Source: Acholeplasmataceae bacterium (GTDB lineage: Bacteria > Bacillota_I > Bacilli_A > ML615J-28 > CAG-698). From it: a stretch of 64,000 bases of DNA. A program made the translations under genes and the position numbers. The notes under the pieces were generated by a model. That model saw only the letters and a program-made list of their open reading frames with translations, did not search any database and was not told the DNA's origin. Of the stretch, positions 1 to 64,000 are shown one piece after another; positions within the stretch are counted from its first letter, which is position 1, and every line of letters starts with the position of its first letter. The stretch spans positions 1,272-65,271 of the forward strand of contig DUNF01000058.1 of assembly GCA_012839485.1 (NCBI GenBank), in the 5' to 3' direction.

Positions 1-1
1 T

Positions 2-316
2 GACAATATGCCTGATACTTCTTTTAAGGAAATTGTGGATAAATATATAGAGATGAATGTGGCACATCCGTTTATGGAAGGAAATGGAAGAGCAACGAGG
101 ATCTGGTTAGATTTCCTTCTTAAGGAAAGAATTAATAAATGTATTGATTGGTCAATGATTGAAAAGAAAGTTTATTTGTCTGCAATGGAAGTAAGTCCTA
201 TTGATTCTAAACCTATTTTTGAATTGTTGGGAAAAACTTTGACAGATGATATTAATAATCGCGAAATTTTCTTAAAAGGTATTGATTATTCGTACTATTA
301 TGAGGAAGATGAGTAA
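2..316 (+). CDS. Fic/DOC-family protein, C-terminal part (5' end outside window)
   Basis: Frame is open from the window edge (GAC AAT precede the ATG at 8). Translation contains HPFMEGNGRATR, matching the Fic active-site motif HxFx(D/E)GNGRxxR. A hairpin terminator follows. Confidence 0.8.
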   Translation, partial: DNMPDTSFKEIVDKYIEMNVAHPFMEGNGRATRIWLDFLLKERINKCIDWSMIEKKVYLSAMEVSPIDSKPIFELLGKTLTDDINNREIFLKGIDYSYYYEEDE

Positions 317-339
317 TTGAAATTATATATTTTATTTTT

Positions 340-361
340 AACGCCTAAATAAAGGCGTTTT
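340..361 (+). terminator. Rho-independent terminator after the Fic gene
   Basis: AACGCCT-aaataa-AGGCGTT hairpin followed by a T run. Confidence 0.7.
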
Positions 362-543
362 GATATTTCTAATAGATGTTTATGTGTTTTTGATCAAAAC
401 AGATTATTTGTAAAATTTAGGGTTGACATTTAAATTAAATATTTTTACATAATTACTTTATTTTTAAGGAATAATTAGGATAAAGTGCTACAATTATTCA
501 AACGTCATTTGAAATGGCATTTGAATAATAGGAGTAAATAATT

Positions 544-1809
544 ATGATTATCGTTTATGTAATAGATTCGTTTGATGAATTTTCTAATGAAACTACTATT
601 TTTGCTAGTTGTTCCAAAAAGATATTAGAAGGAATGGGACATATAGTTAGAGTTGTTTCTAACACCAAACTAAAAGGTAAAGAATATTTTAATCTTCAAA
701 ATGGAAAATCTAAAACGATGGCAAAGCAAAAATACTATTTTGCAAAACCAGATAAAGAAGTATTTAGAAAGGCTTTTGAGGGAGCAGATATAGTTCATTT
801 CTTTTATCCTTCTAAAGCAGGAAAAGTTGCTATTAAAGTTGCAAAAGAAATGGGTATACCAGTTACTGGCTCATATTACTGCTTAGAGCATAGGTTAGTA
901 TATAAGCGCAGATTTTATAAAAATATTAATCGTATTCATTGCCCAAGTCTTATTGTAGCTAACCAATTAAGAAACCACGGTTTTAAAAACATTTTTCATC
1001 CAATTGCTATTGGTGTTGGTAAAGAGAATCAAGACTTAATACAGAATTATCAAATTGAAGAAGCAGTTAAAAGATTAGAAGAGATGTTTAATGCCACTCT
1101 TAAAGACAATAAGATAAATAATTTGGAAAAAGATGTAGCTGAGAAAAAATATTTAAAGAGATTAAAACAAAGCAAAATTGGATTTTTGATTCTTAAATTA
1201 TTTTATTTATTGCTATTTCCGTTTGGTAAGCTATATGCTCATTTGTTTGGGAAACTTCATATTAAAGGTAAGAAAAACTTAAAATCAATTAAGGGTGGAG
1301 CTATTATAATTAGCAATCATGTTCATAATTTCGATGCTCCAATTAATACTTGTGCTGTTTATCCAAGATTGCCAGTCTTTACATCACAACCAGCAAATTT
1401 TGAACACAAAGTCTATGGACTTTTAATTAAAATGTTTGGAGCTATTCCAACACCGGTTGGGCTTAATCAAACTAAGATATTTATTAATGAAATAACTAAA
1501 AAAGTTAAAAATGGGAGATTAGTTTTAATTTATCCGGAAGGTAATTTGATATATAAAAATAAAGATCTTCAAAAATTTAAAAAAGGAGCTTTCTACATTG
1601 CCCAAAATGCAATGGCTCCAATTGTTCCAGCAAGAATTAGTTTTTTAGAGAAAAAGAAGAAAAACGGTAAAATTAAGAAACGTGTTATATTAAATATAGG
1701 AAAACCAATATATCCTAATTTTGCTATGACAAGAAAAGAATCAATTGACAATCTTATGGAAACATCGCTTGCCGCACTAGAATCATTAAAAGTCGAAGAA
1801 TATAAGTAA
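544..1809 (+). CDS. Two-domain protein: glycosyltransferase GT-B N-lobe-like region, hydrophobic hairpin, then PlsC/LPLAT-type acyltransferase
   Basis: 421-aa ORF with SD TAGGAG upstream of the ATG. C-terminal half carries the acyltransferase blocks NHVHNFD (HX4D) and IYPEGN. N-terminal ~170 aa resemble the first Rossmann lobe of GT4 enzymes (HFFYPSKAGKVAIKVAKEMGIPV). Hydrophobic segment IGFLILKLFYLLLFPFG lies between them. Confidence 0.6.
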   Translation: MIIVYVIDSFDEFSNETTIFASCSKKILEGMGHIVRVVSNTKLKGKEYFNLQNGKSKTMAKQKYYFAKPDKEVFRKAFEGADIVHFFYPSKAGKVAIKVAKEMGIPVTGSYYCLEHRLVYKRRFYKNINRIHCPSLIVANQLRNHGFKNIFHPIAIGVGKENQDLIQNYQIEEAVKRLEEMFNATLKDNKINNLEKDVAEKKYLKRLKQSKIGFLILKLFYLLLFPFGKLYAHLFGKLHIKGKKNLKSIKGGAIIISNHVHNFDAPINTCAVYPRLPVFTSQPANFEHKVYGLLIKMFGAIPTPVGLNQTKIFINEITKKVKNGRLVLIYPEGNLIYKNKDLQKFKKGAFYIAQNAMAPIVPARISFLEKKKKNGKIKKRVILNIGKPIYPNFAMTRKESIDNLMETSLAALESLKVEEYK

Positions 1810-1820
1810 AGGTGACAATA

Positions 1821-2327
1821 ATGCAATTTAGATTAGCTGAAAAACAAGATTTAATAGAAATAGTTAAAATGTATAAAGAAGTTGTAAAAAATATGAATGC
1901 AAATGGACTTCAAATTTGGGATGATAGTTATCCTTTTGCTTTTTTTGAAAGTGATATTCAAAACAAACAATTTTATGTTTTAGAAGAAGATAGTAAAATA
2001 ATTTCAGCTGTCGCTATTTGTGATAAACATATTGGAGAAAATGTAGGGAAATGGGAAAATCCAAATGCTAAGGCTTTTTATTTAAGCCGTTTTGCTGTTA
2101 ATCCTGACTATTTAAAACAAGGTATTGGTAGCCTAATGATAAGTAAAATAAAAAAGGTTGCTAAAGAACTTGGTGCTAAATATTTAAGATTATTTGTGGT
2201 CATAATAAATAAAAGGGCAATCCAATTTTATGAAAAAAATGGTTTTAGAAAAGTGGAAGGAATACTTGATACATTTTTAGATGATGGTTCTATTTTGCAT
2301 GAATTTGGATATGAAATGGAAATTTAA
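1821..2327 (+). CDS. GNAT-family N-acetyltransferase
   Basis: Acetyl-CoA-binding pattern RFAVNPDYLKQGIGSLMI...FYEKNGF. ATG at 1821 is better spaced from AAAGGTG than the track's GTG at 1812. Confidence 0.75.
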   Translation: MQFRLAEKQDLIEIVKMYKEVVKNMNANGLQIWDDSYPFAFFESDIQNKQFYVLEEDSKIISAVAICDKHIGENVGKWENPNAKAFYLSRFAVNPDYLKQGIGSLMISKIKKVAKELGAKYLRLFVVIINKRAIQFYEKNGFRKVEGILDTFLDDGSILHEFGYEMEI

Positions 2328-2506
2328 ATGATTTAGGCAACCTTAGTTTGTTTTGGACTGATGGAAAAGTTGTGAGATATATAGGTTTCTAAAAGGACGA
2401 AAAAAATAAAAAAATATATGAAATTAGGGTATGAACATCTTAATAAATGAAGTATTTAAAAATGGTGCAACAAAGGTTTATGTTGACCTTGTTGTTAAAA
2501 ATAAAA

Positions 2507-2530
2507 AAAACGACTTTATAAGTCGTTTTT
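2507..2530. terminator. Bidirectional hairpin terminator between convergent genes
   Basis: AAAACGACT-ttata-AGTCGTTTT flanked by an A run upstream and a T run downstream, between the convergent GNAT (+) and acyltransferase-like (-) genes. Confidence 0.75.
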
Positions 2531-2531
2531 A

Positions 2532-3242
2532 TTATACTGGAAGAGCAGGCAATTCCATTTTACCTAAAGCATTAGATTTGTTTAGTAAATAATTTGCCAT
2601 TTCTTCTCTTGTAGTTGCGATTTTTTTAAGTTCGCTATAACGAATAGGTTTATCAAAGATATGCACTTTATCTTTTCTTCGATAATAAGAAGTATAGATT
2701 AAGACATCCATTCCTCTTTTATAGAAAGTTTCTGCTAGTAAAGCAAATCCTGAGTAAAAACCTCTTAGTTCATCAAAGTATCCTTCTTCAGACATTTCTG
2801 GAAAGATTACAATATTTTCTCCGTTTTTCATAACTGCAACACTTTCTTTTAAAGTTCTCTTTAAACGAGCATCGCGATATGTAGAGATCAATCTAAGTCC
2901 TTTATAAAACAGATAAGTTAAAGGACTTGCAAGCAAACAAAATAGTCTAGCTAGATGGATATTCCATCCTTTCTTTTGGTGGTAATAAATTTTTGTTTGG
3001 TAATTGTAAAGAGACTTTAAACCAGAATTCATTTCATGAGTTCCCCACATCCTAAAAGGAAACTCTCCATATGATTCTAGTAAAAGCGGGCCTGTAGCGC
3101 CAACATGATTAGCTAAAACAATGCTATTAGTTGTTGGCTTTTCCCCTAAATAAATATATCTAGGTCTTCTGTAACGTAGTCTTATAAGTTTTTTAAAACC
3201 GCGAAACCAAAGTTTTCGGTCCTGTCGAAAAAATTTTGACAT
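2532..3242 (-). CDS. Acyltransferase-like protein (LPLAT-like, motif I degenerate)
   Basis: ORF on the - strand. The ATG giving MSKFFRQD is preceded by AAAGGTGA, and the track start 3251 is a GTG inside that SD. Has ANHVGATG (His kept, HX4D Asp missing) and FPEMSEEG in the positions of acyltransferase blocks I and III. Assignment is tentative. Confidence 0.35.
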   Translation of the reverse strand: MSKFFRQDRKLWFRGFKKLIRLRYRRPRYIYLGEKPTTNSIVLANHVGATGPLLLESYGEFPFRMWGTHEMNSGLKSLYNYQTKIYYHQKKGWNIHLARLFCLLASPLTYLFYKGLRLISTYRDARLKRTLKESVAVMKNGENIVIFPEMSEEGYFDELRGFYSGFALLAETFYKRGMDVLIYTSYYRRKDKVHIFDKPIRYSELKKIATTREEMANYLLNKSNALGKMELPALPV

Positions 3243-3445
3243 AAATATCACCTTTCAAAGAGTATAATATAAAATACATACTAACTATATCAATAATAAA
3301 ATAAATAGGAAACTTTATTTTGAAAACACTAATGCAACAATATTTTAATTTATTAATATTAAAACAAACTTGAAATATATTATTATTTATCAAAGATGAA
3401 ATAATATAAGTGAGTATTGGAACTTTTTTATTATGATTTCTTTTC

Positions 3446-3474
3446 TTTACAAATGTTGCAATTAAAGTTATAAT
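3446..3474 (+). promoter_or_regulatory. Sigma-70/SigA-type promoter for the GDPD gene
   Basis: TTTACA, 17 nt, TATAAT, located 18 nt upstream of the SD/ATG at 3492. Confidence 0.5.
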
Positions 3475-3491
3475 ATACCAAGGTGGAGCTT

Positions 3492-4211
3492 ATGGAAACT
3501 TTAAAAATTGACAAACAAAATACGAAGATGATAGCTCATCGTGGATTAAGTGGACTTGAACCTGAAAATACAATTCTAGCTTTTATTGCGGCTGGCAATA
3601 GAAGCTATTTTGGAATTGAAACTGATGTTAGGATTACTAAAGACAAGAAGTTTATTTTGTGTCATGATGATAATCTAAAAAGAATTTCTGGTATTGATGT
3701 GAAGATTTCTGATGCGACTTATGAAGAGTTAAGGAGTTATTGTTTATATGATTTTGATAGCAAAGAAAGAAAAGAACATGTAAGATTAGCTTCGCTTGAA
3801 GAATATTTAATTGTTTGTAAGAAGTATGATAAAGTTGCAGTTATTGAATTAAAAGAAGTTTATCGTGAAGAAGATGTTGTAAATTTACTTGATACTACTT
3901 TTCAGTATTTAAAAGAAGAAAATGTAATCTTTATTAGTTTTTATTTAAAGAACTTACAATACATTCGTAAATATAACTCAAATGTAAAGATTCAGTTTCT
4001 AACAAGCGACTTTGATAAAGCTATTTTAAATGAATTAAGAAAGCTAGAAGCAGGACTTGATATCAACTATCACCAATTATCTAAGGAGATTGTTGAGACG
4101 TGTCATAAATATGGGATTGAAGTTAATGTTTGGACAGTAAATAATCCAATTGAAGCATATTTGCTTTTAACTTGGAATATTGATTATATAACTTCAAATG
4201 TTTTAGAATAA
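3492..4211 (+). CDS. Glycerophosphodiester phosphodiesterase (GDPD family)
   Basis: HRGLSGLEPENT and GIETDVRITKD, the two catalytic GDPD motifs. ATG at 3492 follows AAGGTGGAG; the track start 3483 is a GTG inside that SD. Confidence 0.8.
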   Translation: METLKIDKQNTKMIAHRGLSGLEPENTILAFIAAGNRSYFGIETDVRITKDKKFILCHDDNLKRISGIDVKISDATYEELRSYCLYDFDSKERKEHVRLASLEEYLIVCKKYDKVAVIELKEVYREEDVVNLLDTTFQYLKEENVIFISFYLKNLQYIRKYNSNVKIQFLTSDFDKAILNELRKLEAGLDINYHQLSKEIVETCHKYGIEVNVWTVNNPIEAYLLLTWNIDYITSNVLE

Positions 4212-4969
4212 TGAATTATGTTTATATTTTAAAGTGTAGTGATGATACTTTATATATAGGTTGGACTAATGATCTTGAAAAAAGGATCAAAGCGCACAAT
4301 GAACAAAAAGGAGCAAGATATACTAAAAGAAGAACTCCAGTTAGATTAGTCTATTATGAAACATTTGAAACTAAGATTGAAGCTTTAAAAAGAGAATTTG
4401 ATTTAAAAAAGTTATCAAGAGAACATAAACTTTATTTAGTAAATAATGAAGTAAAAACTAATGTTTATGTTTTTAGAAGTTTAAATCAAGAAGAAGATGT
4501 TAAGAAGCTTTTAAAAGAAAAACTTCAAGAAGATTATAAATTAGATATCAAAACTTTAAAGTTTAAATATAATAAATATAAAAAACCTTATTTAAATTTA
4601 CCAGTTTATTTTAATATTAGTCATTCTTATGATTTAGTAGCTTTAGTTATTTCTAAATATGAAGTAGGTATTGATATTGAGAAAGTCCAAACAAGAAAAG
4701 AAAAGCTAGCTGATAAGATTTTTAGCGAAGAAGAGATGAAAGAGTATCAAGAAAACAAATCAGATTCTTACTTAATTAAGAAATGGACAGAAAAAGAAGC
4801 ATATTTTAAGTTATTAGGTACTGGTTTAATTTTAAATGAGTTAAAGCAAGATTATAGTAGATATGTAAAGAGTTATAAGTTAGAAGATAATAAGGAAATA
4901 TACTATTTATCTGTAGCAACAAACGAAACAATTAACATAAATATACTTGAAGAAAATATAAAAATTTGA
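4211..4969 (+). CDS. Fusion: GIY-YIG (UPF0213/YazA-like) domain plus Sfp-type 4'-phosphopantetheinyl transferase
   Basis: N-terminus YVYILKCSDDTLYIGWTNDLEKRIKAHN is a GIY-YIG signature. C-terminal part has FNISHS, GIDIEKV and WTEKEAYFK, which are PPTase motifs. Single uninterrupted 252-aa ORF with an ATG overlapping the upstream TAA. Confidence 0.7.
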   Translation: MNYVYILKCSDDTLYIGWTNDLEKRIKAHNEQKGARYTKRRTPVRLVYYETFETKIEALKREFDLKKLSREHKLYLVNNEVKTNVYVFRSLNQEEDVKKLLKEKLQEDYKLDIKTLKFKYNKYKKPYLNLPVYFNISHSYDLVALVISKYEVGIDIEKVQTRKEKLADKIFSEEEMKEYQENKSDSYLIKKWTEKEAYFKLLGTGLILNELKQDYSRYVKSYKLEDNKEIYYLSVATNETININILEENIKI

Positions 4970-5002
4970 TAAAATGAATAAACAAAAAAAGGATAAAAGG
5001 AA

Positions 5003-6154
5003 ATGGCAGATTTTAAAGAAAAAGTTTTAAATTTACATGAAAAATATCAAGGTAAAATTGAAATAACTTCTAAGTTACGAATCAATAGCAAAGAAGACTT
5101 AGCTTTAGTTTATTCGCCAGGAGTAGCAGAAGCTTCTCTTGCAATTAAAGAAAATAAAGAAGACGTTTATAAATATACATCTAAGGGCAAGTTTGTAGCT
5201 ATAGTAACTGATGGTTCAGCTGTTTTAGGTTTAGGCGATATTGGGCCAGAAGCTGCTTTACCAGTTATGGAAGGTAAAGCTTTACTTTTTAAGAAATTTG
5301 CAGGTGTTGATGCTTTTCCAATTTGTTTAAAAACTAAAGATGTTGATGAAATAGTTAATACTGTTAAATTAATTGCTCCTGGATTTGGTGGAGTAAATTT
5401 AGAAGATATATCTTTTCCACGTTGTGTTGAGATTGAAGAAAGGCTAAAGAAAGAATTAGATATTCCCGTTTTTCATGATGATCAACACGGAACTGCAATT
5501 GTAACTTTAGCTGCTTTAATAAATGCATGTAAAGTTGTTGGTAAAAAACTAGAAAACTTAAAAGTAGTTATTTCTGGTTTTGGAGCAGCAGGTTCAGCAA
5601 TTGCAAGATTATTAAGAAAAGCTAGTGTTCCATCTATTTATGCTACCAATCGTAGGGGTGTTTTAAGTAAACTAAAAGAAAACGACCCTATGGTTGATAG
5701 ATTTTTGGAAAAGGGAATTGTTGATAGCTATAATAAGAAAGACGGAAAGTTAGAAGATATTATTAAAGATGCCGATGTTTTTATTGGTGTATCTGTAGCT
5801 GATGTTCTAACAAAAGAAATGGTTAATATGATGGCAGATAAACCAATTGTTTTTGCTCTTGCTAATCCTAATCCAGAAATAAGTAGCATTGAGGTCAAAA
5901 AAACTAAAGCGTATATTTATGCAACAGGAAGGAGCGATTTACCAAATCAAATAAATAATGTTTTAGCTTTTCCGGGACTATTTAAAGGAGTCTTCGCATG
6001 TAAAGCAAAACAAATTACAGAGGAAATGTTATTAGATGCTAGTCATGCTATTGCTTCTTTAATTACTAAAGAAGAACTAAGTAAAGACTATATTATTCCA
6101 TCACCATTTGATGAAAGAGTGGCTTTAGTAGTTAGTAAGGCAGTGTCTAAATAA
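5003..6154 (+). CDS. NAD(P)-dependent malic enzyme (short form)
   Basis: 383 aa. VYSPGVAE, VTDGSAVLGLGDIG, GGVNLEDISFPRC, HDDQHGTA and GFGAAGSA match the prokaryotic short malic-enzyme layout. Confidence 0.85.
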   Translation: MADFKEKVLNLHEKYQGKIEITSKLRINSKEDLALVYSPGVAEASLAIKENKEDVYKYTSKGKFVAIVTDGSAVLGLGDIGPEAALPVMEGKALLFKKFAGVDAFPICLKTKDVDEIVNTVKLIAPGFGGVNLEDISFPRCVEIEERLKKELDIPVFHDDQHGTAIVTLAALINACKVVGKKLENLKVVISGFGAAGSAIARLLRKASVPSIYATNRRGVLSKLKENDPMVDRFLEKGIVDSYNKKDGKLEDIIKDADVFIGVSVADVLTKEMVNMMADKPIVFALANPNPEISSIEVKKTKAYIYATGRSDLPNQINNVLAFPGLFKGVFACKAKQITEEMLLDASHAIASLITKEELSKDYIIPSPFDERVALVVSKAVSK

Positions 6155-6178
6155 TAAAAGATATTGGGGGGATAAATT

Positions 6179-7306
6179 ATGAGATATCGTATTGAGAAGG
6201 ATAAAATAGGTAAACTTCAGTTGCCTTTAGAAGTGTATTATGGGATTCATACTGCAAGAAGTAAAGAAACATTTTCCTTAACTAAACACGGACTAAATAG
6301 GCAAATGATTAAAACTCTAACAAGTATTAAAAAAGCATCAGCTATTGCTAATACTAGTTTAAAACTATTAGATCAAAAAAAGGCTGAAGCAATTATTTTA
6401 AGTTGTGATGAGATTTTTAATGGAAGACTTCATGGTCAGTTTGTAACTGATTTAGTTCAAGGTGGTTCTGGTCATAGTATGAACATGAATGCTAACGAAG
6501 TAATAGCTAATCGTGTTAATGAAATGTTAGGGGGAACTAAGGGCGGTTACGAATATGTAAGTGTAGAAGATGTTAATTTAAATCAATCAAGTATAGGGGT
6601 TATTGTTTTAGCTGGTAAAATTACAGCGGTTAGATTAACTAAGAAATTACTTAATGAAGCTAAAAAATTAAGTGCTACTTTAAAAGAAAAAATAGCTGAT
6701 TTGAAAATTGGTGAATTTGATTATGAGAATTGTCTTATTTTCATGCAAGAAAACTTAGATCGCAATATCAAAAAAGTAACTAAAACTTTTGATAGTTTTA
6801 AAGAAGTAGCAATTGGTATGAGTTATTTTGAAACAAAAAAAGAAATTCCTGAAGAATTTCCTAAATTGTTTATTAAGCATTTAAATGCTGCATATCCAAG
6901 TGAAAAAGTAAAACAAGCTAGTAACTTAATTGAGAATGCTTCTGATTATTCTTGTTTCTTAGAATTATCATCTGCTTTAAGAACATTAATGATTGATGTA
7001 GCAAAAGCAGTAGATGATTTAAAACCAGGTATTGTTTCAGGTAAATTTGTTATTCCTCAAGTTCAAGAAAGTGCTGAACCAGAAGAACCGAATTTAATTG
7101 TTTTAGAAATGGTTAACCAAATTTCATTTTATATTATGGGTAATGATCTAACTATTGCTAGAGCGGTAGAAGCAGGTGAAGGAGTACATAACATTTACCT
7201 ACCAATGATCTATGCTTGTTTATTTGAAGAGATTAATTTAATTAGAAGAGCAATTAGAATTTTAAGAGAAAAAGCTCTTGTAGATTTAGAAATAAAAGAA
7301 GGCTAA
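6179..7306 (+). CDS. Aspartase/fumarase-superfamily homologue, truncated with degenerate catalytic motifs (probable pseudoenzyme)
   Basis: N-terminus aligns by eye with class II fumarase/aspartase (YRIEKD.IG...VYYGIHT, GGSGHSMNMNANEVIANR). The S-T-N-D region reads NQSSIGV, the GRTHLQDA histidine region is unrecognisable, and the GSSxMPxKxN loop is replaced by SGKFVIPQVQESAEPEEPN. 375 aa against about 460-470 for active enzymes. Confidence 0.6.
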   Translation: MRYRIEKDKIGKLQLPLEVYYGIHTARSKETFSLTKHGLNRQMIKTLTSIKKASAIANTSLKLLDQKKAEAIILSCDEIFNGRLHGQFVTDLVQGGSGHSMNMNANEVIANRVNEMLGGTKGGYEYVSVEDVNLNQSSIGVIVLAGKITAVRLTKKLLNEAKKLSATLKEKIADLKIGEFDYENCLIFMQENLDRNIKKVTKTFDSFKEVAIGMSYFETKKEIPEEFPKLFIKHLNAAYPSEKVKQASNLIENASDYSCFLELSSALRTLMIDVAKAVDDLKPGIVSGKFVIPQVQESAEPEEPNLIVLEMVNQISFYIMGNDLTIARAVEAGEGVHNIYLPMIYACLFEEINLIRRAIRILREKALVDLEIKEG

Positions 7307-7318
7307 AGCCTTCTTTTT
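7297..7318. terminator. Hairpin terminator overlapping the stop codon, shared by convergent genes
   Basis: AGAAGGC-taaa-GCCTTCT followed by TTTT. The stop codon TAA at 7304-7306 lies in the loop. Confidence 0.7.
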
Positions 7319-7326
7319 AATTAGTA

Positions 7327-8130
7327 TTATAATAAAAACTTCATCATTACTAAAGCATCATAGTAATCTTTAGTTTCATATTCAATCGCATCATCTTTGA
7401 TTAATTTAGCTCCCGGATAAAATGAAGCTTTGTATGCATCATTGAAGTTTTTATATTGAATTTCAATTTTGAATTTTTTAGGTAAAATACTTATTGGTTT
7501 ATTTGCTGGTTCTTTCTTTTTCTTTAAGGCTAATTCAACTTTATCTTCAATTTCTTGATTAGTTATATTTGGATGTCTTGAAACTACTGCTCCATGACGA
7601 CCTTCTTTAGTAGCTACAACTTCTGCCTCAGGGAAAAGTTTTTTTACACTTTCTGTTAACTTTAAATCGCCAGATAAAAATACTGTTGGTACGTTTAACC
7701 ATGCAGCATAATATGAATTAATTAAAAATTCTGAAGCTATTTCACCATTAATCTTTACATGATGTAATCTTGTATTCATTGTGTGACTTAATGGATTACC
7801 ATCAGATCTTGATGGGCTATGATAACCAATAAAAACAACAGCATCATAAGAATCATTTAATCCTGCCATCATTGAGCATGGACCACCTTCCCAACCTCTA
7901 TGTAGTGTTACATAATCTGGCAAGTCTTTAAAAATAATGTTTCTTGCATTATCGTGAGCATCCTTTACAAAAATTTCTGTTGCCCCCGCTTTATGAGCTC
8001 CTATACAAGCTCTTCTAACTTCTTCTGTCATTTGCTTACGAAAATATTCATAATCATCACCCTTTTCAGTTTCAAGCCAAGATACGATTCCGTTGATACC
8101 TTCGATATCAGCACTAATATAAACTTTCAT
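7327..8130 (-). CDS. dppA: D-aminopeptidase, peptidase family M55 (DppA-like)
   Basis: MKVYISADIEGINGIV N-terminus and overall 267-aa length typical of M55/DppA. Confidence 0.75.
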   Translation of the reverse strand: MKVYISADIEGINGIVSWLETEKGDDYEYFRKQMTEEVRRACIGAHKAGATEIFVKDAHDNARNIIFKDLPDYVTLHRGWEGGPCSMMAGLNDSYDAVVFIGYHSPSRSDGNPLSHTMNTRLHHVKINGEIASEFLINSYYAAWLNVPTVFLSGDLKLTESVKKLFPEAEVVATKEGRHGAVVSRHPNITNQEIEDKVELALKKKKEPANKPISILPKKFKIEIQYKNFNDAYKASFYPGAKLIKDDAIEYETKDYYDALVMMKFLL

Positions 8131-8192
8131 TTAAATTCCTCCTTTTTTCATATGAATATTATAACTATAAAATAAAAATAAAGCAATAAACA

Positions 8193-8221
8193 TTTACATT
8201 TTGGGAAAATTTGTGTATAAT
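8193..8221 (+). promoter_or_regulatory. SigA-type promoter for the YcxB-like gene pair
   Basis: TTTACA, 17 nt, TATAAT. Confidence 0.5.
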
Positions 8222-8251
8222 ATAGTTAATAAAAAAATGGAGGTTTTTAAT

Positions 8252-9064
8252 ATGAGTGAAAAAGATAAAGTAACTAAGAAAGTTGAAGAAGAAAAGAAAG
8301 AGGAAGTTAAGGCTGAAGTAGAATTAACTAGTGCTGAAGAAAGAATCAAAGAAGAAGAACAAATTAGAGCACGTGTTTCTGATTTTAAGCCTTTAGTAAA
8401 AAGTGATACTAAGTTTGATTTTAAAACATTAAAATATGCTAACTTATATTTATCTATGTATAAAAGAAAGAGTTGGGTTTTAAGTTTAGTTATTGCTATT
8501 GCTGCTTTAGGTATGGCAGTTTATTCTGCTATTGCTAGTCAATGGGCATTCTTTGTAATTTTCTTACTTTTTGTAGCTGTAATTGCTTATCAAGCATTAA
8601 CTGTAGAGAAAAAGATTGACCAAGAATTAGTTAAGTATTTTAAGAATCGTGCAGTTGGTGGTCAAGAAGTAGCCTTAAATAAAGAAATGATTTTAGTAGA
8701 AAATAAAAACTCTACAATTCCTTTTGTTTATGAATGGAATGATATTAAATCTGCAGATGAAATCAAAGATTTTGTTTACTTATTCTTAAGTGCACAAGCA
8801 CCAATTATTATCGATAAAGAACGCCTTATTGTAGGGGATGTAGCTTTACTTCAAAGTATTTTAAAAGAAAAATTCCCTGAAAAAGGTTATAAAGTTATGG
8901 AAAAAGATATTGCTAAGAGAAAGATTACATTCGAACACGCAAAAGTTGAAGAAGAAGACAAAGTAGAGATTGTAAAACTAAGTGCTGAAGAAGAAGCTCA
9001 AGTTAAGAAAGAGCAAGATCAAAAAGTAGCTGAAAAAATTAAAGACGAAGAAGGAAAAAAATAG
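8252..9064 (+). CDS. YcxB-like membrane protein with Glu/Lys-rich termini
   Basis: ATG at 8252 follows GGAGG; the track start 8201 has no SD. Two adjacent TM helices (WVLSLVIAIAALGMAVYSAIA, WAFFVIFLLFVAVIAY) followed by a small C-terminal domain, the same layout as the next gene. Confidence 0.5.
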   Translation: MSEKDKVTKKVEEEKKEEVKAEVELTSAEERIKEEEQIRARVSDFKPLVKSDTKFDFKTLKYANLYLSMYKRKSWVLSLVIAIAALGMAVYSAIASQWAFFVIFLLFVAVIAYQALTVEKKIDQELVKYFKNRAVGGQEVALNKEMILVENKNSTIPFVYEWNDIKSADEIKDFVYLFLSAQAPIIIDKERLIVGDVALLQSILKEKFPEKGYKVMEKDIAKRKITFEHAKVEEEDKVEIVKLSAEEEAQVKKEQDQKVAEKIKDEEGKK

Positions 9065-9068
9065 TAAA

Positions 9069-9587
9069 GTGAAAATTAGATATAATTCTTTTTTCACCGA
9101 GAAAGTTGCTAAAGATTTTTTTAAATTCCATCTCGGAGTAAGAAGTAATGCTAAGTATATTTACTTAGCATTTGCTTTATTAATGGTAGGTACTGGTGCT
9201 TTTTTAGCCTTCGGCAAGGACAAGCTAGTAATAGGAATTGTAGTTATGGTCTTAGCTCCAGTACTCCTTGCAATTAGACCAATTCAAGTTAATCACATGA
9301 TTAAAAAAACTCTTTTAAAACAATCATTTATTGGTTTAAGGTATAATGTTATTTTCACTGAAGAAAAAATAGTTTACCAAACGACTAAAAGTTCTAAAGA
9401 TTATAGCTGGGACGATGTATTAATAGTAACAGAAACACAAAAGTATGTTTACTATTATACTAGCCCCAATGCAGCTATTGTTACTGAAAAAGAACTAATG
9501 GATTATAACGAGCGTAAAATCTTAAAAGAGTTTGTTTTAAAGAAATTTAAAAAGGAAGCTAAATATAAAGAATACAAGCGAGTATAA
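9069..9587 (+). CDS. YcxB-like membrane protein
   Basis: GTG start. TM hairpin (YIYLAFALLMVGTGAFLAF / VIGIVVMVLAPVLLAI) followed by a ~90-aa domain. Paralogous layout to 8252-9064. Confidence 0.5.
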   Translation: MKIRYNSFFTEKVAKDFFKFHLGVRSNAKYIYLAFALLMVGTGAFLAFGKDKLVIGIVVMVLAPVLLAIRPIQVNHMIKKTLLKQSFIGLRYNVIFTEEKIVYQTTKSSKDYSWDDVLIVTETQKYVYYYTSPNAAIVTEKELMDYNERKILKEFVLKKFKKEAKYKEYKRV

Positions 9588-9589
9588 TT

Positions 9590-10333
9590 ATGAGTGAAAT
9601 CAAACTAATTAATCTAAAAACTAAAAAGGACTTAAAGACTAAGAAAATCGAAATCTTAGATTTTTCTCATGATTTGTTTGAAGTTATAAAGAAGAGTTTA
9701 GGTTTAACTGTTCTAAAACAAAACTTTACTTTCTTAGATGAAAAGATTAATTATTTGTTGCTTGATGAAAATAAGACAATTACTTTACTAGACTTCAAAA
9801 AAGAAAACTTTGGTCAGATTTTGGGACGTAGTTTATATTTAGTTGATTTAATTAGAGAAAACTTAGGTAAGTTAAAAACTTATTTAAGCGAAGATTTAAA
9901 AAAAGAAGAAATTTTAGAAATTGATTTTAATCCAAGAATTATTGTTTTAGGAACTAACTTTACTAAATATGATCACTATGCAATCAAACAAATCAATAAA
10001 GAAATTGACTTAATTAAATGTGAGGTGTTTGATTCTAATACTTTGGTTTTAGAGAAAAACTATCAAAGTCAAAACTATTTAGAAAATGGGTTTCCTAAAT
10101 CACAATTATTTAACGAAATTAAAGAACACTTATTAATGTTAGGAGATGAAATAGTTATTAAAGAGTTTCCTCATTATGTCGCTATTAGAAGAATTGCTAA
10201 TTTTGCTTATTTATACTATGATGAGGCATTAGTTTTAAGAGTTTTAGTTGATGGTAAATATAAAACTAAAGCAATTAAAAATTCCAAAGATTTGGAAACG
10301 GCTTTAAAACTATTAGAAGAAGCTTATGCCTAA
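9590..10333 (+). CDS. Hypothetical protein (no motif recognised)
   Basis: 247-aa ORF, translationally coupled: its end overlaps the rluA-like start by 8 nt. Confidence 0.4.
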   Translation: MSEIKLINLKTKKDLKTKKIEILDFSHDLFEVIKKSLGLTVLKQNFTFLDEKINYLLLDENKTITLLDFKKENFGQILGRSLYLVDLIRENLGKLKTYLSEDLKKEEILEIDFNPRIIVLGTNFTKYDHYAIKQINKEIDLIKCEVFDSNTLVLEKNYQSQNYLENGFPKSQLFNEIKEHLLMLGDEIVIKEFPHYVAIRRIANFAYLYYDEALVLRVLVDGKYKTKAIKNSKDLETALKLLEEAYA

Positions 10334-10982
10334 TTTAGAAGTTTTATACGAAGACAATCATTTGATTGTTGTTGTCAAGGAAGAAAATCTTTTAAGCCAA
10401 AAAGATATAACAGAAGATGAAGATATCTTATCATTAGTAAAAGCATATCTAAAAGAAAAACACCAAAAGTTAGGTAATGTCTATTTAGGACTAGTTCATC
10501 GTTTAGATCGAAGAGTTGGTGGAGTGATGGTGTTTGCGAAGACATCAAAGGCTGCATCAAGACTATCAGAAGCAATTAGAGAAAGAAATTTTGAAAAGAA
10601 ATACTTAGCGATTTGTACAGGAAAAGTAGAATCGGGAATCTTAAAACATAAACTAATCAAACAAGATCAAATGGCTTTTGAAAGTAAAGAAGGAAAAGAA
10701 GCAGTTTTAGAATATAAAGCAATCAAGTATTTAAAAGAAGAAGGATTAGATTATACTTTAGTTGATGTAGATTTAATTACAGGTAGATATAATCAAATTA
10801 GAGCTCAGTTTGCCTTAATAGGTCATCCTTTAATAAACGATTTTAAATACGGCTATCAAGGTAAAAACTATTTTGACCAACTTGGACTTTGGTGTTATGA
10901 GTTAAAGTTTCCTCATCCAATTACTAAAGAACAGGTGAGCTTTAAAAAAATACCTGAAGGAGGTATTTGGTCTTTTAAATAA
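10326..10982 (+). CDS. RluA-family pseudouridine synthase (no S4 domain)
   Basis: VHRLDRRVGGVMVFAKT (catalytic Asp motif) and GRYNQIRAQF. Confidence 0.75.
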   Translation: MPNLEVLYEDNHLIVVVKEENLLSQKDITEDEDILSLVKAYLKEKHQKLGNVYLGLVHRLDRRVGGVMVFAKTSKAASRLSEAIRERNFEKKYLAICTGKVESGILKHKLIKQDQMAFESKEGKEAVLEYKAIKYLKEEGLDYTLVDVDLITGRYNQIRAQFALIGHPLINDFKYGYQGKNYFDQLGLWCYELKFPHPITKEQVSFKKIPEGGIWSFK

Positions 10983-10992
10983 GGAGCTAGAG

Positions 10993-12531
10993 ATGAAAAA
11001 CAAGAGAATCTTAATTATTGGTATTGTAATTAATATAGTTTTATTGCTTGCTTTTTTAATTGGAACTAGTTTCATAACAAAAGAAAAGTTAAAAGAAAAA
11101 GTCAATAGTTTAGATGTAGAAGTAGACATAACTAATGACGGAACAATTTTAGTAACTGAAGATTGGGATATAGAGTTCTTAGAAGAAACGAATGAATATT
11201 ATCGTAATATTTACTATCATAAATTAGAAGCAACTAACCCTTTTATTGAAGCAGATGAAGTAAACAATAATATTGCTACTTTTTCTACAATTCCTAGTAC
11301 TTATGAGCAAAAACTATTTAAGGATGGCAAGGAGATAAATATTGAAAAAGGTTATTCCTTTAATCATGATTTAGATAGAGATGGAAATATAATTGGAGGA
11401 ATTGATAGAGTTAATTTAGAAGTTTTCTATTTTAAATCTGAAGAGGTTTTACTTGGAAACTATCAGATTAAGTATAAATATAAACTAGAACAGTTTGTTA
11501 CTCATTACTTAGATTGTAATGAATTAAGTTTGCTACTAATTCAAGAGCCAATTAAGATAGAAAAACTTAACTTTTCAGTTAATTTTCCTAACCCAATTTC
11601 TAAGCCATTTGCTTATAGTAATCAAGAGCTAAGTAGTACTTTTTCAGAAAACAGCTTAAATGCTAGCGTAACTAGCTTTTATAGTTTAGATAATGACTAT
11701 TTTAGATTAAGAGTTTTGTTTGATAAAGATTCACTTGCGATTAGCAATCCAAATCACATGATGAGCTTTAATGCTTTTAATGAATTAGAATCATATGAAG
11801 CAAGACAACAAGAAATAAATAAAACAAAAGATTTACTTAGCGTAGATCAAGCAAAAACAAAAACTGCTGTTTATATTATTAATATTGTGTTAGTTGTTTT
11901 GGTAATCTTAATAATGATTATCACCTATTTATATTTTGAGAATATTATTTTTAGACCGAAAGTTATTTCTAAAGCAACTTCAATAAATGAAAGCTTACTT
12001 GATTCAAGTTTAATTTTAGATAGCTTTTTGAAAAAAAGACATTTTTTAGGTTTAATTAAAAAAATGGAGTTAAATGGGAATATTGTTAGAGAAAATAATG
12101 TTCTTATTTATAAAAATAAAGATGGTCTTTCAGTTGAGGAAACAAAGATTTTATTAGGGATTTTTCAAAAACAAAAGACAGTTACTTTAGATAAAATCGA
12201 TTATTTAGCTTTAAAAAAGAAGGTTATTGATAAAGCTGAATATGAAGACAAACCGCAATTAATTTTATTGAATTTCTTGTTTATTTTCATTTTTTATTAT
12301 ATAATAATTTATAGAATGAAGGAAAAATTAGCTTTAGATTTAATATGGACTAAGGCTTTAATTGTGGTGTTGTTTGTAACTTCACTGGTTTTCTTTATTT
12401 TGCTTCGCTTTAAAAAGAGAAAGAAATATAAAGAAGTAAAAGCTTTTAAAAATTATTTAGAAGAAGCTAAATTAAAAGATGATGTATATTTACCATATTA
12501 TATTAGTTATGGTATTATTGATTTTAAATAG
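10993..12531 (+). CDS. DUF2207-type membrane protein
   Basis: N-terminal TM, ~280-aa extracytoplasmic domain, then several C-terminal TMs. It lies immediately upstream of lemA, a pairing I recall as common. SD AAGGAG. Confidence 0.55.
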   Translation: MKNKRILIIGIVINIVLLLAFLIGTSFITKEKLKEKVNSLDVEVDITNDGTILVTEDWDIEFLEETNEYYRNIYYHKLEATNPFIEADEVNNNIATFSTIPSTYEQKLFKDGKEINIEKGYSFNHDLDRDGNIIGGIDRVNLEVFYFKSEEVLLGNYQIKYKYKLEQFVTHYLDCNELSLLLIQEPIKIEKLNFSVNFPNPISKPFAYSNQELSSTFSENSLNASVTSFYSLDNDYFRLRVLFDKDSLAISNPNHMMSFNAFNELESYEARQQEINKTKDLLSVDQAKTKTAVYIINIVLVVLVILIMIITYLYFENIIFRPKVISKATSINESLLDSSLILDSFLKKRHFLGLIKKMELNGNIVRENNVLIYKNKDGLSVEETKILLGIFQKQKTVTLDKIDYLALKKKVIDKAEYEDKPQLILLNFLFIFIFYYIIIYRMKEKLALDLIWTKALIVVLFVTSLVFFILLRFKKRKKYKEVKAFKNYLEEAKLKDDVYLPYYISYGIIDFK

Positions 12532-12548
12532 AAAAGGAGGTGTTTCTA

Positions 12549-13088
12549 ATGAGTGCTGGTTGGATTATTACATTTGTAGTTATAGGACTTATAATTGTAG
12601 GACTAGTTGTCTTAATTATTTTAATTTATGATAATTTAGTTAAAGCGCGTAAAAGGGTAAACAATGGTTGGAATCAAATTAAACTATATGTAGAGCGAAG
12701 ATTTGATTTAGTTCCTAATCTTATGGAAACACTAAAAGGGGTCATTTCTGAAGAAGAAGGTATCTTAAGTGAGTTTGCTAGGGTTAGAGGAATTTATGCA
12801 AATTCTAATACACCTATGGAGATTGCTAAGGCAGACTTCTTATTAACTAATGTTTTGGATAGATTAGTTATTGTTCAGGAAGGTTATCCTTCAATTAAAA
12901 AGAATGGTAGTTTTCAAAGATTATTGTTTGATTTAGAAGATGATAAAGTTAAGATTGTATATAGTCAAGCATATTTTAACGATGCAGTTGATAAATACAA
13001 TTTGAAACTGGTAAAGTTTCCAAGTAAAATTGTAGCTGGTTGGATGAAACTGGAGCCACAAGAAAAATACGAATATGACTATAAATAA
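12549..13088 (+). CDS. lemA: LemA-family protein
   Basis: N-terminal TM, then YDNLVKARKRVNNGWNQIKLYVERRFDLVPNL, typical LemA. ATG at 12549 is 8 nt after AAGGAGG. Confidence 0.8.
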   Translation: MSAGWIITFVVIGLIIVGLVVLIILIYDNLVKARKRVNNGWNQIKLYVERRFDLVPNLMETLKGVISEEEGILSEFARVRGIYANSNTPMEIAKADFLLTNVLDRLVIVQEGYPSIKKNGSFQRLLFDLEDDKVKIVYSQAYFNDAVDKYNLKLVKFPSKIVAGWMKLEPQEKYEYDYK

Positions 13089-13115
13089 AAACACTGGAAT
13101 TAACCAGTGTTTTTT
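13087..13115. terminator. Bidirectional terminator between lemA and rpmE
   Basis: AAAACACTGG-aattaa-CCAGTGTTTT followed by a T run. Confidence 0.8.
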
Positions 13116-13155
13116 AATAGATATAAAAAAAGCAACATGATTGTTGCAATTTTTA

Positions 13156-13371
13156 TTACTTATCCTCTTCTTTTTTAGCCAAACGTTTTTGGAATTTTTC
13201 AACTCTTCCTGCTGCTTGTACGAATTTTTGTTGGCCAGTGTAAAACGGATGACATTTAGAACAAGTATCAACTTTGATATCTTCTACTGTAGATCCAGTT
13301 TCAAAAGTAGCACCACAAGCTGTACAAGTAACCGTTGCTTTGTGATATTTAGGATGAATACCTTTTTTCAT
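13156..13371 (-). CDS. rpmE: 50S ribosomal protein L31 (Zn-ribbon type A)
   Basis: [28 protein letters not shown]...[10 protein letters not shown]; both CxxC pairs present. Confidence 0.95.
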
Positions 13372-13430
13372 TTTTCTCTCCTTCCGCCATGGTTTTTATT
13401 TGCAAACCATAGTAAGTTTTATACTATGTT

Positions 13431-13459
13431 ATTATACCTTAAAGGTCCGTTTTTGTCAA
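13431..13459 (-). promoter_or_regulatory. Consensus SigA promoter of rpmE
   Basis: On the - strand: TTGACA, 17 nt, TATAAT (both hexamers perfect). The leader contains an ATGGTTT/AAACCAT hairpin just upstream of the SD. Confidence 0.7.
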
Positions 13460-13543
13460 CAAGAATAAACAAATTTGGAAATAAAAAGCTTGGATAATTA
13501 GTTTTTTAAGATTTATTATTCCTGCTATTTCACATCTAAAATA

Positions 13544-13571
13544 TTGAAAAAGAGAATAAATATGGTATAAT
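13544..13571 (+). promoter_or_regulatory. SigA promoter of tdk
   Basis: TTGAAA, 16 nt, TGgTATAAT (extended -10). Confidence 0.6.
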
Positions 13572-13598
13572 ATTATAGAAAGGATTAGAAGAGTAAAG

Positions 13599-14186
13599 AT
13601 GGAAGTACAAAGAAGAGATGGTTGGATAGAAGTTATCTGTGGAAGCATGTTTGCGGGAAAGACTGAGGAATTACTAAGAAGGTTGAAACGATTAGAATAT
13701 GCTAAGAAATCATACATGGTTTTTAAACCAGCAATTGATAATCGTTATAGTGAAACTGAAGTAGTAAGTCATAATAATAAACGTGTTGCAGGATATAATA
13801 TTTCGGAAGAGATGCAAATTTTAGAATTAGTTGCTAAGGGAAACCCAGATGTAGTTGCTATTGATGAGGCGCAATTCTTTACTGATAAGATTGTTGAGGT
13901 TTGTGAGACTTTAGCTGATCAAGGGAAAAGAGTAATTGTAGCTGGCTTAGATACAAATTTCAGGGGTGAACCTTTTGGACCAATGCCTTATTTACTTGCA
14001 AGAGCAGAATATGTAACTAAACTTCAAGCAATTTGCCAAGTTTGTGGTCTACCTGCAAGTAGAACACAAAGACTAATTGATGGTAAACCTGCATCTTATA
14101 ATTCTCCAACTGTTTTAATTGGCTCTGAAGAATCCTATGAAGCTAGATGTAGACATTGCCATCAAGTATTAAAAGATGATGAATGA
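13599..14186 (+). CDS. tdk: Thymidine kinase
   Basis: [15 protein letters not shown]-loop, IDEAQFF, and a C-terminal Zn cluster CQVCG...CRHCH. Confidence 0.95.
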
Positions 14187-14625
14187 TTTAGATTTTCTTA
14201 AATTAGCTTTCAAAGAAGCTAAAAAAGCTTACGGGCAAAATGAAGTCCCAGTTGGAGCTTTAATTGTAATTAATGGTGAAATTATCGCCAAAGCTCACAA
14301 CAAACAAGAAAGTTTAAAAGACCCAACACTACACGCAGAAATTGAAGTTATTAAAAAAGCATGTAAAGTATTAGGACGTAAAATATTAGATGATGCTACT
14401 ATTTATATTACTTTAGAGCCATGTTTGATGTGTGCTGGAGCAATTTTAAACGCAAGGATTAAAAAAATAGTTTATGGTGCTAAAGCTCCTAAGTTTGGTG
14501 TCCTAACTAGTTTAGGAAATGTTTTTGAAGACTTTAAATTCAACCACGAGCTTGAGGTAGTAGGTCCTTTAATGGAAGATGAAGTATCTGAAATCATGAA
14601 ATCATTCTTTAAAAATAAAAGATAG
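14176..14625 (+). CDS. tadA: tRNA adenosine(34) deaminase
   Basis: HAEIEVI and [11 protein letters not shown] deaminase motifs; 149 aa. Confidence 0.9.
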
Positions 14626-14630
14626 CAATC

Positions 14631-14659
14631 TTGAAAAAAAGAAGGGGAAATGCTATAAT
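14631..14659 (+). promoter_or_regulatory. SigA promoter of the SRP RNA gene
   Basis: TTGAAA, 17 nt, TATAAT, with the predicted start ~7 nt downstream at the base of the RNA terminal stem. Confidence 0.7.
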
Positions 14660-14665
14660 GATAAA

Positions 14666-14785
14666 GGATCTTATTTTAAGTCCCTATACCCAATATCTTG
14701 AAGTGAACCAGGTCAGGTCGTGACTGAAGCAGCCTTAAGCTTATGTAGGTATGTGGGTGTAGGCACTTAGAGTAAGATCTTTTTT
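14666..14785 (+). ncRNA. ffs: Signal recognition particle RNA, small (4.5S-like) form
   Basis: Contains ACCAGGTCAGGTC...GAAGCAGCC, matching the domain IV core I recall from E. coli 4.5S and B. subtilis scRNA. The 5' GATCTTATTTTAAGT pairs with the 3' ACTTAGAGTAAGATC, followed by TTTTTT. It lies directly downstream of tadA, as scr does in B. subtilis. Ends are approximate. Confidence 0.8.
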
Positions 14786-14802
14786 AAAAGGAGTTGATAG
14801 TT

Positions 14803-15771
14803 TTGAAAATTGGTAAATTTGAACTTAAAAACAAAGTAATTATCGCTCCTTTAGCGGGATACACTAATTATTCTTATCGCAAAATTATGAGAGAATTTGG
14901 TGCAAGTCTTTGCTATACAGAAATGATTAGCGCTAAAGGTATCAACTTTAAAAACAAAAGAACTTTAGAGATGACTAAAATAGAAGAAGATGATCATTTA
15001 GTAAATATGCAGTTATTTGGTGGTACTAAAGAAGATTTAGTTAAAGCGGCGATTTACATAGATAAATATAGCGATTGTGATATTATTGATTTAAATATGG
15101 GCTGTCCTGTAAAGAAAGTTTTAAAAGCTAAATCAGGAAGTTATTTACTTAAAGATCCTGATAATATTTATGAGATTGTGAAGGCAGTTGTAGAGAGTGT
15201 ATCTAAACCAGTTACAGTTAAGATTAGACTTGGTCAAACTAAAAATACAATTAATGTACTTGAAGTTGCAAAGAAAATTGAAAAAGCAGGTGCTTCAGCT
15301 ATTTGTATTCACGGAAGAACACAAAGTGATTTATATAAAGGCAAAGCTAACTATGATTATATTAGGATAGTTAAAGAACAAGTAAAAATACCAGTAATAG
15401 CTAATGGCGATATTAAATCAATTGAAGATGCTGAGTATGTTTTAGATTACACTAAATGTGATGCAATTATGATTGGTAGAAGTAGTATTGGCAATCCTTG
15501 GTTAATCCAAAATATTGTTAATCATTTTGAAGGAAAAGAGTTATTGGAGCCAACAGCTATTGAAAGAATACAAATGGTTAAAAAACACTATGAGTTATTA
15601 AAGGATGAGATGGGCGAAAAACTTGCTATTCTTAATTTAAGGTCTTTATTTTCTCGTTATTTAAAAGGGTTGGATGTTAAAGAATATAAGTTAAGATTAA
15701 TGAAAATTACTAAAGAACAAGAAATGAATGATTTATTCAAAGAAATGGAAGTAAAGTATGAAAACAGTTAA
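14803..15771 (+). CDS. dus: tRNA-dihydrouridine synthase
   Basis: APLAGYTNYSYRKIMREFGA, DLNMGCP, IHGRT. TTG at 14803 is better spaced from AAAGGAG than the track's TTG at 14794. Confidence 0.85.
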   Translation: MKIGKFELKNKVIIAPLAGYTNYSYRKIMREFGASLCYTEMISAKGINFKNKRTLEMTKIEEDDHLVNMQLFGGTKEDLVKAAIYIDKYSDCDIIDLNMGCPVKKVLKAKSGSYLLKDPDNIYEIVKAVVESVSKPVTVKIRLGQTKNTINVLEVAKKIEKAGASAICIHGRTQSDLYKGKANYDYIRIVKEQVKIPVIANGDIKSIEDAEYVLDYTKCDAIMIGRSSIGNPWLIQNIVNHFEGKELLEPTAIERIQMVKKHYELLKDEMGEKLAILNLRSLFSRYLKGLDVKEYKLRLMKITKEQEMNDLFKEMEVKYENS

Positions 15772-17032
15772 TACAAATATTCAAAACAATGAATTATATA
15801 TAGGTAATCATTCTTTAAAAGAGTTAGCAATGAAATATAAAACTCCTTTAATGGTTTATGATGAAGAAGGGATTAAATTGAGAATCAAACTAATTAAAGA
15901 TAGTTTTAGTTCTAAAAAACTAAAGACTAAAATCATCTACGCATCAAAAGCTTTTATAGCTCCTTATTTTGCAAACATCTTAAATGAAGAAGGTTTATGT
16001 GTAGATGCAACTAGCATAAGTGATTTTAGGTTGTTGGAAAAAGTAGGTTTTCCAATGGAAAGAGTCTTCTTTCAAGGAAATAATAAGACTGAAGAAGAAC
16101 TAAAATTAGCTTTAAATTTAAAGATTAATGCTTTTATTGTTGATTCATTTTCAGAGTTAAAATTAATTGAAAAACTGGCAAAAGCAAAAGTAGATACTTA
16201 CTTTAGAATAAATCCTTATGTTAAGGTAGATAGCCATAAACATATTCAAACTGCCAATTTAGATTCTAAGTTTGGAGAAGGTATAGATGATGTTGTTTGG
16301 GATAAAATAATTGAGTTTTATAATAATTCTAAGTATGTAGTTTTAAAAGGACTTCAAGTTCACTTAGGTTCACAAATTAAAGAAATAGATCCTTATTTAG
16401 AAGCAATAGATAAAATTTCTGATTTTAAAACAAAATTAGAGCAAAAGTTAAAATATAAAATCAAAGCTTTTGATTTAGGTGGAGGTTTTGGGGTTAAGTA
16501 TTTAGAATCTGATAGCGAGTTTCCACTAAAAGAAGGACTGAAAAAGATTATTAAGAGATTAGAAAAAACTGATTTTGAGATAGTAGCAATTGAACCAGGA
16601 AGAAGTATTGTAGGTAGAGAAGGTGTTACTATTTACCAATGTTTGAAACTAAAACAAAGTAAGTACTATAACTATTGTTTAGTTGATGGTGGTATGGCTG
16701 ATAATATTAGGCCTGCTTTATATGATGCTAAATACAGCTTTGATTGTGTTAATAATGTAATAAGCGAGAGTAAAGAAAAGTATCAGGTTGTAGGGAAGTT
16801 TTGTGAGTCAGGAGATATTTTAGGAAAAGACATTATTTTAAGCAAACTTAAAGAAAATGATTATATAGTAACATATACAACTGGTGCTTATTGTTATGCG
16901 ATGAGTTCTAACTATAATGGAGCATTAAGGCCAGCAGTTTTGTTTGTAAGTGATAAAGGTGTTAAAGAAGCAATAAGAAGAGAAACAGTTGATGACTATT
17001 TAGCTGTGTTTAATTTTAAAGGAGAGAAATAA
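15758..17032 (+). CDS. lysA: Diaminopimelate decarboxylase (group IV PLP decarboxylase)
   Basis: TPLMVYDE, YASKAF, EPGRSIVG, CESGDILG and GAYCYAMSSNYNGALRPAV match the LysA pattern. Overlaps dus by 14 nt. Confidence 0.8.
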   Translation: MKTVNTNIQNNELYIGNHSLKELAMKYKTPLMVYDEEGIKLRIKLIKDSFSSKKLKTKIIYASKAFIAPYFANILNEEGLCVDATSISDFRLLEKVGFPMERVFFQGNNKTEEELKLALNLKINAFIVDSFSELKLIEKLAKAKVDTYFRINPYVKVDSHKHIQTANLDSKFGEGIDDVVWDKIIEFYNNSKYVVLKGLQVHLGSQIKEIDPYLEAIDKISDFKTKLEQKLKYKIKAFDLGGGFGVKYLESDSEFPLKEGLKKIIKRLEKTDFEIVAIEPGRSIVGREGVTIYQCLKLKQSKYYNYCLVDGGMADNIRPALYDAKYSFDCVNNVISESKEKYQVVGKFCESGDILGKDIILSKLKENDYIVTYTTGAYCYAMSSNYNGALRPAVLFVSDKGVKEAIRRETVDDYLAVFNFKGEK

Positions 17033-17919
17033 TGAAAGTATTTGATATTCATAGTGATTTATTATATGACTTATTTAGAGGAAAAGGTGATAATAGATTT
17101 AAAGATATTCATGTAAAGCAATATAATAATTCTGTTATTAAAGGTGCAGTTTGGACTTTATATTCACCAGATGACTTTGATTTAAAAGAAGCAGTAAATT
17201 GTGCTTTAAAGAAAATTGATTGGAATGAATTAAAAGATTTTAAAGTTATTTTAGGTTTTGAAGGCTTAAGAAATTTAGAGAAGCCAGAAGATATTCGTTA
17301 TTTCTATAATTTAGGCTTTAGGCATGCTATGCTTACTTGGAACGAGGAAAACAAATATGCGACAGGTGTTAGTGGCCCAAAAGAATCTGGGTTAAAAGAA
17401 GAAGGTAAAAAGCTTTTAGATATAATGATTGAGCTTGATATGATTATTGATACAGCTCATTTAAATAAGAAAAGTTTTTACGATGTTTTAGAATATACTA
17501 ATCATAATATTGTTTATTCTCATGGTTTAGTTTATGATATTTGTGATCATAGAAGAAACCTAGATAAAGAGCAAATGCTTGCTTTAAAGAAAGCAAATGG
17601 TTTATTTGGTTTAACGCTAGCTAAAAATTTTGTAAGTAGAAAAGAAGAAGAAAGAGATTTAGAGCATTTCTTAGATCATGTAGACTTTGCAATTGAAGTT
17701 ATGGGTATAGATAATGTTTGCTTTGGCTTTGACTTTATGGATTATTTAGATGATGATTTTGAAAATGCGATGGTTAAAGAAGTTCCCGATGCTACAAAAG
17801 CCCATCTAATACTAGAAGGAATGAAAAAAAGAGGTTATAGTAAAGAAGATATTAAAAAAGTTGCTTGGGATAATTTCTATAATCGCTATGGAAACAAATT
17901 ATATAAAAGGAGTAAATAA
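17032..17919 (+). CDS. Membrane (renal)-type dipeptidase, peptidase family M19
   Basis: FDIHSDLLYD at the N-terminus and LTWNEENKYATG, typical M19. Its ATG overlaps the lysA stop codon. Confidence 0.75.
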   Translation: MKVFDIHSDLLYDLFRGKGDNRFKDIHVKQYNNSVIKGAVWTLYSPDDFDLKEAVNCALKKIDWNELKDFKVILGFEGLRNLEKPEDIRYFYNLGFRHAMLTWNEENKYATGVSGPKESGLKEEGKKLLDIMIELDMIIDTAHLNKKSFYDVLEYTNHNIVYSHGLVYDICDHRRNLDKEQMLALKKANGLFGLTLAKNFVSRKEEERDLEHFLDHVDFAIEVMGIDNVCFGFDFMDYLDDDFENAMVKEVPDATKAHLILEGMKKRGYSKEDIKKVAWDNFYNRYGNKLYKRSK

Positions 17920-19016
17920 TGTCGAAGATTAAATATTTAGATTCATTAATGGAACAAGCATTAAAAGACGAGGTTTTTCCTGGTTGTAATTATTGTTTGA
18001 TTGAAAGTGGAAATAAGCATTTTAATTCTTTTGGGTTTAAAGCTTTAATTCCTAAAAAGGAAGAAAATGATGTTGATACTATTTATGATATGGCTTCCCT
18101 TACTAAAGTTATTGCAACTGTTACATCAATTTTAATTTTGATGGAACAAGGGAAATTAAGATTATATGATAATGTAAAACAAATATTACCAGATTTTAAA
18201 AACCCTAAAACAACTGTTTTTGATTTAATTACCCACACAGCGGGATTAAAACCGGGAATTAGTTATACAGAATATATTGGTAAACCAAAAGAACAGTTTG
18301 TAAAGGCAATTTATGAATTAGAGCCAAGTAATGAAGTCGGTGAGAAAATCATTTACTCTGATTTAGGTTTTATTTATTTAGGCTGGATTATTGAGAAAAT
18401 TAGTGGTTTAAGTTTGCCTGAATTTACTTTTAAATATCTTTTTGAGCCATTAGAAATGTATCGTACAGGTTATAATTTAAGTCCAGATCTTCATAAAACA
18501 ATCGCTCCAACTGAGGTAAGAAAAGATAGGATTGCAAATGGTCCTGTAAGAGGAGTTGTTCATGATGAGAAAGCCTATCTTTTAGGTGGTGCTTGTGGCC
18601 ATGCTGGGCTATTTTCTTGTGTGAAAGATGTATCGCATTTTATGGAAATGGTTTTAAATGATGGTGTTTATAAAGGAAAGAGAATTTTATCTAAGGCTAC
18701 AATCGATTTAATGTTTACTGAACTTGCTAGTCAAAAAGAAAATGAGACAAGTGTAATTACAGAAAAAAGGTCAGTTGGGTGGACAATTATGGGTTCTTAT
18801 CCTCAATCTGGATGCCTTGCAAGTTCAAAAACTATTATGCATACTGGCTTTACAGGAACACATTTATTTATAGATAGATATAATCAAGTCGCATTTTGCG
18901 TATTGAGTAATAGAGTTCATCCAACTAGAGAGAATAATAAGATTATTGGATGGAGAGGAAGAATCGGAAATTACGTTATAAGTCATTTTGGGAAAGGATG
19001 TAAAGATGAAGTTTAA
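17919..19016 (+). CDS. Beta-lactamase-fold serine hydrolase (class C/AmpH family; possibly AmiE/YbbE-like MurNAc-L-Ala amidase)
   Basis: SxxK motif MASLTKV and YSDLGF (YxN-like position). No signal peptide. The amidase suggestion comes only from the family and the genomic context. Confidence 0.6.
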   Translation: MSKIKYLDSLMEQALKDEVFPGCNYCLIESGNKHFNSFGFKALIPKKEENDVDTIYDMASLTKVIATVTSILILMEQGKLRLYDNVKQILPDFKNPKTTVFDLITHTAGLKPGISYTEYIGKPKEQFVKAIYELEPSNEVGEKIIYSDLGFIYLGWIIEKISGLSLPEFTFKYLFEPLEMYRTGYNLSPDLHKTIAPTEVRKDRIANGPVRGVVHDEKAYLLGGACGHAGLFSCVKDVSHFMEMVLNDGVYKGKRILSKATIDLMFTELASQKENETSVITEKRSVGWTIMGSYPQSGCLASSKTIMHTGFTGTHLFIDRYNQVAFCVLSNRVHPTRENNKIIGWRGRIGNYVISHFGKGCKDEV

Positions 19017-19983
19017 ACAATTTACTAAAGATCAATTGCCAGCTTTAATAAAGCTTTGGAATGAAAATGCAACAGGAGAAAATGGGATTTTTAAGCCTTG
19101 GACGGAAGAATTATTTACAAATAAATTCTTAAATAATCCACATTTTAAGAATGAAAGTTTAGTTTTATTATATAAAGAGAATGAGTTAATTGGGGCTGGA
19201 CAAGCTAATTTTACTAATCAAAATCCAGAAAGTCCTGGTTTTATTACGTTTGTAGTGGTAAAGAAAGAGTATCAAAGACAAGGATATGGAACGCAAATTT
19301 TAGAAAAATTAGAGCAATATTTGAAGGATAATGGCAAAACTTTTGTTCGTTGTTACTTTGGAAACCCAACAAATTTAGAATGGTATGTACCTGGATATGA
19401 TAAACATAACCATCCAGGAGCGCCAGCAGTTGAGTTTAATTCAGCTTATTATTTCCTACTTCTAAGCTATGGATACAACGCTAATGGACAGTTAGATGCT
19501 TTTCATTTAGAGCTTGAAAATTATGAGTTACCAGAGTATGTAGTTAATAAGAAAAAGGAAAATGAAAAAGATGGTTATTATATAGATTTCTTTGATGAAG
19601 AAAAAGACTATGGTTTAAAAGAATTGTTTGAAGATTTAAATAGTCCTACATGGTTTGAGGAAATTGAAAGACAAAGAAAACTTGGCAATTTAAATAAATT
19701 ATTAGTTGTAAAGAAAGATCATTGTGCTTTAGGTTTTACTGGTCCAATCTTTACTGAACCTTCAGGAAGAGGTTATCTATCAGGGGTAGGAATTCATTCA
19801 AAGGTTAGAGCAAGAGGTTTAGGTAAAACAATGTTTTGCGAGCTTTGTTTGAGGTCAAAAGAAAATGGGGCTAAATTTATGACTCTATTTACTGGTAGCG
19901 ATAATAAAGCACGTAATATTTATTTGTATGCAGGGATGAGAATTGTAAAGTCTTTCGCAATTATGAGAAAGGATTTTAAATGA
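19006..19983 (+). CDS. Tandem-GNAT acetyltransferase
   Basis: Two GNAT cores (VVVKKEYQRQGYGTQILEKLE and GIHSKVRARGLGKTMF). ATG at 19006 follows AAAGGA; the track start is 18988. Confidence 0.65.
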   Translation: MKFKQFTKDQLPALIKLWNENATGENGIFKPWTEELFTNKFLNNPHFKNESLVLLYKENELIGAGQANFTNQNPESPGFITFVVVKKEYQRQGYGTQILEKLEQYLKDNGKTFVRCYFGNPTNLEWYVPGYDKHNHPGAPAVEFNSAYYFLLLSYGYNANGQLDAFHLELENYELPEYVVNKKKENEKDGYYIDFFDEEKDYGLKELFEDLNSPTWFEEIERQRKLGNLNKLLVVKKDHCALGFTGPIFTEPSGRGYLSGVGIHSKVRARGLGKTMFCELCLRSKENGAKFMTLFTGSDNKARNIYLYAGMRIVKSFAIMRKDFK

Positions 19984-21263
19984 AAAAAATAAAAAGAGAT
20001 CTAAAAGAAGGATATGTTACTTATTTTAGAAGCGATGAGCCAGTATTGATTCCTGAAAAAATAGAAGAAAAAGATGCTTTAAGGGGAGTTTGGGTATCAA
20101 CTGTAGCTAATATTGATTTACCAAAAATGAAAGATGTAGCAAGCTATAAAAAGCATTTAGATGATATTATTAAAACAGTAAAAGAATATAAAATGAATGC
20201 AGTTATCTTTCAAGTAAGACCTACTAATGATGCTTTCTATGAATCAGAGTTAAATCCTTGGAGTGCTTATATTACTGGTGAGCAAGGAAAATATCCTGGT
20301 TTTGATGTCTTTGGTTATTTTGTAGAGAAAGCTAAAAAGGCAGGAATTGAAGTTCATGCTTGGCTTAATCCATATCGTGTTAGTCAAGTTACTTTGGATA
20401 AGTTAGAAATGACCAAAGAAAAATTTTTAGCTTCGCTTCCTGATAAAAGTTTTGCTAAGAAAAACCCACATTTAGTTATGGAAACTAGCCGTAAAGCTTT
20501 AATTTTAGACCCAGCATCAAAAGAAGTTCAAGAATTTGTAAGTGATACAGCTTTAGAGATTGCCAAAAAATATGATGTTAAAGCTATTCATATGGATGAT
20601 TATTTCTATCCATATGAAGAATATGTAGATCCTAATGAAGAGAAGAAACAATACCAAGTTGGTATTAAAAACAAATCCGATTTTAGAAGGTACAATGTAA
20701 CTTGTTTGATTAAATTGATGAAAGAAAAGTTAGATACATTAGATCGCAAAGTTGAATTTGGTATTAGTCCTTTTGGTATTTATAGAACTAATACTAAATA
20801 TTCTTCTAAAGAAAGTGCTTGGGAATATGGTTCAAACAATGATGAATCTTGTTTCAATTGTTATGAAGGCTTATATGCAGATATCTATTATTGGATGGAA
20901 AAAGGTTATATTGACTATGTAGTTCCTCAAGATTACTTTAATTTGGATTATTATAAAGTTTTAGAAGATGGCAGCGAAAAAGAAATTGTTAAGTATGCTG
21001 ATTTAGCTAAGTGGTGGAATGAAGCCTCTAAAAAAACAAAAACAAAACTTTATATCGGTATGGGTTTATATCGTATGGGTGGTACTAATCAATGGGCAAA
21101 CCCAGATGAAATCAAAAATCAATTGTTATTTAACAGCACTTTAGATTGTGTTTCTGGGGAAATTTTCTTTACTTATCACAACTTAACTGATACAGTAGAC
21201 AAATATCCTGAGGCTCAAAAGTCAATTAAAAGTCTATGGACAAAAGAAGTAAAAAGCATTTAA
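19980..21263 (+). CDS. Glycosyl hydrolase-like 10 (GHL10, YngK/YddW family) protein, no signal peptide
   Basis: LRGVWVSTVANIDLP, NAVIFQVRPTNDAFY and HAWLNPYR are characteristic of PF02638-type proteins as I recall them. Confidence 0.6.
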   Translation: MKKIKRDLKEGYVTYFRSDEPVLIPEKIEEKDALRGVWVSTVANIDLPKMKDVASYKKHLDDIIKTVKEYKMNAVIFQVRPTNDAFYESELNPWSAYITGEQGKYPGFDVFGYFVEKAKKAGIEVHAWLNPYRVSQVTLDKLEMTKEKFLASLPDKSFAKKNPHLVMETSRKALILDPASKEVQEFVSDTALEIAKKYDVKAIHMDDYFYPYEEYVDPNEEKKQYQVGIKNKSDFRRYNVTCLIKLMKEKLDTLDRKVEFGISPFGIYRTNTKYSSKESAWEYGSNNDESCFNCYEGLYADIYYWMEKGYIDYVVPQDYFNLDYYKVLEDGSEKEIVKYADLAKWWNEASKKTKTKLYIGMGLYRMGGTNQWANPDEIKNQLLFNSTLDCVSGEIFFTYHNLTDTVDKYPEAQKSIKSLWTKEVKSI

Positions 21264-21286
21264 AAAGAGCATAAAATGCTCTTTTT
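21260..21286 (+). repeat. Direct repeat copy 1: stop codon plus terminator hairpin of the GHL10 gene
   Basis: TTAAAAAGAGCATAAAATGCTCTTTTT; identical 27-mer recurs at 21945-21971. AGAGCAT/ATGCTCT stem followed by a T run. Confidence 0.9.
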
Positions 21287-21375
21287 ATTTTAGATAATTG
21301 TTGCAATTTGTAGTTGTTTGTATTACACTATTAGTAGGAAAGTAGGAATTTCCAACAACAAAAGGAGGAATAAAT

Positions 21376-21645
21376 ATGATTGTTGAATTAAGAAAAAAAG
21401 CACAGATTACATTGCCGAAGAAAATTGTAGATCAATTAAATTTGTACGAAGGTGATAAGTTTGAAATATCTGTAAAAAATGGAATTATAATGCTTGAACC
21501 TGTTGCTATTTATCCTAAAGAATATATTGATAAGTTAGCGAAAGAAATTAGGTTACTTAAAGAGGATTCAAACTATAAAGACAAAGCATTTGATAATGTT
21601 GAGGATTTAATAAAGTATTTAAAACAAAGGGATAAAAGTGTATAA
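21376..21645 (+). CDS. AbrB/MazE/SpoVT-family antitoxin
   Basis: MIVELRKKAQITLPKKIVDQLNLYEGDKFEISVKNGIIMLEPV is a SpoVT-AbrB swapped-hairpin domain. SD AAAGGAGG. Confidence 0.8.
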   Translation: MIVELRKKAQITLPKKIVDQLNLYEGDKFEISVKNGIIMLEPVAIYPKEYIDKLAKEIRLLKEDSNYKDKAFDNVEDLIKYLKQRDKSV

Positions 21646-21900
21646 ACTATTATTAACTGAAAATTTTGAAAAAGCTTTTAATGACTTAACCAAAAAAGAA
21701 CAATCGCTATTTTATAAAAAATGAGATTGTTTGTTGAAAACATACTACACCCTTCGTTTAGAACTAAAAAACTTCGAGGACAAGAAGATTTGTATGAAAG
21801 CAGTATTAATATGGATATAAGAATTATTTGGTATTTTGAAGGAGATGAATTAATTGTCCTTATTGATATTGGACATCATGATATATTAAATAAATATTAG
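21638..21900 (+). pseudogene. RelE/ParE-family toxin gene interrupted by a -1 frameshift in an A6 run
   Basis: GTG at 21638 overlaps the antitoxin end by 8 nt. Frame 1 gives MYKLLLTENFEKAFNDLTKKEQSLFYKK, then TGA at 21722. The +1 frame continues MRLFVENILHPSFRTKKLRGQEDLYESSINMDIRIIWYFEGDELIVLIDIGHHDILNKY to TAG at 21898-21900. Adding one A to the run at 21716-21721 gives an 87-aa RelE/ParE-like protein. Confidence 0.75.
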
Positions 21901-21944
21901 TGTTTTCTAATTAATAAAACTATTTTAAAGTTGAATTATTTTGA

Positions 21945-21971
21945 TTAAAAAGAGCATAAAATGCTCTTTTT
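21945..21971 (+). repeat. Direct repeat copy 2 (terminator hairpin)
   Basis: Identical 27-mer to 21260-21286, here followed by a longer T run. Probably terminates the TA cassette. Confidence 0.9.
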
Positions 21972-21986
21972 TTATTCAATTTGCCC

Positions 21987-22015
21987 TTGAAAAAAAATGG
22001 GTTTTGTAGTATAAT
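21987..22015 (+). promoter_or_regulatory. SigA promoter of the 15.9-kb glycan-uptake operon
   Basis: TTGAAA, 17 nt, TATAAT. A 7-1-7 AT palindrome TTATATAgTATATAA follows at 22020-22034. Confidence 0.6.
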
Positions 22016-22054
22016 TTTGTTATATAGTATATAAACTCAAAACGAAAGGAATGA

Positions 22055-23917
22055 TTGAAATTGTATAAGATTTACCCAAAAGTAAAGTATATTAAATATA
22101 CGAAAGATGAATTTACAAAGAAAGACAAGTATTCCGTTTTTTTTACTGAAAATTTAGAAAACGTTTTTACAAACCTAAAGAGTTTTATTAAAGTAAAAAA
22201 AACTAGGAAAGTTGGGGATATTAATTTTATCTATGAAAAAGCAAGATCGGTTCAAACTTACAAACTTGTTATTGAAAAAGATAAAATTGATGTTTATTAC
22301 AATGATGCTAGTGGTGCTTATTACGCAAGCCAAACTTTAAAGCAAATTTTTAAATCTGAAAAGTTAGAAACTGTAGAGATTTGGGATGAACCTAAATTAT
22401 TAGTTAGAGGATTTACTTTAGATATTAGTCGTAATAAAGTGCCTTCATTAAAGACTATCTATAAAATCATTGACCTTATGGCTGAGCTAAAGATGAATCA
22501 TTTTGAGTTATATGTAGAGGGTTTTAGTTATGAGTATGACTTTGCAAGAAAGCATCTATTAGAAGATGGTTATATTACGAAAGAAGAATATAAATTGATT
22601 GAAGATTACTGTTTTGCAAGAGAAATAGATTTTGTTCCTAACCAAAATGGTTTTGGTCATATGGGACCTTGGCTAGCTACTAAAGAATATAAAGATTTGG
22701 CTATTTGTCCTGATGGAGCATTTTATTGGGGAAGACATAGAAGCCCAGTAACATTAGATCCAAAAGACCCAAGATCAATTCAACTTGTAAGCAAGATGTA
22801 TGAAGAGATGCTTCCTAACCGAAAATCTAAATATTTCAATATTAACTTTGATGAACCAATGGAACTTGGTATGGGGAAGACTAAGGAACTTGTGGAAAAG
22901 GAAGGTTTAAGTAATGTTTATTTAGATTATTTAAATCTTGTTTTAGAAGAAGTTAAAAAATATAATAAAACACCGATTATGTGGGGGGATGTTTTAATCA
23001 AAGACCAGGAAGCTTTGAAGAAACTACCTAAAGATATTATTTTTGTAGACTGGGGATATGATGCAACTTATAAGTTTTCTGAAACATTAAAAACTTTAGG
23101 AACTTTGAATATTAAGTTTGGAGCTGCTCCTGGTACTACAAGTTGGTGTAGCTTTACAGGAAGAACACAAGACTTTATTGAGAATATTAAAAGTGCTTGT
23201 GACAATGTTTATAAATACAATGGTTTAGGTATTTTACTAACTGATTGGGGTGATGCGGGACACTTGCAATTACTTCCATCAATTGTAGCACCTTTAGTAT
23301 TTGCAGGGTTTTATTCTTGGAGCCTGCAAGAAGGTGAAATGCTTAATGTAACTAAGTATTTAAACGAAGAAGTATTCCAAGATGAAAAAGGAAATTTTGC
23401 CCAAATATTACTTGGTATTGGTAATTATTATCAATTTGAAAATTACTACATTACAAATGCTACTTTAACTTTCTTTGGTTATATGTGGGCAGATTATGCT
23501 TTAAAGCAAGAAAAGCCATTAGATTATTACTATGAGAAAATTAAAAATAGTGTTATTGAAGATGTTAAATATAAAGCATTAGTAGAGTATTTAGAACTAT
23601 ATCGCAAAGGATTAAAAAACACTAAATTAAAGATTAAAGATAAGAAATTAGTTTTAGCTGAAATTAATCAAAGTATTGATTTAGTTTTAGTTACAAGATT
23701 ATTAATGCAAAGCTTTAATCCTAAATTAGATAAAAACAATAAACTTAAATTATTAGAAAAATTGTTTAAGAATGCAAAGATTTTAGAAAAACAAAAAGAA
23801 TTATGGCTAGCTAGAAATAAGAAAAGCAATTTAGCTGAGTCAATTGAGATGTTAGAGGCTGTCTTTAAATTAGGTAAGCTTCACTACAAAGCATTACAAG
23901 GAGAAAACTATGAGTAA
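22055..23917 (+). CDS. GH20-like beta-N-acetylhexosaminidase-family protein, no signal peptide
   Basis: N-terminal GH20b-like segment (ASGAYYASQTLKQIF), then VRGFTLDISRNKVPSLKTIYKIIDLMAELKMNHFELYVEG (TIM-barrel start) and NINFDEPMELG in the position of the HxGGDE catalytic motif. TTG start; 22061 is an alternative. Confidence 0.6.
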   Translation: MKLYKIYPKVKYIKYTKDEFTKKDKYSVFFTENLENVFTNLKSFIKVKKTRKVGDINFIYEKARSVQTYKLVIEKDKIDVYYNDASGAYYASQTLKQIFKSEKLETVEIWDEPKLLVRGFTLDISRNKVPSLKTIYKIIDLMAELKMNHFELYVEGFSYEYDFARKHLLEDGYITKEEYKLIEDYCFAREIDFVPNQNGFGHMGPWLATKEYKDLAICPDGAFYWGRHRSPVTLDPKDPRSIQLVSKMYEEMLPNRKSKYFNINFDEPMELGMGKTKELVEKEGLSNVYLDYLNLVLEEVKKYNKTPIMWGDVLIKDQEALKKLPKDIIFVDWGYDATYKFSETLKTLGTLNIKFGAAPGTTSWCSFTGRTQDFIENIKSACDNVYKYNGLGILLTDWGDAGHLQLLPSIVAPLVFAGFYSWSLQEGEMLNVTKYLNEEVFQDEKGNFAQILLGIGNYYQFENYYITNATLTFFGYMWADYALKQEKPLDYYYEKIKNSVIEDVKYKALVEYLELYRKGLKNTKLKIKDKKLVLAEINQSIDLVLVTRLLMQSFNPKLDKNNKLKLLEKLFKNAKILEKQKELWLARNKKSNLAESIEMLEAVFKLGKLHYKALQGENYE

Positions 23918-26900
23918 AAATAAGAAAGAATCTCAAGAAAAAGTTGAAGATGTTCAACAAGTAGAACAACAAAAAGAAGCAGTAGCAATTGAAGATGTTA
24001 AGATAACTACTGTGAACTATGATTTAGTTGATTCAAGCGAAAGTAAGTTAAAGCGTAGAACTAATCGCGTGAAGATGATTAAACGAGCAATTTGGCTTAC
24101 AATTTTAGTTTTAATCATGACTATTTTAGTAGTTTCAATTGTGAAGAGTTTTAGACCCGATAGAACAACATCTGATTCAACAATCCCAGAAGAATTATAT
24201 CCAGAAGGTGATTACAATAATTACTTAAGAGCTAAAGCTACAGGTATTACTGATCCTCAAAGGTTAGAAGTACTGGACTTTGATAAAGATATTAAACCAT
24301 TACTTGTAATGCCACAAATTGAAAGTATAGCAGTTAATTTAACTACTGGAGTAGCATCACCAGGATCAATTGATTTTAAATATATAGATGCAGATGATCC
24401 ATATAGCTCAATTGTTTTACCAAATGGGGAAACAAGAGCTGGATATTATACATCAGAAACAGGAAGTGTTACTTTTTCTGTTGATGTTCCAGAGGCTGGA
24501 TTCTATTATTTGAGTTTAGTATATTACGCAGAGAAATCTCGTGATGAAACTTTAAATATTAGAGAAACTAGTGGTGGAGCTAATATTGAAAGAAAAGTTT
24601 TAATTAATGGCCAATTACCATTTGATAGTGCTGGACACATTAGATTTTATAGAATGTGGAAAGATAGAGCAGCAATTGTTCAAGACATTAATGGTAATGA
24701 TATGAAACCATCACAAATGGAAGTATTTGATTTAAGTACAGCTTATGTAAGAGATTATACTGGTTATGTAATAGAACCATATATGTTCCATTTTAAATCG
24801 GGAGCTAATACAATTACTTTTGAGTCTGTTAGAGAAAATATGAGTATTATAGAGTTAAAACTAGAATCGGTTCCAGCAATTGTTACTTATCAAGATTATT
24901 TAAATCAACATCAAGACAAAGCAGAACCAGGTGAAGTAATGTTACAAGTTGAAGGTGAAGATTCGACAAAACGTTCATCTCCAACTTTATATGCAATTGC
25001 TGATCGTACTTCTCCAACAAACACTCCATCGCATCCAGTTAAAGTAACACTAAACTCAATTGGTGGTACAAAATGGACAGCACCTGGAGATTGGATTGAA
25101 TGGGAAGTTGATGTAGAAGAAGCAGGAATGTATGAACTTAGCTTTAAGGCTAAACAAAATACAGCTCGTGGACTTTTCTCTACAAGAAGATTATATATTA
25201 ATGGTGAAATTCCATTTATTGAAGCTAATAGTTCTAATTTTAATTACAGTACAAATTGGCGATTAGTTACGATGGGAAATAGTGAAGAAAACTATAAATT
25301 CTATTTCCATGAAGGTATTAATACAATTAGACTAGAATCTACACTTGGGGCTTATGGTAGTCCTATAAACAAAGTTAGAAATGTAGTTAATAGTTTAAAT
25401 AATATGTACTTGCAAATTATTTCAATAACTACAGTAAACCCAGACCCATATCAAGAATATCACTTATATGGAGACAATGCTCGTATTGTTGGTTTACTAG
25501 AATGTTTTGAAGAAAATGCTCAAGAATTAAGAGAAGTATCAGCCTATATTACTGAACTTTCAGGAGAAAAAGGAAGTTTAGTATCAGTACTAGATACAAT
25601 GGCAATTCAGCTTGAATCATTTTTAGAAAAGCCAAGAACAATTCAAGAAAGATTAGGAACGTTTGTTCAAAACTTATCTTCACTTGGAACTTGGATTACT
25701 AGTATTCAAGAACAATCACTAACAGTAGAAGCTTTATATGTTTCTAGTAGTGATGCAGAATTACCAAAACCAAATGCTGATTGGTTTAGTGATGTTTGGT
25801 TTGATATTAAAGCTTTCTTTATGACTTTCTTCTTTGATTATCAATCAATTGGAGTAACAAACGCTGAAGGTTTTGATAAAGAAATTGAAGTGTGGTTTTT
25901 AACTAGTGCTGTTGCCGGTAGGGAACAAGCTAACGCAATGAAGACTTTGTGTGACACAACATTTGTTAATCAAAAAGGAATTAACGTTATTTTAAAGGTT
26001 GTAGATCCGGGAGTATTATTACCGGCTACACTTGCTGGTACAGGTCCAGATGTAGCCTTGAACGTTTATAACGGATTACCTGTAAACTATGCTTTAAGAA
26101 ATGCTGCTTATGATATTACTCAATTTGATGACTTCCGATATGAAGTTACTGAATATGGTGTTAAGGTATGGCTAGATGGTGAAGCTAATCCAAGATTTGC
26201 TGATAGTGCAATGACGCCTTATGCTTTACAAAAGACAGCAGATATTCATGATTTAGAGTTTTATGCTTTACCAATCACTCAATCTTTCTTAGTTACTTTC
26301 TATCGTAAAGATATTTTCCAAGAAAGAGGTTGGACAGTACCTAAAACTTGGGATGAAGTTACAAGTTTAGTAACAGAGTTACAAATTTCTAACTTACAGT
26401 TCTATTTACCACTAAGTGCAGTTGGAGCATCAGCAGCAGTAAACCAAGTGTTCTCATCAATGTTATTCCAAAATGGTGGTGATTTCTATACTGAAGATAA
26501 AACAGCTACAGCCTTAGATAGCGAAGAAGCAATGCAATCATTTGAAACTTGGGTTAAGTATTATACAGATTATTCTTTCCCAACAGCCGCAAGCTTCTTA
26601 AATAGATTTAGAACTGGTGAAACTCCAATTGGAGTTGTAGATTATACAATTTTTAACTACTTAGCTGTATTCGCACCAGAGATTACTGGTAAATGGGGTT
26701 TTGCACCGATTCCAGGTGTGAGAAATCCAGAAACAGGTGTTATCAATAACAAAGGTGCATCAAGTGGAACAGCAGGTATTATTATGAAACAAGCAAAAGA
26801 TCCTGAGTCTAGTTGGGAATTCTTAAAGTGGGTTACATCAGCCCCAACTCAACTATCATATGCTCAGGAATTAGAGTCAATTTTAGGTTCAGCAGCTCGT

Positions 26901-27170
26901 CATAATACAGCTAATATGGAAGCATTCAAGAGTATGGCTTGGACAGTAGAAGAAAAAGATATTCTATTATCACAATGGGTTAATACAATTGGTATTCCAG
27001 AAGTAGCTGGTGGTTACTATACAGGAAGAAACGTAGAGAATGCCTTTAGAAAAACGATTAACGAAAAGTTAAATCCTAGAGAAGTACTACTTACCTATGT
27101 AGATACTATTAATGCCGAGTTAACAAAGAAAAGAAAAGAATTTGGTTTTATAACTAGAGAGGATGAATAA
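23910..27170 (+). CDS. Giant membrane-anchored extracellular solute-binding protein with two CBM-like beta-sandwich modules
   Basis: 1086 aa. Charged N-terminus, then one TM (AIWLTILVLIMTILVVSIV). Two segments with the CBM6/35-like pattern (GSVTFSVDVPEAGFYYLSLVYYA; GDWIEWEVDVEEAGMYELSFKAK). The C-terminal ~430 aa resemble family-1 sugar SBPs (GTGPDVAL, VPKTWDEVTSL). Confidence 0.65.
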   Translation: MSKNKKESQEKVEDVQQVEQQKEAVAIEDVKITTVNYDLVDSSESKLKRRTNRVKMIKRAIWLTILVLIMTILVVSIVKSFRPDRTTSDSTIPEELYPEGDYNNYLRAKATGITDPQRLEVLDFDKDIKPLLVMPQIESIAVNLTTGVASPGSIDFKYIDADDPYSSIVLPNGETRAGYYTSETGSVTFSVDVPEAGFYYLSLVYYAEKSRDETLNIRETSGGANIERKVLINGQLPFDSAGHIRFYRMWKDRAAIVQDINGNDMKPSQMEVFDLSTAYVRDYTGYVIEPYMFHFKSGANTITFESVRENMSIIELKLESVPAIVTYQDYLNQHQDKAEPGEVMLQVEGEDSTKRSSPTLYAIADRTSPTNTPSHPVKVTLNSIGGTKWTAPGDWIEWEVDVEEAGMYELSFKAKQNTARGLFSTRRLYINGEIPFIEANSSNFNYSTNWRLVTMGNSEENYKFYFHEGINTIRLESTLGAYGSPINKVRNVVNSLNNMYLQIISITTVNPDPYQEYHLYGDNARIVGLLECFEENAQELREVSAYITELSGEKGSLVSVLDTMAIQLESFLEKPRTIQERLGTFVQNLSSLGTWITSIQEQSLTVEALYVSSSDAELPKPNADWFSDVWFDIKAFFMTFFFDYQSIGVTNAEGFDKEIEVWFLTSAVAGREQANAMKTLCDTTFVNQKGINVILKVVDPGVLLPATLAGTGPDVALNVYNGLPVNYALRNAAYDITQFDDFRYEVTEYGVKVWLDGEANPRFADSAMTPYALQKTADIHDLEFYALPITQSFLVTFYRKDIFQERGWTVPKTWDEVTSLVTELQISNLQFYLPLSAVGASAAVNQVFSSMLFQNGGDFYTEDKTATALDSEEAMQSFETWVKYYTDYSFPTAASFLNRFRTGETPIGVVDYTIFNYLAVFAPEITGKWGFAPIPGVRNPETGVINNKGASSGTAGIIMKQAKDPESSWEFLKWVTSAPTQLSYAQELESILGSAARHNTANMEAFKSMAWTVEEKDILLSQWVNTIGIPEVAGGYYTGRNVENAFRKTINEKLNPREVLLTYVDTINAELTKKRKEFGFITREDE

Positions 27171-27172
27171 GT

Positions 27173-28168
27173 ATGGCTGAAAAAGTTATAGCAGATAATC
27201 AGGCTATTAAGAAAAGAAGATCTTTTCGTGAGTGGAAAGAAGATACTGCTCGCCGTTTAGATGTTTGGAGCAGGAAAAAGCCAGCAAGAAGAAAATTTTG
27301 GTTAAATAAAACATTATATTTAATGATGGTTCCTTATTTAGCATTATTTTTCTTATTTACTGTTTTACCTGTTTTAATGAGCTTCTTCTTAAGTTTTACA
27401 TATTTCAACTTACTTGAAGCTCCAAAATTTATCGGTTGGTCAAACTACTTAACACTATTATTAGATGATCCAATTTTCATTGTAGCGGTGCAAAATACTT
27501 TAATTATTGCGATTATTACTGGGCCACTTGGATATATAATTTCCTTTGTCTTAGCTTGGTTAATTAATGAATTACCAGATAAACTAAGAGCATTTATAAC
27601 TTTAATTTTCTATGCTCCATCTATTTCTGGAGGAGCGATTACAATTTGGAGTTTGATTTTCTCTAGTGATATTTATGGTTATGCCAATTCTTTCTTAATC
27701 AATTGGGGATTTATTAGAGAACCTATTCTTTGGCTTCAAACAGAAAAATACATATTGCCGATTGTAATTATTGTTCAGCTTTGGATGAGCTTAGGGGTTA
27801 ACTTCTTAACCTTAATTGCTGGTCTAAAAGGTGTAGACAGATCACAATACGAAGCAGCAGCAGTTGATGGTGTTAAAAACCGTTGGCAAGAGTTATGGTA
27901 TATTACTTTACCAAACATGAGACCACAGCTTTTATTTAGTGCTGTGTTGCAAATCTCTGCATCACTTGGTGTTGGTGCTGTAACTACTGCTTTAGCTGGT
28001 TTCCCTTCAATTAACTATGCCGGTCATACAATTGTAAACCACTTACAAGACTATGGTGGACAAAGATTTGAGATGGGTTATGCCTCAGCAATTGCCACAA
28101 TCCTTTTCGTTTCGGCGATAGCATTAAATAAATTAATTAGAAAAATTATTGGAAGGGTGGGATCATAA
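27173..28168 (+). CDS. Carbohydrate ABC transporter permease (MalF/BPD_transp_1 type), pair 1
   Basis: Six TMs and an EAA-like loop AAAVDGVKNRWQELWYITLPNMRP. Basic ~50-aa N-terminal tail. Confidence 0.85.
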   Translation: MAEKVIADNQAIKKRRSFREWKEDTARRLDVWSRKKPARRKFWLNKTLYLMMVPYLALFFLFTVLPVLMSFFLSFTYFNLLEAPKFIGWSNYLTLLLDDPIFIVAVQNTLIIAIITGPLGYIISFVLAWLINELPDKLRAFITLIFYAPSISGGAITIWSLIFSSDIYGYANSFLINWGFIREPILWLQTEKYILPIVIIVQLWMSLGVNFLTLIAGLKGVDRSQYEAAAVDGVKNRWQELWYITLPNMRPQLLFSAVLQISASLGVGAVTTALAGFPSINYAGHTIVNHLQDYGGQRFEMGYASAIATILFVSAIALNKLIRKIIGRVGS

Positions 28169-29163
28169 TGGCTGAAGCAAGAAAAAAATTAACTGCAGCT
28201 GAAAAAGCTCAGTTAAAAGAAGATAAAAAAGCTCTTCGTAATGCAAAACGTGCTAAACGTATTGACTCACGACCTTTCGCAGAAATAAGTACGATTAAAG
28301 TACATCGTCGTAGTAAGAAAAGAAAAAGAATTAATAGATCAGTTGGGGGAGACTTAGTACTATTTTTCTTCCTATGTTTAGCGGGAATTTTAAGTGCATT
28401 GCCATTAGTATTAGTAATAAACAATGCCTTTAAACCTTTAGATGAGTTATTCAAGTTCCCACCAAACATTATTGTAAGAAACCCAACTTTAGATAACTTC
28501 ACAGATTTGAGTGTTGCACTAGCTAACTCAACTGTTCCGTTTGCTAGATATTTATTTAATACAGTTATGGTAACAATACTTGGAACAGTAGGACACGTAG
28601 TTATTGCCTCAATGTGTGCTTATCCACTTGCAAAATATAAGATTCCAGGTGGAACGATTATCTTTACAATTATCGTTTATTCTTTAATGTTCCCAGGAGC
28701 AGTAACCTCTATTCCTAACTACATTATCTTTAACTGGATTGGTTTAATTGATAATCCACTAGCTTTAATATTGCCGATGATAGGATCATCCTTAGGATTA
28801 TTCTTGATGAAACAGTTTATGTCTCAAGTACCAACGTCCTACATTGAATCGGCGAAGTTAGATGGTGCTGGCGATTTTAAGATTTTCTGGACTATTGTTA
28901 TGCCATTAGTAAAACCAGCTTGGATTACTTTAATTATTCTAGTTTTCCAAAGTTTATGGAATACACAAGGAGCGATGTATATTTATCGTGAAGACTTTAA
29001 GATGGTAAGTTATGCCCTATCGCAAATAGCTACAGCTGGAGCTGCAAGATCGGGTACATTAGCTGCGGTAAGCTTAATTATGATTACCGTACCAATAACA
29101 ATGTTTATTATTTCCCAAAGTAGTATGCTTGAAACAATGGCTACAAGTGGATTAAAGGATTAA
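28168..29163 (+). CDS. Carbohydrate ABC transporter permease (MalG type), pair 1
   Basis: EAA-like loop ESAKLDGAGDFKIFWTIVMPLVKP. Lys/Arg-rich ~60-aa N-terminal tail. Confidence 0.85.
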   Translation: MAEARKKLTAAEKAQLKEDKKALRNAKRAKRIDSRPFAEISTIKVHRRSKKRKRINRSVGGDLVLFFFLCLAGILSALPLVLVINNAFKPLDELFKFPPNIIVRNPTLDNFTDLSVALANSTVPFARYLFNTVMVTILGTVGHVVIASMCAYPLAKYKIPGGTIIFTIIVYSLMFPGAVTSIPNYIIFNWIGLIDNPLALILPMIGSSLGLFLMKQFMSQVPTSYIESAKLDGAGDFKIFWTIVMPLVKPAWITLIILVFQSLWNTQGAMYIYREDFKMVSYALSQIATAGAARSGTLAAVSLIMITVPITMFIISQSSMLETMATSGLKD

Positions 29164-29166
29164 GCT

Positions 29167-30948
29167 ATGAAGAAAGTATTTTATTTGCTAATTGCTTTAT
29201 TGCTACTTGGTTCTGCTGTTGTTAGTGTTAATGCTAAGGGTGGATATACTTATGACCATAAAGGTACAGCTATCCACTCAACAGTGGGAATGAGTGCAAG
29301 TACTGATGGAATCTATACGATTACATCAAATGCCTGGGAAGGAATACCAGCTGATCAATTTACTTCTCCAGAAGACTTGTTTATATTTAAACACCCAGTT
29401 ACAGGTGAAGAAACAATTTACATTATTGATTCAATCTCTAACCATTTATATGTTTTTGATAGCACATTAACACTTAAACAAGGTAGCGATGCATCAAGAA
29501 GAACAAGAAGATATCGTATTAAAGGTGAAACTGTAGATAGGTTTTATGAAGGTGAAATTATTACTCGTTATGAGTTTAGACCAGATACAATTACTCGTTA
29601 TGAATATGATAGAGTTAAGTCTGGTACCGATACTGGTAATGAACTATTTAGAAATAAAGTTGACTGGTTAACATTTACGGCACCACTTCAAACTCCAGTA
29701 GAAAGTAGGGGGGATAGTCAAAGATGGTATATCCAACCAAAAAATATTTCTGGTGTTTATCGTGCTTTAAGACCTTTAAGAGATGAAGGTGGATTCATTA
29801 TTGAAGGTGAATATCAAGATGTTTTATATATTTGCGATAAAGGAAATAACCAAATTTTACTTTTAGATCCAGTTGATTACCACATTATTCAAGTTGTATG
29901 TCAACCAGAATCAATTGTTTTTGAAGGTAAGACATTCTCACCTTTAAAAATGGTTACTGACTCAACAGGAAGAATGTTTGTAATTTCTGAGTCTGTTTAT
30001 GAAGGTATTATGCAAATGAGCTACTTTGGTGAGTTCATGAGTTATATCGGTGTTAACTATACAACACTATCAGCTTGGGATAAGTTTTGGCGTAACTTCT
30101 CTACAGAAGAACAACTAAAACAACAAACAGCGATTGTAAATACTGAGTTTAGAAACTTATCAATTGATGATGCTGGCTTTATCTATACTGTTTCTAGAGC
30201 AACAAAGATCTCTACTTATAGTGAAGATGCAAAAACAATGATTAAGAAGATTAACCCATCAGGTAAAGATACTTTAGTTAAAAATGGTTATCATTTGCCA
30301 GTAGGGGATATTGCATTTACACTAGAAGGTAGTAGTGCAAGTGATGGAATTTCAATTTCATCAAGATTTGCAGGTATTGCAATTAATGATTATGGTGTTT
30401 ATACAGTAGTAGATGAAAAAGCAGGAAGATTATTTACTTATGATGATGAAGGTAACCTACTTTACATTTCAGGTAATTCAGGACCAGAGTTAAATAACAT
30501 CAACAGTCCAACTGCTGTTCGTTATCAAGGTGAAAATATCTTAGTACTTGATAAATACAATAAAGCAGTTATTCGCTTTGAACCAACTGATATTGCAAAG
30601 ATTATTAATCAAGCAGTTAAATATCAATACAATGGTCAATTGGCTGAAGCAGCAGAAGAGTGGAAGAACGTAGTTTCAGAAAACCCTAACTATGAGCTTG
30701 CTTATATTGGTATTGGTAAATCATTGTTAAACGAAAATAGATATCAAGATGCTATGGCTAACTTCCGTTTAGGATTTGAAACTAGTTATTATTCAAATGC
30801 TTATCAAAGATATCGTGATCGTGAAATTAAACTTAACTTTACAGCATTTGCTGTTTTAGCAATCGGAGCAGCTTTAATTTTAGTTGCTAGAAGTAAGATA
30901 GCAGAGCTACCAAGGAAAGACATTATTAGAATTGCAGGTGAAGATTAA
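29167..30948 (+). CDS. Secreted beta-propeller (NHL-like repeats) plus TPR protein with a C-terminal TM anchor
   Basis: Signal peptide MKKVFYLLIALLLLGSAVVSVNA. Repeated blade-like motifs (IYIIDSISNHLYVFD, VLYICDKGNNQILLLD, GRMFVISES, RLFTYDDEGNLLY, ILVLDKYNKAVIRF). TPR-like AEEWKNVVSENPNYELAYIGIGKSLL. C-terminal TM FTAFAVLAIGAALILVA. Confidence 0.5.
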   Translation: MKKVFYLLIALLLLGSAVVSVNAKGGYTYDHKGTAIHSTVGMSASTDGIYTITSNAWEGIPADQFTSPEDLFIFKHPVTGEETIYIIDSISNHLYVFDSTLTLKQGSDASRRTRRYRIKGETVDRFYEGEIITRYEFRPDTITRYEYDRVKSGTDTGNELFRNKVDWLTFTAPLQTPVESRGDSQRWYIQPKNISGVYRALRPLRDEGGFIIEGEYQDVLYICDKGNNQILLLDPVDYHIIQVVCQPESIVFEGKTFSPLKMVTDSTGRMFVISESVYEGIMQMSYFGEFMSYIGVNYTTLSAWDKFWRNFSTEEQLKQQTAIVNTEFRNLSIDDAGFIYTVSRATKISTYSEDAKTMIKKINPSGKDTLVKNGYHLPVGDIAFTLEGSSASDGISISSRFAGIAINDYGVYTVVDEKAGRLFTYDDEGNLLYISGNSGPELNNINSPTAVRYQGENILVLDKYNKAVIRFEPTDIAKIINQAVKYQYNGQLAEAAEEWKNVVSENPNYELAYIGIGKSLLNENRYQDAMANFRLGFETSYYSNAYQRYRDREIKLNFTAFAVLAIGAALILVARSKIAELPRKDIIRIAGED

Positions 30949-31673
30949 TGGAAGGAAAACAAATTATGACAACTGAAGTTTCTAAAAAAGAAAAGTTTCT
31001 TAATATTGTAAAGCTTGTTTTATCTAAAATCTCACAATTCTTTAAGTTTTTATGGAATGAAGGAGTTAAGTTTCCTGTTTATATTTTGTTCCAACCTTTT
31101 AAAGGATTTGATGAATTTAAGAGATATAAAAGAGCAAAGATGAGTTTAGCTATTACTTACATTGTTCTTTATATTCTTTTAAGTATTATGGATTTCCATT
31201 ATTCAGGTTTTATTGTAAACCAAAGAGACATTACTGATTTAAATACGATAGCAGAAATAGGATATGTAGTTGTACCCTTAGTTGTTTTAGTAGTTGCTAA
31301 CTGGTCAGTTACAACACTATTTGATGGTAAAGGGACGATGAAAGATATTTTCTTACTTACTAGTTATGCTCTATTTCCAATGATAGTTACTAAATTCTTT
31401 GGAATTTTTGTAAGTAATATTATCGTAGCTAAAGAAGTAGGTATCTATAGTTTAATTATGGGTATTGGAGCTTTTGGTAGTGCTTATTTCCTTTTCGTTG
31501 GTTGGATGGCTATTCATGAGTACGGTTTAGTAAAATGTGTCTTAATGGCAGTGTTTACTTTAGTTGCAGCTATCGTAATTTTATTTGCTGTTGCTTTACT
31601 ATTTGATTTATACCGTAGAATCTTTAGTTTCGTATACACAGTATATCGAGAGATATCCTTAAGATATTTCTAG
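30948..31673 (+). CDS. Yip1-domain membrane protein
   Basis: Five predicted TMs with the FDGKGTMKDIFLLTSYALFP motif typical of bacterial YIP1 proteins. Confidence 0.6.
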   Translation: MEGKQIMTTEVSKKEKFLNIVKLVLSKISQFFKFLWNEGVKFPVYILFQPFKGFDEFKRYKRAKMSLAITYIVLYILLSIMDFHYSGFIVNQRDITDLNTIAEIGYVVVPLVVLVVANWSVTTLFDGKGTMKDIFLLTSYALFPMIVTKFFGIFVSNIIVAKEVGIYSLIMGIGAFGSAYFLFVGWMAIHEYGLVKCVLMAVFTLVAAIVILFAVALLFDLYRRIFSFVYTVYREISLRYF

Positions 31674-31688
31674 AAGGAGGAAAATAAG

Positions 31689-34600
31689 TTGAAAATTATT
31701 AGATTAAGACATATTGTTTTAGGTCTATTAGTTATAGCAATTGGTATTACTTTAAGTGTTTACTTTATTGGTGGCCTAAAGGCAACAACTATTAGCTATG
31801 ATAATAAAGAATTCAATTCTGAAGAATTTTTGCTTGATTTTTCTCATCTAGAACAATATGATCGTAAAATTACTTTTAAGGCAGGATTTCCTGCAAGTGA
31901 TATTGACAATGTAGCTAATGCATTACAAACAGCAGGTTACAAAGTTGAAAAAACAGATTACTATGGCAATACAGCAATCTACCTTAACTTAAATGTTGGT
32001 TATAATGAAGAAGACATTGCTAATGAAATGTATATTGCTCAACTTGCTATTGCTAGACTTTTTGAAGCTGGTGATTTTGATATGGTCATCTATGAAGATG
32101 ATTTAGGTGAACCAGGAGTTGACAACTTAAAAATTGTAGCAACAACAGACAAGGGCAAAGCTGCTTTTCAAAAGATTGTAGATAAATTAACTGCATTAAA
32201 CTTCTTTGATACTTACGAAACAGCTATTATTCAAGTACCTAAAGAAGGTGGAGAAGAAGGTGAAATGGAAGATCAAGAAATCGTTCTTCCAAATAATACT
32301 AATATAGATTTTGATAATCATACTATTGTTTTCGATTATCCAATTAAGTTAATTGAAACTAAGATGTCAGAACTAGCAATAGTTCAAAAAGCAATTCCAG
32401 ATCCAGATGAAGAAGTTCTTGCAAATATTCGTCAAGATACACAAAGAGCAGTTAGTATTTTAAATGATATTGCTGAGTCAATTGTTTTAAATTCAGTTTT
32501 AGATAGCATTGAATATCAAACATCAATTTTTGAAGAAGAAAGAATTGTAGCTCAAAATGAAAAGTTTACAATGTATATTAACGAAAAAACAACGGCTATT
32601 TCGATTGGTTTAAATTCAACTGGAACACCAAAGAAAGTTGGTGGACTTCAAGTTCAAGATAAAAATGGCTTCTCAGTATATGAATCATTTAATGTTTTAT
32701 ATCAGTTAAGTGATTACACAAACGAAAGAGGCGAATTAGTTAGTGGTGATGTTTTTAGACTTCGTTATTTTGGTCGAAGCGGAAAAGTTTCAGCAACAGC
32801 TTTAGGAACATATTCGAAGAGTGTAGCTTATATGGACTTAATTAAAGGTATGGCTACAAAACACTACAAGATTAATTATGCTGGGGATAACAAAGTTCAA
32901 GTTTTATATGAAGTTGGTGAATTTACTAACGCTAACAACTTCTTCCCTAAATATATTGAAAGAGAAGTATTTGAAGATGTAGTTAGAGGTAACACTTGGA
33001 TTACAAAAGTTGTATCATCTGAGCGTGATTCACAAGGTCATTTTAATTTAATTTATCGTGAAAATGGTGTTACAACAAACGAAGAAGCTGCAAATTATAT
33101 TGAAGCAAATGGTTTAGGTAAAGCAACACCAGCTTATAGTGCTGATGGTACTAATACTTTCTTAGGCTATTGGGATTTAAGTGGATTGCTTTGGACAGAA
33201 GCAGATTATGAAGATGGTAAAGTAACTATAGATAAAGTTGGAAAACCAAAGTTGGTTGTGGGGGTAAACTGCAATACTAAAGATTCTCCTGTTCGAGTTA
33301 ACCCATTCTTAACAGCGGCTAATATTAAGTCAATTATGGATGGTAACTATGAACTTATCTATAACATAACTACTAATGAAACAAATAAAAACTATATTCA
33401 CTATACAGAAAATAGCTCTAAGACTTATGAGAATAAGGCTACATCAGAAGCAAGAAGAAATGAATTATATATGTTCTTATATGATACTAGTCCAACTAAC
33501 TATATGAGAACTAGTACTTCGGTTATAGATAAATATGATGATAGTAAAATTGTTTATTATGAAGGTAAACCAGTAGTTCAAGGTGGAGTTCCACTAAGAG
33601 ACGCAGAAGGAAACTATGTTTATGATCAACTAGGTAATCCAGTTCGTGCTCAATTTAGTGAACCTTTCTTAGCAGCTGAAGGCGAAGAAAGAAGAAATAT
33701 TGTAGAAGAGCAAAACAGGATTTACCAACAAAGTGCCGCTTCCGCAAGTGCGATTTTCCAAGTTGGAGTTCAATACGAGCTTACATTAAATGGTTTAAAA
33801 TTTGATGTTTTACACGATTCAATTAAAGAAGGCGCTAGTGGTGAAGATGGTTATCCTCATGAATTCAAAATTTCAAGTATTGAAGTTTTACCTTTCTTTA
33901 ATAAAAACTTTGACCATAACTCTGAAGGGGAAATTATTATCCCTGATGGTAGTGGAGCTGTTATTAGTTTTAATAGTGATAAACAAGATCAATTCGTAGC
34001 GGGTTATCAACCGAAAAAGATTTATGGTTTTGATAAATCGCAAATCTTACGTACAGCACCAGCTGATGTTCAAACAATAATGCTACCAATGTATGCTTAT
34101 TTAGATAAGACAGAAAATGTTGGGGTTATTGGTATTATTGAATCTGCTCCAAGTCATCATAGTATTGTAGCTGACTTTATGAGAACAAGAACAGCAGGTA
34201 GTTCAAACTATGTTAACTATGAAGTAAGTATGAGAGATTCTGAGTTTGTAAATGTTGGAAGATCATGGTATGTATCTTCATATCAAAAATGGTCAAAATC
34301 GATGATTCCTACGGACTTATCATATTACTTCCAGTTCATTGTTCCAGAAACAATTGAAGATGGGGAAGTAAAATCAAATGCTAACTTTAATTATGTAGAG
34401 GTAGCAAAGCAATATCGTCGTTATTTAATTAACAAATATAATTTAAAAGAAATTGATAAAACTAAGACTAATGTAGTTAATCTAAACTTCTTAGGTGCTT
34501 TTGAAAAAGATACAATGACAGCTGGATTTGTTTATCAAAAAACACATAGTCTAACAACTTTTGAAGAAGCACAAGAGATTATTGAAATCTTAAAAGAAAA

Positions 34601-35642
34601 AGGTGTAAAAAACTTTAGTGTTAGTTATACATCATGGACTAAAGATGAGATGGAACCTAAAGCAAGAAAAGATATTAGAATTTCTAACGTTTTAGGTGGA
34701 ACAAAAGGCTTTAAAAAGTTAAGTGAATTCTTAACTGAGAACAATATTAATTTCTATCCAGAAGTTAATGTTTCTACAAACCAAGGATATGACTATCCAT
34801 TTGGTATGAGAAAGTACAATGCTAAGAGTGTAAGTAATACAGAAACTGTATATTATCCTTATGTAGTACCTACTGGTAGATTTGATCGTTCTCTTGCTCC
34901 GATTTATCATATTTCACCTCGTTTTTATCAATCATACTTTAATAAATACTTAGCTAATTATGAGAAACTTAACACTTCGGGTATTTACTTATCTGATTTA
35001 GGTAACTTAAAAGTTTCATCATATGATAATAAAAAAGAAATTTTTACTGCTGTTGGTCAAGATTATCAAATAGCTACATTAGACATAGCTAAAGAGTCTG
35101 GTAAAAAGGTAATGCTTAAAAATCCGTTTGATTACGCATTACAATATGCAAATATTATTGTTGATGCACCAGTTACTACAACTTTATATCCAGCAGTAGA
35201 GCATTCGATTCCTTTATATCAATTAGCATTAAGTGGATTAGTTGACTATACAACAACTACAGTTAACTATAACAATCAACAATCTTATCGTTGGTATCTA
35301 TTAAAAGCTTTGGAGACTGGTTCGAATTTGAACTTCGTAATTTCATATGCGGATACTAATACCTTACTAACGACTGATTATACAGAGTACTTTAATACTT
35401 ACTTCCTAAACTGGGAAAACAAAATTGTTGAGATGAATCAAAGAATCAATGAGGCAGGAATTCACCAAGGAAGATTAGTAGACCATAAGTACATTACAGA
35501 CAACGTAGTTCAATCTACGTATGCAAATGATTTGGGTGTTGTTTGTAGAGTTATTATTAACTATGCCAATAGCCAATACTTAGATAGCGTAAATGGAATT
35601 TCCATTGCTGCAAATGACTATGTCATCTTGGAAGGAGAATAA
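31689..35642 (+). CDS. 1317-aa membrane-anchored extracellular protein of unknown function (possibly DUF5696-type, putative glycan-active)
   Basis: TTG start 8 nt after AGGAGG. N-terminal TM (IVLGLLVIAIGITLSVYFIGG). No catalytic motif recognised by eye. The DUF5696 suggestion rests on my recollection that such proteins accompany Yip1 plus ABC-permease clusters, and needs an HMM test. Confidence 0.4.
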   Translation: MKIIRLRHIVLGLLVIAIGITLSVYFIGGLKATTISYDNKEFNSEEFLLDFSHLEQYDRKITFKAGFPASDIDNVANALQTAGYKVEKTDYYGNTAIYLNLNVGYNEEDIANEMYIAQLAIARLFEAGDFDMVIYEDDLGEPGVDNLKIVATTDKGKAAFQKIVDKLTALNFFDTYETAIIQVPKEGGEEGEMEDQEIVLPNNTNIDFDNHTIVFDYPIKLIETKMSELAIVQKAIPDPDEEVLANIRQDTQRAVSILNDIAESIVLNSVLDSIEYQTSIFEEERIVAQNEKFTMYINEKTTAISIGLNSTGTPKKVGGLQVQDKNGFSVYESFNVLYQLSDYTNERGELVSGDVFRLRYFGRSGKVSATALGTYSKSVAYMDLIKGMATKHYKINYAGDNKVQVLYEVGEFTNANNFFPKYIEREVFEDVVRGNTWITKVVSSERDSQGHFNLIYRENGVTTNEEAANYIEANGLGKATPAYSADGTNTFLGYWDLSGLLWTEADYEDGKVTIDKVGKPKLVVGVNCNTKDSPVRVNPFLTAANIKSIMDGNYELIYNITTNETNKNYIHYTENSSKTYENKATSEARRNELYMFLYDTSPTNYMRTSTSVIDKYDDSKIVYYEGKPVVQGGVPLRDAEGNYVYDQLGNPVRAQFSEPFLAAEGEERRNIVEEQNRIYQQSAASASAIFQVGVQYELTLNGLKFDVLHDSIKEGASGEDGYPHEFKISSIEVLPFFNKNFDHNSEGEIIIPDGSGAVISFNSDKQDQFVAGYQPKKIYGFDKSQILRTAPADVQTIMLPMYAYLDKTENVGVIGIIESAPSHHSIVADFMRTRTAGSSNYVNYEVSMRDSEFVNVGRSWYVSSYQKWSKSMIPTDLSYYFQFIVPETIEDGEVKSNANFNYVEVAKQYRRYLINKYNLKEIDKTKTNVVNLNFLGAFEKDTMTAGFVYQKTHSLTTFEEAQEIIEILKEKGVKNFSVSYTSWTKDEMEPKARKDIRISNVLGGTKGFKKLSEFLTENNINFYPEVNVSTNQGYDYPFGMRKYNAKSVSNTETVYYPYVVPTGRFDRSLAPIYHISPRFYQSYFNKYLANYEKLNTSGIYLSDLGNLKVSSYDNKKEIFTAVGQDYQIATLDIAKESGKKVMLKNPFDYALQYANIIVDAPVTTTLYPAVEHSIPLYQLALSGLVDYTTTTVNYNNQQSYRWYLLKALETGSNLNFVISYADTNTLLTTDYTEYFNTYFLNWENKIVEMNQRINEAGIHQGRLVDHKYITDNVVQSTYANDLGVVCRVIINYANSQYLDSVNGISIAANDYVILEGE

Positions 35643-35644
35643 TT

Positions 35645-36880
35645 ATGAATCAAAATCAAACTAAAAAAACCTTCAAAGAAAAATGGAATGACTATTTTGC
35701 TAGGAGAAGATATTATATTGCTTTAGAAGAACAAGCAAAGCAAGATAAAATCCAAGCCAAAAGAGAAAAAGAGATGCAAAAGCAACTTGAAAAAGATCAA
35801 AAAGCTCAAGCTAGAAGAGACAAAGTTACTTGGTATAAAAAAGTTAAATGGGCAATTCAAGACTTTTTCCATAAGATTAACAACTCAAAACCAGTTGTAA
35901 AGGTAAAAGATGCTTTATCTTTTGTTCCAAGAAAACTAACTAGGAATTTAACTCATAGAAAAAAGAAAGCTTTATGGGGAGTTGTCTTTGTAATTCCGCT
36001 AATTATTGGTTTTGGTTATTTCTTCTTAATTCCGTTTATTACAACTGTTTTCTATAGTTTTTCTCATATTCAAACGATAGGTTTAAATCCTGTTACAGGA
36101 GATAATATGGGAGTTATTACTGAAAATATTGGTTTTGATAACTATCAATTTGTTTGGAATCAACATTCTACATTCAGACAAAGATTATTAACTTCATTTG
36201 GTAACACTTTACTTGAAGTACCATTAGTATTAATTTTCAGTTTAATTATCGCAGTTGTTTTAAATACACAATTTCCTGGCCGTAGTTTTGTAAGAGCAGT
36301 CTTCTTTATGCCAGTTATCTTTAACTCACAAGCAGTTGAAGTTGCAATGAAAACAGGAGCAGAATTAACAGCTGCTACTGCAGAAACAACAAGTACAATG
36401 TTCCAAGGTGGATTTGACTTTAGTTTCTTCTTACTCGAAGCGGGAGTTCCGGGAGGTGTTGTAACCTTCTTGGGCAATGTAACGTCCTCGATTTATGATG
36501 TAATTACATATTCGGGGGTTCAAATCTTAATTTTCTTAAGTGCGATTCAATCAGTTCCTAAACATCTATATGAAGCAGCTAAAATGGAGGGGGCAACTCA
36601 ATATGAAATCTTCTGGAAAATTACTTTCCCAATGGTTTCACCATTAATGCTTACGGCAGGTGTTTATACTGTTGTTGACTCCTTCTTACGAAGTGATCTC
36701 TTAAGTATTTTAGATTATTATTCAGTAAATAACTTTGTAGCCTTAACTGGTGGTTTAGGTATGGTTACTGCTCATGGTATTCATGCGGCTATGAGCTGGT
36801 TATTCTGTTTATCATCAATCATACTAATATCTTTAGTATTGATTGTAATATCAAGGGTGGTGTTCTATTATGACGAGTAA
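35645..36880 (+). CDS. Carbohydrate ABC transporter permease (MalF type), pair 2, with ~100-aa Lys/Gln-rich N-terminal extension
   Basis: EAA-like loop EAAKMEGATQYEIFWKITFPMVSP. N-terminal QAKQDKIQAKREKEMQKQLEKDQKAQARRDK. Confidence 0.85.
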   Translation: MNQNQTKKTFKEKWNDYFARRRYYIALEEQAKQDKIQAKREKEMQKQLEKDQKAQARRDKVTWYKKVKWAIQDFFHKINNSKPVVKVKDALSFVPRKLTRNLTHRKKKALWGVVFVIPLIIGFGYFFLIPFITTVFYSFSHIQTIGLNPVTGDNMGVITENIGFDNYQFVWNQHSTFRQRLLTSFGNTLLEVPLVLIFSLIIAVVLNTQFPGRSFVRAVFFMPVIFNSQAVEVAMKTGAELTAATAETTSTMFQGGFDFSFFLLEAGVPGGVVTFLGNVTSSIYDVITYSGVQILIFLSAIQSVPKHLYEAAKMEGATQYEIFWKITFPMVSPLMLTAGVYTVVDSFLRSDLLSILDYYSVNNFVALTGGLGMVTAHGIHAAMSWLFCLSSIILISLVLIVISRVVFYYDE

Positions 36881-37904
36881 ACAAAAAATTGTAGTACCAC
36901 AAGAATATTATTCTAAACCTGTTTTAACTGAGCATGAAAAAAAGACAAGAAGAAAAGTTTATGCCCAAAAAGTTGGTGGTAGAGCTGGTAGAATTTTTAG
37001 AACGCTTATTTTAATAGGATTATGTTTTGTAATTCTTTTACCGATTTTCCAAAAATTCTCTTATGCGTTTAGATCACCTAACGACTTAACTAATCCTCAA
37101 GTTGTTTGGATTCCATCTGAATTTAGTACAGCTAATATTGGTTTAGCCATGGACTTACTTGATTATTGGCCTACTTTAGTAAGAACTACACTTCTTTCTT
37201 TAGCAGTAATGTTTATCCAAGTTATGGCATCAGCAATAGCCGGTTATGCTTTTGCTAAGTTAAGATTTAAAGGAAGTAATATTCTCTTTTATCTTATTCT
37301 CTTTACCTTAGTTGTACCGAATGAGACTTTACATGTTTCAAGATCGTTATTCTTAGTTAACACAACATTTTTTGGTATAAAGTTGATGGGAACAGTACTA
37401 TCCATATTTATCCTATCAGCATTTGGTCAAGGAATAAGATCAGCGATTTTCATTTATCTTTTCAGACAGTTCTTTAGAAATATACCAGCAGAACTAGAAG
37501 AATCTGCGCAAGTGGATGGTGCTGGTGTTATTAGAACATTCTGGAGTGTAATGTTACCAAACGCTAGAGGAGCGATAGTTGTTGTGGCATTGTTTGCTTT
37601 TGTATGGCAATGGAATGATTATTACTTTGCGAGATTGTTTAGTATCGTTCAATCATATCCGGTATTAGCAGCTCGTTTAGGGGAAGGAACGGATCGTTTG
37701 TTTACGGTTATTAGTGGTTGGGTAGCCAAAGGTAAACCCATCTTTGATACTTTAACGGATGAAGCTTTAGCGACCGATCCGATGTTCTATGGATTAATTG
37801 CGAATACTGCAGCACTACTAATGATGCTACCGTTATTAATCGGTTATTTCTTCGTTCAAAAACAATTTGTAGAGGGAATTGAAAGAACCGGAATCACGGG
37901 ATAA
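36870..37904 (+). CDS. Carbohydrate ABC transporter permease (MalG type), pair 2
   Basis: EAA-like loop ESAQVDGAGVIRTFWSVMLPNARG. Overlaps the upstream gene by 11 nt. Confidence 0.85.
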   Translation: MTSKQKIVVPQEYYSKPVLTEHEKKTRRKVYAQKVGGRAGRIFRTLILIGLCFVILLPIFQKFSYAFRSPNDLTNPQVVWIPSEFSTANIGLAMDLLDYWPTLVRTTLLSLAVMFIQVMASAIAGYAFAKLRFKGSNILFYLILFTLVVPNETLHVSRSLFLVNTTFFGIKLMGTVLSIFILSAFGQGIRSAIFIYLFRQFFRNIPAELEESAQVDGAGVIRTFWSVMLPNARGAIVVVALFAFVWQWNDYYFARLFSIVQSYPVLAARLGEGTDRLFTVISGWVAKGKPIFDTLTDEALATDPMFYGLIANTAALLMMLPLLIGYFFVQKQFVEGIERTGITG

Positions 37905-37907
37905 ATA

Positions 37908-37940
37908 AAAGGTGCTATTTTATAAATAGCACCTTTCTTT
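37908..37940 (+). terminator. Strong hairpin terminator/attenuator at the end of the 15.9-kb operon
   Basis: AAAGGTGCTATTT-tat-AAATAGCACCTTT (13-bp perfect stem), then CTTTTGTTT. The next SD follows immediately. Confidence 0.8.
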
Positions 37941-37957
37941 TGTTTAAGGAGGATTTG

Positions 37958-40219
37958 ATGAAACTAAAAGATTTAAGTTTAAAACAAAAAGTTGGACAAA
38001 TGCTTATGTTTAGTTTTCATGGAACTAGTTATAATGAACAAGTAGATTATCTTTTAAATGAGTTAAAGCTTGGAGGCTTGATTTTATTTAAAAGAAACAT
38101 TACTTCTTTAAAGCAAGTAAGCAAATTAAATAGCGAGATTTCTCAAGATAAAAAGATTAGACCATTTATTGCTTTAGACCAAGAAGGTGGACCAGTTCAA
38201 AGAATTGAAAAAGGAATAACACCACTTCTTTCTGCGATGGGTTTTGCAGCTAATGGAAAGGATCCATATGAGTTATATAAAGGGGCAGGTAGGGACTTAA
38301 AACATTTAGGTTTTAGTATTAACTTTGCTCCCGTAGCAGATGTTAATAATAATCCTTATAATCCTGTAATTAACTCAAGGAGTTATTCTGATAATCCAAA
38401 ACTTGTTTCAAGGTATGTTTTAAGAGCAAGTCAAGGATTTAAAGATGCTAAGCTAATTGCAACTGTTAAACATTTTCCAGGTCATGGTGATACGAATGTA
38501 GATAGTCATTTAGGTTTACCAATTGTCAATAAGTCTTTAGAAGAAATTGAAAAAGTAGAACTTTATCCTTTTAAAGAAGCTATTGAAAATGGGGCTAATG
38601 GAATAATGATGTCGCATATTGTTTATCAATGTTTAGATAAAGATAATCCTGCTAGCCTATCTTATAACATTATTACTAAACTTCTTAAAGAAAAGTTAGG
38701 ATTTAAAGGACTAGTTGTCACTGATTCATTAACAATGAAAGCTATTTGGGATAACTATAGTATTAAAGAGATTATCAAGAAAGGAGTCTTAGCGGGAAAT
38801 GATATTTTATGTTTCTGCGGTAAGGCTGATTTAAATGAACAAAAAGAAATCTATAATACTTTTGTTAGTTTAGTGGAAGAAGGAGAAATTCCTCTTTCAA
38901 GAGTAGATGAAGCAGTTAAGAAGATTTTAGAATATAAAGAAATTTATTTGGAAAAAGATTTAGATTTTGAAAACAATTTAAGTGTTATTAAAAAGGAAGA
39001 AAAATCTAAACTAGCAGAAGAGTTTGCTTTAGAATCAATTACTTTAGTAAAAGATAAGGGGCTAGTTCCAATAAAAAAACAAGAAAAGATTTTTGCGATC
39101 TTTCCGGAAATTAAACTATTTAGTTTAGTTGATAACAAAGAAAATGATTATTTTACTTTACAAGATTTCTTAGATTGTAATGAAGTTGTAATAAATAAAG
39201 AATTTACTAATTATAAGTTAATTAAGGATGAGATTAAAAAAGCAGATAAAGTAATCTTTTGTACTTATAATGTAACTAAGGGGGATTATCAAACTAAAGT
39301 TTGGGAAGTTCTAGATCCAAATAAAACAATTGTAGTTAGCATGAGATCACCTTATGATATCTTACATTTAGAAAATGTTGAGAGTTATATTTGCTTATAT
39401 GAAGCAACTTTACTTTCTTTGAAAAGTTTAGTAAAATTAATATATAGTGGTAAGTTTAAAGGAAGCTTGCCGATTAAATTAGAAGGAGGAAATATGAAAA
39501 TTATTAGAGTTAAAGACTATGAAGAAATGAGTAAAAAGGCCGCTGAAATAATAGCTGATGTAGTTAAGAAAAACCCTGCAGCTAATTTAGGTTTAGCTAC
39601 TGGTTCAAGTCCTTTAGGTACTTATGAAAATCTAATTAAAAAGTATAAAGCTAAAGAGATTTCTTTTAAAGATATAAAGAGTTTTAATTTAGATGAATAT
39701 TGCCAGTTAGATAAGAATCATGAGCAAAGCTATTATTCTTATATGAATGAAAACTTATTTAAACACATTGATATTAAAAAAGCAAATACTCATTTACCTT
39801 CATCTGAAGGAGATGACTTAGAAGCTAACTGTAAAAAGTATAATGATTTATTAAAGAAAAATCCTGTTGATTTACAGTTATTAGGAATTGGTGGTAATGG
39901 CCATATTGGTTTTAATGAACCTGGAACTGCCTTTACTCAAGAAACATTTGTAGTTAAGTTAGCTGAGAAAACAAGAGAAGATAATAAGAGATTTTTTGCA
40001 TCAATTGATGAGGTTCCAAAGTATGCAATTACGATGGGAATTAAGAATATTATGGATGCGAAAGCAATTTTGATGGTAATTAGTGGAAAAGGAAAGCAAG
40101 ATGCAGTTAATAAACTTTTATCTAAGAAAGTATCTGAAGATTTTCCAGCAAGCATTTTACATAAGCATCCAAATGTTACGGTAATTATTGATGATGCTGC
40201 ATATGGAGATAATAAATGA
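37958..40219 (+). CDS. nagZ-nagB: Fusion: GH3 beta-N-acetylglucosaminidase (NagZ-like) plus glucosamine-6-phosphate deaminase (NagB)
   Basis: ATG at 37958 follows AAGGAGG. GH3 motifs: ALDQEGGPVQR, KHFPGHGDTNVDSHL, VVTDSL. From the in-frame ATG at 39494 there is a complete NagB (MKIIRVKDYEEMSKKAAE, GLATGSSPLGTY, GIGGNGHIGFNEPG). No stop codon between the two parts. Confidence 0.85.
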   Translation: MKLKDLSLKQKVGQMLMFSFHGTSYNEQVDYLLNELKLGGLILFKRNITSLKQVSKLNSEISQDKKIRPFIALDQEGGPVQRIEKGITPLLSAMGFAANGKDPYELYKGAGRDLKHLGFSINFAPVADVNNNPYNPVINSRSYSDNPKLVSRYVLRASQGFKDAKLIATVKHFPGHGDTNVDSHLGLPIVNKSLEEIEKVELYPFKEAIENGANGIMMSHIVYQCLDKDNPASLSYNIITKLLKEKLGFKGLVVTDSLTMKAIWDNYSIKEIIKKGVLAGNDILCFCGKADLNEQKEIYNTFVSLVEEGEIPLSRVDEAVKKILEYKEIYLEKDLDFENNLSVIKKEEKSKLAEEFALESITLVKDKGLVPIKKQEKIFAIFPEIKLFSLVDNKENDYFTLQDFLDCNEVVINKEFTNYKLIKDEIKKADKVIFCTYNVTKGDYQTKVWEVLDPNKTIVVSMRSPYDILHLENVESYICLYEATLLSLKSLVKLIYSGKFKGSLPIKLEGGNMKIIRVKDYEEMSKKAAEIIADVVKKNPAANLGLATGSSPLGTYENLIKKYKAKEISFKDIKSFNLDEYCQLDKNHEQSYYSYMNENLFKHIDIKKANTHLPSSEGDDLEANCKKYNDLLKKNPVDLQLLGIGGNGHIGFNEPGTAFTQETFVVKLAEKTREDNKRFFASIDEVPKYAITMGIKNIMDAKAILMVISGKGKQDAVNKLLSKKVSEDFPASILHKHPNVTVIIDDAAYGDNK
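39483..39496 (+). promoter_or_regulatory. Internal Shine-Dalgarno plus ATG at the GH3/NagB junction
   Basis: AAGGAGG (39483-39489), 4 nt, ATG (39494), in frame inside the fusion ORF. Spacing is shorter than the 7-10 nt seen at other genes here. Confidence 0.5.
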
Positions 40220-41172
40220 TAGAGTATAAAAACTTTAAACAATTTAAAGATTACCATTTAATCCAAGAATTATGGAATGATGATTTACTTGGAATGTATC
40301 CAATTTCTGATTTTATCTTTAAGCAAAATGTTACAGAGAATAAATATGTTCTTAAAGAAAATTCTTTTGTAGCATTAGCTGGAGATGAAGTTGTTGGGTT
40401 TATTATTTCTAAAGAGTTTATGAATGATATGGTTAAAAGATATCATGATATTGGTTTTATTAGTTTATTTTATGTAAAGAGAAAATATCGTAAGCAAAAA
40501 ATTGCCACAACTCTTTTTGAAAAAGTAGAAGCTGGTTTTAAGAAATTGGGTAAAAAGACAATTTGGATTGGAAAAGATATCAATAATTTCTTTCCAGGAG
40601 TTCCAGTTGATTTCAATCATCTAACAACAGACTTTTTAGAAAAAATAGGTTATAACAATTTAGGGCCTACTCATGATATGGTATGTTACCATTACCAAAA
40701 AGATGTAATTGAACATTTTGAGAATATGGAAAAATATCAATATCGTTATTTTGAGAAAAAAGATTATAAAGCTACTAAAGCATTTTTTGAGAAGTGTTTT
40801 CCTGGAAGATGGGAATTTGAATTCCAAGATTATTATGAGACAGGAATATTTGGTAAAGATTATATAATTTGCTTAGATAAAGATCAAGTTGTTGGTTTTG
40901 TAAGATTAAGTGATACAAAAGTTCCAGTATTTCCTTACCATATTACTTGGTATCAAAAGTTCAATAATCTAGGTGCACTTGGGCCTTTAGGTGTTGATAG
41001 TGACCATAGAAGACAAAAAATTGGCAGTAATTTATTAAAAATTGCAATTAAAGACTTACATGATCGAGGATGTACAGAACTTTTAATTGATTGGACAGGA
41101 CTTTTAGACGTTTATAATCGTTTAGGATTTGAGGTTTGGAAGAGTTATACAACTTACGATAAAAAGATTTAA
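40216..41172 (+). CDS. Tandem-GNAT acetyltransferase (paralogous in layout to 19006-19983)
   Basis: Two GNAT cores (FYVKRKYRKQKIATTLFEKVE; GVDSDHRRQKIGSNLLKIAI...YNRLGF). Start overlaps the nagB stop by 4 nt. Confidence 0.65.
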   Translation: MIEYKNFKQFKDYHLIQELWNDDLLGMYPISDFIFKQNVTENKYVLKENSFVALAGDEVVGFIISKEFMNDMVKRYHDIGFISLFYVKRKYRKQKIATTLFEKVEAGFKKLGKKTIWIGKDINNFFPGVPVDFNHLTTDFLEKIGYNNLGPTHDMVCYHYQKDVIEHFENMEKYQYRYFEKKDYKATKAFFEKCFPGRWEFEFQDYYETGIFGKDYIICLDKDQVVGFVRLSDTKVPVFPYHITWYQKFNNLGALGPLGVDSDHRRQKIGSNLLKIAIKDLHDRGCTELLIDWTGLLDVYNRLGFEVWKSYTTYDKKI

Positions 41173-41198
41173 AACTAGATATCGTTTCCAAAAAACTC

Positions 41199-41227
41199 TT
41201 GATATTTCAGGTATTATTTAGTATAAT
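41199..41227 (+). promoter_or_regulatory. SigA promoter of the Big_2-SBP lipoprotein gene
   Basis: TTGATA, 17 nt, TATAAT. Confidence 0.65.
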
Positions 41228-41276
41228 AATAATGAGGTCGTAGGACTTAAAGCAAATCAAACAAGGAGGAAAAATC

Positions 41277-44200
41277 ATGAAAAAATGGTTATCATTGCTT
41301 TTAGTATTTGGTTTAAGCTTATTACTATTTGGATGTAGCCGTGATGACAAAGTTATCGAAGTTACATCAGTAGAACTTAAATCAAATGCCGAAGAATTAC
41401 AAGTAGGACAAACTTATCAAATTACTCCTACTGTAAAACCAGCCGATGCCACTGATAAAACAGTGACTTACGACAGTAATAATAAAGCAGTTGCTACTGT
41501 TAGTGCTAGTGGTTTAGTATCAGCAGTTGCAAAAGGAACCGCTGTTATTACCGTTAAAGCAGGTACAAAACAAGCAGAGCTTACTATTACTGTAGTACAG
41601 GAAGAAGAAGTACAATTAGTTATTACTGTTCCACAGGAAGCAGCAACAATTGTTGTTGGCGGAACTTACACAATTGGAGCACAAGTGAAAGATCAAACTG
41701 GAGCTCCAAAACCAGCAACATTAGCATACGCATCAAACAATAACGATGTTGCTACTGTAGACGATAGCGGAAAAGTTACTGGACATGCAGCAGGAACTGC
41801 AGTTATTACAATCACATCTGGTGAACTTTCTAAGACTGTTACAATTACAGTTACAGCAGAAGAACCAAGTGAGCGTGCAATCGCAGGTGTTCCTGAGGAA
41901 GATCCAGAAAACAATGTATACATCTTTATTGGAAGAACATTTACTGCTACTGTAGCAAACTTAAGAGAAGGTGAAACAGTTGCTTGGAGCACTCAAGATA
42001 CTGAAGTTATCTCATTAAGCGATGAAGGTGCTGTAGAAGCTCTTGAAGCAGGTATTGCAACTATTCATGCAATTGTATCTGACGCAGAAGGAAATCAAGT
42101 AGCTGATTTAAGTGCAACTTTTGAAGTTATGGATGAATCAGTTCTACCATTATTCGTATCTGAACCAGGATACACATTAAAGAGAGAAGAAATTGCAGTT
42201 GATTATCAAGCTAACTACAAAACTAATAAAGTAGACGAAATTACTAAAGATGTAATTTACAAAGTTGAAGATATTACAGATCCTGAAAATCCAGTTGAAC
42301 TTGGACAAAACTATGAAGCTAACGAGCAAGAAATTCCAGCAGAAGATATCGCTGAAGTATTGACATTCGTTATCGCAGCAGATGGAACAAGTAAAACTGG
42401 TGTTAATAGAGGAAGATTAAGAGTTGTAGCGTTAAAGCCAGGTTTATTAAGAATCACAGCTAAAGTTGGCGACGAAACATCAGAGCCATTTGAATTAAGA
42501 TTAATTGATAGACCAATGCCAACTGAATTAGTAATTAGCGCACCAAACAATGACCCACAAATTGAAACTAAAGGCGGAAGCTTAAAATTATCAGCTTCAA
42601 GTAAACCAGCGTTCTCATATAGCACTGTTACTTGGTCATCAAATAATCCTTTAGTAGATGTTCGTGCAGATGGTACACTTATCTGCAACGGAACAGATGA
42701 TGATATTGGAACAGTTGTAACTATTACAGCTACATCAACTGTAGTTGAAGGTTTAACAGCTACAATTGATATTACAATAAAAGAAAAATATGTAGAAGTA
42801 ATTGAAACACCAGAACCAACAAGCATTACTATTAACGGTTATCCAGATGTTTTCATTGGTGAAACATATCAATTTACAGCTGACGTTGGACCAGCAGGTG
42901 CAAATCAAGCTGTAGTTTGGTCATCACAAAATGATGCTTATGCTACTGTTGATGAAAATGGTTTAGTAACTGTTCATGCAGCTGGCGAAGGAAAATCATT
43001 CTATATCATTGCACGTGCACCAAGTGTTGAAAACCCTGGTACATATGCAGTTACACAAAGATATCAAATTAGAGCTGCTAAGCCACCAATTGATCCAGAT
43101 CCAATTAACTTAAATGGATATCAAATTACAATTATGAACGCAGGCCATGCATTATTTGATCAAGATCCATTCTTACCACAATATGCAGGTGCTGATAAGA
43201 CTGCTAAACAAGCAGCTTGGCGTGAAGTTGAAGAAGCTTATAACTGTACAATTAAAGTTGTTGCTTATCCAGAAGAAGCTCCATGGGGACCAGCGAGAGT
43301 TCAATGGATTAACAACAATGCAAATAATACAAAAGGTGGAGCAGATTTCTATATCGTAACTACTACATGGTTAAATCAATTCTCTGCAAGTCAAGCATTA
43401 TTCCCAGTACAAGACTTATATATTCGTTTTGGAAAGAATAGTATGGACCCTGCATCAAGAGAAGCAGCTACATATAAAGGAAACTTATATGCTATGAGTG
43501 CTTCTACATATGGAGCTAACTATATTGACCGTGGTTTATTCTTCAACCTTAACTTACTAGAAGAAGTTGGAATGGAGAACCCTGCTCAAATGTTCATGAG
43601 CGATCGTTGGACACATAGTGATTTTGAACAATGGGTATTAGATGCACAAGTTGCAATCGGCCAAAAAGGTGAAGGTTATTATGCTATTTGCGGTAGACCA
43701 TTCTTCTACTGGGCAGGTATGATTAACGCAGCTGGTATTAAGATGGTTGACTCTGCAAGTGCTTCACTTAACGTTGATGGACCTATCCAAAGAAGTGTAG
43801 TTAACGTACTTAAGAGAATCTATATGAACCACCAAGCTTGGGATCCAACTCCTGGATATGATGGTCAAACTGAAGCATTCAGAACAGAAAAAGCAATTAT
43901 GGATGGCGGAGAAATGTGGTTTGTAAAGACTGACAACCGTTGGCCAATTGATATGTGGTCACCTAATGACTCATCTGGCACAAGATATGGATATGTTCCA
44001 TTCCCTTATCCAGATAATATGACAAAAGAACAAACTAAGGTTATTACTAAGGGTGGATCAATCTACGCTATGGTTAACCATATGACTCATAAACACGTAG
44101 CTGCAGGCTTAAACGATGATGCAGTAGCATATGAAGGTATTTACCGTGCTCTAAACGATGTATTTAGATGGACAGAAAGAAAACAAAAAGAAGCTGGAGA

Positions 44201-44462
44201 ATTAGTTGGAGAAACTGAATTAGACGTTAGACGTCAAAATGCTAGTTTAAGACTAGATGATCCATTCTCAATTGAATGTGTTCTATTCTATGACAAACGT
44301 AGAGTAATGTATGACCCATATGAAGAAGTAATCGGAATTTGGGCTACTCCATCAGCTGCAAGACCAGCTGAAGAAGGTATCCGTCAAGGAGCAGACTACT
44401 CAGCAGTTGTAGCAGAATGTATGCCAGCATGGCAACAAAAGGTTATCGCACAATTCGGATAG
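41277..44462 (+). CDS. Lipoprotein with at least 5 Big_2 (bacterial Ig-like group 2) domains and a C-terminal solute-binding-protein-like domain
   Basis: Lipobox LLLFGC. Repeated Big_2 pattern (VGQTYQITPTVKPADATDKTVTYDSNNKAVATVSASGLVSAVAKGTAVITV and four more). The last ~460 aa look like a sugar SBP (ADFYIVTTTWLNQF, SDRWTHSDFEQWV). SD AAGGAGG. Confidence 0.65.
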   Translation: MKKWLSLLLVFGLSLLLFGCSRDDKVIEVTSVELKSNAEELQVGQTYQITPTVKPADATDKTVTYDSNNKAVATVSASGLVSAVAKGTAVITVKAGTKQAELTITVVQEEEVQLVITVPQEAATIVVGGTYTIGAQVKDQTGAPKPATLAYASNNNDVATVDDSGKVTGHAAGTAVITITSGELSKTVTITVTAEEPSERAIAGVPEEDPENNVYIFIGRTFTATVANLREGETVAWSTQDTEVISLSDEGAVEALEAGIATIHAIVSDAEGNQVADLSATFEVMDESVLPLFVSEPGYTLKREEIAVDYQANYKTNKVDEITKDVIYKVEDITDPENPVELGQNYEANEQEIPAEDIAEVLTFVIAADGTSKTGVNRGRLRVVALKPGLLRITAKVGDETSEPFELRLIDRPMPTELVISAPNNDPQIETKGGSLKLSASSKPAFSYSTVTWSSNNPLVDVRADGTLICNGTDDDIGTVVTITATSTVVEGLTATIDITIKEKYVEVIETPEPTSITINGYPDVFIGETYQFTADVGPAGANQAVVWSSQNDAYATVDENGLVTVHAAGEGKSFYIIARAPSVENPGTYAVTQRYQIRAAKPPIDPDPINLNGYQITIMNAGHALFDQDPFLPQYAGADKTAKQAAWREVEEAYNCTIKVVAYPEEAPWGPARVQWINNNANNTKGGADFYIVTTTWLNQFSASQALFPVQDLYIRFGKNSMDPASREAATYKGNLYAMSASTYGANYIDRGLFFNLNLLEEVGMENPAQMFMSDRWTHSDFEQWVLDAQVAIGQKGEGYYAICGRPFFYWAGMINAAGIKMVDSASASLNVDGPIQRSVVNVLKRIYMNHQAWDPTPGYDGQTEAFRTEKAIMDGGEMWFVKTDNRWPIDMWSPNDSSGTRYGYVPFPYPDNMTKEQTKVITKGGSIYAMVNHMTHKHVAAGLNDDAVAYEGIYRALNDVFRWTERKQKEAGELVGETELDVRRQNASLRLDDPFSIECVLFYDKRRVMYDPYEEVIGIWATPSAARPAEEGIRQGADYSAVVAECMPAWQQKVIAQFG

Positions 44463-44480
44463 AATTTAAAGATATAAACA

Positions 44481-44510
44481 AAACCACATGATTTTATCGT
44501 GTGGTTTTTT
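44481..44510 (+). terminator. Rho-independent terminator
   Basis: AAACCACATG-attttat-CGTGTGGTTT followed by TTTTT. Confidence 0.8.
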
Positions 44511-44522
44511 ATTTCTCTTTTA

Positions 44523-44551
44523 TTGTTATTTGACCTTAGATATGGTATAAT
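44523..44551 (+). promoter_or_regulatory. SigA promoter (extended -10) ahead of the DUF624-like gene and the MurNAc operon
   Basis: TTGTTA, 17 nt (incl. TGg), TATAAT (extended -10). Confidence 0.55.
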
Positions 44552-44574
44552 ATAAAGAGTTTAAGGAGTTAATT

Positions 44575-45375
44575 ATGGATGTAGAAAAGTATGTCAATAG
44601 TAAAGCTTTTATCTTTTTTGAGTGGACATATCGTTTAATAATAATGAATTTATTGAATCTTTCAATAATTATAACTATGAGTTTTGGTTTTTGGGTGCTA
44701 TTTATTGCCATTCAAAAAATGACTTATTTTTATCTAGCAATTCTACTAACGCTTTTGGGCTTAATTATTACTTCAATTGCTAGTTTTAAAACGATTAAAG
44801 ACTTAAGTGGGTACCGAAGGAGTGGTTTGTATAAAACCTATTTTTCCAATCTTTGGTTTAGTTTTAAAGATCTTTGGTTTATAGAACTGCTTATTGTAAT
44901 TATTTATGCCTTTCTATTAGGATCATCATTAACATATAGTTTGATTTTAAATCACGAAGATTTTACTTATGATTTTATAGGGATAGTTTATACCGTAGGT
45001 TACTGGCTTGATTGGATTTTATTATTTTTCTTAACTCAAGCTGTGATTTCGTTTTGGGCTGTCTATAGTCATTTTCAAATGACAAAGTGGAATTATATTA
45101 AAGCTAGTTTTTATATGTCTTTTAAGTTATTTTTACCAACATTGTTAGCGGGTATTTTCTTCTTTTTAACACCAGTTTTAATAATTGTTTTAGGTTTAAT
45201 TCTTAGTCCAATGTTATCATTGTTGCTTATTTCATTTTTTAGTTTATTTGGAATTACCTTGCCTCAGTATTTATACTTTAGAATGATAAAAGGCAAATAC
45301 GCATATCTTACAAAAAACCCTGATGATATTCAGGATTTCGATAAATATGAATTAGAAAAGGAGAATGAAATTTAA
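44575..45375 (+). CDS. Polytopic membrane protein, YesL/DUF624-like
   Basis: 266 aa with 6 hydrophobic spans. The N-terminal FFEWTYRLIIMNLLNL pattern and a location next to sugar-transport genes resemble DUF624 proteins. Tentative. Confidence 0.45.
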   Translation: MDVEKYVNSKAFIFFEWTYRLIIMNLLNLSIIITMSFGFWVLFIAIQKMTYFYLAILLTLLGLIITSIASFKTIKDLSGYRRSGLYKTYFSNLWFSFKDLWFIELLIVIIYAFLLGSSLTYSLILNHEDFTYDFIGIVYTVGYWLDWILLFFLTQAVISFWAVYSHFQMTKWNYIKASFYMSFKLFLPTLLAGIFFFLTPVLIIVLGLILSPMLSLLLISFFSLFGITLPQYLYFRMIKGKYAYLTKNPDDIQDFDKYELEKENEI

Positions 45376-45455
45376 ATTAGGAATTGATTGTATTGATGAA
45401 CACTTAGATTTGTTTAAATGAAAAGACTAATTTAGTTGCTTTATTTAGTCCTGAG
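45365..45455 (+). pseudogene. Decayed duplicate of the namZ (DUF1343) 5' end
   Basis: 45365-45415 matches 46174-46224 at 46/51 nt, and 45417-45455 matches 46300-46338 at 37/39 nt. The intervening 75 nt of the intact gene are missing. The remnant reads MKFKLGIDCIDEHLDLFK, then TGA. Its ATG sits behind AAGGAG in the 3' end of the upstream gene. Confidence 0.8.
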
Positions 45456-45594
45456 TATTTAGATAATGAAGGAAATGTAGTTAAACATTCGCTAAGAGAT
45501 AAGATAGTTAGTTATGAAGTAAAAGCTGCTATCAAGGACAATCAAAAACATATAAATATCAAACAAAAATCAAAAAGTTATTAGAGGTGGAAGT

Positions 45595-47316
45595 ATGAAA
45601 AAAGTATTGAAATTTGTTTTAGTTCTTTTCCTTTTTGTAGTCTTAGTAGGTTGTAAGAAGGAAGAAGCATTTAAGGCTGTAGAGAATTTAATTGACAACA
45701 TCGGTGAAGTTACTCTAGAAGACGAAGCATTAATTAATGAAATTGAAGAAAAATTTAATGCTTTAAGTGAAGAAGATCAAGAGAAAGTTGCTAACTTAGC
45801 TGTTTTAGTAGATGCACAAGTTACGCTTGATAGTTTAAAATTCTTAGCTGAATTAGACATTAATTATGATGATGCAACTTTAGCTGTATTAACTGCTTTA
45901 AAAGGCAAGATTAACAATTTAAGTAATGATGTAGCTAATAAAATTCAAAATGAAATTAATGCAGCATTAGATAAAATTAATAAACACATTAAAAATTTAG
46001 AATTCGAAGCTGCTGTGTTAGCTTTAAATGGCGAGGTTGATAAAGAAGCATTAGCTCAACTAGACCTTGTATATGAATCTATAACAGAAGAGTTTAAAGC
46101 AAAACTTAAGGCAGATATTAAACAAACATATTTTACATTATCGGCGCAAGCTAAAGAACAAGGAGAAGAAAGAATGAAATTAAAATTAGGAATCGATCGT
46201 ATTGATGAACATTTAGATTTATTTGAAGGAAAGAGAGTAGGTTTAATTACTAACCCTACTGGGATAAATTCGAAATATCAATCTACAATTGATGTTTTGA
46301 ATGAGAAAACTAATTTAGTTGCTTTATTTAGTCCTGAGCATGGGGTAAGAGGGAACTTACAAGCTGGGATTAATTTAGGAACTTATGTAGACGAAGAGAC
46401 AGGGATTACTGTTTATTCGTTATATGGAGATACAAGAAAACCATCAAAAGAAATGTTAGACGAAATAGATATTTTATGCATAGATATTCAAGATGTTGGG
46501 GCAAGATTTTATACTTATGTTTATACGATGGCTTATTCAATGATGGCCTGTAAAGAAGAAGGAAAGAAGTTTGTAGTGTTTGATCGCCCAAATCCAATTA
46601 ATGCTTCTGATTATGAAGGCAATATTTTAGATATCAATTATCGTTCTTTTATTGGTTACTACCCAACAATCCAACGTCATGGAATGACAATTGGGGAACT
46701 TGCTTATTTATTTAATGAAGAGTTTGAGATTGGCTGTGATTTAGAAGTTATTAAGATGGCTAATTATGACCGCACTAAGTATTTAGATGAATTAGATATT
46801 TTATATGTTTATCCATCTCCTAACTTACCGACAGTTAATAGTTGTATTTTATATCCAGGTACATGTATTTTTGAAGGAACTAATCTGAGTGAAGGAAGAG
46901 GTACTGCAACTCCATTTGAGTTAATTGGGGCACCTTATATAAACTCAAAAGAATTAGCTGATAAATTAAATAGTATGAATATTGAAGGAGTTTACTTTAG
47001 ACCACAATACTTTACACCGATTTATTCGAAAAATAAAGATTTATTATGTGGTGGTGTGTATATTCACGTTTTAGATCGTAAGAAATTGAAGTCAGTATCG
47101 TTAGGGTTTATCTTACTTGATACAATTAGAAACTTATATCCAAATGACTTTAAAGTTAACCCACCTTGGAGCGAAGGCGGAAGAACGATGTTAGACTTAA
47201 ATACAGGGACAGATAAGATATCTAAATACTTACTTACTTTAGAAGAACAACTTGCTTGGATTAAAGAAGATACTAAAAAGTTTGGTGAGATTAGAAGTAA
47301 ATATTTAATTTATTAA
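45595..47316 (+). CDS. namZ: Lipoprotein form of exo-beta-N-acetylmuramidase NamZ (DUF1343/GH171) with a 193-aa helical N-terminal module
   Basis: Lipobox VLVGC, then helical repeats. From Met194 (46174, preceded by a vestigial AAGGAG) it reads MKLKLGIDRIDEHLDLFEGKRVGLITNPTGI...LFSPEHGVRG...DIQDVGARFYTY, the DUF1343 pattern. Confidence 0.75.
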   Translation: MKKVLKFVLVLFLFVVLVGCKKEEAFKAVENLIDNIGEVTLEDEALINEIEEKFNALSEEDQEKVANLAVLVDAQVTLDSLKFLAELDINYDDATLAVLTALKGKINNLSNDVANKIQNEINAALDKINKHIKNLEFEAAVLALNGEVDKEALAQLDLVYESITEEFKAKLKADIKQTYFTLSAQAKEQGEERMKLKLGIDRIDEHLDLFEGKRVGLITNPTGINSKYQSTIDVLNEKTNLVALFSPEHGVRGNLQAGINLGTYVDEETGITVYSLYGDTRKPSKEMLDEIDILCIDIQDVGARFYTYVYTMAYSMMACKEEGKKFVVFDRPNPINASDYEGNILDINYRSFIGYYPTIQRHGMTIGELAYLFNEEFEIGCDLEVIKMANYDRTKYLDELDILYVYPSPNLPTVNSCILYPGTCIFEGTNLSEGRGTATPFELIGAPYINSKELADKLNSMNIEGVYFRPQYFTPIYSKNKDLLCGGVYIHVLDRKKLKSVSLGFILLDTIRNLYPNDFKVNPPWSEGGRTMLDLNTGTDKISKYLLTLEEQLAWIKEDTKKFGEIRSKYLIY

Positions 47317-47327
47317 GGAGAAAATTA

Positions 47328-49949
47328 ATGAAAAAATTACATGAATTAACTTTAGAAGAAAAAATTGGCCAGTTGTTTATAGTTGGTTTTTATGGCGAGG
47401 AGTTTAATAACGATTTACTTAATTTAATTAAAGATTATAAAATCGGAAATGTAATTTTATTTTCTCGTAATATTTCTGCGGTAAAACAGTTATATAAATT
47501 AAATAAAGATATCCATACTAATATGGAAAAACATTTAGGAATTATGCCTTTCATTACAATTGACCAAGAAGGAGGAATGGTTACAAGAATCTTTAATGAT
47601 GCAACTTTTTTTCCTGGGGCAATGACAATTGGAGCAACAAAGCTTGATAATGCTTATTATGTGGGGCAAAAGATGGGAGATGAGTTAAGAGCTTTAGGAA
47701 TTAACTTTAACTTAGCCCCAACATTAGATGTGAATAATAATCCTCATAATCCGGTAATTGGTGTTAGAAGTTATTCAAGCAGTGAAAAACAAGTTGCAAA
47801 CTATGGCATAGCTTATATTAAAGGGTTACAAGAAAAAGGAATTATTGCAACTGCAAAACATTTTCCTGGTCATGGAGATACAAATATTGATAGTCATTTG
47901 GGACTGCCAATAATTGAACATTCAAAAGACCGTTTAAATAGAATTGAACTTTATCCATTTAAAAAAGCTATAGCTTCAGGTTTAGATGCGATTATGAGTG
48001 CGCATATTATTTTTAAAGCATATGATAGTGAAAAACCAGCTACTTTATCTAAAGCAGTATTAACTGATCTTTTAAAAAAAGAGTTGGGATTTGAAGGTTT
48101 GATTGTAAGTGACTGTATGGAAATGAAAGCTATTGATGATACAGTTACTGCACCAGTTGGTGTTTTAGAAGGTTTACTTGCAGGGCTGGATATGGTTTTT
48201 GTAAGTCAAACACCTGCCAAACAAATGAAAGCAGTAGAACTTGTGAAGGAAGCAGTGTTAAATGGAAAGTTTCCTTTAGATTTATTAGATGAAAAAGTAG
48301 AAAAGATATTAAAATATAAAGCTAAATCATACGAACTATTAAAGAATGAATTTTTTAGTAAAACATATAATGAGCAAGAAGAAATATTGCTTAATCCAGA
48401 AACTAAAGCTAAAGCTTTAGAGATTGTAGCTGAATCGTTAACTTTAGTAAAAGGAGATAATGTAAATCCAAGTTTAAAAACTTTAGTTTTAGCTCCAGAT
48501 CCATTTGCCTCTACAATCATTGAAGATGAGTTTTCTAAAAATGATCGTTCAATTTACGATATGGTAAGATTAGAAAATAATCCTAACTTAGTTCCTTATC
48601 GAATTAAGATTAAACCTTCAAAAGAAGAAATAGATAAATATTTAGAATTAGCAAAAGATTATAAACAAATAGTTTTATGTACATATAATGCTACAATTAA
48701 CCGAGGCCAAATTGAACTTGTTAGAAAACTAAATAATTTGGATAAAAAGTTATATGTAATTAGTATGAGAAATCCTTTTGATATTTTAAACTTTAAGGAA
48801 GTTTCTAATTACTTAGCATTATATGAATACACACCTAATTCAATTAAAGTTTTAATTAGTTATTTAAATGGCGAAATTAAACCAAAAGGGAAATTACCTG
48901 TTTCTTTAAAGGAAAAAACCGAGTTTGGTGCAAGTGTTTATTTAGGTTTAGATGATTATAAATTGGAAGATAATTTAAAATATTTAGAAAAGTTAAAGAA
49001 AAATGGCTTTAGTTTTGTTTTTGTATCGATGCATATGCCTGAAGCAGGAAGTCATGTTTATGATGAGTTTTTAGCGATTAAGGATAAAGCTAAAAGTTTA
49101 GGTTTAGAGTTAATAGTTGATGTTTCTAAACCAACTTTTGATAAACACAAGATGTTTGGTGTTGATCGTATTCGTTTAGACTGGGGTTTTAGTAAAGAAG
49201 ATATCGTTGATTTAGTTTTAGATGGTTATGATATTGAACTTAATGCTTCGACTTTAACGGAAGAGTTAGTTGATTATTTAAAAGAAAGAATAGATTTATC
49301 TTTAGTAACGGTTAGTCATAATTTTTATCCAAAGAAATATACTGGGTTAAAATATGAAGATGTGAAGGAAAGAAACAACTTTTTAAACAATTTAGGTTTT
49401 AAAGTTATGGGCTATATTGCATCGCTAGAAAACAAAAGACCTCCTTTATATCTAGGATTACCTACAGTAGAAACAATGAGAAAGATGCCAGTTTTTCTTC
49501 AAAAACAAGAAATGGAACTTTTAGGTTTTTCGAAAATTTGTTTTGGAGATGCGATTATTAGCAATAAAGAATTAAAAGAGTTAACAGAAGAAAAGGAATA
49601 TTTTACTGTACCTTTAGTTTTAAAAAAGGGAATTTCAGAAAAAGAAAAAGAAATTATTAATAAAGTTCATCGTGTTAGAATTGATCAATCAGAGTATATG
49701 ATTCGTAGTACTAAATATCGCGGAGAAAAAGGAATTGAACCAAATAATACAGAGAAAAGATCAAAGTATGATATTACGATTGATAATGATTTGATGAAGA
49801 GATATTCTGGTGAATTAAATATTATGCTAACTGATTTAGAAGCCGATAAAGCAGTTAACGTAGTTGGTAGAGCAATTTTGAGTGATTTTAGTTTAGACTA
49901 TTTAAAGATGCAAATACCATTTGTTTTTGAAGTTATTGGAGAAGAATAA
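47328..49949 (+). CDS. nagZ-mupG: Fusion: GH3 beta-N-acetylglucosaminidase (NagZ-like) plus DUF871/MupG-type 6-phospho-N-acetylmuramidase (GH170)
   Basis: GH3 motifs: TIDQEGGMVTR, KHFPGHGDTNIDSHL, IVSDCM, ending at KGKLPVSL. After a 6-aa linker comes GASVYLGLDDYKLEDNLKYLEKLKKNGFSFVFVSMHMPE, a DUF871-type N-terminus, and ~340 further aa. No signal peptide. Confidence 0.75.
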   Translation: MKKLHELTLEEKIGQLFIVGFYGEEFNNDLLNLIKDYKIGNVILFSRNISAVKQLYKLNKDIHTNMEKHLGIMPFITIDQEGGMVTRIFNDATFFPGAMTIGATKLDNAYYVGQKMGDELRALGINFNLAPTLDVNNNPHNPVIGVRSYSSSEKQVANYGIAYIKGLQEKGIIATAKHFPGHGDTNIDSHLGLPIIEHSKDRLNRIELYPFKKAIASGLDAIMSAHIIFKAYDSEKPATLSKAVLTDLLKKELGFEGLIVSDCMEMKAIDDTVTAPVGVLEGLLAGLDMVFVSQTPAKQMKAVELVKEAVLNGKFPLDLLDEKVEKILKYKAKSYELLKNEFFSKTYNEQEEILLNPETKAKALEIVAESLTLVKGDNVNPSLKTLVLAPDPFASTIIEDEFSKNDRSIYDMVRLENNPNLVPYRIKIKPSKEEIDKYLELAKDYKQIVLCTYNATINRGQIELVRKLNNLDKKLYVISMRNPFDILNFKEVSNYLALYEYTPNSIKVLISYLNGEIKPKGKLPVSLKEKTEFGASVYLGLDDYKLEDNLKYLEKLKKNGFSFVFVSMHMPEAGSHVYDEFLAIKDKAKSLGLELIVDVSKPTFDKHKMFGVDRIRLDWGFSKEDIVDLVLDGYDIELNASTLTEELVDYLKERIDLSLVTVSHNFYPKKYTGLKYEDVKERNNFLNNLGFKVMGYIASLENKRPPLYLGLPTVETMRKMPVFLQKQEMELLGFSKICFGDAIISNKELKELTEEKEYFTVPLVLKKGISEKEKEIINKVHRVRIDQSEYMIRSTKYRGEKGIEPNNTEKRSKYDITIDNDLMKRYSGELNIMLTDLEADKAVNVVGRAILSDFSLDYLKMQIPFVFEVIGEE

Positions 49950-50866
49950 TGAAGAAAGCAATGATAGGTGTTGATGCTGGTGGCTCTTCAACAAAACTAG
50001 CCTTGTTTTTAGAAGATGGGACGATTGTAAAGAAACTAAAAGCTAAGGCAGGATCTAGTGCATCAGTTAAATCAGCTTTGGAGAATGTAGAAGAAGGGGT
50101 TTATAAGTTGTACGAAGAAGTTAAAAATGAGTATGACTTAAAAGCTATCGTTATTGGTTTAAGTGGACTTAAAGCTAATTCTAAAGAATCTTTAGAAAAG
50201 TTAGTTTCTAATTTAAAAGCAAAAACTAATCTTGATGTATTATTAAACCCTGATACTTTAATTGCTTTATACTCTCATTTAAAAGATGAATATGAAGAAG
50301 GAATTGTTGTTATATCTGGTACTGGTCATGCTTCTTTTGGTTTAAATAAAAATGGTAAATCAATGATGATTGGTGGCTGGGGGTATATGATTTATGAAAT
50401 CGGTAGTGCCTTTAGTGCTGTTCAAGATTTAATTATTAAATCAGTTAGGCATTATGAAGAAGAAGGTAAAGTCTATCCGTTAGCCCAATCTTTAATAAAA
50501 GCAATTGGTTTAAGCACAATAGATGACTTAAGAGTATTTATGTATCATAATGATAAAAAAGAGATTGCAAGTTATGCTTATTTAATTACTGATGGAGCTA
50601 AAGCTGGAGATAGAATAGCCTTAGAGATTTTAGATGATGCAAGTAAAGGTATTGCTAGGTCAATTAAATTACTTGTAAAGCATTTAGAATTAAAGGAAAC
50701 TGCTGTTTTGGGATTTACAGGAGAATATATTAAAAACTCTAAAATCTTACAAGAATTAGTATTAGAAAAATTACAGAAAGAGAAGATAAAGTTAAAATAT
50801 TTAGAAGGTAGTATTGACCCTATTTATGGAGCCTATTACCTAGCTAGGAAGAAAGGCAAAATATGA
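49949..50866 (+). CDS. BadF/BadG/BcrA/BcrD-type ATPase; putative GlcNAc/MurNAc kinase (MurK-like)
   Basis: IGVDAGGSSTKLALF phosphate-1 motif and VISGTGHASFG. The family includes the clostridial MurNAc/GlcNAc kinase MurK. Confidence 0.65.
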   Translation: MKKAMIGVDAGGSSTKLALFLEDGTIVKKLKAKAGSSASVKSALENVEEGVYKLYEEVKNEYDLKAIVIGLSGLKANSKESLEKLVSNLKAKTNLDVLLNPDTLIALYSHLKDEYEEGIVVISGTGHASFGLNKNGKSMMIGGWGYMIYEIGSAFSAVQDLIIKSVRHYEEEGKVYPLAQSLIKAIGLSTIDDLRVFMYHNDKKEIASYAYLITDGAKAGDRIALEILDDASKGIARSIKLLVKHLELKETAVLGFTGEYIKNSKILQELVLEKLQKEKIKLKYLEGSIDPIYGAYYLARKKGKI

Positions 50867-51993
50867 AAGTTATTGGTTTAATGAGTGGGACATCTTTAGA
50901 TGGTGTAGATGCTGCATTAGTAGAAATCAAAGGTAAAAAAGTTCAACTTTTGAATTTTGTTACTTATCCTTATCCTAAAGAGTTCAAAGCTAAACTAAAA
51001 AAGAATTTAAATAACGAACAAGCAAAATTAGAAGAAATCTGCAGTTTGAATTTTGAACTTGGAGATTATTTTGTTTACGCAATTGATGAAGTTTTAAAAG
51101 ACAAATATAGTTATGATGATATTGATTTAGTTGCAAGCCATGGTCAAACAATTTGGCATAATCCTAAAGGATTAAAAGGCCAAAGAGCATCTACCTTACA
51201 AATAGGAGAAGCAGCTGTAATTGTGGCTAAGACAAACATCACAACAGTATCTAATTTTAGAGTTAAAGATGTAGCCTTAGATGGTGAAGGTGCACCACTT
51301 GTTCCTAAAACTGACTTTTTGCTTTATCATAACAATAAGAAAAACATTGTCTTACAAAATATTGGTGGTATTGGTAACTTAACATATTTACCAAAAGATG
51401 CTAAGGAAGATGAAATTTTGGCGTTTGATACTGGCCCAGGTAATGTAATGATTGATTACTTTATGCACAAGTATTATGGCAAAGCTTATGATGAAGATGG
51501 TAAAAAAGCCTTTAAAGGAATAATTATTAAACCTTTATATGATTATTTAATGAGTGATAAATTTATAAAAAAAGCTCCACCTAAGAGTACAGGTAGAGAG
51601 CAATATAATGAAACGTTTTTTGAAAGTTTAGTTAAGAAGTTCAATTTAGACCAATATAGTAAAGAAGATGTTATTTGTACAGTTACAAATATTACAGTAG
51701 ATTCTATTGTCTATAACTATGAGAAGTACTTAAAAGAGATTGATTTAGTTGTAGTTACTGGAGGAGGATCACATAATAAATACGTAGTATCCGAGTTAGG
51801 AAAAAGACTAGGAGTTGAAGTGGTTACAGGAACTGACTACGGAATTGAAAATGATGCTAAGGAAGCTTTAAGTTTTGCTTATTTAGGATATTTAAGTTTT
51901 AACTATAAAACAGGAAACTTGAAATCAGTTACTGGAGCTAAAGAAAATACTATTTTAGGAAATATTACTTATGGAAGGTATCGCCATGGTTGA
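50863..51993 (+). CDS. anmK: Anhydro-N-acetylmuramic acid kinase
   Basis: MKVIGLMSGTSLDGVDAALVEI, SHGQTIWH, FDTGPGNVMID; 376 aa. Confidence 0.85.
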   Translation: MKVIGLMSGTSLDGVDAALVEIKGKKVQLLNFVTYPYPKEFKAKLKKNLNNEQAKLEEICSLNFELGDYFVYAIDEVLKDKYSYDDIDLVASHGQTIWHNPKGLKGQRASTLQIGEAAVIVAKTNITTVSNFRVKDVALDGEGAPLVPKTDFLLYHNNKKNIVLQNIGGIGNLTYLPKDAKEDEILAFDTGPGNVMIDYFMHKYYGKAYDEDGKKAFKGIIIKPLYDYLMSDKFIKKAPPKSTGREQYNETFFESLVKKFNLDQYSKEDVICTVTNITVDSIVYNYEKYLKEIDLVVVTGGGSHNKYVVSELGKRLGVEVVTGTDYGIENDAKEALSFAYLGYLSFNYKTGNLKSVTGAKENTILGNITYGRYRHG

Positions 51994-52897
51994 TTTAAGT
52001 AAACTAACAACAGAAAAAAGAAATAAGAATACTTATGATATTGATAGTTTAGATAGTTTAGGAATTATCAAGAAAATCAATGAAGAAGATAAACAAATTG
52101 CTTATGAAATTGAAAAGCATTTAGAAGAAATTGCTTCAGTAATTGATGATGTAGTAAAAAGTTTTCTAGAAGGTGGAAGACTTATTTATATTGGTGCTGG
52201 TACTAGTGGAAGGTTAGGGATTTTAGATGCAGTTGAATGCCCACCTACATTTAGTGTGGATTTTGAGCAAGTTCAGGGGTTGATCGCAGGGGGAGAGAGA
52301 GCATTTATCAAAGCGGTAGAAGGAGCTGAAGATAATAAAGAGTTAGCTGTAAAAGATTTAAAAGCAATTAATTTGTCTGATAAAGATACTTTAATTGGTT
52401 TAAGTGCTAGCGGTAGAACCCCTTATGTAGTTTCTGGCATAGAATATGGCAATAAAATTGGTGCCAAAACAGCTTCAATTGCAACATCTTTAAATAGTGA
52501 AATTGGTAAGATTGCGAAGAAGAAAATTGAAGTTGTAACTGGTGCTGAAGTTTTAACCGGTTCTACCAGACTAAAATCAGGAACTGCTCAGAAGATGATT
52601 TTAAATATGATCTCAACTGCTAGTATGATTCAAATGGGTAAAGTTTATGAGAACTTAATGATTGATGTTAACCCTACAAATGAAAAGTTAGTTGCAAGAG
52701 CATTGTCAATTATTCAAGATATTACAAAAGTAGAAAAAGAAGAAGCTGCTTTGAAATTAAAGCGATATAAAACAGTAAAAAAGACTATTTTTCATTTACT
52801 AACTAAGGAAGAATCTTTAGAAAAAATAGATTATTACTTAAATAAAAATCATGGACATTTACGAAAGGCAATAGCTAGTTATGGTAAAAAGTGTTGA
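51986..52897 (+). CDS. murQ: N-acetylmuramic acid 6-phosphate etherase
   Basis: LTTEKRNKNTYDID, IYIGAGTSGRLGILDAVECPPTF and TGSTRLKSGTAQKM are SIS-domain MurQ signatures. ATG at 51986 follows GGAAGG; the track start is 51971. Confidence 0.85.
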   Translation: MVDLSKLTTEKRNKNTYDIDSLDSLGIIKKINEEDKQIAYEIEKHLEEIASVIDDVVKSFLEGGRLIYIGAGTSGRLGILDAVECPPTFSVDFEQVQGLIAGGERAFIKAVEGAEDNKELAVKDLKAINLSDKDTLIGLSASGRTPYVVSGIEYGNKIGAKTASIATSLNSEIGKIAKKKIEVVTGAEVLTGSTRLKSGTAQKMILNMISTASMIQMGKVYENLMIDVNPTNEKLVARALSIIQDITKVEKEEAALKLKRYKTVKKTIFHLLTKEESLEKIDYYLNKNHGHLRKAIASYGKKC

Positions 52898-53615
52898 TTT
52901 AAAAAATGGCGATTATACTTTAAGAGGTATATATAGTAAAGGTGAAAGTGAAAAGATAGTAATTATGTTTCATGGCTATACTGGTCATAAAGTAGAACAT
53001 AATGGAATGTTTCGAAGTTTATCAAGGATTTTATTAAAAGAAGATATCTCTTCTTTAAGATTTGACTATTATGGCAATTTTGATAGTGATGGTGAGTTTA
53101 CTGATTTTACCTTTGATACACTATTTAGCGATGCTAGATGTATTATTAAATACGCTTATGATTTAGGCTATAAGGAAGTTGTTTTATTAGGCTATTCAAT
53201 GGGTGGCGCTTTAGCTTTAGCAGTTGCTCATGAAGAAGCAAGAATAAAAAAGGTAGTTGTTTGGAATCCTGCTGGTAATATTAATGAGCTTGTGAAAAGA
53301 AGATATGAGATTACTGAAAAGGATGAAAAAGGTAATACAATTACTTTAAACTTTTCTTTATCAAAAGCGATGTTTGATTCTAGTTTTAAATATAAGTGGT
53401 ATGAGCTAGCAAGTAAATATCAAGGAAAAGCTTATGTAATTAAAGGCGCTAAAGATTTAGCTGTGCCTTTGTTATATAACGATAAATATTTAGAAGTGTT
53501 AAAAAATAAGGTTTCTTTTATTATCAAAGATGGAGACCATGGTTTTGATAATAAAAAAGATCAAGAGTTATTATATAAGAAAACGATAGAATATATTAAG
53601 GAGGAAGAAAGTTGA
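52881..53615 (+). CDS. Alpha/beta-hydrolase (serine esterase/peptidase)
   Basis: Nucleophile elbow GYSMGGA, an HG oxyanion motif (MFHGYTG), and a C-terminal DGDHGF. Confidence 0.65.
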   Translation: MVKSVDLKNGDYTLRGIYSKGESEKIVIMFHGYTGHKVEHNGMFRSLSRILLKEDISSLRFDYYGNFDSDGEFTDFTFDTLFSDARCIIKYAYDLGYKEVVLLGYSMGGALALAVAHEEARIKKVVVWNPAGNINELVKRRYEITEKDEKGNTITLNFSLSKAMFDSSFKYKWYELASKYQGKAYVIKGAKDLAVPLLYNDKYLEVLKNKVSFIIKDGDHGFDNKKDQELLYKKTIEYIKEEES

Positions 53616-54400
53616 AAATTATAGTATGTATTAAACAAGTACCTGCAAGTACTGAGGTAGAAATAGATCCCATTACAGGTAACTTAATTAGAGATGGTCG
53701 AAATGCGAAGATGAATCCTTATGATTTATATGCGATTGAAACAGCTTTAAGAATTAAAGAGTTCAATGGTGCTCATGTAGCTACAATCTCAATGGGTCCA
53801 CCTTCAGCTTTAGCAGTATTGAATGAATCTTTATGGATGGGTTGTGATGATGCTACAATCATGACTGATCGTAAATTTGGGGGAGCTGATGTTGTAGCAA
53901 CTAGCTATACTTTAGCTCAAGGAATTAAATTAATAGGCGGAGCTGATTTGATTATCTGTGGTAAACAAACAACAGATGGTGATACTGCTCAAGTAGGACC
54001 GGAAATAGCTGAGAATTTAAAGATTCCTCATTTATGTTATGTAGATAAGATTATCGAAATTAAGGAGAAATCAATTGTTGTTCAAGTAGATATGGATCAT
54101 ACTGAAGAAGTATGGGAGATTGATTATCCGTGTTTAATTACGGTAAATAAAGGTATTTTCACACCAAGACTTCCTTCTTATAGAAGAAGCAAAAAGTTTA
54201 AAGATTATGAAATTAGACAAATTCATTTTAGTGATATGGTTGATCAAAATGAAGCGCATTATGGTCTAAAAGGGTCGCCAACACAAGTTGAAAGAATGTT
54301 CCCGCCAATTAAAAATACTGATAAAGAATTATGGGAAGATACTGATGAAAATTTAGCTTTGAAATTGTCTAACAAATTAAAGGAAATGAAGGTAGTATAA
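53612..54400 (+). CDS. etfB: Electron transfer flavoprotein beta subunit (LctB-like)
   Basis: MKIIVCIKQVP..., NPYDLYAIE, ICGKQTTDGDTAQVGP. TTG start 7 nt after AGGAGG. Confidence 0.85.
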   Translation: MKIIVCIKQVPASTEVEIDPITGNLIRDGRNAKMNPYDLYAIETALRIKEFNGAHVATISMGPPSALAVLNESLWMGCDDATIMTDRKFGGADVVATSYTLAQGIKLIGGADLIICGKQTTDGDTAQVGPEIAENLKIPHLCYVDKIIEIKEKSIVVQVDMDHTEEVWEIDYPCLITVNKGIFTPRLPSYRRSKKFKDYEIRQIHFSDMVDQNEAHYGLKGSPTQVERMFPPIKNTDKELWEDTDENLALKLSNKLKEMKVV

Positions 54401-54401
54401 G

Positions 54402-55604
54402 ATGGCTAAAAAAGGAATTATTGTAGTTAACAAGAGTAACGTAAATAAAGATTTAATTGAAGATTATGTTAAGAGTTGTCCTTTTAAGGCGATTGTAGCT
54501 AAAGATGGTAGTGTTGATGTTGATCAATCTGCTTGTAAGATTTGTCGAATATGTGCTAAAAAGTTTGCTGATGTTTTTAAGTTTCAAGAAATTGAAGAAG
54601 AAAAGATTAATAAAGATGAGTGGGTAGGAATTACTGTTTTTATTGAACATGATGGAAATAAAATTCACCCAGTATCATTAGAATTAATCGGGAAATCTAA
54701 AGAGCTTGCAAAGGTAACTGGACATCCAGTTTATGCTATACTTTTTAGTGATGATGCAAATAAATTTACCGACACTTTATTAGCTTATGGAGTTGATAAA
54801 GTATACTCATATGAGCATAAACTACTAGGACATTTTAACGTAGAATATTATGTAGAAGTGATGGCGGATTTTGTTTCGAAAGTGAAACCTTCAACAATCC
54901 TTTATGGTGGTACAGCAATTGGTAGAAGCTTTGCCCCAAGAGTTGCAGCAAGACTTAAGACTGGTTTGACTGCTGACTGTACAATTTTGGATATGAAAAA
55001 GAATACAGATTTAGTCCAAAATCGTCCTGCTTTTGGTGGTAACATTATGGCTGGAATTATTTGTGAGAACACAAGACCACAAATGGCTACAGTTCGTTAT
55101 AAGATCTTCAAAATGCCAGAAAAGGTTAAACCTTTTGGTGCTGTTGAAAAGATGAGTTTGAAAGATATTAAGTTTAAAACTAATATGAGATTAGTTGAAA
55201 CAAAAGAAAAGCCAAAAGAAATTGATATTTCTGAGGCAGATACAATCGTATGTATTGGGAAACCATTTAAAACTAAAGAACAAATTCAAATGGCAAAAGA
55301 ATTTGCTGATTTAATTGGGGCACAACTTGCTTGTACTAGACCACTTGTAGAGGCAGGAGTTATGCCAGCTACAAGACAAATTGGCCTAAGTGGTAGAACA
55401 GTTTCGCCTAAACTTCTTGTTTGTTTGGGTATTAGTGGAGCTGTTCAATTTACTGCGGGAATGAAAGGCAGTGAAGTAGTTTTCGCTGTTAACAATGATA
55501 AAAATGCAGCTATTTTTGACTTTGTTCATTATGGTTTAGTAGGGGATATTTTTACAATACTACCTGAATTAATTAAGACTTTGAAAGGGGAAGAAGATGT
55601 ATAA
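54402..55604 (+). CDS. etfA: Electron transfer flavoprotein alpha subunit with N-terminal ferredoxin-like [4Fe-4S] domain (LctC-like)
   Basis: N-terminal Cys pattern SCPF...CKICRIC. The Etf-alpha core has GGTAIGRSFAPRVAARL, RPAFGGN and GISGAVQFTAGM. Confidence 0.8.
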   Translation: MAKKGIIVVNKSNVNKDLIEDYVKSCPFKAIVAKDGSVDVDQSACKICRICAKKFADVFKFQEIEEEKINKDEWVGITVFIEHDGNKIHPVSLELIGKSKELAKVTGHPVYAILFSDDANKFTDTLLAYGVDKVYSYEHKLLGHFNVEYYVEVMADFVSKVKPSTILYGGTAIGRSFAPRVAARLKTGLTADCTILDMKKNTDLVQNRPAFGGNIMAGIICENTRPQMATVRYKIFKMPEKVKPFGAVEKMSLKDIKFKTNMRLVETKEKPKEIDISEADTIVCIGKPFKTKEQIQMAKEFADLIGAQLACTRPLVEAGVMPATRQIGLSGRTVSPKLLVCLGISGAVQFTAGMKGSEVVFAVNNDKNAAIFDFVHYGLVGDIFTILPELIKTLKGEEDV

Positions 55605-56988
55605 AAAAGTGACAAACAAAGATGTTTTGGCTTTAGAGAAATTAATTGATAAAACAAGAGTTTTTATTTATGATGATTCAATTTCAGAATATTCAAAAGA
55701 TGAACTTGGTACTTTAATTGGTAAGCCAGAAGTGATTGTGAAAGTAGAATCGACTAAAGAAGTATCTAAAGTTGCTAAATATGCTTATGACAATAACATT
55801 CCATTAACTGTAAGAGGAAGTGGAACTGGTTTAGTTGGGGCATGTGTACCATTATATGGTGGTATTGTTTTGGATATGACTTTAATGAATAAAATTATTA
55901 ATTTAGATGAAGAAAACCAAATTTTAGAAGTTGAAGCGGGAGCATTACTAATGGATATTGCTGATTATACTAAAGCAAGAGGTTATCTATATGCTCCAGA
56001 TCCAGGCGAAAAATCGGCAACAATAGGTGGTAATATTACAACTAACGCTGGTGGTATGAGAGCCGTAAAGTATGGAGTTACTAGAGATTGGGTCCGTGCT
56101 TTAGAAGTAGTTTTAATGGATGGAACAATTTTAGAGTTTGGGAAGAAAGTTGTAAAAGATACTTCAGGTTATTCTTTGAAGAACTTAATTATTGGTAGTG
56201 AAGGGACACTAGCAATTGTAACTAAAGCTTATTTAAAGGTAGTTTCACTACCTGAAAAAAGTTTAAGTTTACTTGTTCCTTATGCTAGTTTAGAAAAAGC
56301 TATTGAACAAGTTCCGAAGATTTTGAATTCAGGAACTAATCCAACAGCAATTGAGTTTTTTACAAGAGAAGCTTTAGAGTATTCAGAGACGTTTTTAGGT
56401 AAAAAGTTCCCAGATCAAAACAGTCCTGCTTATATTTTACTTACTTTTGATGGTTCGCAAGCTGAGGTAGATGAGAATGCTAAGAAGGCGTCAGAACTAT
56501 TAATTAACAAGTTTGAAGCAGTAGATGTTTTGATTGTTGATACTGATGAAAGAAACGAAGATGTTTGGAGTGCTAGGAGTTCTTTCTTAGAAGCTATTAA
56601 AGCTTCTACACCTTTAATGGATGAGTGTGATGTAGTAGTGCCACGTTCTGAAGTGAGCGATTATATTAAATACACTTATGAGTTAGAAGAAAAGTATGGC
56701 TTAAGACTTCCTTCATTTGGCCATGCTGGTGATGGTAATTTACATATTTATATTTGTAAAGATGACTTATCAGATGAAGAATGGGAAGTGAAACTAGATC
56801 TAGTATTCCATGATTTATATAAGAGAGCTAAAGAAGTTGGTGGTTTAGTATCAGGAGAACACGGAATTGGCTATGCTAAGATGGAATATTTAAAAGAATC
56901 ATTAGGAGATGTGCAAATTAATTTAATGAGAAATATTAAAGCAGCATTCGATCCTAAAAATCTTTTAAATCCAGGAAAAATAGTGTAA
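55597..56988 (+). CDS. FAD-linked oxidase, GlcD/LctD-type (D-)lactate dehydrogenase
   Basis: VRGSGTGLVG, GGNITTNAGGMRAVKYG and GEHGIGYAK are FAD_binding_4/GlcD motifs. Overlaps etfA by 8 nt. Confidence 0.75.
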   Translation: MYKKVTNKDVLALEKLIDKTRVFIYDDSISEYSKDELGTLIGKPEVIVKVESTKEVSKVAKYAYDNNIPLTVRGSGTGLVGACVPLYGGIVLDMTLMNKIINLDEENQILEVEAGALLMDIADYTKARGYLYAPDPGEKSATIGGNITTNAGGMRAVKYGVTRDWVRALEVVLMDGTILEFGKKVVKDTSGYSLKNLIIGSEGTLAIVTKAYLKVVSLPEKSLSLLVPYASLEKAIEQVPKILNSGTNPTAIEFFTREALEYSETFLGKKFPDQNSPAYILLTFDGSQAEVDENAKKASELLINKFEAVDVLIVDTDERNEDVWSARSSFLEAIKASTPLMDECDVVVPRSEVSDYIKYTYELEEKYGLRLPSFGHAGDGNLHIYICKDDLSDEEWEVKLDLVFHDLYKRAKEVGGLVSGEHGIGYAKMEYLKESLGDVQINLMRNIKAAFDPKNLLNPGKIV

Positions 56989-57007
56989 ACGCTTTTTAAA
57001 AAGCGTT
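56988..57007. terminator. Hairpin at the end of the MurNAc-lactate operon (weak as an intrinsic terminator)
   Basis: AACGCTTTTT/AAAAAGCGTT perfect palindrome directly after the stop codon. No downstream T run on the + strand. Confidence 0.4.
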
Positions 57008-57046
57008 AAAAAAGCGCTAAAACAAAAGAGAAATTCTTGAAAAACC

Positions 57047-57075
57047 TTGACTTTTATACAGAGATAATGTAGAAT
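57047..57075 (+). promoter_or_regulatory. SigA promoter of the giant lipoprotein gene
   Basis: TTGACT, 17 nt, TAGAAT. ~75-nt leader, then AGGAGG at 57136-57141. Confidence 0.6.
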
Positions 57076-57151
57076 ATATGTGACCATATGTAATAGTATG
57101 GCGTATTATATAATAATGATATAAACATTCAGATTAGGAGGTAAAGTGTTT

Positions 57152-60100
57152 ATGAAAATGAGAAGATTTTTCGGTGCACTTTTGATGCTTGTATTTGCCT
57201 TAACTGTGGTAGGCTGTGTAAGCAACAAGAAGTACAACGATGTTGCTGAACAGCTAAACAACGCTCAAACTCAATTAGACGCAGCAAATGCACAATTGAC
57301 AGTATTAGAAGAGCAAAAAGCTGCTCTTGAGTTGCAACAACAAAATCTAAACGCAGAGAAGGCAGCATTAAATGCTAGAATCGCTCAACTTGAAGAATTC
57401 GAAGGTTTATCTGCCGAACTAGAAGAAGAACTAGCTCAATTAAACGAAGAGAAAGAGGCTCTTGATGCCAGAATAGCGGAAACAGAAGCTGATTTAGCAG
57501 CTCTTCAAGAGTTAGTTGCCGCACTAAGCAATAGACCTGTTGCGCCGACTTCATTAGAACTATTTTTAATCGGTTCAACGCTTGTAGGAACATCTACAAA
57601 TGCAGCTGAGCCTGATATTGACTATGTAGTTACACCAGCTGGCGCATATACTGGTTTATATTTTGAGGTTGAAAATCCTGAGATTGCAAGTGTTGATAGC
57701 TTAGGTCGTGTTACTGGTTTAAAACCTGGTAAAACTAAGATCAATGCTTGGTCTACACTAGATCCAAGTGTTAAGGATTCAGTTGATTTTGAAGTTATCG
57801 AAGCTGGAGCAGATTTAGATATCGTAATCGCTGCAGTTAACGAAATTTATGCTCAACTAAATAGATCATATGTTGCTGAAGATTTAGCATTAATGCATGC
57901 TTCAAACCCTTCAGTAAAGATCTCATACTTAAAAGGATCAGAAGTTATTGCTGAGTACGTAGATGGCGAATTAACACGTGGTACAGGTTACTACGCATAC
58001 GAAGCACCTGCAGTAGATAAACTTGAAAAAGTTACTATTAAAGGTGAATATGGCGCAAACAACGTACAACACAATATGGAACTTACTCTATTCGTTGTTG
58101 CTGATTTAGCAAACAATGCTTTCAATAGAGTACAAATGGCAAGAGATATCGTTGAATCTTACCTACTTCCTTATACATCAGAAGTAGAAAAAGTTTCAGC
58201 TGATTTAGCTTTAGAGGCTGAAATTGCTGGCGTAGAAATTGTATACACAAGCAGTGCTAAACAAGTTATTAGCAATGAAGGTGCATATGTACGTCCACTT
58301 GATGACACTAAAGTTAACTTCCAAGTTATGTATAAGTATCAAATCCCTGGTGGTGAATTATACACTGAATCAGCAGCATATGACGTATATGCTAATGGAT
58401 ATACTGCAGATGAAAAAATGGACTACATCGTTAATGAAGGGTCACTTGCTTTCTTAAATGGATATGCAAGCAACGTTAACATTAACTTACCAGCTGCAGA
58501 TGACAAATTTGATGCTAAATTAACTTATGTTTCAGATAAACCAGAAGTTTTTGATAACGCTGGTAAATATGCTAATCAAGAATTAGCAGAAGCTACTGTA
58601 GTTACTTACACAGTTAGTTTCGAATACCTAGGAGAAGTTTTAGGAACTAGAGAAGTTGCAGTTACTGCAAACTTACCTTCAGTTGCTTCAAAAGCAGCTA
58701 ATGCTTTTGCTAACAACAACGAAGTTCCTGCTCATTTCCCTTATGGTGTTAAAGGTAGAGCAGGCGGAAATGCTCTTCCAGGACTTGTAGCTACACAAGC
58801 AGTTGGCGAAGATACAGCTAACGTTGCTTGGGAAGCACTAGAACCTGAATTATGGGCAGACGGCTTTGTATTAAATGCACAATATTTAAGATACCGTGAA
58901 ACTGCTTTAAAAGCTACATTCACAAATGCAGCTGATGAAACAGATAAAGCTGAATTAGAATTAGTTATAAATATCGGTGCTGGAAAAACTAAAGATGATA
59001 TTATTGTTGCAGGACGTTTCTCACAACAAACATCTACAGTTTATAAAGAAAAATGTGATACATTAGCATTATTCTCATACTTTGATCCAGTTGTTGGTGT
59101 TTTAAATATGGCATTCCCAACATATTACTCAGGTTATATGTTCTCAATTCAAGGCGAATTCAGACAAGCTCCAAACAATCCTGATATTGAAATTTTCTAC
59201 CAAGGAGAAGATGCTTCTAGAAGCAACTTATATATCAGACATGACTCAGTAATTTATGTTACTGGTAAAAAAGACAATGGCGAAGGTATCTTTGATAATA
59301 GTACTTTAATTCAAGGTACTGGTGGTAACTGGCCTGTATTATATGTAAACAATTATACAGAAACAGTAAAAGTTCCACTTGCTGTTCACGTAACAGGCAA
59401 TGGTTCAGATGGAAATCCAATTGTATCAACTGGTTTCTCTCGTGAATTTGCTTTAACAGTTGACGGTTACAGAACTGTTTTCATTGTTAACTTAGAAACA
59501 GGTGAAGTAGTATCTGGTAATGGTAAGAGCGGAATTCAATTCGCTTACCCAGCAGGAACAAAATATCTTGAACTTCCTGCAAACCATGCTATTTACTGTC
59601 CAAAAACACAATCAAATAATGCTATTTACAATGGCGTATTCTGTGTACAAGGAACTCATCTAGAAGTTAATCATCATGATTTACATCCAAAGAACAGTTA
59701 TTTCATTGATACAGCTAATGCACAATTAGAAAACGCTGAAGCTTCAATTGCTAAGTTAGAAGCTGGTGAAGCATTAGGCGAAGAAGATGCTAACCCAGTT
59801 ACAGCTTTAGCAACAGCTAATGCAAGAGCAAACAATGCTAGATTATCAGATGCTGAAAAAGCTGGATTTAATGCCGCAAAATACGCTGAACTAGCTGGTC
59901 GTTATGCTTTATTATTCAATGAAGAATTACAAGCATTAAAAGATAGCAAAGGTGAAATTGGCTTCTATATGGAAGACTATGTAGTAGCATTACAAGCTGC
60001 TTATGATAAGTATGATGCTTTACCTGAAGCTGCTCAAGATGCTGTTCCATTAAAAGCTTGGTTACTTGCTGAAAAAGCACTTTACTTAGATACAAACTGG

Positions 60101-63100
60101 ACTATTACATATAACTTAAATGGTGGTTCAATTTATACTAATGAGAAAGCAAGAATTATTGATTTATTCTTTGATGATTTATATCAACATTTACAAGAAC
60201 AAAACTTTAATGCTTGGGTATCTCAAAAGCATGATTATGATGGAAATATTACACAAGCTGATGTAACTCATACATTACCATCACTTGCAGAGTTTAAAAA
60301 TCCAGATTCAGAAGATCCAAACGCATTTATTAACTTAATGAAAGGTGACGATGGAAATTACTTCGTATCATATCAAACAAAAGATCCAGATCACTTCGCA
60401 TTAGAGTTCTTAATTAAATTATATAAGAACATTGATGGAACTATTAATGAAGATTATAAGAAGTTAGAAGTTGGCGATAGACACTTCTTTAACAACAAAA
60501 AATATGGCCACTGGGCTGAATTAATGTTAGTTATGGAAGAAACATTCCTTGCAGGAACTTGCCAAATGAACGGTTATACTTCTATTAGAGATATTTATAA
60601 TAGAGTTGGTTTACCTGTTGCTCAATTCCTAGAAGGAAAAGATGCAGAAGGAAATAAGACATTTAAATATGCTCAAGATAGAGTAGGTTGGGGCTCAACT
60701 GTATATGCAACACAAGCTGACATTGCTTCATGGGTTGCTTCATACCGTCATATGACTCAATATATCTTCAATATGGCATTATCAACTGGTCAAACTATTG
60801 ATAATCCTGTAATTCCTCAAAACGTATACGTTATTCCTGAAGCTGAAGCTGCAGCTCAATTAAACGATGGTGTTGCTAACTTATACAACGTTGCAACTGT
60901 TGATTTCAATGTTCCAGCTCCAGTAAAACCTTACTCAGTATTTGATGGTTGGTATATGGATGCAGAATTAACTCAACCAGTTGTATGGACTGTTGATGGC
61001 TTAGGACAACAAGACGTTCAAGTATATGCTAAGTTTAGTGGAGATCCAGCTTATGCTAATAAAGTTACTATCGCTGCAGATCCTGCAATCGAAGTTAATG
61101 TACCTTATGGTGACAAATTAGCAGTTCCAGCTGTTCCAGCTCCAGCAGGCAAAGTTTTTGTAGGTCTATATGAAGATGCTGCATTAAACAATGCTTATGA
61201 CTTAAATACAGCTGTTTATGCACCTGTTACTTTATATCCTAAATTTGTAAATGCTGCAGATGTTTACGTTGTAGAATTCGTTTCTAACGTAGAAGGAGTA
61301 GCAATCGCAAATCAAATAATTGAAGTTGCTGCTGCTGATAAGAAAGCAGTTCAACCTGCAATTGTTAACCCAGGATATGAATTAGTTGGTTGGTATAAAG
61401 AAGCTGCATTTGAAAACTTATATAATTTTGCAGACGATGTTGCTGGTAACTTAAAACTATATGCTAAATGGGCAGTAAGTTTAGAAGTTTCATTTGATAC
61501 TGGTTTATTAGGAGTTACAATTCCTACTCAATCATTATTACCTGGAGAAAAAGCTACTCAACCTGCATTAGCTTATGAAGGTTATTCAGTTGAAGGTTGG
61601 TATACAGAAAAAGCATTTGAAAACAAATTTGATTTTGCTGTAGCTCCAACTGCAAGCGTAAAATTATATGCAAAATTAGTTATTAATCAACATACATTAA
61701 CATTTACAGATGAAGGTACTGCATTAGCTCCATTCACTGGAAACTATGGTGCTGCTATTGTATTCCCTGCTGACCCTGTAAAAGAACACTATGTATTTGA
61801 TGGATGGTATTATTTAGATGCTGAAGCAAATGAAGTTAAATTTGTTGCAACAGCTATGCCAGATGCAAGTTTAGCATTATATTCTAAATATGTTCCATAT
61901 CAATATACAATTACATTAGTTTCTAAGAGTCTTAATACATATCATTATAGTAAAGACTTATTACTAATGGAATTATTCGCAGATTATCACGAATTCTTAG
62001 GACGCACAGATTCTCTAACAGACTTCGTTCATGGTGCAGGTCTAACTGAAGGTTATGACGGTCCATGGCAATCAGTTAAGAAATTCTACAAAGCTAATAG
62101 AAGAGACGTTGATGATTCATTAGGAGTATTCGTATCTGATTCTAGATATCACGATAAATGGTTAGCATTCTTTGACCATGTAGAATACCTAGTTAGAAAA
62201 GCTAATCCAGCTCAAGGATTCTGGAGCTCAGAATGGCTTGGAAACTTAAGATTCCCTCAATGGATTAAAGGACAATCAATTATCGGTAATGCCACAAATA
62301 GAAACATTATTCCATTTACTTCAGCTGAAATTAAATATACTGTTGAAGATGGTGCAATTGAATTACCAGAATTATGGACAGTTGTTCCTATGTCATTAGG
62401 TACATTTGAAGGCTGGTATGAAATGACTCCTGAAGGATTAGAAGTTGTTACATCTATTCCAGCTGATGCTACTGGCGATATGACGCTTTATGCTGCTTTC
62501 GCTGCTCCTAAATTTGAAGTAGAATATTATGACGGAGCTTCATTATTAGAAAAAGAAGTTCTAAAAGAAGGTAAGAAGATTACTTTTGTTAAACCTGAAA
62601 AAGCTAACCATACATTTGAAGGTTGGTTCACAGATGCCGGATTAACACAAGCTTATGACGCAAGTGCTCCAGTTACAACTGATTTAGTTCTATATGCTAA
62701 CTTCGTATTAGAAAATAGAACATTAACATTCAATTCTAATGGTGGAGATGAAGTTGCTGCTATTACAGTACCTCATGGAACTCAAGTTCTAGCACCAGCA
62801 GATCCAGCAAGAACTGGATATACATTTGCAGATTGGTTTGCAGATGCTGACTTAACAGAAGCATACGCATTCCCAGTTAACTTAGAAGCAGATACAACTG
62901 TTTATGCTAAATGGAATGCAAATCCAATCAAGATTTCATTCGATCCACAAGGCGGATCAGCTGTAGCTCCTATTGATACAGAGTACGATGCTATTGTTCC
63001 AGCTCCAGAAGCACCAACACAACTTAACAAAGCATTTGCTGGTTGGTATAAAAATGCTGCATGCTCTGAAGGCGAAGAATATGATTTTGCTTTACCAGTA

Positions 63101-64000
63101 TCAGCACTTGCAGACTTCACGCTTTATGCTAAATGGGTACCAGCTCCAAGAACTGTTACATTTAATACATTAACTGATGAAGTTACTGTAGATCCTGTAG
63201 TAGTAGATCATGGTACAGCTGTTGCTGAACCAGCAGCTCCAATAAGAGAAGGATACACATTCTCAGCATGGTATACAGAAGCTTCATTAGCTACACTATA
63301 TGACTTTAATGATCTAGTAGTAGCAGATATTACACTTTATGCTAAATGGACTATTAAACAATATAACGTAACATTTGATGATAACCATGGATCAACAACA
63401 ACTGTTTCAGTTGAACACGGTTCATTATTAGATGTTCCTGCACCACAACCAGTATGGGTTGGTCACGACTTTGGTGGTTGGTACAAAGATCAAGAATGTT
63501 CTGAAGGACAACAATTTAACTTTGCTACTGAACAAATCAAATCAGACTTAACATTATACATTAAATGGAGTGTAACTCAAATTACATTAACATTTAACGT
63601 TGATGGCGGATCAGCAATTCCAGCTGTAACTCAAGATTACAACTCATCATTTGCTAAACCAGAAGATCCAACTAAAGAAGGATATACTTTCGATGGATGG
63701 TTCGAAGCTGATTTAGTAACTCCATTTGCATTACCTGCTAACTTAATTGCAGATGCTACAGCATATGCTAAGTGGACAATTACACAAACTAAACTTACTT
63801 ATGAAGTAAATGGCGGTTCACCAATTCCTGAAGATTTAGGCGATTGGAATAGAACAATTAACGCTCCAGCAGATCCAACAAAAGTTGGTTATGACTTCAA
63901 GGGTTGGTATAAAGATGCTGAATTTGCAGAAGCATTCGCATTCCCAGTTGATTTAAAAGTTGACACAAAGATTTATGCTAAATGGGATATTCAACAAGTT
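57152..64000 (+). CDS. Giant surface lipoprotein (at least 2283 aa, 3' end outside window): coiled coil, Big_2 domain, ~1000-aa unassigned region, then tandem Listeria-Bacteroides (Flg_new/InlB B-repeat-type) repeats
   Basis: Not in the supplied ORF track because it has no stop in the window. ATG at 57152 is 10 nt after AGGAGG. I translated the frame (position mod 3 = 2) by eye to 64000 and saw no stop; I re-checked lines 58021, 59041, 60001, 61021, 62041, 63001 and 63961. N-terminus MKMRRFFGALLMLVFALTVVGC (lipobox). Heptad-like AQLTVLEEQKAALELQQQNLNAEKAALNARIAQLEE. Big_2-like PEIASVDSLGRVTGLKPGKTKINAW. Repeats end in LYAKW. Confidence 0.85.
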   Translation, partial: MKMRRFFGALLMLVFALTVVGCVSNKKYNDVAEQLNNAQTQLDAANAQLTVLEEQKAALELQQQNLNAEKAALNARIAQLEEFEGLSAELEEELAQLNEEKEALDARIAETEADLAALQELVAALSNRPVAPTSLELFLIGSTLVGTSTNAAEPDIDYVVTPAGAYTGLYFEVENPEIASVDSLGRVTGLKPGKTKINAWSTLDPSVKDSVDFEVIEAGADLDIVIAAVNEIYAQLNRSYVAEDLALMHASNPSVKISYLKGSEVIAEYVDGELTRGTGYYAYEAPAVDKLEKVTIKGEYGANNVQHNMELTLFVVADLANNAFNRVQMARDIVESYLLPYTSEVEKVSADLALEAEIAGVEIVYTSSAKQVISNEGAYVRPLDDTKVNFQVMYKYQIPGGELYTESAAYDVYANGYTADEKMDYIVNEGSLAFLNGYASNVNINLPAADDKFDAKLTYVSDKPEVFDNAGKYANQELAEATVVTYTVSFEYLGEVLGTREVAVTANLPSVASKAANAFANNNEVPAHFPYGVKGRAGGNALPGLVATQAVGEDTANVAWEALEPELWADGFVLNAQYLRYRETALKATFTNAADETDKAELELVINIGAGKTKDDIIVAGRFSQQTSTVYKEKCDTLALFSYFDPVVGVLNMAFPTYYSGYMFSIQGEFRQAPNNPDIEIFYQGEDASRSNLYIRHDSVIYVTGKKDNGEGIFDNSTLIQGTGGNWPVLYVNNYTETVKVPLAVHVTGNGSDGNPIVSTGFSREFALTVDGYRTVFIVNLETGEVVSGNGKSGIQFAYPAGTKYLELPANHAIYCPKTQSNNAIYNGVFCVQGTHLEVNHHDLHPKNSYFIDTANAQLENAEASIAKLEAGEALGEEDANPVTALATANARANNARLSDAEKAGFNAAKYAELAGRYALLFNEELQALKDSKGEIGFYMEDYVVALQAAYDKYDALPEAAQDAVPLKAWLLAEKALYLDTNWTITYNLNGGSIYTNEKARIIDLFFDDLYQHLQEQNFNAWVSQKHDYDGNITQADVTHTLPSLAEFKNPDSEDPNAFINLMKGDDGNYFVSYQTKDPDHFALEFLIKLYKNIDGTINEDYKKLEVGDRHFFNNKKYGHWAELMLVMEETFLAGTCQMNGYTSIRDIYNRVGLPVAQFLEGKDAEGNKTFKYAQDRVGWGSTVYATQADIASWVASYRHMTQYIFNMALSTGQTIDNPVIPQNVYVIPEAEAAAQLNDGVANLYNVATVDFNVPAPVKPYSVFDGWYMDAELTQPVVWTVDGLGQQDVQVYAKFSGDPAYANKVTIAADPAIEVNVPYGDKLAVPAVPAPAGKVFVGLYEDAALNNAYDLNTAVYAPVTLYPKFVNAADVYVVEFVSNVEGVAIANQIIEVAAADKKAVQPAIVNPGYELVGWYKEAAFENLYNFADDVAGNLKLYAKWAVSLEVSFDTGLLGVTIPTQSLLPGEKATQPALAYEGYSVEGWYTEKAFENKFDFAVAPTASVKLYAKLVINQHTLTFTDEGTALAPFTGNYGAAIVFPADPVKEHYVFDGWYYLDAEANEVKFVATAMPDASLALYSKYVPYQYTITLVSKSLNTYHYSKDLLLMELFADYHEFLGRTDSLTDFVHGAGLTEGYDGPWQSVKKFYKANRRDVDDSLGVFVSDSRYHDKWLAFFDHVEYLVRKANPAQGFWSSEWLGNLRFPQWIKGQSIIGNATNRNIIPFTSAEIKYTVEDGAIELPELWTVVPMSLGTFEGWYEMTPEGLEVVTSIPADATGDMTLYAAFAAPKFEVEYYDGASLLEKEVLKEGKKITFVKPEKANHTFEGWFTDAGLTQAYDASAPVTTDLVLYANFVLENRTLTFNSNGGDEVAAITVPHGTQVLAPADPARTGYTFADWFADADLTEAYAFPVNLEADTTVYAKWNANPIKISFDPQGGSAVAPIDTEYDAIVPAPEAPTQLNKAFAGWYKNAACSEGEEYDFALPVSALADFTLYAKWVPAPRTVTFNTLTDEVTVDPVVVDHGTAVAEPAAPIREGYTFSAWYTEASLATLYDFNDLVVADITLYAKWTIKQYNVTFDDNHGSTTTVSVEHGSLLDVPAPQPVWVGHDFGGWYKDQECSEGQQFNFATEQIKSDLTLYIKWSVTQITLTFNVDGGSAIPAVTQDYNSSFAKPEDPTKEGYTFDGWFEADLVTPFALPANLIADATAYAKWTITQTKLTYEVNGGSPIPEDLGDWNRTINAPADPTKVGYDFKGWYKDAEFAEAFAFPVDLKVDTKIYAKWDIQQV
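60890..64000 (+). repeat. Tandem coding repeats (~70-75 aa, ~210-225 bp period) inside the giant lipoprotein
   Basis: About 13 units with the pattern (V/L)TF...GG......P..P.(K/R)(E/V)GY.F.GW(Y/F).....(A/E)..F......D..LYAKW. The DNA motif TATGCTAAATGG or a variant recurs near 61462, 62905, 63125, 63346, 63565, 63770 and 63975. Confidence 0.8.

Follow-up and report, generated by a model that had tools for sequence, protein, structure and literature searches.

The question raised by this locus is whether a block of some 30 genes spanning 41 kb, carried by an uncultured Acholeplasma-labelled digester bacterium, is devoted to peptidoglycan, and by which way of life. The window is the whole stretch of 64,000 nucleotides that was analysed; from 15758 to 56988 every open reading frame lies on its + strand, tightly packed or overlapping. 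On balance, and with modest confidence, we regard the block as a catabolic island, made up of three neighbouring transcription units and one binding-protein gene transcribed on its own, which imports soluble wall fragments and dismantles them intracellularly, that is, as a means of scavenging and not of lysing other cells. Such a pathway is already known in outline, and the present version is unusually complete.

A sequence-only reading had described a ~41-kb peptidoglycan-harvest region with layers of capture, import, cytoplasmic breakdown and by-product disposal. These layers are found again in the gene families and their topology, and the block is indeed a coherent catabolic island for amino sugars and peptidoglycan fragments, but a peptidoglycan substrate for its middle 19 kb is presumptive. 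Nearly all of the earlier gene calls were borne out by Pfam, NCBIfam, PDB or fold searches.

MurNAc catabolism in the 3' operon

For the 3' operon (NamZ, NagZ::MupG, MurK-like kinase, AnmK, MurQ, then LctBCD), MurNAc catabolism is a firm assignment.

45362..46232, + strand: 62-nt direct repeats around the NamZ export module (copies 45362-45423 and 46171-46232, 89% identical)
45595..47316, + strand: NamZ, GH171-type exo-beta-N-acetylmuramidase, lipoprotein with N-terminal extension (Pfam NamZ_N 1.6e-82, NamZ_C 9e-48; lipobox LVGC)
47328..49949, + strand: NagZ-type GH3::MupG fusion, cytoplasmic (Pfam Glyco_hydro_3, MupG_N, MupG_C; motif KHFPGHGDTNIDSH)
49949..50866, + strand: BadF/BcrAD-type sugar kinase, MurK-like (MurNAc/GlcNAc kinase; Pfam BcrAD_BadFG)
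50863..51993, + strand: AnmK, anhydro-MurNAc kinase (NF007148 442 bits vs 387; Pfam AnmK 5e-102)
51971..52897, + strand: MurQ, MurNAc-6-phosphate etherase (NF009222 398 bits vs 255; TIGR00274 370 bits vs 302)
52881..53615, + strand: alpha/beta-fold hydrolase (Pfam Hydrolase_4/Abhydrolase_1)
53612..56988, + strand: LctB (EtfB), LctC (EtfA, Cys-rich N-terminus) and LctD (Pfam ETF, ETF_alpha, FAD_binding_4, FAD-oxidase_C)

Within the island, LysA, NagB, AnmK, MurQ and one NagZ module reach the curated cut-offs, and for NamZ and MupG the assignment comes from Pfam. The NagZ model gives 213 bits vs 207 for the GH3::MupG fusion and 197 bits vs 207 for the GH3::NagB fusion of the middle unit; the two GH3 modules are 38% identical to each other. 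For the kinase, the PDB match is 8zo3 (7.9e-24), titled 'N-acetylmuramic acid/N-acetylglucosamine kinase', and MurQ is 45% identical to E. coli MurQ. The MupG, MurK-like, AnmK and MurQ calls all hold (Pfam, NCBIfam, PDB). The NamZ family has been characterised (PMC8054146), and MupG has been described as a 6-phospho-N-acetylmuramidase (PMC6262408).

Since five MurNAc-specific families stand contiguous, the gene order is the same on six independent metagenome contigs, and two further species are collinear (85% and 93-96% nucleotide identity), the grouping exceeds chance. More distant relatives keep the synteny in part. AnmK of identical sequence is present in 92 collection blocks, which implies that the organism is common.

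NamZ is a lipoprotein, as had been claimed. The 809-nt module between the repeats supplies its ribosome-binding site, the lipoprotein signal and a helical spacer of ~190 aa. The 93-96% identical relative (L009) is without this module, and its NamZ is signal-less with 382 aa; that of L025 is likewise signal-less (379 aa). NamZ export differs among close relatives.

The alpha/beta hydrolase is a conserved 3' partner of MurQ in low-GC relatives (L031-L034 and L090, 36-40% identity) and might be an esterase, for instance for O-acetyl removal. LctD, a GlcD-type FAD dehydrogenase, has a match in 7qh2_C, a subunit of lactate dehydrogenase from A. woodii (E=1e-170). LctBCD is an electron-confurcating, FAD-dependent lactate dehydrogenase complex, in agreement with the earlier Etf-lactate dehydrogenase call. 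To link it with D-lactate from MurQ is chemically apt. The adjacency of MurQ and Lct may be an accident of gene order, since it was found in this genus only (one of 47 MurQ loci).

Presumed stem-peptide functions in the 5' unit

The 5' operon contains LysA, an M19 dipeptidase, a PBP4B/AmiE-like protein, a GlmA-like acetyltransferase and a Cwp19-like GHL10 protein.

7327..8130, - strand: DppA-like D-aminopeptidase, M55, outside the 15758-56988 block (NCBIfam AmiPeptDppABac 6e-43, under cut-off; Pfam Peptidase_M55)
15758..17032, + strand: LysA, diaminopimelate decarboxylase (TIGR01048 382 bits vs cut-off 298; Pfam Orn_Arg_deC_N/Orn_DAP_Arg_deC)
17032..17919, + strand: M19-family dipeptidase, cytoplasmic, without signal peptide (Pfam Peptidase_M19 6e-60)
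17919..19016, + strand: PBP4B/AmiE-like beta-lactamase-fold hydrolase, cytoplasmic (Pfam Beta-lactamase 4e-50; S-x-x-K motif, ASLTK)
18988..19983, + strand: tandem-GNAT acetyltransferase 1 (Pfam Acetyltransf_1, two stretches)
19980..21263, + strand: GHL10 TIM-barrel protein, 427 aa, without signal peptide (Pfam GHL10 4e-54)
21376..21900, + strand: toxin-antitoxin remnant, 89-aa MazE/AbrB-like protein and 59-aa YafQ-like fragment (Pfam)

The LysA reading frame shares 14 nt with the end (stop) of dusB, and the enzyme call is secured by the TIGR01048 score. A role in stem-peptide disposal, as proposed before, would mean that LysA converts meso-DAP from stem peptides into L-lysine; it could also be simply biosynthetic. 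In favour of the former, the LysA-MurQ neighbourhood recurs in an independent locus (L059), although the role itself is still presumptive. L059, with MurR-MurQ-PBP4B-NamZ-NagZ-MurK-AnmK-GNAT beside SBP_bac_5, Asp/Glu racemase and LysA, belongs to a different organism and a contig of 3 Mb. This operon is very similar, likewise adjacent to LysA, and MurR-controlled. In the present region, profile searches found no HTH regulator besides the MazE/AbrB-like antitoxin, exactly as had been stated.

The M19 call was likewise correct. M19 enzymes prefer L-D dipeptides, and by analogy the substrate would be a dipeptide of the L-Ala-D-Glu or D-Ala-D-Ala type. For the beta-lactamase-fold protein, rightly recognised as such before, the kinship to E. 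coli PBP4B/YfeW had been missed or under-described: PBP4B is the top NCBIfam model (153 bits, under cut-off), and BLASTP gives 30% identity over the full length (E=5e-41). In E. coli yfeW comes after murQ-murP, and homologues are close to MurQ in 6 of the 47 surveyed loci. The protein is a candidate MurNAc-peptide amidase or DD-peptidase.

The GHL10 protein matches PDB 5oq2, Cwp19, at 9.5e-67. It is closely homologous to the catalytic domain of this C. difficile lytic transglycosylase, whose activity has been described (PMC6016235), but is here without a signal peptide; a terminator-like hairpin is placed at 21261-21287. GNAT 1 is a distant paralogue of the GlmA-like GNAT 2 at 40216 (25% identity, E=5e-9). 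The GHL10-Cwp19 kinship and both tandem-GNAT proteins had also been missed or under-described. In a relative (L023), GHL10 directly adjoins GH20 with no toxin-antitoxin copy between; the remnant is an insertion outside the pathway. The DppA-like protein, beyond the region first read, may be accessory for D-Ala peptides and in this way presumably connected with the island.

The middle unit and the two binding proteins

22055..23917, + strand: GH20-like hexosaminidase with C-terminal extension, cytoplasmic (Pfam Glyco_hydro_20b and Glyco_hydro_20 2.6e-16; PDB 6yhh 3e-11)
23910..27170, + strand: 1086-aa membrane-anchored solute-binding protein (SBP; Pfam SBP_bac_1 1.7e-21; PDB 9h0n 4e-11)
27173..29163, + strand: first ABC permease pair, 27173-28168 and 28168-29163 (Pfam BPD_transp_1; 6 or 7 hydrophobic segments each)
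29167..30948, + strand: 593-aa exported protein with signal peptide, weak NHL repeats, TPR region and C-terminal TM anchor (PDB 6d69, Pfam)
30948..31673, + strand: Yip1-family polytopic membrane protein (Pfam Yip1 1.2e-11)
31689..35642, + strand: DUF5696 ectoprotein, 1317 aa, N-terminal anchor (Pfam DUF5696 3.6e-123)
35645..37904, + strand: second ABC permease pair, 35645-36880 and 36870-37904 (Pfam BPD_transp_1; topology)
37940..40219, + strand: NagZ-type GH3 N-acetylglucosaminidase::GlcN-6-P deaminase NagB fusion, cytoplasmic (Pfam Glyco_hydro_3 and Glucosamine_iso; motif KHFPGHGDTNVDSH)
40216..41172, + strand: tandem-GNAT acetyltransferase 2, GlmA-like, 318 aa (PDB 5kf1 1.6e-36, full length)
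41277..44462, + strand: Big_2-SBP lipoprotein, 1061 aa (Pfam Big_2 7e-44; lipobox LFGC)
44575..45375, + strand: 266-aa polytopic membrane protein (topology)

Searches agree with the calls of a GH20-like enzyme (Pfam, PDB), two permease pairs (four BPD_transp_1 proteins), a giant ectoprotein (the 1317-aa DUF5696 protein with N-terminal TM anchor) and of two GH3 fusions and NagB (GH3::NagB and GH3::MupG). The 'CBM-SBP' keeps its SBP_bac_1 domain (residues about 680-980; TM at 60-78) but not the CBM, as the N-terminal ectodomain of ~600 aa gives one faint, sub-threshold signal (CBM_35, E=0.0025). For the 'propeller', the NHL signal of the 593-aa protein is weak (PDB 6d69 9e-5; Pfam NHL 0.038), as is Pfam TPR_2.

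The GH20-like gene opens the operon behind a promoter-like site (21987-22015, promoter scan). NagB of the fusion scores 290 bits vs 237 (TIGR00502); in L023 and L025, GH3 and NagB are two unfused genes. PDB 5kf1 is C. acetobutylicum GlmA, and by this match GNAT 2 is like glucosamine/glucosaminide N-acetyltransferases; the L059 MurQ operon carries a homologue (33% identity). In the Big_2-SBP, Big_2 Ig-like domains (Pfam) precede a divergent oligosaccharide-binding domain of the MalE type, and for the C-terminal 472 aa AF2 (pLDDT 88.9) and Foldseek (sugar SBPs, E about 4e-14) uphold the earlier name; homologues bear SBP_bac_1/8. Scans give this gene a promoter-like site of its own at 41199 and a terminator at 44480-44508. 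The 266-aa protein has no Pfam or NCBIfam match, and a DUF624 protein stands at its place in two more distant loci, L021 and L022.

The cassette of giant SBP, two permeases, NHL, Yip1, DUF5696 and two permeases is widespread and unstudied so far, the NHL protein and Yip1 being conserved partners of DUF5696. This domain (3223 representative clusters; no mention in the literature) forms the C-terminal ~640 aa of the ectoprotein. The AF2 model (pLDDT 86, pTM 0.82) has a (beta/alpha)8 barrel and beta-sandwich domains; with Foldseek matches to 5opq (9e-26) and 5wzr (3e-22), the predicted fold is closest to GH129/GH101/GH36/GH31 alpha-glycosidases. No other Pfam GH family matched in the 51 DUF5696 members tested. 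Peptidoglycan and chitin are beta-linked. Because of this alpha-glycosidase-type fold, and because the core cassette also adjoins unrelated dockerin and GxGYxYP genes (L024), a peptidoglycan substrate for the middle 19 kb is at most presumptive; both points were counted against the proposal. At surveyed DUF5696 loci outside this genus, no MurQ or AnmK lies within 10 kb. In L025 the cassette is still syntenic with GH3, NagB, Big_2-SBP and NamZ though DUF5696 is 39% identical, and L022 and L023 keep its synteny with GHL10, GH20 and tandem GNAT. Counted in favour of the proposed island was that the 3' operon has no transporter and that the window holds no importer beyond the middle unit's two permease pairs.

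Proposed pathway, the 'bacteriolytic' reading and the host

The following order of steps, with all substrates, is what we infer. The membrane-tethered 1086-aa SBP and Big_2-SBP, both of MalE type and with long extensions, would capture GlcNAc/MurNAc-containing oligosaccharides or muropeptides, lipid-anchored NamZ would, in this strain, trim terminal MurNAc outside the cell, and the NHL/Yip1/DUF5696 membrane trio may perform some extracellular processing step. Both CUT1-type permease pairs would import the fragments with an ATPase from a gene elsewhere. In the cytoplasm, the two NagZ-type GH3 modules would take off GlcNAc, the MurK-like kinase would phosphorylate at C6, and the MupG module would cut MurNAc-6P-GlcNAc. 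AnmK would convert anhydro-MurNAc, produced either by Gram-negative turnover or by the signal-less GHL10 protein. MurQ would turn MurNAc-6P into GlcNAc-6P and D-lactate, the latter going to pyruvate by LctBCD, and the fused NagB would yield fructose-6-P after a NagA step (gene elsewhere). The GlmA-like tandem GNATs might restore acetyl on de-N-acetylated residues, and PBP4B/AmiE-like protein, M19 dipeptidase and LysA would dispose of stem peptides, with meso-DAP ending as lysine. Counted against this were the lack of any PTS, MupG needing a 6-phosphorylated disaccharide, and the absence from the region of NagA, ABC ATPase, LD-carboxypeptidase or gamma-D-Glu-DAP peptidase.

By topology scan, lipoboxes are present in NamZ, the Big_2-SBP and a downstream giant protein, N-terminal TM anchors in the 1086-aa SBP and the DUF5696 protein, and apart from these and the 593-aa protein the remaining proteins are cytoplasmic. 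This fits the anchoring claimed for the exported proteins, and LPXTG occurs in no six-frame open reading frame, in line with the reported lack of sortase signals. The 'bacteriolytic' lifestyle finds no support, since the region encodes no secreted lysozyme, amidase, endopeptidase or other endo-acting wall hydrolase and the recognisable glycosidases and peptidases are all cytoplasmic except NamZ, whose export module is missing in the 93-96% identical relative. A surface GH18/Flg_new protein, encoded ~20 kb upstream of where the window begins, points to chitin or N-glycans as possible further food of the organism.

As an equivalent operon (L059) lies on a 3-Mb contig, a wall-less host does not follow from these genes. 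The Acholeplasma-like guess matches at label level: 'Acholeplasmataceae bacterium' is the name under which these very proteins are deposited, and close relatives are mostly labelled just 'Bacilli bacterium'. For Tenericutes of the 'bioreactor group', mraY and murG were reported in 75% of genomes (PMC7301438). When 13C-labelled dead E. coli was added to manure slurry, Acholeplasma was the first to assimilate it (PMC4628116), which is an ecological precedent.

Organisation of the island

For the island at 15758-56988, family membership, topology and synteny of the encoded proteins are directly established, and from these we infer the substrates. In the boldest reading, the island would belong to a truly wall-less, digester-abundant member of the Acholeplasmataceae that lives partly on the peptidoglycan of other bacteria by a complete and dedicated route. 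The glycan would be converted to fructose-6-phosphate, the lactyl ether to pyruvate via an electron-confurcating LctBCD coupled to MurQ, and meso-DAP to lysine via an orphan LysA. The cassette of DUF5696, NHL, Yip1 and double ABC importer would represent a new and widespread Firmicutes machine for cell-envelope glycans, with DUF5696 as a new glycoside hydrolase family. It is unlikely that this reading holds in all of its parts.

The region comprises 28 close-packed or overlapping ORFs and a small toxin-antitoxin (TA) remnant, in a window of ~30% G+C in which nearly all genes lie on the + strand. Transcription units were proposed from a consensus promoter scan, a terminator scan and gene spacing.

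Proposed transcription units and accompanying features (window coordinates)
ending at 21261-21287, + strand: ffs-dusB-lysA through GHL10, closed by a hairpin (unit proposed from the scans and spacing)
21376-21900, + strand: TA remnant, coding for a MazE/AbrB-like protein of 89 aa and a YafQ-like toxin truncated to 59 aa
21987-41172, + strand: long middle unit, opening with a strong promoter-like site (21987), with the GH20-like gene as its first and the second GNAT gene as its last gene
41277-44462, + strand: Big_2-SBP gene, monocistronic, with its own promoter-like site and terminator
between the Big_2-SBP gene and NamZ, + strand: gene for a 266-aa membrane protein
45595-56988, + strand: unit from NamZ through LctD
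57152 to beyond the window end (64000): giant lipoprotein, coiled-coil at its N-terminus, with at least 12 Flg_new (Listeria-Bacteroides) repeats besides a Big_2 domain

On contig L006, one of the loci compared, the giant lipoprotein is called as a protein of 2822 aa.

According to Rfam, neither a riboswitch nor a leader is present in the island, and a tRNA was not found either. Also, no HTH_6/SIS regulator of the MurR/RpiR type was detected by Pfam in 15758-56988, whereas the analogous, independent MurQ locus L059 possesses one. We considered the MazE/AbrB-like protein as a regulator of the island and set it aside, as its partner is the YafQ-like fragment and the gap between the GHL10 and GH20 genes in L023, a related DUF5696 locus, is free of a TA module. 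Since the two genes adjoin there without it, the TA module in the window looks inserted and decaying. Horizontal transfer of the island was a further consideration, raised by a GC content that reaches 0.32-0.37 in places. However, there is no case for such a transfer, since the rise coincides with exported ectodomains rich in Ala, Gly and Thr and the island is collinear in relatives.

Predicted enzymes for wall fragments and the export of NamZ

Nearly all gene calls of the sequence-only reading were borne out by Pfam, and LysA, NagB, AnmK, MurQ and one NagZ module lie above curated NCBIfam cut-offs. MurQ, which shares 45% identity with its E. coli counterpart, reaches 398 bits (cut-off 255, NF009222) and 370 bits (cut-off 302, TIGR00274), AnmK 442 bits (cut-off 387) and NagB, present as a fusion, 290 bits (cut-off 237). 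Pfam also identified NamZ (NamZ_N 1.6e-82, NamZ_C 9e-48) and MupG (MupG_N 7.5e-51, MupG_C 5.7e-26). A NagZ-type GH3 is fused twice, once with NagB (37940-40219) and once with MupG (47328-49949). The two GH3 modules are paralogues with 38% identity, one scoring 213 and the other 197 bits against the NagZ cut-off of 207. Both carry the NagZ signature KHFPGHGDTN[VI]DSH, in agreement with the motif K-H-[FI]-P-G-[HL]-G-x4-D-[ST]-H with which they were compared. In the related loci L023 and L025, GH3 and NagB are encoded by separate genes.

The best PDB match of the BadF-type kinase is the MurNAc/GlcNAc kinase 8zo3 (8e-24). MupG normally takes a disaccharide phosphorylated by a PTS; since no PTS domain was found in the region with Pfam, it is this kinase that would have to supply the 6-phosphate. 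The 318-aa tandem GNAT protein matches PDB entry 5kf1 (1.6e-36), GlmA of C. acetobutylicum, a glucosamine/glucosaminide N-acetyltransferase whose substrates are wall fragments that have lost N-acetyl groups. The 318-aa protein and the other tandem GNAT are distant paralogues, and the GNAT proteins would repair de-N-acetylated residues. The 427-aa GHL10 protein, not listed in the sequence-only reading, matches the catalytic domain of Cwp19 (5oq2, 1e-66), a lytic transglycosylase of C. difficile (PMC6016235). This signal-less enzyme would make the anhydro ends for AnmK.

Concerning the stem peptides, the beta-lactamase-fold protein shares 30% identity over the full length with E. coli PBP4B/YfeW, the gene of which is placed after murQ-murP. 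No Amidase_2/3 domain was found, and this PBP4B/AmiE-like protein is the sole amidase candidate. LysA would salvage DAP. The FAD dehydrogenase corresponds to LctD of the Ldh-Etf complex from A. woodii (7qh2_C, E=1e-170) and is encoded in an operon with EtfB and EtfA (Pfam ETF, ETF_alpha), the ferredoxin-type N-terminus of LctC being visible solely as a Cys-rich stretch. LctBCD would consume the D-lactate from MurQ. NagA, an ABC ATPase, an LD-carboxypeptidase or gamma-D-Glu-DAP peptidase and a regulator are missing from the region, and neither Pfam nor NCBIfam revealed a NagA/Amidohydro domain in the window.

An alpha/beta hydrolase gene (52881-53615) lies directly 3' of MurQ, as it does in several low-GC relatives (L031-L034 and L090; 36-40% identity). 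The uncharacterised protein seems to accompany MurQ as a conserved partner. It may be a de-O-acetylase, and it is as such that it would act in the proposed route.

Topology was assigned with a hydropathy and lipobox script. Six proteins are exported or anchored, namely the 1086-aa SBP and DUF5696 (N-terminal TM segment), the Big_2 protein, NamZ and the giant downstream protein (lipobox), and the 593-aa NHL/TPR protein, which has a signal peptide and a C-terminal TM segment. Both GH3 fusions, the GH20-like protein, the Cwp19-like GHL10, the PBP4B-like protein and the M19 dipeptidase carry no export signal. The absence of sortase signals, already noticed in the sequence, was confirmed, as LPXTG does not occur in any six-frame ORF.

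The export of NamZ depends on a block of 809 nt that provides its RBS, its lipoprotein signal and a helical spacer of ~190 aa. This block is flanked by 62-nt direct repeats (45362-45423 and 46171-46232) with 89% identity, the first of which lies directly after the 266-aa gene and is a relic of the NamZ 5' end. The NamZ region has an internal ATG at 46174, preceded by AAGGAGAAGAAAGA. In the close relative L009, which is 93-96% identical to the window, there is one repeat copy (10105-10225 compared) and NamZ has 382 aa and no signal; the location of NamZ, surface or cytoplasm, is therefore polymorphic. Because the NamZ of the more distant L025 is signal-less as well, fully intracellular degradation is the conserved state and surface NamZ an add-on. 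Recombination between the 62-nt repeats could account for the difference between NamZ with and without the module. In L007, from an 'Acholeplasma sp.' MAG, the long NamZ is broken at ~9990-10240 by a T-run frameshift in the signal-peptide region, so that the export module is pseudogenised there unless the assembly is in error.

A bacteriolytic lifestyle had been proposed from the sequence, and bacteriolytic Anaeroplasma are known. The organism would attach to bacteria, lyse their sacculi at its own surface and eat the products, as reported for Anaeroplasma bactoclasticum. The predicted surface tethering of NamZ in the window's strain would be in line with this, as would the large surface proteins without assigned activity (DUF5696, the NHL protein and the giant Flg_new lipoprotein) and the stable-isotope evidence of Acholeplasma feeding on dead cells. 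However, the ORFs of the region and of the examined flanks encode no muramidase or glucosaminidase domain of GH23/24/25/73 and no Amidase_2/3, CHAP, NlpC/P60 or M23 domain. NamZ, the sole exported enzyme with a known action on the wall, is an exo-enzyme working at peptide-free chain ends (PMC8054146), and its export module is dispensable in the close relative. Moreover, the Cwp19-like enzyme has no signal peptide, and the modelled fold of DUF5696 is unlike that of any known wall lysin. Since a secreted endo-acting lysin, the one testable feature that defines such a lifestyle, is absent, the proposal fails and we consider predation highly improbable.

The DUF5696 cassette and its possible substrates

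Eight genes of the middle unit form a conserved module, coding in this order for a giant SBP, a permease pair, an NHL-like protein, Yip1, DUF5696 and a second permease pair; the module is found in the window (23910-37904) as well as in the loci L021-L026. The gene order in L023 is that of the window, with GHL10, GH20, the cassette, GH3, NagB, a tandem GNAT and Big_2. L025 (39% identity) continues after the cassette with GH3, NagB, Big_2::SBP, a membrane protein of 252 aa and NamZ. L022 combines the cassette with two GHL10 proteins, a tandem GNAT, GH20, DUF4127 and NAGPA, and in L024 it lies beside dockerin proteins.

In total, the locus encodes two binding proteins and two permease pairs. An ABC ATPase was not found in the window; for CUT1-type importers, a shared ATPase encoded elsewhere is usual. 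The C-terminal 472 aa of the Big_2 protein have neither a Pfam nor a PDB sequence match. A model of this domain based on an alignment of 24 homologues (pLDDT 88.9) predicts a MalE-type oligosaccharide-binding fold, and some of the homologues carry SBP_bac_1/8 matches.

DUF5696 belongs to a large family, for which an exhaustive search of representatives yielded 3223 representative clusters at E<=1e-3. This search was used for the counts, as a word-indexed homologue search gave just two near-identical proteins. Our literature search found no paper mentioning DUF5696. An AlphaFold model of residues 118-1317 (76-sequence alignment; pLDDT 86, pTM 0.82) was compared to known structures with Foldseek. 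The best matches were to GH129 (5opq, 9e-26; NagBb, 5wzr, 3e-22), followed by GH101, a GH36 galactosaminidase, GH31, GH97 and GH13. For GH129 and GH101, E-values range from 9e-26 to 1e-12 at a probability of 1.0, and the target-normalised TM-scores of 0.24-0.62 divide into 0.56-0.62 for GH129 and 0.24-0.29 for the longer GH101 chains. DUF5696 is thus predicted to form an alpha-glycosidase-type barrel with flanking beta-sandwiches, and the modelled fold matches no known muramidase, glucosaminidase, lytic transglycosylase or wall lysin. At the sequence level there is no link to GH families, as 0 of 51 members match a Pfam GH family and a PDB sequence match is lacking. A PDGSG motif, the Glu of an ETGSN motif and invariant Asn, Pro and Thr residues are conserved in the family, and no catalytic Asp/Glu pair of GH129 or GH101 was mapped. 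Its place in a conserved cassette with two importers and its predicted glycosidase fold recommend this large and unstudied family for enzyme discovery.

These observations bear on the question of whether the island serves a single purpose. It is possible, that only the flanking operons (15758-21263 and 45595-56988) handle peptidoglycan fragments and that 22055-44462 is an independent system for another GlcNAc/GlcN- or GalNAc-polymer, such as chitin or chitosan, a PNAG or Pel-type biofilm polysaccharide, teichoic-acid or secondary wall glycans, or host glycans. MurNAc compounds would then enter by a transporter encoded elsewhere. The predicted GH129/GH101/GH36-like alpha-glycosidase fold would fit such a composite locus. 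The cassette is self-contained, with a DUF5696 family of thousands of clusters and with neighbours that vary (NAGPA, DUF4127 and GH20 in L022, dockerin in L024). In addition, the weak matches of the SBPs are to chitobiose-type binders, a gene for a GH18 surface protein is present ~20 kb before the window begins, and GH20, NagZ, NagB and GlmA-type enzymes suit chitin or chitosan catabolism equally well. PNAG, Pel, teichoic acid and chitin were considered as substrates of the middle cassette, and none of them is supported or contradicted. However, the MurNAc operon would be left without an importer, NamZ is placed after the cassette and Big_2-SBP in the distantly related L025, the proximity of the Cwp19-like GHL10 to the cassette is conserved, and the three units are collinear across species. 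We regard a composite locus as possible, but less likely than not. In the reading of the whole island as a peptidoglycan route, the importers of the middle unit would feed the 3' MurNAc operon, which has no transporter of its own.

The host and comparison with known systems

The window corresponds to a section of an ENA contig of 1.06 Mb (99.99% identity where the two overlap), and the exact proteins of the window have been deposited as 'MAG TPA: Acholeplasmataceae bacterium' (HHV14538 to HHV14563). The nearest GTDB species representatives are 'Acholeplasma sp. AS08sgBPME_237' (91% identity for NamZ) and 'Bacilli bacterium AMR_MDS_2243' (89%). The population is common, with an identical AnmK in 92 collection blocks and dozens of near-identical FtsH clusters. 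There is no named isolate among the best 120 FtsH matches, and identity outside the genus is 66-75%.

A metagenome scan seeded with MurQ yielded 80 loci with 38-97% identity, of which the 47 with a length of at least 8 kb were surveyed by tblastn. Besides MurQ, these encode GH3 (11 loci), NamZ and MupG (10 each), AnmK (8), a PBP4B-like protein (6) and a MurK-like kinase (5). LctBCD accompanies MurQ within the same genus only, in 1 of the 47 loci. The independent locus L059 (Ga0063234_101; 3.0 Mb, 36% GC), whose contig is roughly double the size of the largest that we observed for the organism of the window, has a compact operon of MurR, MurQ, PBP4B-like protein, NamZ, NagZ, MurK-like kinase, AnmK, tandem GNAT, PIG-L and GNAT. 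Upstream of MurR, it encodes SBP_bac_5, an Asp/Glu racemase, LysA and IS110 (locus 3353-19649). Since LysA and the racemase lie beside the MurQ operon there, the association of LysA with stem-peptide functions recurs independently.

Two genes upstream of the window, on the compared DNA L028, bear on the diet and the envelope of the organism. A 760-aa Flg_new+GH18 surface protein of the chitinase or endo-beta-N-acetylglucosaminidase type is encoded ~20 kb upstream of the window start (L028 1-293), and a 694-aa LtaS-like membrane protein of the Sulfatase family 12-14 kb upstream (L028 5959-8043). The two genes flank a glycine cleavage operon.

A walled, reduced Bacilli lineage that is merely labelled Acholeplasma-like might recover and burn its own turnover products, like B. 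subtilis, S. aureus and clostridia. Among the 'bioreactor group' Tenericutes, 75% of the genomes have mraY and murG (PMC7301438), and nearly complete wall pathways have been reported for other environmental lineages (PMC7761423). Most close relatives are labelled no further than 'Bacilli bacterium', the same core set occurs together with MurR on the 3-Mb contig of L059, the LtaS-like protein is encoded upstream, and all the enzymes are cytoplasmic, as in recycling pathways. In contrast, the MAG with the exact proteins is deposited as Acholeplasmataceae, and no wall-synthesis gene, wall-binding module or LPXTG was found in the 64-kb window or the ~20 kb upstream (together ~84 kb; the genome has at least 1.3 Mb). 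Anabolic recycling genes and MurR are absent from the island, two elaborate surface binding proteins and doubled importers resemble foraging gear, and 41 kb of such a genome is a large outlay for housekeeping. Recycling of the organism's own wall is in our view quite unlikely.

MurQ-based catabolism of wall fragments is well known from E. coli, B. subtilis, S. aureus, clostridia and, as a scavenger, Tannerella. What is new in the island is the arrangement, with ABC instead of PTS entry, two NagZ fusions, added AnmK, GHL10 and GlmA-type enzymes, the adjacency of LctBCD and LysA, and the embedded DUF5696 double-importer cassette. In the literature that we searched, the NagZ::MupG and NagZ::NagB fusions, a MurQ followed by an electron-confurcating lactate dehydrogenase and the placement of LysA with stem-peptide enzymes were found undescribed.

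The island shares MurQ, a NagZ-type GH3 with the Asp-His motif, NamZ and a beta-lactamase-fold protein of the AmiE/PBP4B type with the muropeptide rescue operon murQ-murR-murP-amiE-nagZ-namZ (ybbI-ybbC) of B. subtilis, and both are purely catabolic, leading to GlcNAc-6-P and D-lactate. In contrast to B. subtilis, the island lacks MurR and the PTS protein MurP, uses ABC uptake, has a cytoplasmic NagZ fused to MupG and to NagB, and adds AnmK, a MurK-type kinase, GlmA-type GNATs, the Cwp19-like GHL10, LctBCD and LysA. C. acetobutylicum possesses a BadF-type MurNAc/GlcNAc kinase, MurK, and a tandem-GNAT acetyltransferase, GlmA, for de-N-acetylated wall fragments. Both types are present in the island, with 8zo3 and 5kf1 as best PDB matches, but the island has two GNAT copies that have diverged and belong to different operons, in a much larger setting. 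With L059, the island has MurQ, the PBP4B-like protein, NamZ, NagZ, the MurK-like kinase, AnmK and tandem GNATs in common; LysA, the racemase and a peptide-type SBP adjoin in L059. That locus differs by its MurR/RpiR regulator and a PIG-L deacetylase, and it has no DUF5696 cassette, MupG, Lct or fusions within 10 kb.

MupG (6-phospho-N-acetylmuramidase) and MurQ are shared with the MurP-MupG-MurQ system of S. aureus, in which the 6-phosphate is made during PTS transport (PMC6262408), whereas the island has no PTS and its MupG is fused to NagZ. Tannerella forsythia (NamZ1/2, MurT, MurK, MurQ, AmpG) resembles the island in its NamZ-type exo-muramidases, in MurK and MurQ, and in the dependence on wall fragments of neighbours (PMC7670621, bioRxiv 2021.12.02.470905). 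However, Tannerella is walled and scavenges mainly for its own wall, while the island is purely catabolic and has ABC importers. With Spiroplasma murP-murQ, genes of MurNAc catabolism were already known from wall-less Mollicutes (PMC4607517), but these form a minimal two-gene PTS route without glycosidases, AnmK, or genes for peptide or lactate disposal. Apart from Spiroplasma murPQ, our literature searches found no paper that joins MurQ, AnmK or an etherase with Acholeplasma or other wall-less lineages. The order of EtfB and EtfA is the same as in the LctBCD operon of A. woodii (PDB 7qh2), which includes a lactate permease and a racemase for growth on lactate, whereas LctBCD of the island follows murQ and the alpha/beta hydrolase. 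Tethered binding proteins with extra domains, CUT1 permeases and clustered GHs are reminiscent of Gram-positive polysaccharide utilisation loci, but the island has no regulator, its permease pairs are interleaved with NHL, Yip1 and DUF5696, and nearly all its hydrolases are intracellular.

In dead microbial biomass, peptidoglycan makes up a large store of carbon and nitrogen, and its anoxic degraders are poorly known (PMC7511781). The island offers a concrete and testable gene set with which a common digester population could use wall fragments completely. In isotope probing, Acholeplasma was the first to assimilate dead bacteria (PMC4628116), and if the host proves to be wall-less, the island would be a candidate mechanism for this observation. 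It is this possible link, together with the DUF5696 cassette, that holds the most upside.

Outside the island, an unusual fusion of a GIY-YIG nuclease domain with a 4'-phosphopantetheinyl transferase (ACPS) domain is encoded at 4211-4969 of the window. Furthermore, a 421-aa protein (544-1809) has a PlsC-type acyltransferase domain and, at its N-terminus, a weak GT4-type domain; as a matter of speculation, its product might be acylated glycolipids of the Acholeplasma type.

Follow-up and report, generated by a model that had tools for sequence, protein, structure and literature searches.

The window analysed here is a 64-kb stretch of DNA in which nine plus-strand open reading frames, g1 to g9, occupy positions 22055-37904; all further features described below lie on the same strand. 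The successive junctions measure -8, +2, -1, +3, -1, +15, +2 and -11 nt, in agreement with the initial annotation, which had described nine genes with junctions between an 11-nt overlap and a 15-nt gap. A sigma-70-like site, TTGAAA-17-TATAAT (21987-22015, matching 11 of 12 consensus positions), was assigned to the operon. It is the top promoter-like site in 21000-40500, a region in which promoter-like matches, taken as a class, are no more frequent than in shuffled sequences, and it lies just 3' of a hairpin copy at ~21948-21974. The top terminator-like site in the same region is a putative intrinsic-terminator-like hairpin at 37908-37936, with a T-rich tail after its 13-bp stem.

Only 3 nt past this hairpin, at 37940, starts the gene for a cytoplasmic fusion of GH3 (NagZ-like) and NagB (GlcN-6-P deaminase) domains (37940-40219, Pfam), with no promoter-like site between the two. 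Read-through is likely, because this gene lacks a promoter-like site of its own and because in 48 loci GH3 (NagZ) follows the conserved genes, with a median distance of 64 nt (NagB occurs in 41 loci). The best sites of their class thus do flank the nine genes, as claimed earlier, but the supposedly strong terminator is probably leaky, and the functional unit therefore probably extends downstream of g9.

The first gene, g1 (22055-23917), encodes a cytoplasmic GH20 beta-N-acetylhexosaminidase-like protein with Pfam GH20b and GH20 catalytic domains, PDB matches to GH20 enzymes and a D-E pair at residues 266-267. Neither a signal peptide nor a TM segment was found in it, which bears out its description as a leaderless hexosaminidase; the RBS spacing favours an in-frame TTG at 22061 over the TTG at 22055. 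Homologs occur upstream of the other eight genes in about 27 loci only, and g1 is a lineage-specific accessory gene outside the core.

Translocators and binding proteins

Two permease pairs are encoded, and all four proteins carry the BPD_transp_1 domain. Pair 1 consists of the MalF/UgpA-like F1 (g3, 27173-28168; UgpA/GlcT-like NCBIfam match; EAA loop YEAAAVDG) and the MalG/UgpE-like G1 (g4, 28168-29163; EAA loop IESAKLDGAG), and pair 2 of the MalF-like F2 (g8, 35645-36880; EAA loop YEAAKMEGAT) and the MalG/UgpE-like G2 (g9, 36870-37904; EAA loop EESAQVDGAG). Both G1 and G2 have UgpE/GlcU/MalG-like matches. With an EAA loop in each of the four sequences, both pairs look like real importers. 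F2 bears a charged, cytoplasmic N-terminal tail of ~110 aa and is collinear in all loci, while conservation within the core is highest for g3 and g4 (44-81% identity, leaving out three near-identical loci).

An ABC ATPase is absent from the whole 64-kb window, where no Walker-A motif was found in any frame. The missing nucleotide-binding subunit noted for the operon is thus real, but it is ordinary rather than anomalous, since Firmicute CUT1 importers use a shared MsmX/MsmK ATPase encoded elsewhere and usually lack one of their own.

The 1086-aa giant binding protein g2 (23910-27170) is composed of a cytoplasmic tail, a TM signal-anchor, two CBM6/35-like modules, a helical stalk and a CUT1 solute-binding domain, the last identified by Pfam SBP_bac_1 at residues 679-981 and by PDB matches to sugar SBPs. 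The two CBM-like modules proposed earlier gain support from the g2 profile A4, which matched the CBM35 of CITase (E = 1.2e-7) and other CBM6/35 entries weakly; positions 445-507 matched coiled-coil entries in the profile search. Every ortholog examined has the N-terminal TM anchor. Although g2 is the only SBP in the operon, as first noted, the locus holds a second one 3.4 kb downstream of the core, in a Big_2 lipoprotein (41277-44462) with the lipobox LLFGC, Big_2 repeats by Pfam and a divergent C-terminal CUT1-type SBP domain. The only matches to a profile of its C-terminal 460 aa were sugar SBPs, namely GacH and 4g68 (E = 2.7e-6) and MalE (1e-3). The Big_2-SBP protein family occurs in 52 loci, and in the Clostridia locus L087 a stand-alone 497-aa protein of the same family as this SBP adjoins the core (hhalign 98.5%).

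Propeller, Yip1 and DUF5696 proteins

The exported protein g5 (29167-30948) combines a signal peptide, a six-bladed NHL beta-propeller, a TPR-like helical bundle and a C-terminal TM helix. Pfam detected the TPR, and a PDB sequence search matched NHL and TPR proteins. Its AF2 model is of only moderate confidence (pLDDT 76, pTM 0.75); by Foldseek it resembles the NHL propellers of TRIM71, Thin and Brat, as well as Pizza6 and the PknD sensor domain. The adjoining g6 (30948-31673) is a polytopic membrane protein with six TM-like segments and a Yip1 domain (Pfam 45.2 bits against a cutoff of 28.6). Both assignments had been made in the initial annotation and held. The start codon of g6 and the stop codon of g5 share 1 nt, and in four Clostridia loci (L084-L087) NHL-(TPR)-Yip1 is one polypeptide of 665-709 aa, collinear with g5 then g6. 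Because of this fusion, its collinearity and the stop/start overlap in the window, g5 and g6 are regarded as one functional unit.

The largest protein, g7 (31689-35642, 1317 aa), is exported and TM-anchored, with a lineage-specific N-terminal region followed by a DUF5696 module (PF18952, E = 4e-123). The module is predicted to form a beta-sandwich, a (beta/alpha)8 barrel and a second beta-sandwich (AF2 model, pLDDT 92, pTM 0.92). Foldseek placed GH129 first (E = 2e-24, TM 0.6), followed by GH101, GH36 and GH31, and the DUF5696 family profile matched ZgGH129 (E = 1.5e-13) and NagBb (3e-8). The suspected DUF5696 and GH-clan TIM-barrel similarity was thereby recovered, and on this modelling g7 has a remote GH129/GH101-like fold. 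Conserved residues include the PDGSG motif at 752-756, D782, N1193 and E1209, among others, and an export signal is found in 215 of the 224 DUF5696 family members. The catalytic Asp/Glu of GH129/GH101 could not be mapped in g7, as the half of the barrel bearing them has no detectable sequence similarity; of its most strongly conserved acidic residues, some (D753, D782) are located in the N-terminal sandwich.

Conservation, host and genomic island

It was found that g2-g9 form a strictly collinear eight-gene core, SBP-F1-G1-NHL-Yip1-DUF5696-F2-G2. Of 81 loci, 61 carry the core whole, and in 79 it forms a contiguous collinear run. These loci come from Acholeplasmatales, Izemoplasmatales, Haloplasma, Bacillaceae, Paenibacillus and Clostridia, and the order is kept in Clostridia even at 21-26% DUF5696 identity. 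The genes are thus co-conserved across many Firmicutes, where the initial annotation had mentioned similar clusters of a Yip1, a giant protein and permeases. At the protein level, the DUF5696 domain of g7 has ~97% identity to a 'Bacilli' MAG and 88% to an Acholeplasma MAG, from which the host is probably a wall-less, Acholeplasma-like organism. Such a host would account for tethering to the membrane rather than to a wall, which need no longer be seen as an anomaly; walled relatives carry the same surface proteins with cleavable signal peptides or lipoboxes.

The module sits in an island of ~40 kb devoted to peptidoglycan and amino-sugar catabolism. Its surface component is a NamZ lipoprotein of the exo-beta-N-acetylmuramidase family (45595-47316; Pfam NamZ_N and NamZ_C, lipobox LVGC), carried on a ~200-aa helical stalk; NamZ recurs in 18 loci. 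It is followed by MurNAc pathway genes (47328-52897, Pfam) for a GH3-MupG (NagZ-MupG) fusion, a BadF-type sugar kinase, AnmK and a MurQ-like etherase, whose products have no signal peptides and are read as cytoplasmic; a sugar kinase lies near the core in 10 loci and MurQ in 9. Between the NagZ-NagB fusion and NamZ are also a double-GNAT acetyltransferase (40216-41172, Pfam), which recurs in 28 loci, and a putative DUF624/YesL-like membrane protein (44575-45375). The latter had no Pfam match at the threshold used; it has six TM-like segments, and its N-terminus resembles the DUF624 cluster representative (35 loci). Upstream, 15758-21263 encodes a DAP/ornithine decarboxylase-like enzyme, an M19 dipeptidase, a beta-lactamase-fold PBP4B-like protein, a GNAT and a GHL10 protein (Pfam, NCBIfam), all without signal peptides and read as cytoplasmic. 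These genes may serve peptide-stem catabolism, with the PBP4B-like protein a candidate muropeptide amidase or peptidase. The cytoplasmic set of the island, which includes the GH20 g1, is completed by a D-lactate-dehydrogenase-like Etf system.

Proposed working, cargo and relation to known transporters

On the evidence of their content, folds, locations, gene order and fusion, g2-g9 encode a conserved module for sugar import in Bacillota, whose multiple subunits centre on two CUT1-type ABC translocators. In the proposed working, the CBMs of g2 would hold a polymeric glycan, g7 would cut or trim it into importable pieces, and the SBP domain of g2 would dock on F1/G1, while the Big_2 lipoprotein most likely serves F2/G2. 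The g5/g6 unit, with g5 rooted in the membrane via g6, would be the scaffold that joins the surface proteins with both translocators, and the gene for the shared MsmX-type ATPase that powers these would lie outside the window. Judging from gene order and one fusion, the module proteins may form a physical complex.

The cargo in this lineage is probably GlcNAc/MurNAc-containing fragments of other bacteria's cell walls, because the module sits in the peptidoglycan/amino-sugar island. The ecology also counts for this reading, as dead bacterial biomass labelled with 13C was assimilated mainly by Acholeplasma (PMC4628116). The enzymes GH20, GH3 and NagB would suit chitin oligomers or N-glycans just as well. 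A poor fit to a peptidoglycan cargo also lies in g7: its relatives in GH129 and GH101 have alpha-linked sugars as substrates, but the glycan of peptidoglycan is joined by beta-1,4 linkages. The conserved residues of g7 are moreover unchanged between loci, although the accessory enzymes there point to widely different substrates, and such a fixed putative active site would be unexpected in a substrate-specific depolymerase. Against the overall explanation also count the unmapped catalytic pair of g7 and, in two Clostridia loci, an unexplained pair of orthologous ATPases of the LolD/MacB type immediately upstream. Taken whole, the import module, its proposed working and a cell-wall-fragment cargo in this lineage form the best explanation, which we hold to be moderately probable.

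Neighbouring CAZymes differ completely between lineages, comprising elsewhere GH38 and GH20, a Melibiase_C-domain protein, GH16 and GH2, GH31, or GH130 and GH35. The core therefore appears to be a substrate-agnostic chassis, with specificity supplied by the binding domains and lineage-specific neighbour enzymes. The proposal of an uncharacterised surface system capturing and importing an N-acetylhexosamine polymer is thus strengthened by the co-conservation, the DUF5696 barrel and the island, but the HexNAc/peptidoglycan substrate holds for this lineage and not for the module as such.

No description of the eight-gene core was found in the searchable literature, consistent with the claim of an undescribed system. 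The Yip1 protein, initially viewed as out of place, has a bacterial precedent in YknW, a Yip1 assembly subunit of an ABC transporter, which modulates the assembly of YknXYZ (PMC4887032) and on which the scaffold role of g5/g6 is modelled. The module is a real, undescribed multi-component variant of the CUT1 sugar importer.

Operon layout and conservation of the core

Nine open reading frames on the forward strand were found exactly as the initial annotation had placed them: g1 (22055-23917), g2 (23910-27170), g3 (27173-28168), g4 (28168-29163), g5 (29167-30948), g6 (30948-31673), g7 (31689-35642), g8 (35645-36880) and g9 (36870-37904). Successive junctions measure -8, +2, -1, +3, -1, +15, +2 and -11 nt. 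Nearly all domain assignments made from the raw sequence were confirmed by Pfam and NCBIfam. A promoter-like site (21987-22015, TTGAAA-17-TATAAT, 11/12 match) is the top-scoring site of its class within 21000-40500, and a hairpin with a 13-bp stem and a T-rich tail (37908-37936) is the top terminator-like site in the same interval. Promoter-like matches were not enriched over shuffles there (66 found, 93.5 expected), so the operon promoter is assigned by position and quality only. The GH3-NagB open reading frame starts 3 nt past the hairpin with no promoter-like site between, and in 48 related loci a GH3 gene lies 3' of the core, a median of 64 nt away. Leakiness of the terminator is therefore probable, and the functional unit probably extends downstream. 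No riboswitch or leader was found 5' of the operon at Rfam gathering thresholds, and the only matches reaching the gathering score in the window were an L31 ribosomal-protein leader (13378-13412, minus strand) and a small SRP RNA (14677-14772, plus strand).

Conservation was assessed in 80 loci from species-representative genomes and one metagenomic locus, onto which the window proteins were mapped by tblastn. The search for related loci used a 15-sequence DUF5696 alignment, which biases the set toward the Acholeplasma-like subfamily, and flanks 5' of the core were cut. The eight-gene core (g2-g9), in the order giant substrate-binding protein (SBP), F1, G1, NHL, Yip1, DUF5696, F2 and G2 on one strand, is complete in 61 of the 81 loci. 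It is contiguous and collinear in 79 of the 81, the run being limited only by contig ends, which answers for Firmicutes the question of whether these genes are co-conserved. A narrow pattern search matched at least 122 species-representative genomes. Hosts include Acholeplasma (among them A. laidlawii strain 8195), Izemoplasmatales, Haloplasma, Halalkalibacter, Bacillus sp., Lederbergia, five Paenibacillus species and a Ruminococcaceae metagenome-assembled genome (MAG). Six more loci, reached through distant homologs with 21-26% DUF5696 identity, have the same gene order.

The DUF5696 domain of g7 shares, at the protein level, 97% identity with its counterpart in a 'Bacilli bacterium' MAG and 88% with the one in an Acholeplasma sp. 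MAG. Together with a window G+C content of about 30%, these identities mark the host as Acholeplasma-like, and by its closest relatives it is taken to be a monoderm, wall-less member of the Bacillota. Tethering of the large surface proteins to the membrane and not to a wall had been counted as an oddity; in a host taken as wall-less it is ordinary. DUF5696 proteins of the Mollicutes-like clade have transmembrane anchors, whereas those of walled Paenibacillus and Clostridia usually have a cleavable signal peptide or a lipobox. An export signal was found at the N-terminus of 215 of 224 full-length DUF5696 proteins.

The first gene, g1, encodes a GH20b and a GH20 catalytic domain with a D-E pair at 266-267 and without a signal peptide. 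A homolog lies 5' of the core in about 27 loci, in the closer clade only, and g1 is placed outside the core. In g2, residues 679-981 match SBP_bac_1 (model positions 12-306 of 307, E = 1.7e-21), and PDB sequence matches of this domain are sugar SBPs. A profile of the N-terminal half built from 16 orthologs matched the CBM35 of cycloisomaltooligosaccharide glucanotransferase (E = 1.2e-7) and, weakly, other CBM6/35 modules, so the 'two CBM-like modules' were rightly called; a coiled-coil-like segment follows them in the profile search. The four permeases (g3, g4, g8 and g9) are BPD_transp_1 proteins, all above the Pfam gathering score, of the MalF/UgpA and MalG/UgpE types, with best NCBIfam matches to UgpA, UgpE, GlcT, GlcU, MalF and MalG. 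An EAA loop is present in every translation: YEAAAVDG (g3), IESAKLDGAG (g4), YEAAKMEGAT (g8) and EESAQVDGAG (g9). Cytoplasmic N-terminal tails of about 45-110 aa, rich in Lys, Arg and Glu, were observed on g2 and on all four permeases; the Paenibacillus permease orthologs are shorter (288-328 aa), and the long charged tails seem to be lineage-specific.

Two further features had been put forward as anomalies, the missing ATPase and the single SBP. A scan of all frames of the 64-kb window for Walker-A motifs found none, so the absence stands and extends beyond the operon; it is, however, ordinary for Firmicute CUT1 importers, in which a single MsmX/MsmK ATPase, encoded at another site, is shared by many permease pairs. 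Two Clostridia-type loci, L083 (1118-2854) and L087 (1-1372), have two ABC ATPase genes directly 5' of the giant SBP gene; these pairs are orthologous, with 54-55% identity between the loci, and may power the core or be part of a neighbouring exporter. These proteins are of the LolD/MacB/FtsE type and not of the MalK/MsmX type, and one has a C-terminal AbrB/SpoVT-like domain. They were not adopted as the missing ATPases, being of another type and absent from the other loci examined.

The single SBP holds within the operon but not for the locus. A 1061-aa lipoprotein with Big_2 repeats (Big_2-SBP, 41277-44462) has a C-terminal domain of about 460 aa, whose profile from 18 orthologs matched sugar SBPs only (GacH and 4g68, E = 2.7e-6; MalE, 1e-3). 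Members of this family were found in 52 loci, typically about 3.4 kb 3' of G2, and in L087 the family adjoins the core as a stand-alone 497-aa protein (hhalign 98.5%, E = 4e-15). With this second SBP the locus comprises two binding proteins for its two permease pairs, F1/G1 (pair 1) and F2/G2 (pair 2). In Paenibacillus and in other Clostridia-type loci the core has ordinary SBPs at its flanks.

The DUF5696 protein and the propeller-Yip1 pair

The largest core protein, g7 (1317 aa), belongs to DUF5696 (PF18952, E = 4e-123, residues 683-1311), and Pfam finds no other family in it at E <= 0.01. A PDB search with the single g7 sequence gave no match. An AlphaFold2 model of the domain, computed from a 53-sequence alignment (pLDDT 92.3, pTM 0.92), places an alternating beta/alpha barrel between an N-terminal and a C-terminal beta-sandwich. 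Foldseek matched this model to the GH129 3,6-anhydro-D-galactosidase ZgGH129 (E = 2e-24, query TM 0.60-0.62), the GH129 alpha-GalNAc-ase NagBb of B. bifidum (E = 1e-21, TM ~0.59), the F. plautii galactosaminidase (E ~1e-13, TM ~0.52), GH101 endo-alpha-GalNAc-ases (E = 1e-14 to 1e-11, TM 0.43-0.48) and GH36 and GH31 enzymes (E ~1e-11, TM 0.40-0.50). Over the GH129 matches as a group, E runs from 2e-24 to 1e-20 and TM from 0.58 to 0.62. The suggested check of 31689-35642 for DUF5696 and for similarity to a glycoside hydrolase-clan TIM barrel was thus positive, by Pfam for the first and by a GH129/GH101-like barrel for the second. The family profile also matches ZgGH129 (E = 1.5e-13) and NagBb (3.3e-8) by sequence, so that DUF5696 is, on fold and profile together, remotely homologous to GH129.

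Alignment to GH129 extends over the N-terminal domain, the first barrel half and the C-terminal domain, and not over the half that bears the catalytic Asp/Glu in GH129 and GH101. Here an alternative has to be weighed, in which g7 is a dead GH129-like glycan receptor, or 'pseudo-glycosidase', that holds the polymer or feeds pair 2 while other, lineage-specific enzymes depolymerise. With a profile of the second barrel half, neither GH129 nor GH101 was retrieved at a threshold as loose as E <= 10, and no acidic residue conserved at 85% or more lies between domain positions 300 and 520, as a receptor would lead one to expect. The same reading is favoured by the location of the most invariant motif of the family, PDGSG, in the N-terminal sandwich, by conserved g7 residues that stay unchanged across loci with different apparent substrates and very different CAZyme sets, and by the position of g7, always directly 5' of pair 2. 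The conservation pattern across a 236-sequence alignment of diverse DUF5696 proteins speaks for an enzyme instead. Besides P752 and G756 (both 100%), G754 (99%) and S755 (97%), it includes the near-invariant D753 (96%), D782 (91%), N1193 (99%), E1209 (94%), H1266 (93%) and N1291 (98%), which look active-site-like. Column 1171 is D or E in 84%; it and E1209 are the candidate catalytic residues by conservation, and their spacing of 38 residues is close to that between nucleophile and acid/base in GH129 and GH101. Moreover, pair 2 probably already has a dedicated SBP, the second one of the locus. Overall, enzyme activity of g7 is plausible from model and alignment, and we consider a pure receptor unlikely.

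GH129 and GH101 enzymes are alpha-specific and the glycan of peptidoglycan is beta-linked, a weakness of any proposal that g7 acts on it. Residues ~30-680 of g7 (window 31776-33734) are conserved in closer relatives only. The GH129-like N-terminal motif (family consensus VAEN...W.S.P) apparently begins near residue 285, so that large lineage-specific insertions and an extra N-terminal region of about 250 aa are implied. The family is large, with 3,223 clusters at 50% identity reaching E <= 1e-3 and 854 reaching E <= 1e-30; neither DUF5696 nor PF18952 is mentioned in the literature searched, which comprised PMC papers and preprints and had subscription-only papers outside its scope.

Upstream of g7, g5 shows similarity to NHL and TPR proteins in Pfam and in a PDB sequence search (NHL region of Thin, E = 9e-5). 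Its model, of moderate quality (pLDDT 76, pTM 0.75), contains a beta-propeller, a TPR-like helical bundle and a long terminal helix. Foldseek matched it to six-bladed NHL propellers, namely TRIM71/Lin41, Thin, Brat, the designed Pizza6 and the extracellular sensor domain of PknD, with target TM up to ~0.72. As modelled, the propeller is a generic ligand-binding or scaffolding fold that points to no specific function. The next gene product, g6, is a Yip1 protein (PF04893, 45.2 bits against a cutoff of 28.6, model positions 2-172 of 173) with six TM-like segments. In four distant Clostridia-type loci (L084-L087), NHL(-TPR) and Yip1 domains are fused in one polypeptide of 665-709 aa; in the L086 fusion (7975-10014), a stretch collinear with g5 (E = 8e-29, TPR and TM helix included) precedes one collinear with g6 (E = 5e-8). 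Such a Rosetta-stone fusion and the 1-nt overlap between the g5 stop and g6 start codons show, at the level of gene structure, that g5 and g6 form one functional unit, predicted to consist of a propeller outside the cell and a polytopic protein that anchors it in the membrane.

From these components a mechanism with five parts can be proposed, which we consider reasonably probable as a whole. The CBMs of g2 would capture the polymer, and its SBP domain would deliver oligosaccharide to F1/G1. The polymer would be cleaved or trimmed at the surface by g7, while g5/g6 would act as a membrane hub organising the surface proteins and both translocators. Big_2-SBP would serve F2/G2, and both translocators would be powered by a shared ATPase. 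A scaffold role for Yip1 has one documented bacterial precedent, by analogy: YknW, a Yip1-family protein, modulates assembly of the YknXYZ ABC transporter (PMC4887032).

A stronger proposal is made tentatively, as we regard it as less likely to be right than wrong: that the core is a new class of ABC import super-complex and a counterpart, in Gram-positive bacteria, of the Bacteroidetes utilisome. In such a complex the Yip1/NHL hub would join two CUT1 translocators, the CBM-bearing giant SBP and a GH129-like enzyme, so that capture, cleavage and import of two product classes take place on one machine. DUF5696 would then be a new glycoside hydrolase (or transglycosylase) family with an active site formed partly from the N-terminal domain. 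A physical complex is suggested by gene order and one fusion. The opposite possibility is that two ordinary CUT1 importers with their own SBPs lie side by side with co-regulated but independent surface proteins. Firmicute sugar loci often stack transporters, every component comes from a known family, and the two SBPs match the two permease pairs in number. Such independence is hard to reconcile with a gene order that is invariant across very distant Bacillota, down to 21-26% DUF5696 identity, and unrearranged in 79 of 81 loci, with NHL/Yip1 and DUF5696 genes always between the permease pairs. Junctions that overlap or nearly abut, the propeller-Yip1 fusion and the documented part of a Yip1 protein in ABC transporter assembly weigh in the same direction, and we find mere juxtaposition quite improbable.

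Neighbouring genes and the probable cargo

In the window the core lies in an island of peptidoglycan and amino-sugar genes. Upstream are an M55 D-aminopeptidase (7327-8130, minus strand), a group on the plus strand (15758-19016) comprising a DAP/ornithine-decarboxylase-like protein, an M19 dipeptidase and a PBP4B-like protein of beta-lactamase fold, and a GNAT protein. The M55, M19, DAP-decarboxylase-like and PBP4B-like set would suit breakdown of stem peptides (D-amino acids, meso-DAP). Just upstream of the operon is GHL10 (PF02638, 'glycosyl hydrolase-like 10', 19980-21263) without a signal peptide, a second uncharacterised GH-like TIM-barrel family within the same island. Downstream follow a fusion of GH3 (NagZ-like) and NagB (GlcN-6-P deaminase) without a signal peptide (37940-40219), a double GNAT, the Big_2-SBP lipoprotein, a DUF624-like protein, NamZ of the exo-beta-N-acetylmuramidase family with the lipobox LVGC (45595-47316), and a fusion of GH3 and MupG (6-phospho-N-acetylmuramidase), also without a signal peptide (47328-49949). 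A BadF-type kinase (from 49949), AnmK (from 50863) and a MurQ-like protein (from 51971) come next. The two GH3 fusions are unusual; NagZ and NagB are separate adjacent genes in some loci (e.g. L061). Directly after MurQ, 52881-56988 encodes an alpha/beta hydrolase, EtfB, EtfA and an FAD-linked oxidase, the oxidase being plausibly an Etf-coupled D-lactate dehydrogenase for the D-lactate that MurQ releases from MurNAc-6-P.

The predicted surface proteins of the island are g2, g5/g6, g7, Big_2-SBP and NamZ; all other enzymes are predicted to be cytoplasmic. NamZ carries a Glu/Lys/Ala-rich helical stalk of about 200 aa ahead of its catalytic domains and is a predicted surface lipoprotein, the only clearly peptidoglycan-specific enzyme predicted outside the cell. 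The overall sequence of events would therefore be surface capture and trimming, import of oligosaccharides and cytoplasmic dismantling of GlcNAc-MurNAc-peptide units. An open reading frame that runs off the window end (57152-64000, >2,280 codons) has an LTVVGC lipoprotein-like signal, a Big_2 domain and a long coiled-coil-like segment rich in Ala, Glu, Leu and Gln, and is probably a very large surface protein.

The interval separating GHL10 from the operon promoter contains a toxin-antitoxin cassette (21261-21974), made up of an AbrB/MazE-type antitoxin (21376-21645) and, 3' of it, a RelE/ParE-like toxin whose frame is broken at an A-run (near 21716-21724) by a stop or frameshift. Two copies of the hairpin AAAAAGAGCATAAAATGCTCTTTTT flank the cassette (21261-21287 and ~21948-21974), and this pairing suggests an insertion. 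The 89-aa MazE/AbrB-like open reading frame was considered as the operon regulator and rejected, as an AbrB-family domain followed by a frameshifted RelE-like toxin; it was likewise rejected as a remnant of an ATPase C-terminus, its similarity to the L083 tail being weak. No dedicated regulator was found among the annotated open reading frames of the island. Regulators do occur in Paenibacillus and Halalkalibacter loci, either as an AraC-type response regulator accompanied by a histidine kinase or as a protein that is AraC-like by sequence.

Recurrent neighbours of the core were identified by clustering the flank open reading frames of all loci, followed by Pfam annotation. The most frequent are the Big_2-SBP lipoprotein (52 loci), GH3 NagZ-like proteins (48), NagB (41), a DUF624 membrane protein (35), GNAT (28) and GH20 (27), followed by NamZ exo-beta-N-acetylmuramidase (18), BadF-type sugar kinases (10), MurQ-like etherases (9) and the phosphodiester glycosidase NAGPA (8). 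Other lineages have quite different enzymes beside the same core. In Paenibacillus these are GH20 and GH38 alpha-mannosidase (L074) and a protein with a melibiase (alpha-galactosidase) C-terminal domain (L072); in Clostridia-type loci they are GH16 and GH2 (L084), a CBM4_9 protein and a faint GH95 match (L085), GH31 and a GDSL esterase with a weak dockerin match (L086), and GH130 and GH35 (L087). The core is therefore a substrate-agnostic chassis, and the HexNAc or peptidoglycan cargo that had been proposed for the operon is retained, on the island genes, for the window lineage only and not for the core as such.

Even for this lineage, the cargo might be another GlcNAc-rich glycan (chitin oligomers, N-glycans or host glycans), with a different transporter serving the MurNAc genes. 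The genes nearest the core (GH20, GH3-NagB, GNAT) act on GlcNAc or GlcN generally, and those specific for MurNAc lie at least 7.7 kb 3' of g9. Among solved SBPs the nearest one binds GlcNAc-containing HMO blocks, a weak NCBIfam match to the chitobiose SBP NgcE was obtained, and the GH20 and GH38 next to Paenibacillus cores and the GH130 and GH35 next to one Clostridia core are N-glycan-like sets. Set against this are the recurrence of NamZ, MurQ and the sugar kinase beside the core, the lack of any other sugar transporter in the annotated parts of the window, and the presence of M19, M55, DAP-decarboxylase-like, PBP4B-like and AnmK proteins in the island. In stable-isotope probing, cell material of dead E. 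coli was assimilated predominantly by Acholeplasma (PMC4628116), which fits a peptidoglycan-catabolism layout. A non-peptidoglycan cargo is thus possible but doubtful, and peptidoglycan is kept as the preferred cargo of the window system.

Export or assembly of the organism's own surface glycan (lipoglycan or EPS) was also considered. Large surface proteins and a glycosidase- or transglycosylase-like fold could in principle remodel a surface polymer, and the ATPases 5' of the core in the two loci mentioned are of an exporter type (LolD/MacB). BPD_transp_1 permeases, EAA loops and SBPs constitute type I importer architecture, however, no glycosyltransferase or polymerase genes occur in or beside the core, and its neighbours are catabolic. 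A biogenesis role was rejected on this architecture and context as highly improbable.

Significance and comparison with known systems

Each part of the core comes from a known family (CUT1, CBM35, NHL, Yip1, GH129-like fold), and its overall logic is that of gram-positive polysaccharide-utilisation loci (gpPULs). What is new is the invariant eight-gene chassis, in which two translocators occur together with an NHL-Yip1 unit, DUF5696 and a giant SBP bearing CBMs, and for which no function has been described. The proposal that the operon is an undescribed system agrees with our search, in which no description of the module was found among 7.7 million PMC papers and 0.34 million preprints (subscription-only literature lay outside its scope). 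The operon is less anomalous than had been argued, as there are ordinary explanations for the lack of an ATPase, for the single SBP and for the tethering to the membrane.

If the proposed mechanism is true, it would define a widespread modular glycan-uptake chassis in Bacillota. Its three universally conserved components without an assigned role are DUF5696, the NHL/TPR propeller and the bacterial Yip1 protein; a function would be gained for a DUF, a GH129-related fold and bacterial Yip1 proteins, and the idea of a surface glycan-processing machine would extend to monoderm bacteria. A peptidoglycan-catabolism island of about 40 kb in a wall-less host points to a cell-wall necromass niche for free-living Acholeplasma-like organisms, consistent with the published stable-isotope probing (PMC4628116). 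A. laidlawii carries the core (L059, at 278-300 kb on the chromosome of strain 8195) and, as reported, has a genetic toolbox (PMC10805103), so these hypotheses should be directly testable. The core module is a solid, testable lead.

Like CUT1 importers of the MalFGK2/UgpAEC type, the core has a family-1 SBP, MalF/MalG-like pairs and EAA loops, and its locus has no ATPase gene, the usual Firmicute arrangement (MsmX in B. subtilis, MsmK in streptococci). It differs in locking two permease pairs and, as three obligatory additions, an NHL/TPR propeller, Yip1 and DUF5696 into one invariant order; its main SBP is a TM-anchored protein of about 1000 aa with two CBM35-like modules, and its second SBP belongs to a divergent family. 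With gpPULs and the Bacteroidetes utilisome it shares the capture-cleave-import logic, with glycan binding, a surface glycosidase-like protein, a transporter and catabolic enzymes co-localised; in the window, an ABC importer lies beside GH20, two GH3 fusions, NamZ and GHL10. Unlike a Sus-like PUL, the window system has no SusC/SusD pair among the annotated open reading frames and no outer membrane. It departs from typical gpPULs in that one and the same eight-gene chassis is combined with interchangeable sets of CAZymes, and no dedicated regulator was found among the annotated open reading frames of the window island, the adjacent AbrB-like protein being an antitoxin.

With the GH129 enzymes NagBb and ZgGH129 of Zobellia and with GH101, g7 shares the sandwich-barrel-sandwich fold (Foldseek E = 2e-24 to 1e-12, TM ~0.6), and its profile homology to GH129 spans the N-terminal domain, the first barrel half and the C-terminal domain. 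The catalytic barrel half is not alignable, the invariant PDGSG lies outside the aligned blocks, and g7 is always encoded between the Yip1 gene and an ABC permease pair. The YknWXYZ system of Bacillus (YknW, the MFP YknX and MacB-type YknYZ) likewise pairs a Yip1 protein with an ABC transporter. YknYZ is a MacB-type exporter of a peptide toxin, whereas the core partners are type I sugar importers and the core Yip1 is coupled or fused to an extracellular NHL propeller.

The known MurNAc salvage routes (NamZ-NagZ-AmiE-MurQ of B. subtilis, MupG of S. aureus, AnmK of E. coli) have their counterparts in the island, which holds NamZ, NagZ-like proteins, MupG, AnmK, a MurQ-like protein, a BadF-type kinase and NagB. 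No PTS domain, and hence no MurP-type PTS, was found among the annotated open reading frames of the window, and uptake would go through the core ABC module. The island NagZ is predicted to be cytoplasmic and is fused to NagB and to MupG, and NamZ is a predicted surface lipoprotein. In contrast to recycling in walled bacteria, the pathway of a host taken as wall-less would be purely catabolic, serving to scavenge.

Follow-up and report, generated by a model that had tools for sequence, protein, structure and literature searches.

Organization of the namZ locus

The window, by which we mean the whole 64-kb stretch of DNA analyzed here, contains a 573-codon open reading frame in which a lipoprotein leader and a helical module precede a complete NamZ, and upstream of it lie a dead copy of the namZ start, the dead 3' end of an amidase gene, and a gene for a membrane protein (Table 1). 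We compare this genome (G000) with a sister genome of the same genus (G001), a second genome of the genus (G002), and a near strain (X20). The membrane protein had been labeled DUF624-like, but it matches no model in either Pfam or NCBIfam. No terminator-like sites were found between 44575 and 46300.

The dead copy, referred to here as the stub, consists of two blocks that match the live gene in a blastn search of the whole window with E values of 2.8e-14 and 1.7e-12, and these are the only matches above noise across the 64 kb. The local score between stub and namZ is 89, compared with 19.9 ± 2.8 (maximum 34) in 2000 shuffles, and both block matches of the original prediction are thus confirmed. 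The stub translates as MKFKLGIDCIDEHLDLFK followed by a stop codon. The blocks are offset from their live counterparts by 809 and 883 nt, which gives a frame-shifting deletion of 74 nt and not the 75 nt proposed earlier; when the contig is aligned to the G001 locus it likewise skips 74 nt, with 6 nt that fit on both sides. The AAGGAG expected ahead of the stub is present and is now only 1 nt from the ATG because of a 6-nt deletion relative to G001, which has AAGGAG-AATGAAA-ATG, and the second AAGGAG, ahead of codon 194 of the live gene, is also where it had been reported.

Table 1. Features of the namZ locus and its surroundings (window coordinates)
Feature	Position	Strand	Evidence or remarks
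Terminator of the preceding Big_2 gene	44480-44508		
Promoter-like site, TTGTTA-17-TGnTATAAT	44523-44551	+	Precedes the membrane-protein gene
266-aa polytopic membrane protein, ancestral upstream partner of namZ	44575-45375	+	ORF
Old namZ Shine-Dalgarno sequence AAGGAG, 1 nt before the dead ATG	45358-45363	+	6-nt deletion
Stub block 1, namZ nt 1-51 (MKFKLGIDCIDEHLDLF)	45365-45415	+	46/51 identical to 46174-46224; allele table
Scar of 74-nt deletion (namZ nt ~52-126), flanked by the short direct repeats TTTAAA/GAA	45416-45417	+	X20 contigs continuous across the site
Stub block 2, namZ nt 127-165, ending at the Glu codon of the conserved PEHG motif	45417-45455	+	37/39 identical to 46300-46338
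Left junction, 7-nt microhomology TCCTGAG	45449-45455	+	Comparison of L028, window and G001
Dead 3' end of Amidase_2 gene	45456-45594	+	Homology to amidase genes of C80, L026, L027 and L028
Donor ribosome-binding site GAGGTGGA	45584-45591	+	Inside the dead amidase tail
Lipoprotein signal peptide MKKVLKFVLVLFLFVVLVGC, lipobox LVGC, Cys20	45595-45654	+	Translation
All-helical N-terminal module, aa 21-193, copied from ~835-aa lipoprotein amidase	45655-46173	+	Amino acid identity to donors
Right junction, purine-rich tract	46160-46173	+	Donor homology ends at 46163-46169; parent sequences compared
Internal Shine-Dalgarno sequence AAGGAG	46160-46165	+	8 nt before the Met194 ATG at 46174
NamZ core, aa 194-573 (NamZ_N and NamZ_C)	46174-47316	+	Pfam; PDB 4k05
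Approximate G002-like ancestry tract in a G001-like genome, read as an imported fused allele	45440-48300	+	Sliding identity, dS, stub alleles

The arrangement is present in many assemblies. A 2560-nt Logan contig matches the whole of 44900-46900 without a difference, both junctions are also covered by contigs of other studies, and the exact 573-aa product with the same geometry is found in at least 67 assembly blocks. The region is transcribed, and metatranscriptome contigs of 1588 and 1332 nt run through the membrane-protein gene, stub, amidase tail and module, again with no differences. A cluster annotation that places the 573-aa protein and a 380-aa protein on a single 1.3-Mb contig could not be reproduced, as no listed contig is longer than 0.2 Mb, and it was left out of account.

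Unfused relatives and decay of the stub

In G001 a leaderless 380-aa namZ directly follows, and overlaps, the upstream membrane-protein gene, and the same organization is seen in 82 assembly blocks; in other genera, at least 9 of the 17 loci have a homologue of the membrane-protein gene that overlaps or adjoins a leaderless namZ. Outside the genus every NamZ match begins at query residues 184-196, and the stop-to-stop frame is no longer than 400 aa in 29 of the 41 matches. The ancestral state in the family is a leaderless, presumably cytoplasmic NamZ with a start codon overlapping the end of the membrane-protein gene, much as originally proposed.

The decay that had been predicted for the upstream copy has taken different courses in different lineages. 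In X20 the stub is the full 166 nt without the 74-nt deletion; it is cut off precisely at nt 165, where the amidase tail takes over. The G002 stub has a different and larger deletion, has lost its ATG, and meets the tail at a shared 8-mer, GAAGGAAA. The dead amidase tail has a 1-nt deletion near 45527 and a cluster of substitutions at 45537-45544 in the genome under study, and a different 1-nt deletion in G002. The G002 leader is frameshifted. A sequencing error is ruled out, because the frameshift recurs unchanged in the DUOW01 MAG, in JGI contigs and in seven Logan assemblies, all seven from one study series.

Source of the inserted segment

The segment at 45456-46173 corresponds to the last ~139 nt of an amidase gene, the ribosome-binding site, and ~575 nt from the start of the gene that follows. 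Relative to the G001 locus the contig goes back 166 nt, with 717 bp in between; the acquired piece is thus larger than the module of ~580 bp first envisaged, and begins with the dead amidase 3' end that brought the ribosome-binding site with it. The donor genes encode a 292-aa N-acetylmuramoyl-L-alanine amidase followed by a lipoprotein amidase of ~835 aa. A paralogue of the insert lies on a contig of the same genome (C80), with 86.6% identity and a match spanning 45444-46169 at about 86%, and there the amidase ORF overlaps the lipoprotein ORF (ATGA). The same locus is present in G001 and G002, where the lipoprotein is 831-835 aa with an Amidase_2 domain. A JGI contig (L028) is closer, at 92.8% identity, and natively reads GATCCTGAG followed by TATTTAGATAATGAAGG. 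At the amino acid level the module is 87% identical to C80 and to G001:C2, and 92.7% to L028. The gene at 57152, a giant lipoprotein suggested earlier as a possible origin of the module, is not the source; a whole-genome tblastn search with the module matches only C80 and, weakly, C24. The weak C24 match is the neighboring lipoprotein amidase.

Both junctions have short homologies. At the left, the 7-nt TCCTGAG is exact and common to namZ (AGTCCTGAG) and the donor amidase gene; at the right, the parents share a purine tract (GAAGAAGA-like). The right crossover lies at some point within this tract.

The donor lipoprotein amidases (C80; L026, 4819-7326; L027, 3686-6181; L028, from 1962) share with the fusion protein the leader and helical module (87-93% amino acid identity), and share the upstream amidase tail and ribosome-binding site. 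Downstream of the module the donors have a PEDP-type linker, an atrophied Ig-like domain and the Amidase_2 domain, whereas in the fusion protein the module is joined straight to NamZ without a linker. The module belongs to no recognizable family: no Pfam match passes any cut-off (the best, HSBP1 at 0.0013, is a coiled-coil artefact), nothing was found in NCBIfam, and a Foldseek search of the PDB found nothing at E ≤ 0.001. AF2 predicts helix throughout, though with a pLDDT of only 68 and a pTM of 0.49, and no fold is assigned on this basis.

The insert is a mosaic relative to L028, in that 45545-45665 is identical at the DNA level to the L028 lipoprotein-amidase leader (0 differences), with ~10% differences beyond. 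The two fused modules (G000 and G002) are separated by a dS of 0.53, compared with 0.31 and 0.33 to the L028 donor, and they do not group together against it; with the mosaic, this suggests further recombination or gene conversion in the history of the insert. The same is suggested by the distances in module, tail and namZ, which disagree (against L028, dS is 0.31 in the module and divergence 5.5% in the dead tail), and a clock-based age for the event was dropped.

The predicted fusion protein

The NamZ core is complete, with matches to NamZ_N (PF07075, 1.6e-82, profile positions 1-202 of 203) and NamZ_C (PF20732, 8.9e-48, 1-152 of 152), and to PDB 4k05 (2.4e-79 over residues 2-379). The LFSPEHGVRG motif is conserved relative to 4k05, and its PEHG glutamate may be equivalent to Glu92 of the Bacillus subtilis NamZ. 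The leader, MKKVLKFVLVLFLFVVLVGC preceding KKEE, has three lysines, a 12-residue hydrophobic core and LVGC, which conforms to the lipobox pattern [LVI][ASTVI][GAS]C, and the genome encodes both Lgt (PF01790, at C115, 6.6e-38) and LspA (PF01252, at C17, 8.8e-39), each above cut-off. The fusion protein is thus predicted to be lipidated, displayed on the surface and active outside the cell, and NamZ would have been relocated there from the cytoplasm. The NCBI (PGAP) annotation of this contig has a 380-aa NamZ from Met194 only (P0127), and this RefSeq-style call conflicts with the 573-aa ORF that is under selection. The internal AAGGAG, its 8-nt spacing and the ATG all survive, and a cytoplasmic NamZ may therefore be produced alongside the long form or in its place.

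NamZ of B. subtilis (YbbC) is an exo-beta-N-acetylmuramidase and the founder of the family, and Glu92 is named in the paper on it (PMC8054146). It shares with the protein described here the NamZ_N and NamZ_C domains, the conserved PEHG and a location in a MurNAc catabolic operon. It works outside the cell with an exo-amidase, and the fusion protein is likewise predicted to act outside. Its export is through an ordinary cleavable Sec signal peptide, whereas export here is predicted to use a lipoprotein leader and a 170-aa helical module from an amidase gene; and unlike B. subtilis, the host here has no wall of its own, as FtsW/RodA and a PBP transpeptidase were not found in the genome. An exported NagZ is not visible in the window, and the 873-aa NagZ-MupG lacks a leader. 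Both speak against the surface role, since a NamZ working by itself outside the cell cannot break down glycan strands processively. Other Bacilli and Acholeplasmataceae MAGs also encode lipoprotein forms of NamZ (P0004, 445 aa; P0005, 582 aa; P0006, 503 aa; P0011, 504 aa; P0024, 501 aa), with a lipobox leader (LVGC, FSGC and FAGC are examples) ahead of a NamZ core whose first residues are again the (V/I)KLGID motif, so that the functional result is the same. What these proteins have gained at the N-terminus, however, is Big_2 domains or acidic linkers, which are unrelated to the helical amidase module, and these are independent events.

Mosaic identity and probable origin of the fusion

The relationships of the locus to G001 and G002 change along its length. 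In sliding comparisons the left flank shares 95-98% identity with G001 and 79-88% with G002, whereas from 46174 to ~47700 the contig is 92-97% identical to G002 and 85-93% to G001, reverting after ~48.4 kb; the right end of the G002-like tract is uncertain, between 47.8 and 48.8 kb. For namZ the dS is 0.34 to G002 and 0.59 to G001, and for flanking genes it is 0.46-0.94 and 0.08-0.21 respectively. The stub differs from the G001 namZ at 4 of 93 sites and from the live gene of the same locus at 7 of 90, and block 1 carries G001-like alleles (TTT, CAC, AAA). With a G001-like stub and a G002-like live gene, the pair probably represents one resident and one imported allele and not an in-situ duplication. 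Recombination from a G002-related lineage probably brought the fused allele (~2.5-3 kb) into a G001-like genome, a direction that we infer from these identities, and the left crossover of the imported tract would lie in or at the stub. The primary duplication probably occurred in another lineage of the genus. The earlier proposal of a partial duplication with gain of a module thus holds for the fusion and probably fails in placing the duplication in situ; overall the original prediction is largely supported by these sequence comparisons.

We consider it likely that the fusion formed by duplicative insertion from the amidase locus and was later spread by recombination. In one lineage of this Acholeplasma-like genus, the 717-bp piece would have been copied from the other locus into the 5' end of namZ with duplication of ~166 nt of the target, the left joint forming in TCCTGAG and the right in the purine run just upstream of the namZ start. 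The donor frame continues into the namZ frame, which gives an ORF for a 573-aa product made up of a lipoprotein signal peptide (LVGC), a helical module of ~170 aa and the whole of NamZ. The first 166 nt of namZ, displaced by the insert, and the tail of the amidase gene have become decaying junk, with the 74-nt and 6-nt deletions and the tail frameshift arising in this genome, a full-length stub being kept in X20, and a different, larger deletion and loss of the ATG in G002. The insertion itself was presumably replicative or illegitimate. Microhomology-mediated illegitimate recombination, template switching and homology-facilitated illegitimate recombination are known in bacteria, and the locus resembles their products in its 7-8-nt microhomology joints, in its target duplication with a templated foreign insert, and in that one side was possibly anchored by homology; it differs in that the mechanism here is deduced from scars alone.

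Several other explanations account for parts of these data. Strict duplication and insertion in a direct ancestor, with stub and live gene as paralogues that later descended vertically and G001 either never fused or reverted through the 166-nt repeats, is attractive in that a duplicated target brackets the insert, that G002 has the same right junction, and that direct repeats would permit exact reversion. We regard it as unlikely, since the flanks group this genome with G001 and place G002 outside, yet its namZ is nearer to G002, and the stub is nearer to the G001 namZ than to the live copy adjoining it. Perfect microhomologies of 7 and 8 nt at the two left junctions would also fit separate uptake by G000 and G002 of a stubless amidase and module-namZ source, anchored on the right by namZ homology and joined illegitimately on the left (at TCCTGAG in G000 and GAAGGAAA in G002), so that the stubs would be resident 5' ends; the resident (G001) type of the G000 stub and the mosaic identity that supports import agree with this. 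However, the G002 stub has live-type alleles (TTA, CAT, GAA) and not those of a diverged resident type, although the G002 flanks are 15-20% diverged, its junction is equally explained by a later deletion between two copies of GAAGGAAA in an ancestor like G000 or X20, and a genome with a full amidase followed by the module-namZ fusion was not found among those searched, and we think independent captures quite unlikely.

A different concern is whether the upstream 579 nt is dead like the stub, with the true gene encoding the 380-aa leaderless NamZ from Met194 and the long ORF open because the insertion is recent. The well-placed internal Shine-Dalgarno sequence and the PGAP call are in keeping with this, as is G002, where the leader is broken and module changes are 10 synonymous to 23 non-synonymous. 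In the lineage of the genome under study, however, purifying selection acts on the module: its lineage-specific changes comprise 12 that are synonymous and 4 that are not (P = 3e-6 against neutrality), part of which may predate the fusion, and omega is 0.11 against the L028 donor. There is no indel in the 579 nt of leader and module, whereas the adjacent 305 nt of true junk has deletions of 74, 6 and 1 nt, and the intact signal peptide and lipobox do not differ from those of a functional donor. A dead leader and module are accordingly improbable here. The G002 module evolves neutrally, and with its broken leader this indicates that the fusion is dispensable in at least one lineage. That the stub is the decayed remainder of a second full-length namZ, or that the locus is an assembly chimera, has nothing in its favor beyond bare similarity and is barely credible. 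Tandem-paralogue decay is ruled out by the X20 stub, with its exact end at nt 165 followed by amidase tail, and by the lack of two full-length namZ genes at this site in any relative examined, and a chimera by the base-for-base agreement of many independent DNA and RNA assemblies.

Possible implications for cell wall scavenging

Fusions of genes and gains of export signals are mostly deduced from end states, and here all the elements of one such event are legible: the sister gene in its unfused form, the donor locus together with the useless piece of its upstream gene that came along with the insert, both microhomology junctions, a stub caught at three points of its decay, a module that selection keeps in one lineage and that another has lost, and signs of allele transfer between species. 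The fusion is a new and well-documented example of a process that is already known. It offers a concrete and testable case in which a cytoplasmic enzyme would have been moved to the surface in a single step, with the old start kept as a fallback. More speculatively, and doubtful as we see it, the helical module could be more than a tether, namely a portable docking or display cassette that gathers different peptidoglycan-degrading enzymes (two amidases and NamZ) into one surface assembly, with the internal Shine-Dalgarno sequence and ATG adding a cytoplasmic NamZ (two locations from one gene) and cassette fusions serving as a general route for externalizing enzymes.

On the duplicative-insertion account, NamZ would be shown on the membrane surface beside amidases bearing the same anchor module, and a wall-less cell could trim MurNAc from the wall debris of other bacteria ahead of uptake. 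The host is a wall-less Acholeplasma-like bacterium of biogas reactors, and stable-isotope work has found Acholeplasma assimilating dead bacterial biomass (PMC4628116). Wall-less bacteria of this Acholeplasma-like kind are abundant in anaerobic digesters, and the locus has a bearing on how they use the cell walls of other bacteria as food.

Duplication of the namZ 5′ end

The stub of namZ in the window matches the region around the internal Met194 of the live 573-aa ORF in two blocks, which are the sole matches above noise in a search of the whole window (E 2.8e-14 and 1.7e-12), and its local score is 89 vs 19.9 ± 2.8 in 2000 shuffles. The similarity reported in the original prediction is thus borne out. 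With an offset of 809 nt for one block and 883 nt for the other, the missing piece is 74 nt and the frame is shifted; the deletion proposed originally stands, with a length of 74 rather than 75 nt. Residues 1–193 of the long ORF match no Pfam domain, and the upstream 266-aa membrane protein matches no family in Pfam or NCBIfam ('DUF624-like' was a label of the original prediction). In G001, one of two other species of the genus, there are two in-frame ATGs (MKMKFKL; L025, G001:C3, 5601-5590, vs window 45358-45367), of which the second alone has proper SD spacing (7 nt). The stubs of G000, the window's own genome, and of the near strain X20 are without 6 nt (AATGAA) near the namZ start, leaving a single nucleotide between the SD and the ATG.

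Features of the namZ locus, in window coordinates
Feature	Coordinates	Observation
Upstream flank	40216-44980	Identity 95-98% to G001, 79-88% to G002
namZ stub	45365-45455	Reads ATGAAATTTAAATTAGGAATTGATTGTATTGATGAACACTTAGATTTGTTTAAATGA at 45365
First stub block and live match	45365-45415, 46174-46224	46/51 identical
Second stub block and live match	45417-45455, 46300-46338	37/39 identical
Segment with second copy on C80	45444-46169	86% identity
Tail	45456-45594	Dead 3′ end of 292-aa amidase gene, with donor ribosome-binding site GAGGTGGA
Segment identical in DNA to L028	45545-45665	
Module	45595-46169	5′ end of lipoprotein-amidase gene
Live namZ	45595-47316	573 aa; NamZ_N and NamZ_C at residues 215-573 (Pfam)
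NCBI call (P0127)	46174-47316	380-aa DUF1343 protein from Met194
namZ region	46174 to ~47700	Identity 85-93% to G001, 92-97% to G002
GH3-MupG gene, directly after namZ	47328-49949	873-aa leaderless fusion of GH3 (NagZ-type), MupG_N and MupG_C
Right end of recombinant tract	~47.8-48.8 kb	Inside the GH3-MupG gene
Downstream flank	beyond ~48.4 kb	Identity to G001 and G002 as in upstream flank

Source of the inserted DNA

Using window 45340-46340 to search its own assembly (a 939-kb MAG of 124 contigs), we found a second copy on the 2.3-kb contig C80, where an amidase ORF is present as its 3′ part; its stop shares ATGA with the start of a lipoprotein ORF, and the module makes up the first ~190 residues of that lipoprotein. 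The counterpart locus is complete in both other species and has three genes, encoding an 810-835-aa helical-repeat lipoprotein amidase, a 292-aa leaderless Amidase_2 protein, and an 831-835-aa lipoprotein with a leader, helical module, PEDP-type linker, atrophied Ig-like domain and Amidase_2; it is from this complete locus that the tail and module are assigned. When JGI metagenomes were scanned for the left junction, no further stub came up; the match was a donor-type locus (L028) in which the native amidase reads ...TTAGATCCTGAG/TATTTAGATAATGAAGG... This is the closest known donor allele, with an insert identity of 92.8% vs 86.6% for C80 and a module 92.7% identical to the window's in amino acids; it comes from a fourth lineage within the genus, and its flanks share 87-89% identity with G000 and G001. 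The origin of the leader region, which had been left to be sought, is thus a lipoprotein-amidase gene such as those of C80 and L028.

C80 (L002, 1-1850) is 99.8% identical to G001:C2 (L026, 3975-5825) over 1.85 kb and ~93% beyond, and G000 and G001 differ by 4-8% outside this stretch. The pattern points either to inter-species recombination of recent date, which would be a case of DNA moving between these species, or to a short contig that is chimeric or cross-binned. At the end of C80, ~35 nt resemble a fold-back assembly artefact, by which the lipoprotein is falsely truncated at 484 aa. The donor module of G002, the other species, has 56-59% protein identity to other modules (L027, G002:C21, 3686-4290; dN 0.31, omega 0.39) with the remainder of the protein ~85% identical, and this surface module would have either evolved very fast or been replaced.

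Junctions

At the left junction namZ reads ...TTATTTAGTCCTGAG/CATGG, the donor ...AGTTTAGATCCTGAG/TATTTAG and the product ...TTATTTAGTCCTGAG/TATTTAG, and the crossover lies within the exact 7-mer TCCTGAG, which also encodes the Pro-Glu pair of the conserved PEHG motif. At the right junction the donor side is ...AAAGAACAAGAAGAAGATCC in L028 and ...AAAGAACAAGGCGGAGATCC in C80, the recipient has, ahead of the ATG, GAAAAGGAGAATGAAA(ATG) in G001 and AAGGAAGAAGAA(C/T)G in the G002 stub, and the product is AAAGAACAAGGAGAAGAAAGAATG; the four-sequence comparison places the crossover in a purine-rich tract common to both parents, to the tract and not to an exact point. The AAGGAG regarded originally as a vestigial SD lies within this tract; its spacing of 8 nt from the ATG stands, and it may be the old SD of namZ or partly donor sequence. 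When aligned on the unfused G001 locus, the G000 contig goes back 166 nt with 717 nt between, and skips 74 nt, with 6 nt fitting both sides. This structure is a 166-nt target duplication together with an insert of 717 nt, from which a further 74 nt of the stub were lost later. The duplication proposed originally holds, although the insert, which includes the amidase tail, is larger than the ~580 bp envisaged. The original left junction was in frame, running from namZ codons 1–55 into the last ~47 codons of the amidase.

Relatives and mosaic ancestry

Among 41 related genomes searched for NamZ, the alignments of NamZ proteins from outside the genus all begin at query residue 184-196, and 29 of the 41 matches have a stop-to-stop frame of ≤400 aa, into which the leader cannot fit. 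A homologue of the membrane protein abuts or overlaps namZ in at least nine of 17 fetched loci. The predicted leaderless namZ right after the membrane gene is found in G001 (Bacilli bacterium AMR_MDS_2243), where a 268-aa membrane gene overlaps it, and the same unfused arrangement is present in 82 assembly blocks. X20 (a sequencing run, 95-99% identical to the window) has a full-length stub: one contig (48.6 kb) extends from the membrane gene as far as namZ nt ~134, another (411 nt) covers nt ~102 to 165 and continues into TATTTAGATAATGAAGG, and another (525 nt) joins the module to live namZ; the contig depths (49, 42, 40 and 50) are consistent with one path. The fused gene is also present in G002 (Acholeplasma sp. 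AS08sgBPME_237), whose stub shows ACG replacing ATG, an internal 4-nt loss, and namZ nt ~58 passing directly into the amidase tail. The join lies at an 8-mer, GAAGGAAA, that is shared by namZ and the tail, and is the product expected of deletion between its two copies in an ancestor like G000 or X20. The dead amidase tails have different 1-nt deletions in G000 and G002. The loci therefore show four states, namely unfused, fused with the stub intact, and decayed in two independent ways, in agreement with the proposed decay of the upstream copy.

Synonymous distances agree with the identity profile: dS for namZ is 0.59 to G001 and 0.34 to G002, for the GNAT, Big_2 and membrane genes 0.08-0.21 to G001, and for the Big_2 and membrane genes 0.46-0.94 to G002. 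Discriminating sites in the stub are G001-like to nt ~135 (TTT, CAC, AAA, GAAAAG) and live-like at 141 and 162; those of the G002 stub are all live-like, and the right junction of G002 is as in G000. The simplest account is that the duplicative insertion would have arisen in a G002-related lineage, the fused allele then entering the G000 lineage by recombination, with crossovers inside the homology of the stub on the left and in nagZ-mupG on the right. Independent captures, through homology-facilitated illegitimate recombination, are also possible.

Maintenance of the fusion

The signal peptide MKKVLKFVLVLFLFVVLVGC has a canonical lipobox, and lgt and lspA are present in G000. Between the module and the L028 donor dS is 0.305 and dN 0.034 (omega 0.11). 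With single changes polarised by the three remaining module sequences, 12 synonymous and four conservative non-synonymous module changes fall to the G000 fused lineage, and the neutral probability of so many synonymous changes is 3e-6; there are no indels in 579 nt of module and three in the adjoining ~305 nt of junk. Metatranscriptome contigs cover the membrane gene, stub, tail and module with no differences; the sole promoter-like site standing out is 5′ of the membrane gene, and no terminator was found downstream of it. The internal AAGGAG-8 nt-ATG is intact; this counts against an exclusive fusion product, as do the 380-aa NCBI call, the leader break in G002 and the module drift there. The public NCBI annotation of the 67,234-nt contig holding the window omits the 193-codon in-frame lipoprotein extension, itself under purifying selection. 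In G002 a T-run has lost 1 nt (GTTCTTTTCC to GTTTTTTCC; L024, G002:C59, 1779-1720, minus strand; L047-L053), breaking the leader, so gene callers give a 493-aa protein from TTG; seven Logan assemblies, the DUOW01 MAG and JGI contigs all have the identical change. NamZ must be made there from the internal start. Module changes in G002 (10 synonymous to 23 non-synonymous) reflect drift. Selection in G000, and the broken leader and drift in G002, thus mean that the fusion is maintained here and on its way out there.

Proposed display of NamZ at the surface of a probably wall-less host

No FtsW/RodA (PF01098) or PBP transpeptidase (PF00905) domains were found in the G000 MAG (88.7% complete), and these absences, with lgt and lspA present, fit a wall-less Acholeplasma-like organism. 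The genome has a large set of peptidoglycan-degrading genes, and at least 12 studies of biogas or anaerobic-digester metagenomes contain the window sequence. In slurry, dead E. coli biomass was assimilated mainly by Acholeplasma (PMC4628116), and B. subtilis secretes its NamZ, an exo-muramidase whose partners AmiE and NagZ are likewise secreted (PMC8054146). With the anchor module of the surface amidases, NamZ would sit next to them on the membrane, with the caveat that no exported NagZ is evident within the window. No other module::NamZ fusion was found outside the protein's own 90% cluster. NamZ proteins of other Bacilli and Acholeplasmataceae MAGs (P0004, P0005, P0006, P0011, P0024) have lipobox leaders unrelated to the module, with one or two added Big_2 domains or else an acidic linker of Pro/Asp type; these additions arose independently on the same NamZ core, and the unrelated leaders indicate that externalising NamZ is recurrent. 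The observation behind the original prediction is confirmed, and its interpretation is largely supported and extended. The locus is not a new kind of system; it offers a new and unusually complete case of an evolutionary process already known, in a known enzyme family.
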